Positions 1-23,819 are shown, numbered from the stretch's first letter. The stretch is DNA of 23,819 nucleotides from an uncultured Thermococci archaeon (GCA_964487115.1 CAZAPD010000088.1:1-23819); one strand, 5' to 3'. Notes: a model not told the origin generated them from the letters alone. Made by a program: numbers and translations.

Positions 1-222
1 ATAAGGCGCGGGGAGATAGGGGAGATACCGCTCGTCATCGAGGACAAGTGCACAGGCTGCAAGGCGTGCATACTCCTCACCGGCTGTCCTGCCTTAGTCT
101 ACGACCCGGAGACGAACAAGGTCCGCATAGACAGCCTGCTCTGCACCGGCTGCGGCGTCTGCAACCAGACGTGTCCGTTCGATGCTATCAAGTTCCCGAG
201 CGAGCTGGAGAAAGAGGGCTGA
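1..222 (+). CDS. iorA: Indolepyruvate:ferredoxin oxidoreductase alpha subunit, C-terminal 2x[4Fe-4S] domain (5'-truncated by the window)
   Basis: Frame 1 (not in the ORF track) reads IRRGEIGEIPLVIEDKCTGCKACILLTGCPALVYDPETNKVRIDSLLCTGCGVCNQTCPFDAIKFPSELEKEG*; CxxCxxC...GCP and CxxCxxCxxxCP motifs typical of the IorA C-terminus; TGA at 220-222. Confidence 0.88.
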   Translation: MRRGEIGEIPLVIEDKCTGCKACILLTGCPALVYDPETNKVRIDSLLCTGCGVCNQTCPFDAIKFPSELEKEG

Positions 223-227
223 CGCCC

Positions 228-911
228 TCACTCCCTCCACACTTCAAGAACCATGAAGCGCCTCACAAGTGGGTTCGGGTAGATTTCCCAGGCTATCCCC
301 TCCGTTTCTGCTTCAACTTCGCCGAAAAGACCGCCCTCTCGCGGGTCGAGGCTCTCGCCGTATATCTTTCCCGCCCTTATCTCGACCTTCATGTATCTCG
401 GCAGTCCAATTTTTATTGTTTCATGCTCTTCAACATGTTCAATTGCCCATTTAGCGGAGTAAATTCCTGAAAAAATCTCTGCTATCCTGACAGCCACACT
501 TTCCTTTCCTATGGCCGTCATCTCAATTCCTGTATCTTCCCAAAATTTCTTTGCAAGAGGCTGGAGTTCCTTTCTCAGTTCATGCCAGATAGCTTTCCCC
601 CTATCTGAGATTCTCAGGGCATCTATTGTAACATCATCGAGTTTTCTGATTTCTATACCTCCAAGGGAGGAGTCAATATGGATCACATCGGGCTTTGTTT
701 TTCTGGCAAGTTTCATTGCAAGCAGAGCCTCATCTCTAATTGCCTGTTTACCGCTCATATCATAGCCAAATGGATCATGATACTTAACAATGCTCATCGT
801 GGCTGTCCTATAGGGTTTTTCAATCAGAACTGCGGCAGTAGCCACGAGACCTATTGGATTATATTCCCCATTGAGCAATGCTCCGCCTGTATCAGATGCA
901 ACTATTCTCAT
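228..911 (-). CDS. DUF4152 family protein (conserved archaeal protein)
   Basis: MRIVASDTGGALL...IGLVATAAVLIEKPY...DVIHIDSSLGG; ATG at 911 preceded by a GGTGA RBS, so the ORF-track start at 941 is probably too long. Confidence 0.8.
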   Translation of the reverse strand: MRIVASDTGGALLNGEYNPIGLVATAAVLIEKPYRTATMSIVKYHDPFGYDMSGKQAIRDEALLAMKLARKTKPDVIHIDSSLGGIEIRKLDDVTIDALRISDRGKAIWHELRKELQPLAKKFWEDTGIEMTAIGKESVAVRIAEIFSGIYSAKWAIEHVEEHETIKIGLPRYMKVEIRAGKIYGESLDPREGGLFGEVEAETEGIAWEIYPNPLVRRFMVLEVWRE

Positions 912-978
912 TGCAATCACCGGTAAGGGGTAATTACCCAAATATGTTTTTGGTCTAATAATCTATTAAGGTGATCTT

Positions 979-1422
979 ATGGGTAGCTCAAGAAAGGTGT
1001 TATATGAAGCTTTAGGTGCATATATTGATGATTTGTCCAACGCTCTATATATAGGAACGGCGAGAGGAAGAATTGCAATGTCAAATGGGAACGGAGAATA
1101 TGAGATAACACCTTCTAATGGATCAATGCCACTAATAGACATATTTTACAAGCGGGGAGCCCTTGAATTTGTAGCATTTTGGGCTAATAATGGGGAGAAC
1201 AAAGCCTGCAGGCTTAAGGTTGCATTATCGAAGACAAGCTTAGAATATCACTCAAAACAAATAATACTAAGAATTGAACCTCATGGCACGCTAAAGGGCG
1301 TTACAGAGATTACTCTGATGGGAAACAAGGAATTTGCAAACACTTTAAGGCGTGCCATTCATGAAGAGAAGCACAGGAAAACAAAGGAGAAATGTGGAAT
1401 ATTGACTTCCTCTTTGCTTTAA
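979..1422 (+). CDS. Hypothetical protein, 147 aa
   Basis: ATG preceded by an AAGGTGA RBS; fills the gap between neighbours; no family recognised. Confidence 0.65.
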   Translation: MGSSRKVLYEALGAYIDDLSNALYIGTARGRIAMSNGNGEYEITPSNGSMPLIDIFYKRGALEFVAFWANNGENKACRLKVALSKTSLEYHSKQIILRIEPHGTLKGVTEITLMGNKEFANTLRRAIHEEKHRKTKEKCGILTSSLL

Positions 1423-1484
1423 TAACTCCTTATGGGACTTTTCTTCAATTACCGACTTTAAATGAAAATTTGGCTTGAATAAAA

Positions 1485-1913
1485 TCACGAAGTTTTAAAA
1501 ATTAATTCTACTTCAAAAGTGTTATCAGGTGTTAAATGTATTGTTAGCCGTACAAGGTTGTCGTGTTTATACACCACATCTGAAATTAATTTGGGGATAT
1601 CCTCCTTCCTCGAACGTATCTTAATGATGTTGTATTTGTTATGGCTACTTGTTATGGTGTATGTGGGTTCCAAGTTTAAAAATATCTTTGCCAGTATGGG
1701 GTCTTGGAGGATCATTCTCACAGTTTGAGAGAGGGTTACGGGGGAAACATTTAGAGCCCTTGCGATTTTGTTGCGTGGAATTTCAATTTTTCCACATCTT
1801 AATTTTCCATCACAGGTAACCCCAACTCCATGCATAAAGAGGTACTTTACAATTTTTGTTTTTACATTATGTCCTTTGAATGGCTTTTCAAGGATCTCCC
1901 ACAACTCTGCCAT
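1485..1913 (-). CDS. COG2150-like regulator of amino acid metabolism (HTH + ACT-like domain), short C-terminus
   Basis: LWEILEKPFKG...KIVKYLFMHGVGV..DGKLRCGKIEIPRNKIARALNVS...IFLNLEP matches the COG2150 N-terminal pattern; starts 22 bp after the racemase stop on the same strand. Confidence 0.72.
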   Translation of the reverse strand: MAELWEILEKPFKGHNVKTKIVKYLFMHGVGVTCDGKLRCGKIEIPRNKIARALNVSPVTLSQTVRMILQDPILAKIFLNLEPTYTITSSHNKYNIIKIRSRKEDIPKLISDVVYKHDNLVRLTIHLTPDNTFEVELIFKTS

Positions 1914-1935
1914 TTTGATCCCTGTTATGAGGGTA

Positions 1936-3333
1936 TTACCATCCTCTAAGGAAGTTAATAATCCTGTCTGGAACTTTTCCCTTTAGACTATCTTTTATAG
2001 ATTCCTCTATAATTTCCAGCCCTCTGTCCAGATCTTCCTTAGGGATATTTAGCGCAGGGGTTATCCTGAGTACATTACCATGTTTGCCGAATGTAATGAG
2101 GATTAGCCCCTTTTCCCATGCTCTCCAGCAGATTTTTAGGGCTGTAATTTTGTCAGGAGTCTTTAATTTTTGATCCTTGACAATATCTATCCCTATAAGC
2201 AGCCCTTTTCCTCTAATGTCTCCTATTATCTCATATTTTTCTTTCATCTCTGCAAATCGTTTGAAAATGTATCTTTCGAGCTCGTTTGCTCGTTCAATTA
2301 ATTTTTCATCTTTTATTACTTCAATTGTGGCTATCGCAGCAGAAGCACTTACGGCATGACCAAGATGAGTGAAAACAAATAGAGGAGCGGGAACACTTTC
2401 CATAATCTCAGCTTTTCCAATTAATGCAGATATGGGCATCCCTCCGCCCAAAGCTTTTGATGAGACAAGCAAGTCAGGAACTGCATCAAAGTGTTCTATA
2501 CCCCACCATTTTCCAGTTCTCCCAATTCCAGTTTGGACTTCTTCATCTATTAGAACAATACCATACTCCTCAGTGAGCTTCCTTAATCCCTTTATAAATT
2601 CTTTCGGGGGAACAATAACACCAGCATCACCCTGAATTGGCTCGAGTACAACTCCAGCGACGTCCTCATTAAGTTTCTTTACTTTTGCTTCGATTTTATC
2701 TAATGTACGATTTGATAATTCTGTGGGGTTTTCATAGCCGTTTATACCCCACATGTTGCGATAAGGATCAGGATATTCAACAAATTCTATATCCTTCAGT
2801 GGATGTATCTTCTCTTTCACGTTCTGCGCAATGATTCCTGTCACTGAAAGGGCACCATAGGTCATTCCATGGTATGAATCCTTGAATGATATCATGTATC
2901 TCCTCTTTGTATGCGCCTTGGCGGCTTTTATAGAAGAATCAACACTATCGGAACCAGAAAAACCGAAGGTGACTTTCTTTTCGTATTCTCCTGGTGTTAT
3001 TTCCATTAAAAGACTGGCGAGCTTTATGGGTGGCTCAATGTAGAAATACCCAAGAGTGTAGTTGATGTATCTATCAAGTTGCTCTTTAATGCTTTCAACA
3101 ACCCTTGGATGAGTGTGACCAATATTATAGACGGCCGCACTTGTTAGAAAATCTATATATTCGTTTCCATCGATATCCCAAACCCTGCTTCCCATAGATT
3201 TCGAAACTACCAAAGGATAATATCTCAGGCCAGAAGCTTTAGGAAGATATTTCTCACCAACCTCAACAGCTTGGATGTTTTTATCAATGTTCTTGGAAGT
3301 ATATTTTTTAATATCATTCCACTTCATTTCCAT
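1936..3333 (-). CDS. PLP-dependent class-III aminotransferase-fold protein, probable broad-specificity amino acid racemase (BAR, PH0138-like)
   Basis: Motifs [50 protein letters not shown] (PLP Lys), FTH; termini ([12 protein letters not shown]..., ...[10 protein letters not shown]) resemble P. horikoshii BAR as I recall it; ATG at 3333 with a GGAGGTG RBS. Confidence 0.82.
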
Positions 3334-3683
3334 TATAACACCTCCATGGTTCCGACATGGAATATAATTATGCGATTTCCTATGCAACTTTTTATAATCA
3401 TATATTTTCTGGTCTGATATATTAGTTTTTTTCTGCTTATTTTCGCTTATTATTGATAAAATTGTGGTATTTTCCAAGGAATCATTAAATTACAATATAA
3501 AACTTTTAATTAATACACATGAACAAATATTCAAGCTATTTTATTGTTATTATTTTGATTTTATGCAAATTAAATAATAAACTTTTAAATAAATATACGA
3601 AATAAACATTACAATAGGAGCAACTTCGAAACATGGATCCTTTTTTGAAATATTAAATTAAAAAATTAAAAAATTATAGAGTT

Positions 3684-5291
3684 TTAATGTCTCTTCAGGA
3701 TTTTTCCTGGCCTTTTTCCAGTTAATTTACCTCTCTCTACGACGATTTCTCCATTAACGATTACATATTCAATTCCTTCTGGGTATTGATGGGGATTCTG
3801 GTAAGTGGCTCTGTCCCTTATTGTCTCTGGATCGAAGATAACTATATCAGCCCAGAATCCTTCCCTAAGCAGACCTCTGTCCTGTAGTCGTATTTTCCCT
3901 GCGGGTTGGGATGTCATTTTCCTGATGGCTTCTTCCAGAGATAAAAGACCCTCTTCCCTGACGTACTTTCCTAAAACTCTTGGGAATGTTCCGTATGCTC
4001 TTGGGTGTGGTTTTCCACCGGCATAGGGAGCAGTTACCCATGAATCTGAAATAACTGAGGATAGCGGATTGGAGAGAACCCACTTCACATCCTCCTCATC
4101 CATAAGGAACAGCACCATAGCTGCGTCCCCTTTTATCTCAATAAGCCAGTCAAAGAGTCCGTCATAGGGATTGTCAATGGTACCCTTTTCTTTCAGAATC
4201 TGCTCAAGCGTTTTTCCTTCATACTTTTCTATTGAACACTGTGATATGAGAACTCCATCCCATCCAGCCGCTTTTAGGAAATTCTCCCCAACTACTCTGT
4301 CTTCCTCTATTTCTTGCTTTATTTTCTCTCTGATTTTCCTGTCCTTGAGCCTTTCAAGCATTTTATCCACTCCGCCTTCTAAGACCCAGTTCGGCAGTAG
4401 AGCTGTTATGGTTGTGCTGCCTGCAGTATATGGATAAACATCACAGCTAACCTCAACTCCTCTTTTCCTCGCTCTTTCCATGAGTCTTAATGTTGCACAC
4501 ACCTTTCCCCAGTTTGGTTTTCCAGAGGCTTTGTGATGAGATATCTCAACAGGAATCCCTGCTTCTTCACCAATCCTTATGGCTTCTTCAACGGCTTCTA
4601 TTAACCGCTTTCCTTCATTTCTCATATGGGTGGTGTATATTCCTCCATACTCTGCCGCTACCTTTGCCAGTTCAATGATCTCCTCTGTTGTTGCATATGA
4701 ACCGGGAGGATATATCAACCCTGTAGACATGCCAAAAGCACCTTCTTCCATTGCCTGAGCCACTAAGGCTTTCATCTCATCCAGCTCTTCTTTAGAAGGT
4801 TTGTCTGGGTCAAATCCTTTAACTGCCAAGCGTACTGTTCCCTGTCCAACCAGTGGGGCAAGATTCATTGTAGTTCCCTGTTTTTCAACTTTCTTATAGA
4901 ACTCGTTTAATGTTCTCCAATCCCACCCATAATCAAATCCTTTTGCTAAAAATGGCGAGACGTACCGTTTCAGCAGGTCAACTTTGTCGGGATTTAGAGG
5001 GGCCATTGATATTCCACAATTACCCACTACCGCGGTTGTTACTCCCTGCATAATATAACTCTCTGCATCTGGATATGCTAAGATTGTAAGGTCGGAATGG
5101 TTGTGAAGATCAATGAAGCCGGGTGAAACCACTTTTCCCGCTGCATCTATTTCTATTTCTCCTTTTTCCTTAATTTTGCCTATTTTTGCTATCTTCCCAT
5201 TTTTTACTGCTATGTCTCCTTTGAACCATGGAACTCCAGTTCCATCTACAATCCTTCCATTTTTAATAACTAAATCAAACTCTTCCACCAT
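3684..5291 (-). CDS. N-acyl-D-amino-acid deacylase (D-aminoacylase, amidohydrolase superfamily)
   Basis: IKNGRIVDGTG, PGFIDLHNHSD, QGVTT..GNCG, THMRNE, ISHHKA, SD, PHPRAYGTFPR, ADIVIFDP; ATG at 5291 with a GGGGTGG RBS. Confidence 0.9.
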   Translation of the reverse strand: MVEEFDLVIKNGRIVDGTGVPWFKGDIAVKNGKIAKIGKIKEKGEIEIDAAGKVVSPGFIDLHNHSDLTILAYPDAESYIMQGVTTAVVGNCGISMAPLNPDKVDLLKRYVSPFLAKGFDYGWDWRTLNEFYKKVEKQGTTMNLAPLVGQGTVRLAVKGFDPDKPSKEELDEMKALVAQAMEEGAFGMSTGLIYPPGSYATTEEIIELAKVAAEYGGIYTTHMRNEGKRLIEAVEEAIRIGEEAGIPVEISHHKASGKPNWGKVCATLRLMERARKRGVEVSCDVYPYTAGSTTITALLPNWVLEGGVDKMLERLKDRKIREKIKQEIEEDRVVGENFLKAAGWDGVLISQCSIEKYEGKTLEQILKEKGTIDNPYDGLFDWLIEIKGDAAMVLFLMDEEDVKWVLSNPLSSVISDSWVTAPYAGGKPHPRAYGTFPRVLGKYVREEGLLSLEEAIRKMTSQPAGKIRLQDRGLLREGFWADIVIFDPETIRDRATYQNPHQYPEGIEYVIVNGEIVVERGKLTGKRPGKILKRH

Positions 5292-5324
5292 TTTTCCACC
5301 CCCAAAAGACAAAATGAAAAAGCG

Positions 5325-6854
5325 TTAATATTCAGCTGGAGGTTCAGCTCCCCAGAATATCCTGACGACCCTTTCTGAGGGTATTTCCTTTGTGGCATAC
5401 GTGCCAATCAGATATGCGAGCAGTGATAACAGAAGGCTTATGATAACCGGATCAAATCCAAATCTCATAGGAGGATAGAACTTCTTGGCGATGATATAAA
5501 CTACCAGTCCTGTTATCATACTTGCTATGCCACCATATCTGTTACCTCTCGGCCATAGCAAGCCCAGAATTATTGGCCAGAACAATGCCGACATTAATCC
5601 CCCAATGGCGAAGATTATGATGTATTCCAATGCTGGAGGAGCTGCCAAAGCCAACAGGAATGCCGTTAGGCCAACCCCCAAAGTTGCATATATACTGGCT
5701 GTCTTTAACTGTTCTGCAGTTGCATCTGGCTTTACAACCTGTTTGTATAAATTCTGGACTATGGCACTGCTTATCAGGATTGTCATGGCCGCTATTGTGG
5801 ACTGTGCGGCACTTACAACCCCTGCAAACACTATACCTCCGACAGCTGGAGGAAGAACCGTTAATGTCACGGCTGGAACTGCATGATCTGGAACCGATAG
5901 CTTCGGGAACCACAGTCTGGCGAAGAATCCTGTGAATAACATAACGAATGTCCAAAACGTAACTACGATTACACCAAGATAAACTGCTCTTTTCATGGCT
6001 CTTGTATCTCTATAGCTGAGAGAAGCCATTAATCCGTGAGGAAGCGCCAACAGGCCTATGCTGAAGATTATCCACCATGAAATGACTATCTTTGCTCCTA
6101 AGGCATAAGGGTCAACATATTTTTGGCCAACCGTCTGAACCAAGGCATTATGAACTCCCACCAAGCTTCCGTAATGGGAGAGAGCGCCTCCAAATACACC
6201 AACTGCCAGTAAGATTGCTGCAAATGTCATGAAGACTCCCTGCAATACTGTTGCTAAACCTACTCCTCTTATTCCTCCTGTCGTTGCATAGAAAACTGTC
6301 ACTAATCCAGTTAGGATCAGGGCTGTTCTGTATGACCATCCCGTCATCACTTCAAAAATCCTTGATGCACCCACAAACTGGGAGGAGGCATATGCAATTA
6401 GAAATATCACTACCGGCAATGCATATGCTAATGCCACAAGCTTGCTCCTCTCATACCGCTCAAAGAGTATATCTCCAACTGAGAGAGCCCCTGTTCGTCT
6501 CGCTATTATGCCTATTATTTTTCCAACCCCAATTAGGATCATGAAATTCATAAAAATCTGCGACCCCACTATAGTAGCCCATGGCATTCCGAGTTTCCAA
6601 GATAGTCCCGGCCCACCTACAAATGTTCCGACACTGCATAGGCCAGCACCGATAAGGAATGCCACAACAACGGCTCCAAGTAGCCTTCCCCCCGTGTAGA
6701 ATTCCTCTGCGAATTTATCGATGACAGTTTTCCCGAGTCTCTTTCTGGTGTAAATGCCGATCAAGAGCAAACCAACAAGATATATTGTAAATACTATTGC
6801 TACTGCAATTCTCTCAGAAGATGTTATCGCGATCTCTTCTCCTGCCATTTTCAT
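5325..6854 (-). CDS. Sodium:solute symporter (SSS; PanF/PutP-like)
   Basis: About 13 hydrophobic segments; EFYTGGRLLG, S.GTFVGGPG, GGIRGV, ALPH, AAQST, LGLLW.RGNRYG motifs; start at 6854 or 6848. Confidence 0.9.
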   Translation of the reverse strand: MKMAGEEIAITSSERIAVAIVFTIYLVGLLLIGIYTRKRLGKTVIDKFAEEFYTGGRLLGAVVVAFLIGAGLCSVGTFVGGPGLSWKLGMPWATIVGSQIFMNFMILIGVGKIIGIIARRTGALSVGDILFERYERSKLVALAYALPVVIFLIAYASSQFVGASRIFEVMTGWSYRTALILTGLVTVFYATTGGIRGVGLATVLQGVFMTFAAILLAVGVFGGALSHYGSLVGVHNALVQTVGQKYVDPYALGAKIVISWWIIFSIGLLALPHGLMASLSYRDTRAMKRAVYLGVIVVTFWTFVMLFTGFFARLWFPKLSVPDHAVPAVTLTVLPPAVGGIVFAGVVSAAQSTIAAMTILISSAIVQNLYKQVVKPDATAEQLKTASIYATLGVGLTAFLLALAAPPALEYIIIFAIGGLMSALFWPIILGLLWPRGNRYGGIASMITGLVVYIIAKKFYPPMRFGFDPVIISLLLSLLAYLIGTYATKEIPSERVVRIFWGAEPPAEY

Positions 6855-7135
6855 TCCTCCTTCTTTTCAGATAACCAAGGGGATAAATCTATGTCTTCAA
6901 TCAGATTCCGCGTTGCAACAATCACTATCACTAGGAAGATCAATGAAATCCAGAGAAGGTTGAACCACCATGGAACTCCAAGAACCACTGCATTTGGGTT
7001 CTTTCCGACTCCAAATACATATGCGAGATATACGATGCTGTACACTGCCCATATGGATACCACAATAAAGAATTCCTTTCTCGCCCTCTTAAGGCGGGGG
7101 TCTTCTTTAATCCCGTATTCCTCAAGCACACCCAC
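6851..7135 (-). CDS. YhdT/DUF997-like small two-TM membrane protein accompanying the SSS transporter
   Basis: DPRLKRARKE...2 TM...GVPWWF...IEDIDL resembles YhdT; 4-bp ATGA overlap with the SSS gene; GTG start with an upstream GGGGTGGAG. Confidence 0.75.
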   Translation of the reverse strand: MGVLEEYGIKEDPRLKRARKEFFIVVSIWAVYSIVYLAYVFGVGKNPNAVVLGVPWWFNLLWISLIFLVIVIVATRNLIEDIDLSPWLSEKKEE

Positions 7136-7396
7136 AATACTCCACCCCCATGCGATTTGCTCTTATTATATCATGTAACAGAAATGTTCTATAAATATAT
7201 ATGATTTTCTATCAATTTTTTGCGATTTTAAACCTGTATTGAGAATTATATAACAAAAAAGCAATAAATTTTATATATATTTTCAGATATCATGATATTA
7301 TGCATAAAGCGATTTAGAAGTAATTTTTAACGAATTTACCATATTATTTTTAAATCAAAATGCCGAAATAATTCAATGATAAATCCAGAGGGGGAG
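7136..7396. promoter_or_regulatory. AT-rich divergent promoter region between the yhdT-SSS operon and lrp
   Basis: Very AT-rich 260 bp; TATA-like tracts on both strands; palindrome ATATCATGATAT at 7287-7298 and TGAT-N5-ATCA at 7202-7214. Confidence 0.6.
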
Positions 7397-7879
7397 ATGA
7401 ATGTGAGGCAGAATAAAAACAAAAACAAAGTCGAGCTTGATGAAATTGACAAAATAATATTGAAGCTCCTACAAGAAGATGGCAGAATGAGTTATTCGGA
7501 AATAAGTAGAAGGGTAAAGATTCCAGAATCCACTGTAAGGGTGAGGGTCAACAAGCTCGTGAAAAATGGCGTTATCAGAAAATTTGCCGCATTAATAAAC
7601 CCATTCAAAGCTGGATATAATATAATTGCTGTTATTGTTGTAGACGCTGAGCCGGCTAAAGTAAGACATGTTATTGATGAGCTTGCAAAACTCCCTGAGG
7701 TAGATGTCCTTGGAATTGCAACGGGTGCTCATGATATCTTTATGCAGGTTACAGCGAAAAATCTGCAGGAGCTTGAGACATTCATACTGGAAAAACTGGC
7801 GAAAATTGATGGGATAAAAAGCACGGAAACTTCAATATTAACCAGCGTCAAAAAATGGGGTTATGCCAGGGTTTTCTGA
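7397..7879 (+). CDS. Lrp/AsnC family transcriptional regulator (feast/famine regulatory protein)
   Basis: LDEIDKIILKLLQEDGRMSYSEISRRVKIPESTVRVRVNKLVKNGVI HTH plus a RAM domain (ATGAHDIF); start at 7397 or GTG 7403 after GGGGAG. Confidence 0.93.
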   Translation: MNVRQNKNKNKVELDEIDKIILKLLQEDGRMSYSEISRRVKIPESTVRVRVNKLVKNGVIRKFAALINPFKAGYNIIAVIVVDAEPAKVRHVIDELAKLPEVDVLGIATGAHDIFMQVTAKNLQELETFILEKLAKIDGIKSTETSILTSVKKWGYARVF

Positions 7880-7923
7880 GTATTGTTCATTTTTCTTTGG
7901 GTTCATTTAACAGATTAGATAAT

Positions 7924-7937
7924 AAAAGGTTTTTAAG
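7924..7937 (+). promoter_or_regulatory. BRE/TATA promoter of the HAN gene
   Basis: AAAAGG-TTTTTAAG about 35 bp upstream of ATG 7971. Confidence 0.55.
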
Positions 7938-7970
7938 ATGCACCCATACACTGAGGTAGAGGTGGGAAGA

Positions 7971-10196
7971 ATGGTGGTCAAAGACTGTCCCGAGTGCCAT
8001 GGAACTGGTAAGGTTAGGAGTGGCGAGAAAGATTGTCCTGTTTGTAATGGATGGGGTTATGTACCTGCTGACTTCAAGCTTGATTCTCATCTTAAAGGCT
8101 ATCGTAATCTTGACTACCTCGGAGTTGAGGATGAGGTGGATGAAATTCCCTGTCCTGAGTGTCACGGTAAAGGGACTATTCCTGTATATGATACCTGCCC
8201 CACGTGTGGTGGGACTGGGAAGGTTCTTGCATGTGATATCTGTGGTAGAATAAAAGAGCCATGGGAACCGGGTATGGAGACGACATGGGTTTGTCCGGAG
8301 TGTGAGAGGAAGTATAAACTTGTTTATATCCTTGACAAGACGTGCGATTATGAGGATATTGAAGTTGGCAATGTGTATCTTGGCTCTATTGAAAGGGTTG
8401 AACGTTTTGGAGTCTTTGTAAAGCTTAATCCACATGTTACCGGACTGATAAAGCGGAAGGATCTCCTTGGAGGTAAGGATTACATTCCGGGTCAGGAGAT
8501 TCTCGTTCAGGTTCTCGATGTCAGACCTGACAAAAGAGAAGTAGACCTCGTTGAGTCTGCAATGAGGCACTACAAGACAATAACAGTTAGGAAGGAGCTT
8601 CCGGTTACCCCCTTAGGAGAACTCAGGAAGGATATGGCCGGAAAGACTGTCAGACTTAGAGGCAGGGTTATTCAGATTCAGGTAACAGGCGGTCCTACGG
8701 TATTTACCCTCACTGATGGAACGGGGATCACATGGGCCGCAGGTTTTGAGGCTCCCGGTGTTAGGGCTTACCCAAGCATAAATGTAGGGGACATTGTTGA
8801 GGTCATAGGAAAAGTTTCGTTCCATGCGGGAGAAATTCAGATTGAAGTAAGTGACATGTCGAGGCTCTGGGGGCCTGAGGCTGCTGAAGTTAAAAAGCAG
8901 ATAGAGGAGGAACTTGATAGAAAAGCTCAGCCCAGGGATGTGGGCTTTCTTGTGCAGAGCGAGATTCTTGAAAAGCTGAAGCCAAAAATAATGGAGGCGG
9001 CTTTCGTCATAAGGAGAGCAATTTACGAAGGCAGGCCGATTCTTCTGAGGCATCATGCTGATGCTGATGGCTACACTTCTGGATTGGCCCTTGAGAGTGC
9101 TATAATCCCCCTTATGGAAGAGGTATCGCCGGATCCCGATGCAAAGTGGCACCTATTTAAGAGAAGACCGTCGAGAGCACCCTTTTATGAGCTGGAAGAC
9201 GTTCTTAAGGATATAATCTTCATGGTTGAAGACAGCGAGAAGTTTGGAGAGCCGTTTCCCCTCATAGTTATAGTCGACAACGGGGGGACCAGTGAAGATA
9301 TTCCTGCCTACAAGAGACTGAAGGCTTATGGCGTTCCAATTGTTGTCATAGATCACCACGACCCGCGCGAGTGGGTTAGCGAGAATAGAGCTAAAGTTGA
9401 TGAATACATTGACGTCCATGTCAACCCGCACCACATAAAGCGCGGTTACTATGAGCTCACAGCGGGAATGCTGGCAACAGAAGTTGCGAGGTTCATCAAC
9501 CCAGAGGTGGAGGACAGGATAAAACACCTCCCTGCCATAGCTGGGACCGGTGACAGGAGTAAAGCTCCAGAGTTCTACCAGTACCTTGAGATAGCGAAGA
9601 AGGCGAAAGGCCTAACCGAAGAAGACCTGAAGAAGATAGCTGAGGTCATAGACCATGAGGCCTTCTACTGGAAGTTCATGGACGGGCATGGAATCATAGA
9701 CGAGATTTTGCTCCTCACGGGCAACCTCCAGAGGCACCGCGAGCTCATCAATGCCATCTATCCAGAGGTCAGGGAGAAGCAGGAGAAGGCCCTCAAAGCT
9801 TCCCTGCCCCACGTCAAAAGCGTCGTCCTGCCCAACGGGATAAGGTTCAACACGATAGACGTCGAGCTCTTCGCCCCGAAGTTCAGCTATCCATCCCCGG
9901 GCAAGCTCTCTGGCCTGATACACGACCACTTCAAGGAGAAGTACGGGGAGGATGCGCCGATACTTACCCTCGCCTACGGCCCAGACTTCGCGGTGGTCAG
10001 GGCGGCGGATGGAATGTCTGCCTACAGCTTCGACCTCAACGAGATAATACCCACACTCCAAGAGAAGCTGCCAAGCGCGGGCATAGAGGGCGGCGGCCAC
10101 AGCTACGCAGGTTCGATAAAGTTCTTCGAGGGCATGCGCAAGGAGGTGCTTGAGGAGTTCGCTAAGCAGGTGGTGAAGCTGAAGAAAATTTTATGA
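7971..10196 (+). CDS. han: RecJ-like DHH phosphoesterase with DnaJ-type Zn finger and S1/OB domains (HAN, Hef-associated nuclease type)
   Basis: Repeated CxxCxGxG motifs, S1 domain (FGVFVKL..HVTGLI), OB fold, HHADADG, VDNG, IDHH, DHHA1 GGGH; ATG at 7971 with a GAGGTGG RBS. Confidence 0.9.
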   Translation: MVVKDCPECHGTGKVRSGEKDCPVCNGWGYVPADFKLDSHLKGYRNLDYLGVEDEVDEIPCPECHGKGTIPVYDTCPTCGGTGKVLACDICGRIKEPWEPGMETTWVCPECERKYKLVYILDKTCDYEDIEVGNVYLGSIERVERFGVFVKLNPHVTGLIKRKDLLGGKDYIPGQEILVQVLDVRPDKREVDLVESAMRHYKTITVRKELPVTPLGELRKDMAGKTVRLRGRVIQIQVTGGPTVFTLTDGTGITWAAGFEAPGVRAYPSINVGDIVEVIGKVSFHAGEIQIEVSDMSRLWGPEAAEVKKQIEEELDRKAQPRDVGFLVQSEILEKLKPKIMEAAFVIRRAIYEGRPILLRHHADADGYTSGLALESAIIPLMEEVSPDPDAKWHLFKRRPSRAPFYELEDVLKDIIFMVEDSEKFGEPFPLIVIVDNGGTSEDIPAYKRLKAYGVPIVVIDHHDPREWVSENRAKVDEYIDVHVNPHHIKRGYYELTAGMLATEVARFINPEVEDRIKHLPAIAGTGDRSKAPEFYQYLEIAKKAKGLTEEDLKKIAEVIDHEAFYWKFMDGHGIIDEILLLTGNLQRHRELINAIYPEVREKQEKALKASLPHVKSVVLPNGIRFNTIDVELFAPKFSYPSPGKLSGLIHDHFKEKYGEDAPILTLAYGPDFAVVRAADGMSAYSFDLNEIIPTLQEKLPSAGIEGGGHSYAGSIKFFEGMRKEVLEEFAKQVVKLKKIL

Positions 10197-10313
10197 AATT
10201 GTACCTCTGCATTAAATTGACCTACGCGAGGGATTTATAATCCAAATAAAGAACCGATCACACTTAATATATGGGCCATCAAGGTCATGCTGAAGAAAAT
10301 TTTGTGAAATTGT
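10178..10313 (+). repeat. 25-bp direct repeat duplicating the 3' end of the HAN gene
   Basis: GCTGAAGAAAATTTTATGAAATTGT (10178-10202) vs GCTGAAGAAAATTTTGTGAAATTGT (10289-10313), 24/25 identical, each followed by (T)ACCT. Confidence 0.9.
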
Positions 10314-10385
10314 TACCTTTAATTACCTTTAATGAGAACCTTAATCCTTTTATATTATTCAGTTAATTTTTCTTTGGTGATGCCA

Positions 10386-10601
10386 ATGTATCTCGCTGAA
10401 TTCAAACTTAGGTATGGAAATATGAAATGGTATGTCAGGAGGATCGTTGAGGCTTCTTCGCTTGAGGAGGCTAAGGAATTAGCTGACCGGTATGCAAAAG
10501 CCATGAATAGGGGAGAAGTCACATGGACAGTTAGCTACGTTATAGAGGCAAATAGACCATTGATTATCGGCAAAGAAGAGCTTGAGAAGCTTTGTACTTG
10601 A
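10386..10601 (+). CDS. Small hypothetical protein (~71 aa)
   Basis: MYLAEFKLRYGNMKWYVRRIVEASSLEEAKELADRYAK...; GGTGA RBS at 10376-10380; T-tract after the stop. Confidence 0.7.
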   Translation: MYLAEFKLRYGNMKWYVRRIVEASSLEEAKELADRYAKAMNRGEVTWTVSYVIEANRPLIIGKEELEKLCT

Positions 10602-10633
10602 TTTTTAATTTTGAAATATAGTAGGAAAGAAAT

Positions 10634-11815
10634 TCAGTACTCTTTTATGAAGGTCATTAAAATCATAGCTGCCGTGCTCATTCCGGCTGCATAGATGAAT
10701 GAGTAGCTTATGCTGTATGTCTGCCATAACCATCCCGCTATAAGCGATGCAGGGAACACAAAAACTCCGAAAACCGTGTGATAAGCACCTATTACCGTTC
10801 CCTTCTCAAATTCCCTTGCAAGATCTGCCATATATGCCCTTGGGATGGTGTCTTCTATTGCTATATACAAGCCGTAGAGAATGAAGGCTGCCATAAGTGT
10901 TATCAGGTCTCTGGCATAGGCAAAACTGAGAGCGGCAAGTGTTGCTATTCCAAATCCAAGGGTTATCATCCTTTTTTTTCCGAATCTGTCGGAGTATAGG
11001 CCGAAAGGATATGCTGAGAGTGCGTAAATTGCGTTGAAAAGGGCGTAAAAGCCGATGCTTTGAACAATTGAGTAGCCTAAGGTCTGGGCTTTCCATATTG
11101 TGAATGCATAGCTATACCGTCCCAGAGCTCCGAGAGCTACGACAAAGAGGAAGAGCCGCAGATTTCTATCCTTTAGGGCTGAGATATCCTTAATTTTCTT
11201 TTTCACTTCCTGTCCCCGATCCCTGACGAAGAGGATTATAACGAAGAGTGACAGAAGTCCCGGAACTGCCGAGAGAAGGAATATATACCGGTATTTCCTC
11301 TGCATGGGGATGTTTTTGAGAAGTTCCAAGAGAGCTATGGCAAGCAGGGGGCCTGCAACCGCTCCGAGAGTGTCCATCATCCTGTGGAAACCAAACGCTT
11401 TTCCCGTCTTGCCTTTTTCAGTGGACTCTGCTATTAGGGCGTCTCTCGGTGCTGTTCTTATTCCCTTCCCTATTCTGTCGAGGATTCTCAATCCAAGAAA
11501 ATCCCACCAGAAGTGGGTAAATGCCAGACCTGCCTTTGACACCATTGAGAGCGTGTATCCAATCAGCACAAACGCCTTTCTCTTTCTGAATCTGTCGCTC
11601 ACATATCCAAAAGCGACCTTAAACAGGGAGCTGAGACTTTCAATTGCACCCATAATTGAACCGCTAAGAAGCTTTCCAGTGCCGAGAACATCCCTTAGGT
11701 AACCCGGCATGACAGGCATTATCATCTCACTGCTCATATCATTTAGAAAGCTAACTATACCGAGCAAAAATACATTCCAGCTTATCCCGAAAATTTTGCG
11801 GCTTCTCTCATTCAT
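10634..11815 (-). CDS. MFS transporter
   Basis: 12 TM; SFLNDMSSEM, GYVSDRFRKRK, RIGKGIRTAPRDALI, GKAFGFHRMMDTLGA, SDRFGKK; ATG at 11815 with a GGTGA RBS. Confidence 0.92.
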   Translation of the reverse strand: MNERSRKIFGISWNVFLLGIVSFLNDMSSEMIMPVMPGYLRDVLGTGKLLSGSIMGAIESLSSLFKVAFGYVSDRFRKRKAFVLIGYTLSMVSKAGLAFTHFWWDFLGLRILDRIGKGIRTAPRDALIAESTEKGKTGKAFGFHRMMDTLGAVAGPLLAIALLELLKNIPMQRKYRYIFLLSAVPGLLSLFVIILFVRDRGQEVKKKIKDISALKDRNLRLFLFVVALGALGRYSYAFTIWKAQTLGYSIVQSIGFYALFNAIYALSAYPFGLYSDRFGKKRMITLGFGIATLAALSFAYARDLITLMAAFILYGLYIAIEDTIPRAYMADLAREFEKGTVIGAYHTVFGVFVFPASLIAGWLWQTYSISYSFIYAAGMSTAAMILMTFIKEY

Positions 11816-12116
11816 CCCAATCACCTAAAAGCTCTTTGCAGAGTTCTTCAACTTTTTTCTTGCCTTCTTCCAGTGCATTCCTGCCTTTTTCTGTTATTTC
11901 GTAGATTCTAACTCTCTTCCCATTTTTTATCTCCCAGCGGCTCTTCAGCATGTTCTTTTCCTCCATTTCATGCAGCAGGGGGTATATTGTGCCCGGACTT
12001 ATGTTGTAGCCGTGCTTTCTGAGTTCTTCCATCATAAAAGTACCTGTTATCGGATTTTTTGCGGCATGGTGAAGAGTGTGGAGCATCAGGAATTCGCGAT
12101 ATTTCATATCGAACAC
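11808..12116 (-). CDS. PadR family transcriptional regulator
   Basis: GTFMMEELRKHGYNISPGTIYPLLHEMEEKNML...RVRIYEITEKGR winged HTH; overlaps the MFS start; start at GTG 12116 or ATG 12107. Confidence 0.9.
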   Translation of the reverse strand: MFDMKYREFLMLHTLHHAAKNPITGTFMMEELRKHGYNISPGTIYPLLHEMEEKNMLKSRWEIKNGKRVRIYEITEKGRNALEEGKKKVEELCKELLGDWDE

Positions 12117-12148
12117 CGATATCGAAATTCGATATTAGGGTATAAAAA
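12106..12148 (-). promoter_or_regulatory. TATA box plus tandem palindromic operator (probable PadR autoregulatory site)
   Basis: ATATCG-AACAC-CGATAT (12106-12122) overlapping ATATCG-AAATT-CGATAT (12119-12135); minus-strand TTTTTATA at 12148-12141. Confidence 0.75.
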
Positions 12149-12177
12149 CCTTGTGCATTAAGATAAAAATACAAAAA

Positions 12178-12564
12178 TCACTCCAAGACGTGTTTCTCAA
12201 GGACATAGCAATAAAACTTTCCTTCAAAGACCTTTTCCTTCTTTTGGTTGAACACATCAACCCACACGATTTTCTTCTTTTCTGACTCTTCTCGAAGTTC
12301 TCCTCTGGCCAGAAGCTCTTCTCCTACTCTGACAGGTTTAAGGAATTTAACTTCAGCTTTTGCAAGAACGACTGTGGGTTCGTTCACGGCCAGCATTGCC
12401 GCATAGTCGGCCAGTCCGAAGGTAAAACCACCATGTACGAGCCCATATTCGTCGACTGCCATCTCTTCTTTCGTTTTTAATTTGACCTCGGCATACCCTT
12501 TCTCGATCTTTACAGGTTCTCCCACAATTTCCTTTGAGGTTAGTCTGTGTGTTTTCTGCTCCAT
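12178..12564 (-). CDS. PaaI family hotdog-fold thioesterase
   Basis: MAVDEYGLVHGGFTFGLADYAAM, KFLKPV motifs. Confidence 0.88.
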   Translation of the reverse strand: MEQKTHRLTSKEIVGEPVKIEKGYAEVKLKTKEEMAVDEYGLVHGGFTFGLADYAAMLAVNEPTVVLAKAEVKFLKPVRVGEELLARGELREESEKKKIVWVDVFNQKKEKVFEGKFYCYVLEKHVLE

Positions 12565-12662
12565 CTCAAACCACCGGGAATAGATATGTCCATTGGAGAT
12601 ATAAACATTTACATTATGGTAAAACTTTTAAACCTTCTTTCAAACTCCCAGTGGTGAGGGAG

Positions 12663-13301
12663 ATGGTGTATTTTGAACATACTCCCGATTACGGTGCTTA
12701 CCTCCTCATGCTGTTCCTGTATTATGTTGGGGCAATTGCCCTCATACTGTATGGAGCATACATAAACAGGAAATTTCTGTTAAAGAAGAAGTTCGTTTGG
12801 GTTGATATGAAGCCCGGACTGGTGCCTTTTCTGAAGAAGTTTCTCCCGTGGCTTTTGATAGCTCTACTGATATGGTCATTTGCAACATTCAAGCTAACTG
12901 ACTATTACCTCTCTTCCTATTCTTTCACATTCAGCGGCACTCACCTGACTGGAGAGGGTGTGATTGATGATCTGGCCGGCAATCGGAGATACACTTTCGA
13001 TATCGATGAACTTAGGAGCTTTGGCGTTCCTTCTTTTGGACTGCTGAAGGGTTATAAACTTGAGGCATCAGAGAAAGAGGGGCTGTTTATAAAAAATGTC
13101 AATCAAATCGTTGTGATTCAGGGCTATCCATTTTTGCCCGTTGTGAAACTCTATATCTATGAGGTGAAAGAGAACAAGATTGTGAATATGCATACGGCAT
13201 ATATGTATTTTCCAAGATCCCCATCAGACAGACTTAGGCAGATATTTGACTTTCCCTTTGCTCTGTTCTACTGGAGTGGGGGAGGAGGGCCTGGAGCTTA
13301 G
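12663..13301 (+). CDS. Hypothetical membrane protein (2 N-terminal TM segments + soluble domain)
   Basis: ATG at 12663 with a GGTGAGGGAG RBS and an AAAAC-TTTTAAA TATA at ~12621-12632; two hydrophobic helices. Confidence 0.72.
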   Translation: MVYFEHTPDYGAYLLMLFLYYVGAIALILYGAYINRKFLLKKKFVWVDMKPGLVPFLKKFLPWLLIALLIWSFATFKLTDYYLSSYSFTFSGTHLTGEGVIDDLAGNRRYTFDIDELRSFGVPSFGLLKGYKLEASEKEGLFIKNVNQIVVIQGYPFLPVVKLYIYEVKENKIVNMHTAYMYFPRSPSDRLRQIFDFPFALFYWSGGGGPGA

Positions 13302-13346
13302 TAAAGCTTTTTTATTTCCTTTGCCCAATTTTGTTTGGTGAGTTTG

Positions 13347-13745
13347 GTGAAATCCCTGAGAAATGCAATTCTATACAAAGGGTCAAATGAATTTAACAAA
13401 CAGGAGCTTATAGGCATATTGGTTTTTACCCTTAAGCTTATGGATGTTAAATCAGCCAAAGAGCTCATTGAAAGAGGTATTAAAAGTGGGGTGATAGTGG
13501 AGAAGGACGGAACCTTGATAATCAACGAAGAGCTTTTAGAAAATGAGGAGAAAAAAGAATGTCTGAGAGATGAAATGGCATCTTATATAGCTAAAATGCT
13601 TGGATGGAGTAAAGAAGATGTTGTTGAGGAGGCGGAGAAGCTGAAAGATAGGTACGGAGACCTTGATGAAAAGATACTGGTTTACCTGTTTGGCATGGAT
13701 AAAGGAGTTGACATGTCCCGGTTTAAAGACAAGCTGGAGGTGTGA
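13347..13745 (+). CDS. DUF2240 family protein
   Basis: AILYKGSNEF...ELIGILVFTLKLMDVKSAKELI...YGDLD...DKGVD pattern; GTG at 13347 after a GGTGA RBS. Confidence 0.72.
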   Translation: MKSLRNAILYKGSNEFNKQELIGILVFTLKLMDVKSAKELIERGIKSGVIVEKDGTLIINEELLENEEKKECLRDEMASYIAKMLGWSKEDVVEEAEKLKDRYGDLDEKILVYLFGMDKGVDMSRFKDKLEV

Positions 13746-13747
13746 AT

Positions 13748-14293
13748 ATGGAAGCTCTGATAGTTGTCGACATGCAGCGTGATTTTATGCCCGGCGGAGC
13801 CTTGCCCGTGCCTGAGGGGGATAAGATAATTTCCAAGTGTAATGAATACATCAAGAAATTTAAGGAACGAGGAGCGCTTATAGTGGCTACAAGAGACTGG
13901 CACCCGGAGAATCATGTAAGTTTCAGAGAACAGGGAGGCCCATGGCCGAAACATTGTGTTCAGAATACTCCTGGAGCGGAATTCGTTGTGAATCTACCAA
14001 GAGATGCCATCATTGTTTCGAAAGCTAACAGGGAGGACATGGAAGCATATTCGGGATTTGAAGGTACAAATCTGGCGGAAATTCTAAGGGATAAAGGGGT
14101 GAAGAAGGTCTACATCTGTGGAGTTGCTACTGAGTACTGTGTAAAGGCAACTGCACTTGATGCAATAAAACATGGTTTTGAAGTTTACCTTCTCGGCGAT
14201 GCTATAAAGGGAATAACGCCTGAGGACGAGAAAAAAGCCCTCAGAGAGCTTAAAGAGAGCGGTGTCAGGCTGTTGAAGTCTGGGTTTTTGTAA
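13748..14293 (+). CDS. pncA: Nicotinamidase/pyrazinamidase (isochorismatase family)
   Basis: ALIVVDMQRDF.PGGALPV, TRDWHP, WPKHCVQ, K, YSGF, GVATEYCV catalytic motifs; GGAGGTG RBS. Confidence 0.92.
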   Translation: MEALIVVDMQRDFMPGGALPVPEGDKIISKCNEYIKKFKERGALIVATRDWHPENHVSFREQGGPWPKHCVQNTPGAEFVVNLPRDAIIVSKANREDMEAYSGFEGTNLAEILRDKGVKKVYICGVATEYCVKATALDAIKHGFEVYLLGDAIKGITPEDEKKALRELKESGVRLLKSGFL

Positions 14294-15266
14294 TTTCTTT
14301 CCACTCCCTTAGCAGTGTTAGTGTGACATTCAGGACGATCGGGCCAATAAGTACTCCTTTCATACCGAACGCCCAGATTCCACCTACCATCCCAATAAAT
14401 ACTATCGTTTCATTAAGCTTAGCTTCTTTTGCAACCAGTAATGGTCGTATCGTATAATCTGGTAAGGGCGAAACCAGAACGGCCCCATAAATGGAGATTC
14501 CAACTGCTTTCCAGATAGCTCCTATTCTGTAGAGATATATTGCAGCGGCAACCCAGAACATCCAGCCCTCTAAGAGGGGGACAAAGCTGAATAAAATAGT
14601 TAGAATTCCAACTACAATTGCAGTGTAGATATCCGAAATCCCAAAGATTATAAAACCTAATGTCATCAGGAAGCCTTTGGCAATATTTAGAAGGAGCCAT
14701 GCTCGTATAAGGGCATGTAAGGTGATATCGATACTGTGTATGAGCTTCTCTCCAAGCTTCCTCTGTTTTGGGGGGAAGAGATTTTCAATACGTGCTTTTA
14801 TTTCCTTTGAATAATAGAGGGAATAGTATATTACAAAGAAAAAGACTATAAGCTGAAGCAGATATGAAGGGAGAGAGAATGCTTGGGCAGATATGTATCT
14901 TGATAAATTTGGCCCCAGCTGGTTAAAAAAGCTGTTTATGGCTTGAGAAATCCCGAACGGAAAGTAAAGACCTTTAATCCATTCTGTAAATGCAGAAAAA
15001 TCCCCATAAAATGATGTTATAAGTCTCCCAAAAATTAGTATCATTTCAACTGTTAGGGCTATTCCAATTATCAGCATTAATGATGTTATGAACAGAGCAG
15101 AGTTCTTTACTCCTTTTCTTCTTGAGAGGGCCTTGTGAATTGGATATACTGCATATGCTATGATAATACCAAAAAAGATAGATGTCACTAAAGGCTCAAT
15201 GACCTTCCAGCTCACATATAAAACTATTCCAATGAATACTACCCACGCTATACTTTCAGCTTTCAT
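14265..15266 (-). CDS. AI-2E family transporter (UPF0118/PerM)
   Basis: Multi-TM; AYAVYP, SFVPLLEG, PDYTIRPLL, FIGMVGGIWAFGMKGVLIGP; ATG at 15266. Confidence 0.88.
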   Translation of the reverse strand: MKAESIAWVVFIGIVLYVSWKVIEPLVTSIFFGIIIAYAVYPIHKALSRRKGVKNSALFITSLMLIIGIALTVEMILIFGRLITSFYGDFSAFTEWIKGLYFPFGISQAINSFFNQLGPNLSRYISAQAFSLPSYLLQLIVFFFVIYYSLYYSKEIKARIENLFPPKQRKLGEKLIHSIDITLHALIRAWLLLNIAKGFLMTLGFIIFGISDIYTAIVVGILTILFSFVPLLEGWMFWVAAAIYLYRIGAIWKAVGISIYGAVLVSPLPDYTIRPLLVAKEAKLNETIVFIGMVGGIWAFGMKGVLIGPIVLNVTLTLLREWKEITKTQTSTA

Positions 15267-15306
15267 AACAACATATTTATTAATGGTCCAATTTATAAAA
15301 TTATAC

Positions 15307-15624
15307 ATGGAGGATAAACTCAAGAATCGGATATATGAATACCTAATGAAGGGAAATAAGTTTTTAGGCAAACATAAACTTGAATTAGCCTTTAAATCTT
15401 ATGTAAAAGGTCTTTATGTTGCCAGCACGTATCTTGTATACCGAGATACGGGAATGCTCCTTCCGCCTCATGATGCAATCAGGATACTGCAAAGCAGGTA
15501 TCCTGACGTCTATGATGTTGTTACATTTTACAGTAGGTTTCAAGGAGAAATTTCAGAGGTGATCTTGGGAAAGATAAAACGTGACTTGGAAGACATATGT
15601 GACAGCCTCATCTCAAAATTCTGA
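15307..15624 (+). CDS. Hypothetical helical protein (105 aa), possibly HEPN-like
   Basis: MEDKLKNRIYEYLMKG...; ATG at 15307 lies ~24 bp after TTTATTAA; the upstream ORF-track extension overlaps the AI-2E gene. Confidence 0.65.
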   Translation: MEDKLKNRIYEYLMKGNKFLGKHKLELAFKSYVKGLYVASTYLVYRDTGMLLPPHDAIRILQSRYPDVYDVVTFYSRFQGEISEVILGKIKRDLEDICDSLISKF

Positions 15625-15795
15625 TTATCTTTTTAAAATATCGATTTTAAGGTATAGTATGTCCAAATTAGTAATTTTATTAAAAAATATCATGTTGATA
15701 TATTATGATTTTTAAAATCTCAACAATAAATCAACAAAAATATGACCAAAAAATTAATACATTCTTCAAGAATTATCATAAACGTGGTGATTACC

Positions 15796-16641
15796 ATGAA
15801 GGTATTTGTCTCTGTAGATTTAGAAGGTCTACCGTTTATTGTCACAGGGGAACACCTCTTCGTTAAAGGAGCATTGTATTCAGAGGCAAGAAAAATTGCC
15901 ACAGAGATTACAGCGGTGGCAGCAGAATGCCTCCATGACAATGGCTTTGAGGAGGTTATTGTAGCAGACAGCCACGGGCCCATGGTAACCCTAATTCCGG
16001 AGGAGCTACCAGAATACACAACTCTCATTAGAGGATTTCCAAGACCTCTTGCAATGATAAGCGAAGCTAAAAGCTGTGACGCTGCCGTGTTCCTTGGATA
16101 CCATGCAAAAGCGGGAACTGCCCATGCCACATTTGACCATACCTACAGCAGCTCGTCCATAGATGAGGTTAGAATAAACGGTACGCCAGCCAGCGAATTT
16201 CTGTTAAATGCATATGCCTTGGGATACCACGATATTCCCGTAATACTTGTGGCGGGAGATGAAAAACTCCTCGAAGACGATGTCGAGAAATTTGCTCCCT
16301 GGATTGAGAGAGTTGTGTTCAAACGCTCTCTTTCAAGATTTTCAGCTGTAAGTCCGAGTATGAAGAAAATAAAGGACGATCTCAAACTCGGAATTTCCAA
16401 CGCCATTAAAAAGCTCGAAAATGGAGAAATAACCCCTTTAAAACTTGAGGATTCCGTGGAATTTATAGTTAGATTTCTGGGAAGTGAAATGGCCGATGTC
16501 GCTGAACTCTTGCCCTTTGTGGAGCGCTTAGATGGAAAGACCATCAAATACAACGCTGATAACATAATCGAGGGATATAAGATTTTTGAGCTGCTCGTAA
16601 TGGCGGCTCCACATCTTTATCCATACACAATGCTGAGGTGA
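15796..16641 (+). CDS. dppA: D-aminopeptidase, peptidase family M55 (DppA-like)
   Basis: MKVFVSVDLEG, DSHG, GYHAKAG, DHT, SE, GD metal and catalytic motifs; ATG at 15796 with a GGTGA RBS. Confidence 0.9.
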   Translation: MKVFVSVDLEGLPFIVTGEHLFVKGALYSEARKIATEITAVAAECLHDNGFEEVIVADSHGPMVTLIPEELPEYTTLIRGFPRPLAMISEAKSCDAAVFLGYHAKAGTAHATFDHTYSSSSIDEVRINGTPASEFLLNAYALGYHDIPVILVAGDEKLLEDDVEKFAPWIERVVFKRSLSRFSAVSPSMKKIKDDLKLGISNAIKKLENGEITPLKLEDSVEFIVRFLGSEMADVAELLPFVERLDGKTIKYNADNIIEGYKIFELLVMAAPHLYPYTMLR

Positions 16642-16646
16642 TTGAA

Positions 16647-17663
16647 ATGGGGATACATGAAGAGGCGTTTGTGTTTGATGCCCATTCCGACATTTTATAC
16701 AACGTCTTTAGGGAGCATAAAGCCGGCAGGAAAAATGTTATAGCTGAAGATTTTCTCCCGGACATGAAGAAAGGAGGAATAAACGCCAGAGTACTTGCGA
16801 TATACCTTGATAATAGCTCCTTACCAGAAATGGCATTGAGGCATGCTTTGGACTACATCTCAAACTTCTATGAAGAGCTTGAGAACACTCCGGAAATCTC
16901 GCTCTGCCGCAACTACAAGGAGATAATGGATGCGCATAACAAAGGAAAGATAGCCTTTATCCTTGGGATGGAAGGTGCAGAGCCCTTAGAAAACGATATT
17001 GATTTGCTCAGAATATTCCACGAGCTGGGGCTTAGGGTGCTCACCCTAACACACAGCAGACGGAATTACATAGGAGATGGTGCATTTTTAAAGCCGCAGA
17101 AATCGGGAACACCGGGAGGATTATCTCCGTTTGGCATTGAAGTGCTTGAAGAAGCCCATAAACTTGGAATAATTATAGATGTCTCCCATTTAAACGACCC
17201 GGGCTTCTGGGATGTTGTGGAATTCTCAAGTGATCCCATTATTGCATCTCATTCGAACTGCAGAGCACTTGTAAATCATCCGAGAAACTTGACAGATGAG
17301 CAGATAAAGGCAATAGCAGAGAGAGATGGGGTTATTGGTATGAATGCTGCAGGTCTTTTTGTTGATGAGGAGGCACCGACACTCGATAAGCTAATTGACC
17401 ATATAGACCACATAGTGGAGCTTGTTGGAGTTAAGCACGTGGGATTGGGATTTGACTTCTTCGATTACACGCTTAAGTATCTCAGTGAAGAGGAGAGGAG
17501 ATACCTGCCTCTGGATAACATATACACAAAGGACCTCGTGGGTGATACTGATGTTCCAAAACTCACTGAGAAACTCATTGAGAGAGGATACAGTGAGCGA
17601 GACATCAAGCGTATTCTTGGAGAAAACTTCCTGGAGGTTTTTAAAAAGGTTGTAGGTGGTTGA
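16647..17663 (+). CDS. Membrane/renal-type dipeptidase, peptidase family M19
   Basis: DAHSD, MEG, LTH..RN, DVSH, ASHSN..RNLTD, GFDF motifs; ATG at 16647 after GAGGTG. Confidence 0.9.
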   Translation: MGIHEEAFVFDAHSDILYNVFREHKAGRKNVIAEDFLPDMKKGGINARVLAIYLDNSSLPEMALRHALDYISNFYEELENTPEISLCRNYKEIMDAHNKGKIAFILGMEGAEPLENDIDLLRIFHELGLRVLTLTHSRRNYIGDGAFLKPQKSGTPGGLSPFGIEVLEEAHKLGIIIDVSHLNDPGFWDVVEFSSDPIIASHSNCRALVNHPRNLTDEQIKAIAERDGVIGMNAAGLFVDEEAPTLDKLIDHIDHIVELVGVKHVGLGFDFFDYTLKYLSEEERRYLPLDNIYTKDLVGDTDVPKLTEKLIERGYSERDIKRILGENFLEVFKKVVGG

Positions 17664-17664
17664 A

Positions 17665-19095
17665 ATGAGCTCTGGTGGCTTAAAGAAAGAAGTTACATTT
17701 TTTGGTTTGCTTGCCTTTGGAATGGCAGGCATAATTGGAACGAGCTGGACATACATGAACACAAGGTTCTACAAGCTCTATGGGCCTGGAGGTGTCATTT
17801 TTGGCTTTATGATCGGGACCCTCATGGCTGCCCTCATTGCTCTATCCTATGCCGAACTTGGGGCTGCGATCAAAAGGGAAGGGGGAGAAGTGGCATTTGC
17901 ATATCCAGTCTTTGGAGTTAAGGGTTCGTTCTTTGCGGCATGGATGCTATTCCTTGGATACATAACAGGGGCAATGAGTTTCTATGTTATAGGCTTACCC
18001 TTACTCCTAAGCTGGTTCTTCCCTCAGCTTAACACAATCCCAATATACTCCATAGCTGGAACTCCCGTGTATCTGCCTTCATTGCTTTTAGGAATTGCAG
18101 GGGCACTGTTTTTCTTCTATCTGAACTACAGAGGTGTTAAACTCGCTCAGGGATTTCAGATGGTAATGTTCCTGACACTTATTGGAATTGGTGCATTGGC
18201 TTTAATAGTTGCTCTGGCTAAAGGCTCGCTTTCCAACATGCATCCGCTCTTTCCAAAAGGGACTTCTCCACTTGAATCTCCTCTGAGATTTACCTTAATA
18301 ACAATTGGATATCTCACTGGATTCTCCATGCTAACCATGATCGGTGAGGAAAGTGCTGTTACAGAAAAGAAATTTGGATTAGCGATAGTTCTCTCAGTGA
18401 CTTTGGCTGGGTTCTTCTACATACTCGAAATGTTTGCTGGGGCAATCATGCTCCCTGTTTCTCAGTCTATAAACCTGAGCAGGGGTTTGATAGATGAAAT
18501 GGCAACAATAGCTAAACCGTTGGGTTATGTAATGTGGCTGGCAGGGTTTATTGGGTTGGTTACGAGCTGGAATGCTGCTGTTCTTGCCGGCTCAAGGCTT
18601 GTCTTCAGCATGTCCAGAATGGGACTATTGCCTGAGACCTTTTCAAAGCTACATGACAAATACGGCACACCCACAAATGCTCTTATTTTAGCCACGATAG
18701 TGTCGATCTGCTTTGGAATGCTTGGATTGGGAGCATTGGTCTGGTTCCTCGACATAACAGGAGTCGCAATTGGTGTTGCATGGGGTATTTCGGTTATATC
18801 CATGATAGTCATGAGGAGGAAATACCCACAGCTGGAGAGACCATTCAGAACACCCGGCGGAATATTAACGGGTATAATCGCTCTTATCCTTGTTGCAGTG
18901 GTTGTAATATTGCCACTAATTCCGGGGACTTCAATGAGCTTAGAATGGCCTCATGAGTATGGTGTTTTGATACTGTGGCTTATATTGGGAGCGATTCTCT
19001 ACTATTCCTCGAAGAGGAGGTGGGAGCAGCTTGGAATAGAAACTATCGCCAGAAATCTGCTTGGAGAGTACTATGACAAGCTCTACAGGAAGTGA
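17665..19095 (+). CDS. APC family amino acid/polyamine permease
   Basis: GIIGTS, SYAELG...GG, GF...EE, SRLVFSMSR.GLLP, HDKYGTP, RPFRTP motifs; 12 TM. Confidence 0.92.
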   Translation: MSSGGLKKEVTFFGLLAFGMAGIIGTSWTYMNTRFYKLYGPGGVIFGFMIGTLMAALIALSYAELGAAIKREGGEVAFAYPVFGVKGSFFAAWMLFLGYITGAMSFYVIGLPLLLSWFFPQLNTIPIYSIAGTPVYLPSLLLGIAGALFFFYLNYRGVKLAQGFQMVMFLTLIGIGALALIVALAKGSLSNMHPLFPKGTSPLESPLRFTLITIGYLTGFSMLTMIGEESAVTEKKFGLAIVLSVTLAGFFYILEMFAGAIMLPVSQSINLSRGLIDEMATIAKPLGYVMWLAGFIGLVTSWNAAVLAGSRLVFSMSRMGLLPETFSKLHDKYGTPTNALILATIVSICFGMLGLGALVWFLDITGVAIGVAWGISVISMIVMRRKYPQLERPFRTPGGILTGIIALILVAVVVILPLIPGTSMSLEWPHEYGVLILWLILGAILYYSSKRRWEQLGIETIARNLLGEYYDKLYRK

Positions 19096-19120
19096 CACTT
19101 TTTTATTATTTTCCTTTTCT
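19096..19120 (+). terminator. Oligo-T terminator of the dppA-dipeptidase-permease operon
   Basis: CACTTTTTTATTATTTTCCTTTTCT immediately after the TGA, between convergent genes. Confidence 0.6.
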
Positions 19121-19127
19121 CCTAATT

Positions 19128-20294
19128 CTATTCCTCATATCCAACAAACAGAACCCATATCGCAAGAACTGCCATACCGTAAAGTGCTCCTGTTATAAGG
19201 AAAGGAACTGTAAGCGAATAATCAAAAATCCTTCCTCCAATATACTGTCCAATACCAAAGGTGGAAGTCCATGCAAAGCTTCTCAGAGCTATTGAAGTCG
19301 CCCTCTCCCCTTTAGTGAAAAACTTCAGAGTAAAAGCATCCCATATCGGATTAACAATGTTCATGAGGATTGTCCTTATTGTATAAATTAGGGCGGCGAT
19401 TAAAAAGCTTGGAGCAAACGGTAGGGCAACAATCAGGCCGGTTGCACTCCCATTAAAACCCACGACGGTTTTAACGCTCCCAACTCTATCCACTATGAGG
19501 GGCATAATAAACATGCCAAATGCCATAACCATCTGCTGAAAGGCAAATAACCCACCTATGCTCTCCAAACTTGTTCCAAAGCTGAGATTAAACCAGAGGC
19601 CCATATAGGGTATGGTAATCCCTGCACCGAGTCCTATGAGAACGTTAGGGAGGGCAAATTTGGCTATTCTAATCAACAAATATCTCCTTAGTCTGAGCTT
19701 CTTTTCTTCCCTGTCCAGAACAGGAGAAACAAGTGCTATCAGGAACATCTGGATTATCAGAAACGAAATTGCGAACAACAATGTGTATCTGTATGGATAT
19801 GAACCGCCGAGGATTTTTGGCAGGGCCCCTCCGAGCATCATGCCAAAAGCAGCTCCCGCGGTTCCAAGTGCACTATTTAGGGTGAAAAGGTAGTGTCTTT
19901 TTTCATCTGTAGTTTCACTGCTTAAGAGTGCGGTTAATGCAGGCCATTCTAAAGCTGTTCCCATTCCAAGGAACATTGATGCTATCATCAAGATCCAAAA
20001 AACTGGGAAGAAAACTTGAAGCATTCTCGCGATCATATAGAAAAACAATGATAGGAGCACCGTTCTTTTATATCCAAGTCTGACACTCACCTGACCTGAG
20101 ACCAGAAGGAGGAGGGATTGCACTATCGTTGAAACTGAGAAAAGACTTCCTATCTCCGTGAAGTCCATGCCCAATGCTTTGAAGTAAAAGGGCAGTATAA
20201 ACCATGTTATGTTGCCTCCCAGCCATCCGAAGAAAGAGTAAGCAACAACGAGCTTTGCATCTCTGCTAAAGCCTCTATACTCATTCAAGTTCAT
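19128..20294 (-). CDS. MFS transporter
   Basis: 12 TM; GQVSVRLGYKR and DRVGSVK MFS loop motifs. Confidence 0.88.
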   Translation of the reverse strand: MNLNEYRGFSRDAKLVVAYSFFGWLGGNITWFILPFYFKALGMDFTEIGSLFSVSTIVQSLLLLVSGQVSVRLGYKRTVLLSLFFYMIARMLQVFFPVFWILMIASMFLGMGTALEWPALTALLSSETTDEKRHYLFTLNSALGTAGAAFGMMLGGALPKILGGSYPYRYTLLFAISFLIIQMFLIALVSPVLDREEKKLRLRRYLLIRIAKFALPNVLIGLGAGITIPYMGLWFNLSFGTSLESIGGLFAFQQMVMAFGMFIMPLIVDRVGSVKTVVGFNGSATGLIVALPFAPSFLIAALIYTIRTILMNIVNPIWDAFTLKFFTKGERATSIALRSFAWTSTFGIGQYIGGRIFDYSLTVPFLITGALYGMAVLAIWVLFVGYEE

Positions 20295-20502
20295 GGAGAG
20301 GAATTGGGGGATTCGCTTATAAATCTATCGAAACGTTAAAACCCTTACATATTCCTATAAAATTTTGAAGATTTAACCAAAAAATTTATTAACGTTTCTA
20401 AGTCATTACATTGTGCTTAAATCACTTAAAAAGGCTTATTTAGGCTTAAATCAGAGGATTAAATAAGCTCCTTTTTGATATCAAAGATAAATAATAAAGG
20501 AA

Positions 20503-21966
20503 TCAAAAACCTGCCATAAACTTTTCGATAGCCTTTTCAGTTTCTTTGTGCGTTTTTCCTGCAAGGATTATGACTCTATAGTTAGAGTTGTAAGGATTGC
20601 GGAGTATTTTAACCACATATCCTTTGCTGTTTATCTCGTTTTTGATTGATGCGATCATCTCACTGCCGTATGCATTTTCGAGCACTTTCCAAGCCTTGTT
20701 GCTGACCCATCCCCCAACGATTATGATGTTTTTGTTTGAGGGTAGCTTCGTTAGCTCTGTGTCGTTGATTATAAGTTCCCTAACGTTGTTGGTTACTTCA
20801 ACCTTGGGAGCAGTTATTGTCACTGTTTTTTGCACGCTATCTATACGAATAAATTTGTATCCTTGAACACCGATTATATTGCCGTTGCTGTCCTTTTCAA
20901 ACACTGCCTTTATGTGGAGACCACCGTTAATCGGAAGTGCTATCATGTCATTTTCGTCAATAAAGACCTTTGGAAACTTTTTGTTTGACGTATTAACATG
21001 CAAGTACAGTGTAAATAGATTGTTCGCGGGGTCTATATCCCAGACCCATTGTCCACTGTAAATTTCCCCATCCTGATACATACGAAGCTTTTTATAATAT
21101 GTATAGTTGTATATGACTTGATCAGTATTTTGTCCTTGGAATATATTGGTAGGGTTGAATACAAGCATCTCTTTGATTCCTGCTTTCAGTAGGTCATTGA
21201 TTCTGGTTTGAGGATCTGTGGTATATTCCTCATAATGTTCGTCGTTGCTGGAATCAAGGTAGAGAATGTAATATCTGCCCTCATACATAAGCTTGATATC
21301 TTTTTTGTACGGGCTTGAAACCTCAACCAGCATGTTGTTGCCACTGGTATCTATGTCTTGGAATTTTATCCTCCAGATGCCTACGGTCAAGGATTCATCA
21401 ATTTTTTTCATCCCTTTACCTTCAGTATAATTGTATATGTAAAGTGTGTCTTTTCCATTCACTGTGGAGGATACTATTTTGGTGTTTTCACTGCCTAATT
21501 TCAGAGGTGTGGTGTTTTCGTTGAATATTATTTCAATGCTCCTATCGTTGAATTGGGCTTTTTTTGCAGTTGAATTGTAGAAAACCCTTGAGAAGTTAAC
21601 TGCAACTACAATGTTGTGGCCAATCGGTTCATCACCTACATTCAAACCTACATCTGGCATGTCAACCGAATTAAGCTTATAATACTGGCCGTAATCTTCT
21701 ATGAGAACGCTGTGATACTCAACAGGAACCGTTACTTTAACTGCATATGCCCCCTCAGTTATCCCCTGAAGGACAAGAAACGCTCCCAGTTTTGATCCTG
21801 CTATGGCATCTTCTCCTATGTGGAGGGGGACACCATTGACTATCTTGGTGGTTGGAAGAACTATCACTGAGTTTGCCGAGTTGATCTTAAAGCTATACCC
21901 CTGTGCCATGCCAAAAGTAGCGGTTAAAAACAATAGCGCTGTCAGGATTGCAATTTTTTTCCTCAT
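20503..21966 (-). CDS. Secreted S-layer-domain-like (glyco)protein
   Basis: Signal peptide MRKKIAILTALLFLTATFGMAQG; C-terminal NIIIVGGWVSNK...VIILAG...T motif of Thermococcales S-layer-type proteins; 7 N-x-S/T sequons. Confidence 0.75.
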   Translation of the reverse strand: MRKKIAILTALLFLTATFGMAQGYSFKINSANSVIVLPTTKIVNGVPLHIGEDAIAGSKLGAFLVLQGITEGAYAVKVTVPVEYHSVLIEDYGQYYKLNSVDMPDVGLNVGDEPIGHNIVVAVNFSRVFYNSTAKKAQFNDRSIEIIFNENTTPLKLGSENTKIVSSTVNGKDTLYIYNYTEGKGMKKIDESLTVGIWRIKFQDIDTSGNNMLVEVSSPYKKDIKLMYEGRYYILYLDSSNDEHYEEYTTDPQTRINDLLKAGIKEMLVFNPTNIFQGQNTDQVIYNYTYYKKLRMYQDGEIYSGQWVWDIDPANNLFTLYLHVNTSNKKFPKVFIDENDMIALPINGGLHIKAVFEKDSNGNIIGVQGYKFIRIDSVQKTVTITAPKVEVTNNVRELIINDTELTKLPSNKNIIIVGGWVSNKAWKVLENAYGSEMIASIKNEINSKGYVVKILRNPYNSNYRVIILAGKTHKETEKAIEKFMAGF

Positions 21967-21995
21967 ATGTACTCACCAAACATATGATTCTCCTG

Positions 21996-22007
21996 AAGGT
22001 TTATAAC
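21996..22007 (+). promoter_or_regulatory. BRE/TATA promoter for the C/D sRNA (and downstream genes)
   Basis: AAGG-TTTATAAC positioned ~25 bp before the sRNA 5' end. Confidence 0.55.
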
Positions 22008-22028
22008 TTTTCCCGGTTAAAAATATCC

Positions 22029-22081
22029 TGCGATGATGAGTGAATCCAATGCTGAGGGATGATGAAAGCAAATCCTGAGCA
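22029..22081 (+). ncRNA. Archaeal C/D-box methylation guide sRNA
   Basis: C box ATGATGA 22033-22039, D' CTGA 22052-22055, C' ATGATGA 22059-22065, D CTGA 22075-22078; short TGC/GCA terminal stem; intergenic. Confidence 0.9.
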
Positions 22082-22099
22082 TATGTTGTTAGGGTGGAA

Positions 22100-23140
22100 A
22101 TGATGATTATAATAACAGGCACGAAATATGAGGCAGTTCTGAAAGAAGCCAACCACAGAAAGATTCTCTTCCCAGAATATGGCAAGAATCGGACACTACT
22201 CATGGACTTTGTGAGCTTCCTTGAGGGAGATGAGGTAATTGTGACGGCCAGTCTTGAGCTAATAGACCTTTTACTCATGAACTTCAGAGGCGATGAGAAT
22301 CGAATCGTCTATTCCAACACAGGAGGATCGGTAACATTTAATGAAGCTTATGGCTTGAGAAAGTATTTGGATTTTGATCTGAGAGGTAGAGAAAACGCAA
22401 ATACCTCAAAGGTTTCAGTCCTATTTGTCGAAGGAAAAACCGATTCAAAGTTTTTTAAAGCAGCATATAAGAAAGTTTTTGGATTTAGAGAGTCACGGAG
22501 CAGAAGAAAAGCACGGGAGGTTCCGGAAAATTTAAAGCCTATGGAATGTCTTTTTGAGCGGGATAACTACGAGTTGGTGGTTAAGAACGGCTCGTATATT
22601 GCAATAATTCCCAGTGAAGGGAACTCGGGAGTAATAAGGAATCTCAGGAATTTTCTCAGGGCTATGGAGGTTTTTGGGTTCAGTGTAAATAAAATAGGGC
22701 TGGCAATTGACATGGATGACAGTAAAGAGCATGTCATGGAATCAATAACTGGAAAGCTGTCACCATTCGAATATAAAAAGTCCGGGGATAAATTCCTCTT
22801 TGGCAGCACCATCATAATACCCCTGCTGATTGGGACAGAGATCGAGCTGAATCCATGCATAGAATGGCAAAAGCCAGCGATTGAGGATTTTATGCTTGCG
22901 GTGTTGCAGGCAGATGGAACATTAGAAAAACTTGAGAGGGCAATAAATATACTGTGTATTGACCTGAGAAGGAAGCTCAAGCCCAAAGAAGTAATCTATT
23001 TAGCAATGGCCGCAAAGAAGTTCTGGGGAAACCTTGAAGGATTCTACGAGATGATGGTAATGAGAACTCCCCGCTGGAAAATGGAAAAAATCCTAAAGAG
23101 GGGCGGGATTTATGAAAAAATGCGAGAGGTGATACCATGA
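22100..23140 (+). CDS. DUF3226-like TOPRIM-fold protein with an N-terminal extension
   Basis: VLFVEGKTDSKF and LAIDMD (TOPRIM E and DxD), IEDF motif; start at ATG 22100 or 22103. Confidence 0.75.
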   Translation: MMIIITGTKYEAVLKEANHRKILFPEYGKNRTLLMDFVSFLEGDEVIVTASLELIDLLLMNFRGDENRIVYSNTGGSVTFNEAYGLRKYLDFDLRGRENANTSKVSVLFVEGKTDSKFFKAAYKKVFGFRESRSRRKAREVPENLKPMECLFERDNYELVVKNGSYIAIIPSEGNSGVIRNLRNFLRAMEVFGFSVNKIGLAIDMDDSKEHVMESITGKLSPFEYKKSGDKFLFGSTIIIPLLIGTEIELNPCIEWQKPAIEDFMLAVLQADGTLEKLERAINILCIDLRRKLKPKEVIYLAMAAKKFWGNLEGFYEMMVMRTPRWKMEKILKRGGIYEKMREVIP

Positions 23141-23819
23141 GGCTGGTATCATTTGATGTATGGAATACCCTGTTAGATATAAATCTCATGCTCGATGAAA
23201 TAGCAGTTGCCATAGCAAAAATCTCTGGTCAGTGCATAGCAGACGTAACAATTGCAATAATGACTGCAAGAAGTACAATTAAAGAACTTAGAAAAGAAAA
23301 AAAGGGAAATCCGGAGAGAGCGCTGGAAGAAAGTCAGGAACTTCTGGCTGAGATTCTGAGTGTTGATGTTGAAATAATCAAAAGAGCCGCTGCAGTGTCA
23401 GTTTTAAACGTTGGCGATGATATTGTGATGGATGGTGCCTTAGAAACCCTGAAGCAGGTTAAATCAAGAGGTTATACTACCATAACGGTTGGCAACGTAA
23501 TGTTCTGGCCATCAACCTATACGAGGCTTCTTCTTGAACGCTTTGGGCTGGCTGAGTTCATAGATCGGCAGTTCTATTCCGATGAGGTGAGAGCATACAA
23601 GCCCATGAGGGAGTTCTTTGAGAAGGCACTTTCATCTTTTAATGTGCGGCCTGAAGAGGCCATCCACATCGGCGACACCTACGCGGAGGACTTTGAAGGA
23701 GCATTAAGGACAGGAATGTGGGCGGTCTGGATAAACCCGGAGGCCGATGGAGTGAGGAGAATCCACGAGAGGGGCTTTGAAGTGCCGGACGTTAAGGGAA
23801 TTCTGGAGGTTCTGAAGAG
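23137..23819 (+). CDS. HAD-superfamily hydrolase (3'-truncated by the window)
   Basis: Not in the ORF track; manual translation MRLVSFDVWNTLL...GNVMFWP...SDEVRAYKP...IHIGDTYAED...; ATGA overlap with the upstream stop; open to the window end. Confidence 0.9.
   Translation, partial: MRLVSFDVWNTLLDINLMLDEIAVAIAKISGQCIADVTIAIMTARSTIKELRKEKKGNPERALEESQELLAEILSVDVEIIKRAAAVSVLNVGDDIVMDGALETLKQVKSRGYTTITVGNVMFWPSTYTRLLLERFGLAEFIDRQFYSDEVRAYKPMREFFEKALSSFNVRPEEAIHIGDTYAEDFEGALRTGMWAVWINPEADGVRRIHERGFEVPDVKGILEVLK

Follow-up and report, generated by a model that had tools for sequence, protein, structure and literature searches.

A probable D-amino-acid and D-peptide scavenging island, split by an inversion, in an uncultured Thermococci archaeon

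The window analysed here, a stretch of 23,819 nucleotides from an uncultured Thermococci archaeon (CAZAPD010000088.1; genome G000 below), probably carries one island, split by an inversion, for importing D-amino acids and D-peptides, freeing the D-residues and racemising them to the L form under the regulator DARP. Its nine genes are likely to have been acquired horizontally as one island of about 10 kb, which was later split by an inversion of about 14 kb (Table 1). The ORFs and families found by ORF calling and profile searches agree with a preliminary description of the window: the racemase, D-aminoacylase, M55 and M19 peptidases, SSS and APC carriers and regulators listed there are all present, and a small DUF997 membrane gene in front of the SSS gene is an extra member. 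No signal-peptide-like or membrane segment was recognized in any of the four enzymes (acylase, M55, M19 and BAR), and a tRNA scan of the window found no tRNA genes. At 0.34-0.45, the GC content of the island is not diagnostic, the genome as a whole having 0.43.

In the pathway proposed, D-amino acids in free or N-acylated form and dipeptides containing D-residues would enter through the SSS and APC carriers. Inside the cytoplasm, the three hydrolases (acylase, M55 and M19) would set the D-residue free for conversion to the L form by BAR. The substrates of both carriers, and DARP control of the M55 operon, are what we infer.

Table 1. Features of the window, in order of position
Feature	Position	Strand	Remarks
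Left inversion breakpoint	1423-1484		between orf 979-1422 and TrpY-like gene
TrpY-like regulator, 142 aa, short C-terminal domain	1485-1913	-	last gene of BAR transcription unit; NF053754, below cut-off
BAR-clade PLP-dependent amino acid racemase (class-III PLP enzyme)	1936-3333	-	best PDB match 9wrf, 769 bits
Predicted BAR promoter, upstream element + BRE/TATA	3418-3448	-	rank 1 of 383 core-promoter-like sites in genome
N-acyl-D-amino-acid deacylase (D-aminoacylase) family amidohydrolase, cysteine-bridged type	3684-5291	-	best PDB matches are D-aminoacylases
Sodium:solute symporter SSS (PanF/PutP-like)	5325-6854	-	PF00474
DUF997 two-helix membrane protein, paired with SSS gene	6851-7135	-	PF06196
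DARP (PH0140) orthologue, Lrp/AsnC feast-famine regulator	7397-7879	+	PDB 9w4v, 270 bits
Island edge	7880-7925		sequence resumes as DHH-gene promoter, directly after MFS stop codon in island-free G049 (blastn)
Housekeeping block (DHH/S1, MFS, PadR, thioesterase, nicotinamidase, AI-2E, others)	7938-15624		carried inside inversion; outside the system
Right inversion breakpoint	15625-15730		between orf 15160-15624 and M55 promoter
Predicted M55-operon promoter	15732-15761	+	same element and spacing as BAR promoters; rank 2 genome-wide
M55 (DppA-like) aminopeptidase, genome's second copy	15796-16641	+	PF04951, 277 bits; PDB 1hi9
M19 dipeptidase, genome's second copy	16647-17663	+	PF01244, 333 bits
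APC permease, subfamily linked to D-peptide hydrolases	17665-19095	+	candidate D-dipeptide importer; 5/99 genomes
Other island edge	19096-19127		at stop codon of MFS gene 19128-20294 (blastn)

Organization and origin of the island

Housekeeping genes, about 8 kb, stand between two gene groups in the window, which are likely to be the two parts of a single inserted island that the inversion broke up. In all eight long regions of island-free relatives (8/8), the order of the flanking genes is that of the window once positions ~1485-15624 are reversed; the MFS gene lies directly before the DHH gene in seven of the eight, and DUF4152 is adjoined by the AI-2E gene or orf15160 in 27 of 29 short loci. 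The relatives have orf979 next to orf15160 and the AI-2E gene. Flipping the segment back gives the order DARP< DUF997>SSS>D-acylase>BAR>TrpY-like>M55>M19>APC, and the restored island sits behind the stop codon of the MFS gene. Both edges map by blastn onto adjoining bases of G049:C148.

At the inversion breakpoints no clear inverted repeat was found, only short AT-rich matches. The idea that orf 15160-15624 is a chance frame was rejected, since both this orf and orf 979-1422 belong to the conserved flanking genes. An assembly artefact was likewise rejected as the source of the flipped order, because G066 has the same order as the window.

The preliminary description had treated the two modules as linked, and the link proved stronger than first claimed. 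In G049, BAR>TrpY-like>M55>M19>APC is contiguous: contig G049:C128 carries YkvI-like>BAR>TrpY-like>M55 and shares an exact 108-base overlap with two contigs holding M55>M19>APC. It might be argued that two unrelated insertions lie 8 kb apart by coincidence, given the housekeeping genes between them and the situation in G011 and G009, where the APC/M19 pair is 0.76-0.95 Mb away from BAR and frameshifted or decayed. However, the junctions and the order of the flanking genes show a single insertion and a single inversion, and the groups are contiguous in G049, so that this explanation is largely refuted by the gene order in relatives and is scarcely credible.

Racemase, regulators and promoters

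The racemase, called BAR-like before, is by sequence a BAR orthologue. It scores 769 bits against BAR, versus 411 against the Ala/Ser racemase, with 341 as the other score compared, and falls in the BAR clade with 100/100 support, apart from the ASR, MAR-type and aminotransferase paralogues. The QGDAG aspartate (D235) and the Schiff-base lysine (K292) are kept, and the aminotransferase paralogues have Glu at the Asp position; the catalytic Lys/Asp residues are K291/D234 in ASR and K280/D222 in ILEP (PMC6047364). Racemase activity of the window protein is taken from papers on orthologues, in which BAR and DARP favour hydrophobic amino acids and BAR activity is not raised by D-Ala or D-Glu substitution.

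The window was also said to encode two amino-acid-sensing regulators. One is the Lrp gene, whose product is orthologous to DARP (PH0140); DARP has been described as a sensor of D-allo-Ile (PMC13628549) and responds to Ile/Leu/Met/Val. Ten of the 11 ligand-pocket residues (T141 T143 G108 D111 V106 H110 L121 I128 L129 V87 I105) are identical, the exception being V106, a main-chain contact that is Ala in the window protein, and the listed DNA-contact positions (Y31 S32 P41 E42 S43 T44 R46 R48) are invariant (8/8). DARP copies at >=80% are confined to genomes with BAR (six besides G000). For the TrpY-like gene the claim is not supported: it scores 67 bits against NF053754 (cut-off 180), matching positions 1-112 of 163, and its structure model is of low confidence (pLDDT 55). 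Its nearest relatives sit behind BAR in G066 (70%), G049 (47%) and G098 (37%).

The promoters were ranked with a matrix trained on eight BAR-operon promoters of other genomes and scored on 383 core-promoter-like genomic sites. The element of the M55 promoter alone ranks third of the 383, a rank that shuffled element columns reach in 5 of 500 cases. The promoter of the DUF997-SSS-acylase genes scores low (8.5, against 26 for BAR and 22 for M55); with a matrix from three g3 promoters alone, the BAR/M55 signal disappears. A strict IUPAC motif recovered two sites in five genomes (the D-acylase promoter of G006 and the BAR promoter of G066) and missed the training promoters, and a sigma-70 promoter scan, a model unsuited to archaea, stayed at chance level. 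The motif shared by the BAR and M55 promoters is a candidate DARP operator, although common ancestry of the island promoters could produce the pattern too; the operator was left unmapped in the P. horikoshii study (PMC13628549). By analogy with the published orthologues, DARP would repress both promoters while L-Ile/Leu/Met/Val are plentiful, and binding of D-allo-Ile or D-Val would make it release them.

Such release only when the L forms are scarce is a feeding logic, and together with the co-encoding of two importers it makes detoxification very unlikely as the main role. In that reading, D-amino acids and D-peptides formed by heat racemisation, or stemming from peptide products of bacteria, would be cleared so that they are not charged on tRNA, food value being secondary. 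Racemisation is fast at these temperatures, and in G097 and L234 the gene after BAR encodes an aminoacyl-tRNA editing domain; both points count for this explanation.

Acylase, peptidases and their distribution

Residues H63, H65, C92, H222, H252, D416, YPY 286-288 and R431 of the acylase, mapped by motif to published numbering, are invariant, and Y194 is also matched; subtype V amidohydrolases have a His-His-Cys-His-His metal site, an Asp base, a YPY motif and a carboxylate-binding Arg (PMC12149444). Table 1 of that paper gives a P. abyssi enzyme as an N-acyl-D-aspartate deacylase. The window acylase is 52-56% identical to the ABC-linked Thermococcales copies, with 54-56% for the g3 copies, and has nearer relatives elsewhere; D-acylase occurs in six of 99 Thermococcales genomes, four of which have BAR. 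The SSS gene stands where other BAR clusters have a YkvI-type transporter, and has a close copy in G066 only; its relatives in L132-L134 are also preceded by a similar small gene.

In M55, the DxE, H, H, H and E residues, which we take to be the metal and catalytic residues, are aligned and identical. With 155 bits against the NCBIfam DppA equivalog (cut-off 430), the protein is a family member and not a DppA equivalog. It falls in a paralogue clade of G000, G066, G062 and G049, and the tree did not join it to the Desulfurococcaceae copies with support. M19 keeps its HxD, E, H and H, presumably metal ligands, and the presumed catalytic Asp, and is nearer to non-Thermococcales proteins than to the core M19 copy of the genome. 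The M55 family is found in 81 and the M19 family in 93 of the 99 Thermococcales genomes; since both are near-universal and a second copy of each is present here, the family names alone are weak proof. We know of no sequence feature or diagnostic residue that separates D- from L-specific M19 or M55; D-specificity of the window M55, M19 and acylase is what we infer.

It is rather unlikely that this is a general scavenging island, in which M55, M19 and APC would serve for ordinary L-dipeptides, D forms being left to BAR, DARP and possibly the acylase. Thermococcales live on peptides, their M55 and M19 families are widespread as noted, and renal-type M19 enzymes hydrolyse L-L as well as L-D dipeptides. 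Moreover, the only functional genes that D-allo-Ile induced in P. horikoshii were PH0137 and PH0138, neither of them a peptidase. However, core M55 and M19 copies already exist in the genome and the extra pair is found with BAR only, the M55 promoter resembles the BAR promoters, and the APC subfamily lies beside peptidases with D-peptide-cleaving members.

The gene profiles favour a D-amino-acid island in that occurrence is not independent. BAR orthologues are present in nine and the APC in five of 99 Thermococcales genomes, and all five carriers of APC and M19 also carry BAR (1.8e-6, ignoring kinship), a co-occurrence that rests on about three lineages. Four of the nine BAR genomes are without the APC/M19 pair, one of them being only 61% complete, and G062 has a window-type M55 and no BAR match.

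Comparison with known systems

In P. horikoshii, PH0137 (a YkvI-type carrier), PH0138 (BAR) and PH0140 (DARP) form a cluster that serves D-amino-acid use (PMC13628549). The window has the orthologous racemase and regulator, the same logic of carrier, racemase and D-amino-acid sensor, and a similar promoter layout. It differs in having SSS with DUF997, and APC, instead of YkvI ahead of BAR, in a DARP gene divergent from (rather than convergent with) the operon, and in the additional acylase, M55, M19 and TrpY-like genes. The DARP cluster was reported in three Pyrococcus genomes only (PMC13628549); BAR with DARP is found here in four genera of Thermococcales.

The preliminary description knew of no account of the combination as one system, but Delfosse in 2009 proposed feeding on cell-wall debris for a P. 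abyssi cluster of Pab87 (CubicO, MEROPS S12), PAB0086, D-aminoacylase PAB0090 and dipeptide ABC PAB0091-95 (PMC2651629). Both have a BAR-type gene, a D-aminoacylase, a D-peptidase and an importer in one neighbourhood and invite the same feeding hypothesis; the P. abyssi cluster has Pab87 and, behind its D-aminoacylase, the ABC importer, and the window island has neither. Pab87, an S12 peptidase with an octamerisation domain, occurs at other BAR loci and in nine of 99 genomes. No Pab87 match was found in G000, nor was it present in G049, and YkvI had no match anywhere in G000, so that location of either gene elsewhere in the genome was rejected. M55 and M19 together would serve the two peptide ends that Pab87 alone covers.

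In Bacillus subtilis, dppA (M55) heads an operon with dppBCDE, with murein-peptide genes behind. The window likewise has an M55 gene first in an operon with an importer, but without ABC importer, epimerase or NlpC/P60 genes.

What is new is the M55, M19 and APC version without Pab87, the spread of the BAR/DARP cluster beyond Pyrococcus and a candidate D-dipeptide transporter. Both papers on the Pyrococcus systems close with the D-amino-acid source and the physiological role as an open question. The island sets likely upstream steps (acylase, two peptidases and two carriers) beside BAR and DARP, supplies testable substrates as well as the putative operator, and represents a second way of building the D-amino-acid route; its four thermostable enzymes may be of use for D-amino-acid chemistry.

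APC permease and food source

The usual substrates of APC and SSS carriers are single amino acids or small solutes. In the bacterial sister clade of the window APC, 16 of the 51 loci, belonging to three phyla, have the gene followed by one for an M15 D-Ala-D-Ala dipeptidase, and the other 35 are without M15; compared with 0 of 9 outgroup rows, p = 0.10. These M15 genes keep the zinc motifs. In all, the APC subfamily adjoins M15, M55, M19 or S12 peptidases, four unrelated folds with D-peptide-cleaving members. A D-Ala-D-Ala ligase gene is nearby in L169 and L187, and in L172 the sister gene precedes an S12 peptidase, an enolase-family epimerase-like gene and an NlpC/P60 gene. A Desulfurococcaceae contig (L177) carries M19 and APC>M55>BAR-clade racemase>peptide ABC. 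The bacterial arrangement recalls E. coli ddpXABCDF, in which a VanX/DdpX-type M15 D-Ala-D-Ala dipeptidase goes with an importer; there the importer is of the ABC type, and here it is an APC secondary carrier, with archaeal M19 and M55 in the position of M15. Tentatively, APC may found an unrecognised secondary-transporter family for D-Ala-D-Ala and other D-dipeptides, shared by bacteria with M15 and archaea of two phyla with M55/M19, which would be under DARP in Thermococcales, wall-less archaea feeding on the cell-wall dipeptides of neighbouring bacteria.

A dedicated route for feeding on bacterial muropeptides, as Delfosse proposed for the Pab87 cluster, would agree with these cell-wall-type neighbours and with the D-specificity of DppA and of Pab87, which trims muropeptides (PMC2651629). 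G000 (96.5% complete), however, has no NlpC/P60, no MurQ over the cut-off and no L-Ala-D/L-Glu epimerase, the epimerase family being matched only by its enolase; Pab87 is absent, no dipeptide/peptide ABC transporter was found in the window, and the preferences of BAR and DARP lie with hydrophobic residues. Because muropeptide-opening enzymes were not found in G000, feeding on whole muropeptides is unlikely, and a dedicated route of this kind is improbable. Cell-wall fragments, suggested earlier as food along with heat-racemised peptides, are thus weakly supported as the main source. For the scavenging island preferred here, the food is most likely mixed, with peptides racemised by heat as well as small D-peptides of bacterial origin, for example D-Ala-D-Ala. 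Any D-Ala set free would more likely go to an Ala/Ser-racemase-type gene product, the gene being present on contig C84 of the same genome.

Gene content and identity of the products

Each gene that the preliminary description had named was recovered by ORF listing and family scans in the G000 assembly (2.06 Mb, 96.5% complete), of which the window covers contig C88 entirely. The genes fall into a left and a right group, separated by about 8 kb of housekeeping genes. A simple hydropathy check found no signal-peptide-like or membrane segment in any of the four island enzymes, and therefore their substrates need prior import.

Features of the island and its flanks in the window
Feature	Position	Strand	Remark
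orf979	979-1422	+	conserved gene, no Pfam match
TrpY-like gene	1485-1913	-	left group
Class-III PLP enzyme	1936-3333	-	left group
D-aminoacylase-like amidohydrolase	3684-5291	-	left group
SSS symporter	5325-6854	-	left group
DUF997	6851-7135	-	left group
Lrp gene	7397-7879	+	divergent from left group
DHH gene	7938-10196		zinc-finger repeats, S1 and OB domains; in 97/99 genomes of the order
orf15160	15160-15624	+	conserved gene, no Pfam match
M55	15796-16641	+	right group
M19	16647-17663	+	right group
APC permease	17665-19095	+	right group
S-layer-like gene	20503-21966		AT-richer stretch; ordinary flank gene

The PLP enzyme scored 769 bits against the broad-specificity amino acid racemase BAR (PDB 9wrf) and 411 against the Ala/Ser racemase, and lies inside the BAR clade in a tree of 25 rows (support 100/100). 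It has the racemase aspartate, a position occupied by glutamate in the aminotransferase paralogues (racemase residues from PMC6047364). The Lrp protein scored 270 bits against PH0140, the D-allo-Ile sensor DARP (next family member, 100), and keeps 10 of the 11 ligand-contact positions and all eight listed DNA-contact positions of DARP. Of the two regulators previously described as amino-acid-sensing, support for that role extends to the Lrp gene alone; the TrpY-like protein scores under the family cut-off and is short at its C-end. DARP-like regulators are common (71/99 genomes); copies of at least 80% identity occur in six genomes besides G000, every one with BAR, and a copy in G049 (68%) faces a different racemase paralogue.

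Like D-acylases, the amidohydrolase has a cysteine-bridged metal site, the base and the motifs for substrate binding. It is nearer to many mostly unnamed proteins (61-85% identity) than to the ABC-linked copies of Thermococcales (52-56%), which argues that it arrived separately. Both M55 and M19 retain their metal ligands, and both are second copies, with core paralogues in G000 at 61% and 46%, respectively. Cleavage of L-Xaa-D-Xaa is known from bacterial M19 enzymes and some D-acylases.

A likely single island divided by an inversion

The flanks were compared with eight long regions of relatives, which lack the island at this site, and 29 short loci. All eight long regions show the order S-layer, (MFS), DHH ... 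nicotinamidase, AI-2E, orf15160, (orf979), DUF4152, with DHH and DUF4152 on the same strand, and in seven of them MFS immediately precedes DHH. Among the short loci, AI-2E or orf15160 adjoins DUF4152 in all but two, which are short contig ends (27/29), and 12 have MFS ahead of DHH. The window differs in that DUF4152 lies upstream of DHH on the opposite strand and MFS 9 kb downstream. Reversing approximately 1485-15624 recovers the ancestral flank order and unites both groups between DHH and MFS, in the order DARP< DUF997>SSS>acylase>BAR>TrpY-like>M55>M19>APC. In contig C148 of G049, the two island edges match positions that adjoin each other after the stop codon of MFS. The genes orf979 and orf15160, neighbours in relatives, are parted by the inversion.

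The flipped order could be an assembly error, but it is also found in G066, which argues against this. G049 carries an unflipped run at another site: its contig C128 reads YkvI-like>BAR>TrpY-like>M55 (YkvI-type being the carrier of the P. horikoshii BAR cluster), and its end overlaps exactly, over 108 bases, two contigs each with M55>M19>APC. With 91% similarity between these two contigs and another BAR start present, G049 may contain mixed strains or two copies of the run. The two groups are thus likely to be one island, divided by an inversion, and the earlier view that they belong together is better founded than before, by flank order, edge alignment and the contiguous run in G049.

Distribution in Thermococcales and metagenomes

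Among 99 genomes of the order, orthologues of BAR were found in nine, D-acylase in six, APC in five, a close SSS copy in two and Pab87 (the D-specific S12 peptidase of Pyrococcus abyssi) in nine. The M55 and M19 families are near-universal (81/99 and 93/99); the window-type M55 occurs in G000, G066, G049 and G062, and the window-type M19 in G000, G066, G049 and G011, with a broken copy in G009. The modules do not occur independently, as all five genomes with APC and M19 are also among the nine BAR carriers (1.8e-6 by simple counting, but only about three lineages are involved). The association is incomplete: the APC/M19 pair is absent from four of the nine BAR genomes and is distant from BAR and damaged in G011 and G009, BAR is absent from two of the six acylase genomes, and G062 has the window-type M55 only. 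G006 and G011 show YkvI-like>BAR<DARP>Pab87-like>DUF819>acylase>peptide ABC.

In a metagenome set of 31 loci with a BAR-clade match of at least 53%, two repeat G000 and G066; besides these, acylase occurs in two and M19 with SSS in one. Most have just a carrier (YkvI-like or APC) or an aminotransferase, so BAR plus a carrier forms the core, with hydrolases optional.

At its DHH site (contigs C402, 1-10444, and C394), G066 has two further acylases with ABC genes, a Pab87-like gene and a class-A beta-lactamase-like gene; its D-acylases number three and its peptide ABC sets two. Acylase, ABC, DARP and BAR occupy the same pre-DHH site in locus L232, and this site accepts D-amino-acid genes in several lineages. 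Decay is visible in complete g3 genomes, where a Pab87-like gene is interrupted by an internal stop, M19 and APC persist as remnants, and a split APC and a split DUF819 occur (G009, L037:10719-12071 and L038:9482-10100; G011, L034:9016-10450; G006, L030:8190-9071). A class I/II aminotransferase often follows BAR (L036:11048-12166, L039:876-2498, L233, L234, L241, L246), as does an aminoacyl-tRNA editing domain gene in two loci.

Promoters

A matrix (14-base element, BRE and TATA) was built from eight BAR-operon promoters of other genomes. Of 383 core-like sites in G000 (both strands), it ranked the BAR promoter 1 and the M55 promoter 2; two training subsets of five promoters gave 1/3 and 1/2, and a matrix from three g3 promoters only did not recover the signal. 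The M55 element alone ranked 3/383 (matched by 5/500 column shuffles), and the total rank of 2 was matched by 32/500. Four acylase promoters at other loci score 19-21; scores are low for DUF997 in the window (8.5) and M55 of G066 (4.7). The shared pattern is suggestive, and no more, of a DARP operator. The region upstream of a MAR-type racemase paralogue without an adjoining Lrp gene (G000:C56:35681-37027) scores 10.6 for the same element, and this gene is possibly an additional DARP target.

Neighbours of the APC subfamily

An APC scan over named genomes gave 67 loci. The clade of the window APC has seven rows, six of them archaeal, with M19 adjacent in six and M55 in five, counts that include the window and two Thermococcaceae rows overlapping the order survey and are thus non-independent. 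In a Desulfurococcaceae locus (L177), M19 is followed by APC (two pieces)>M55>BAR-clade racemase>peptide ABC; this M19 belongs to another lineage than that of the window (33%), and M19 was thus recruited on two occasions.

Of the 51 loci of the bacterial sister clade, 16 have an M15 D-Ala-D-Ala dipeptidase directly behind APC (L167-L171, L178, L180, L182-L184, L187, L189, L190, L209, L211, L217), spanning Bacillota, Actinomycetota and Pseudomonadota, versus none of nine outgroup rows (p = 0.10, one short row dropped). These counts come from a profile run across all 67 loci; the Pfam scan covered 70 of 88 picked neighbours. The M15 zinc motifs are kept (11/12 and 12/12). Locus L172 reads APC>S12 peptidase>DUF819>enolase-family epimerase-like>NlpC/P60. 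Comparable known systems are the dpp and ddp operons. Since CoA ligases, aldehyde dehydrogenases and regulators also adjoin, a D-peptide role is not general to the subfamily. We consider it less likely than not that the APC represents a D-dipeptide carrier family common to bacteria and archaea.

Proposed function and relation to known systems

The most likely function is that the island carriers would import D-amino acids, N-acyl-D-amino acids and D-containing dipeptides, the D residue would be released from these substrates and then racemised, and the island would be turned on when L-branched-chain amino acids become scarce. This part of the scavenging route put forward in the preliminary description is the favoured reading; feeding on whole muropeptides from cell walls is less likely. 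Feeding on cell-wall debris has already been proposed from the BAR/Pab87 neighbourhood, and Pab87 demonstrated to be D-specific, in PMC2651629. Against whole muropeptides, NlpC/P60 was not found in G000 (96.5% complete), MurQ had no match over the cut-off, enolase was the sole match of the epimerase family and Pab87 is absent, and BAR and DARP respond to amino acids with hydrophobic side chains rather than to D-Ala or D-Glu (PMC13628549). D-Ala-D-Ala is a fair candidate for the substrate of the M55/APC arm, in which case an ASR-clade racemase, present on contig C84, would perform the last step.

The preliminary description knew of no account of this combination as one system, but PMC13628549 and PMC2651629 contain a comparable system and the feeding proposal, respectively. 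In the former the DARP switch is demonstrated, the cluster is reported from three Pyrococcus genomes only, and no other functional gene beyond the cluster is induced in P. horikoshii; an N-acyl-D-aspartate deacylase of P. abyssi is listed in PMC12149444. The island is real and coherent, yet it is a version of a system already described. For the version with M55, M19 and APC, and for the APC-M15 pairing, no paper was found in open-licence text; subscription papers of Kawakami/Atomi may cover part.

Other racemase clusters in G000

The Asp/Glu/hydantoin-racemase family has eight genes across G000. Four lie in G000:C90:63800-80400 (L325), with two DUF917 genes (S-Me-THD-like), DUF1177, AroM, an M29 peptidase, an OPT carrier, a peptide ABC set and an Lrp gene. 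At G000:C55:29500-35700 (L326), a gene of the racemase family, an NCS1 permease, hydantoinase/oxoprolinase, DUF917 and an Lrp gene form one run.
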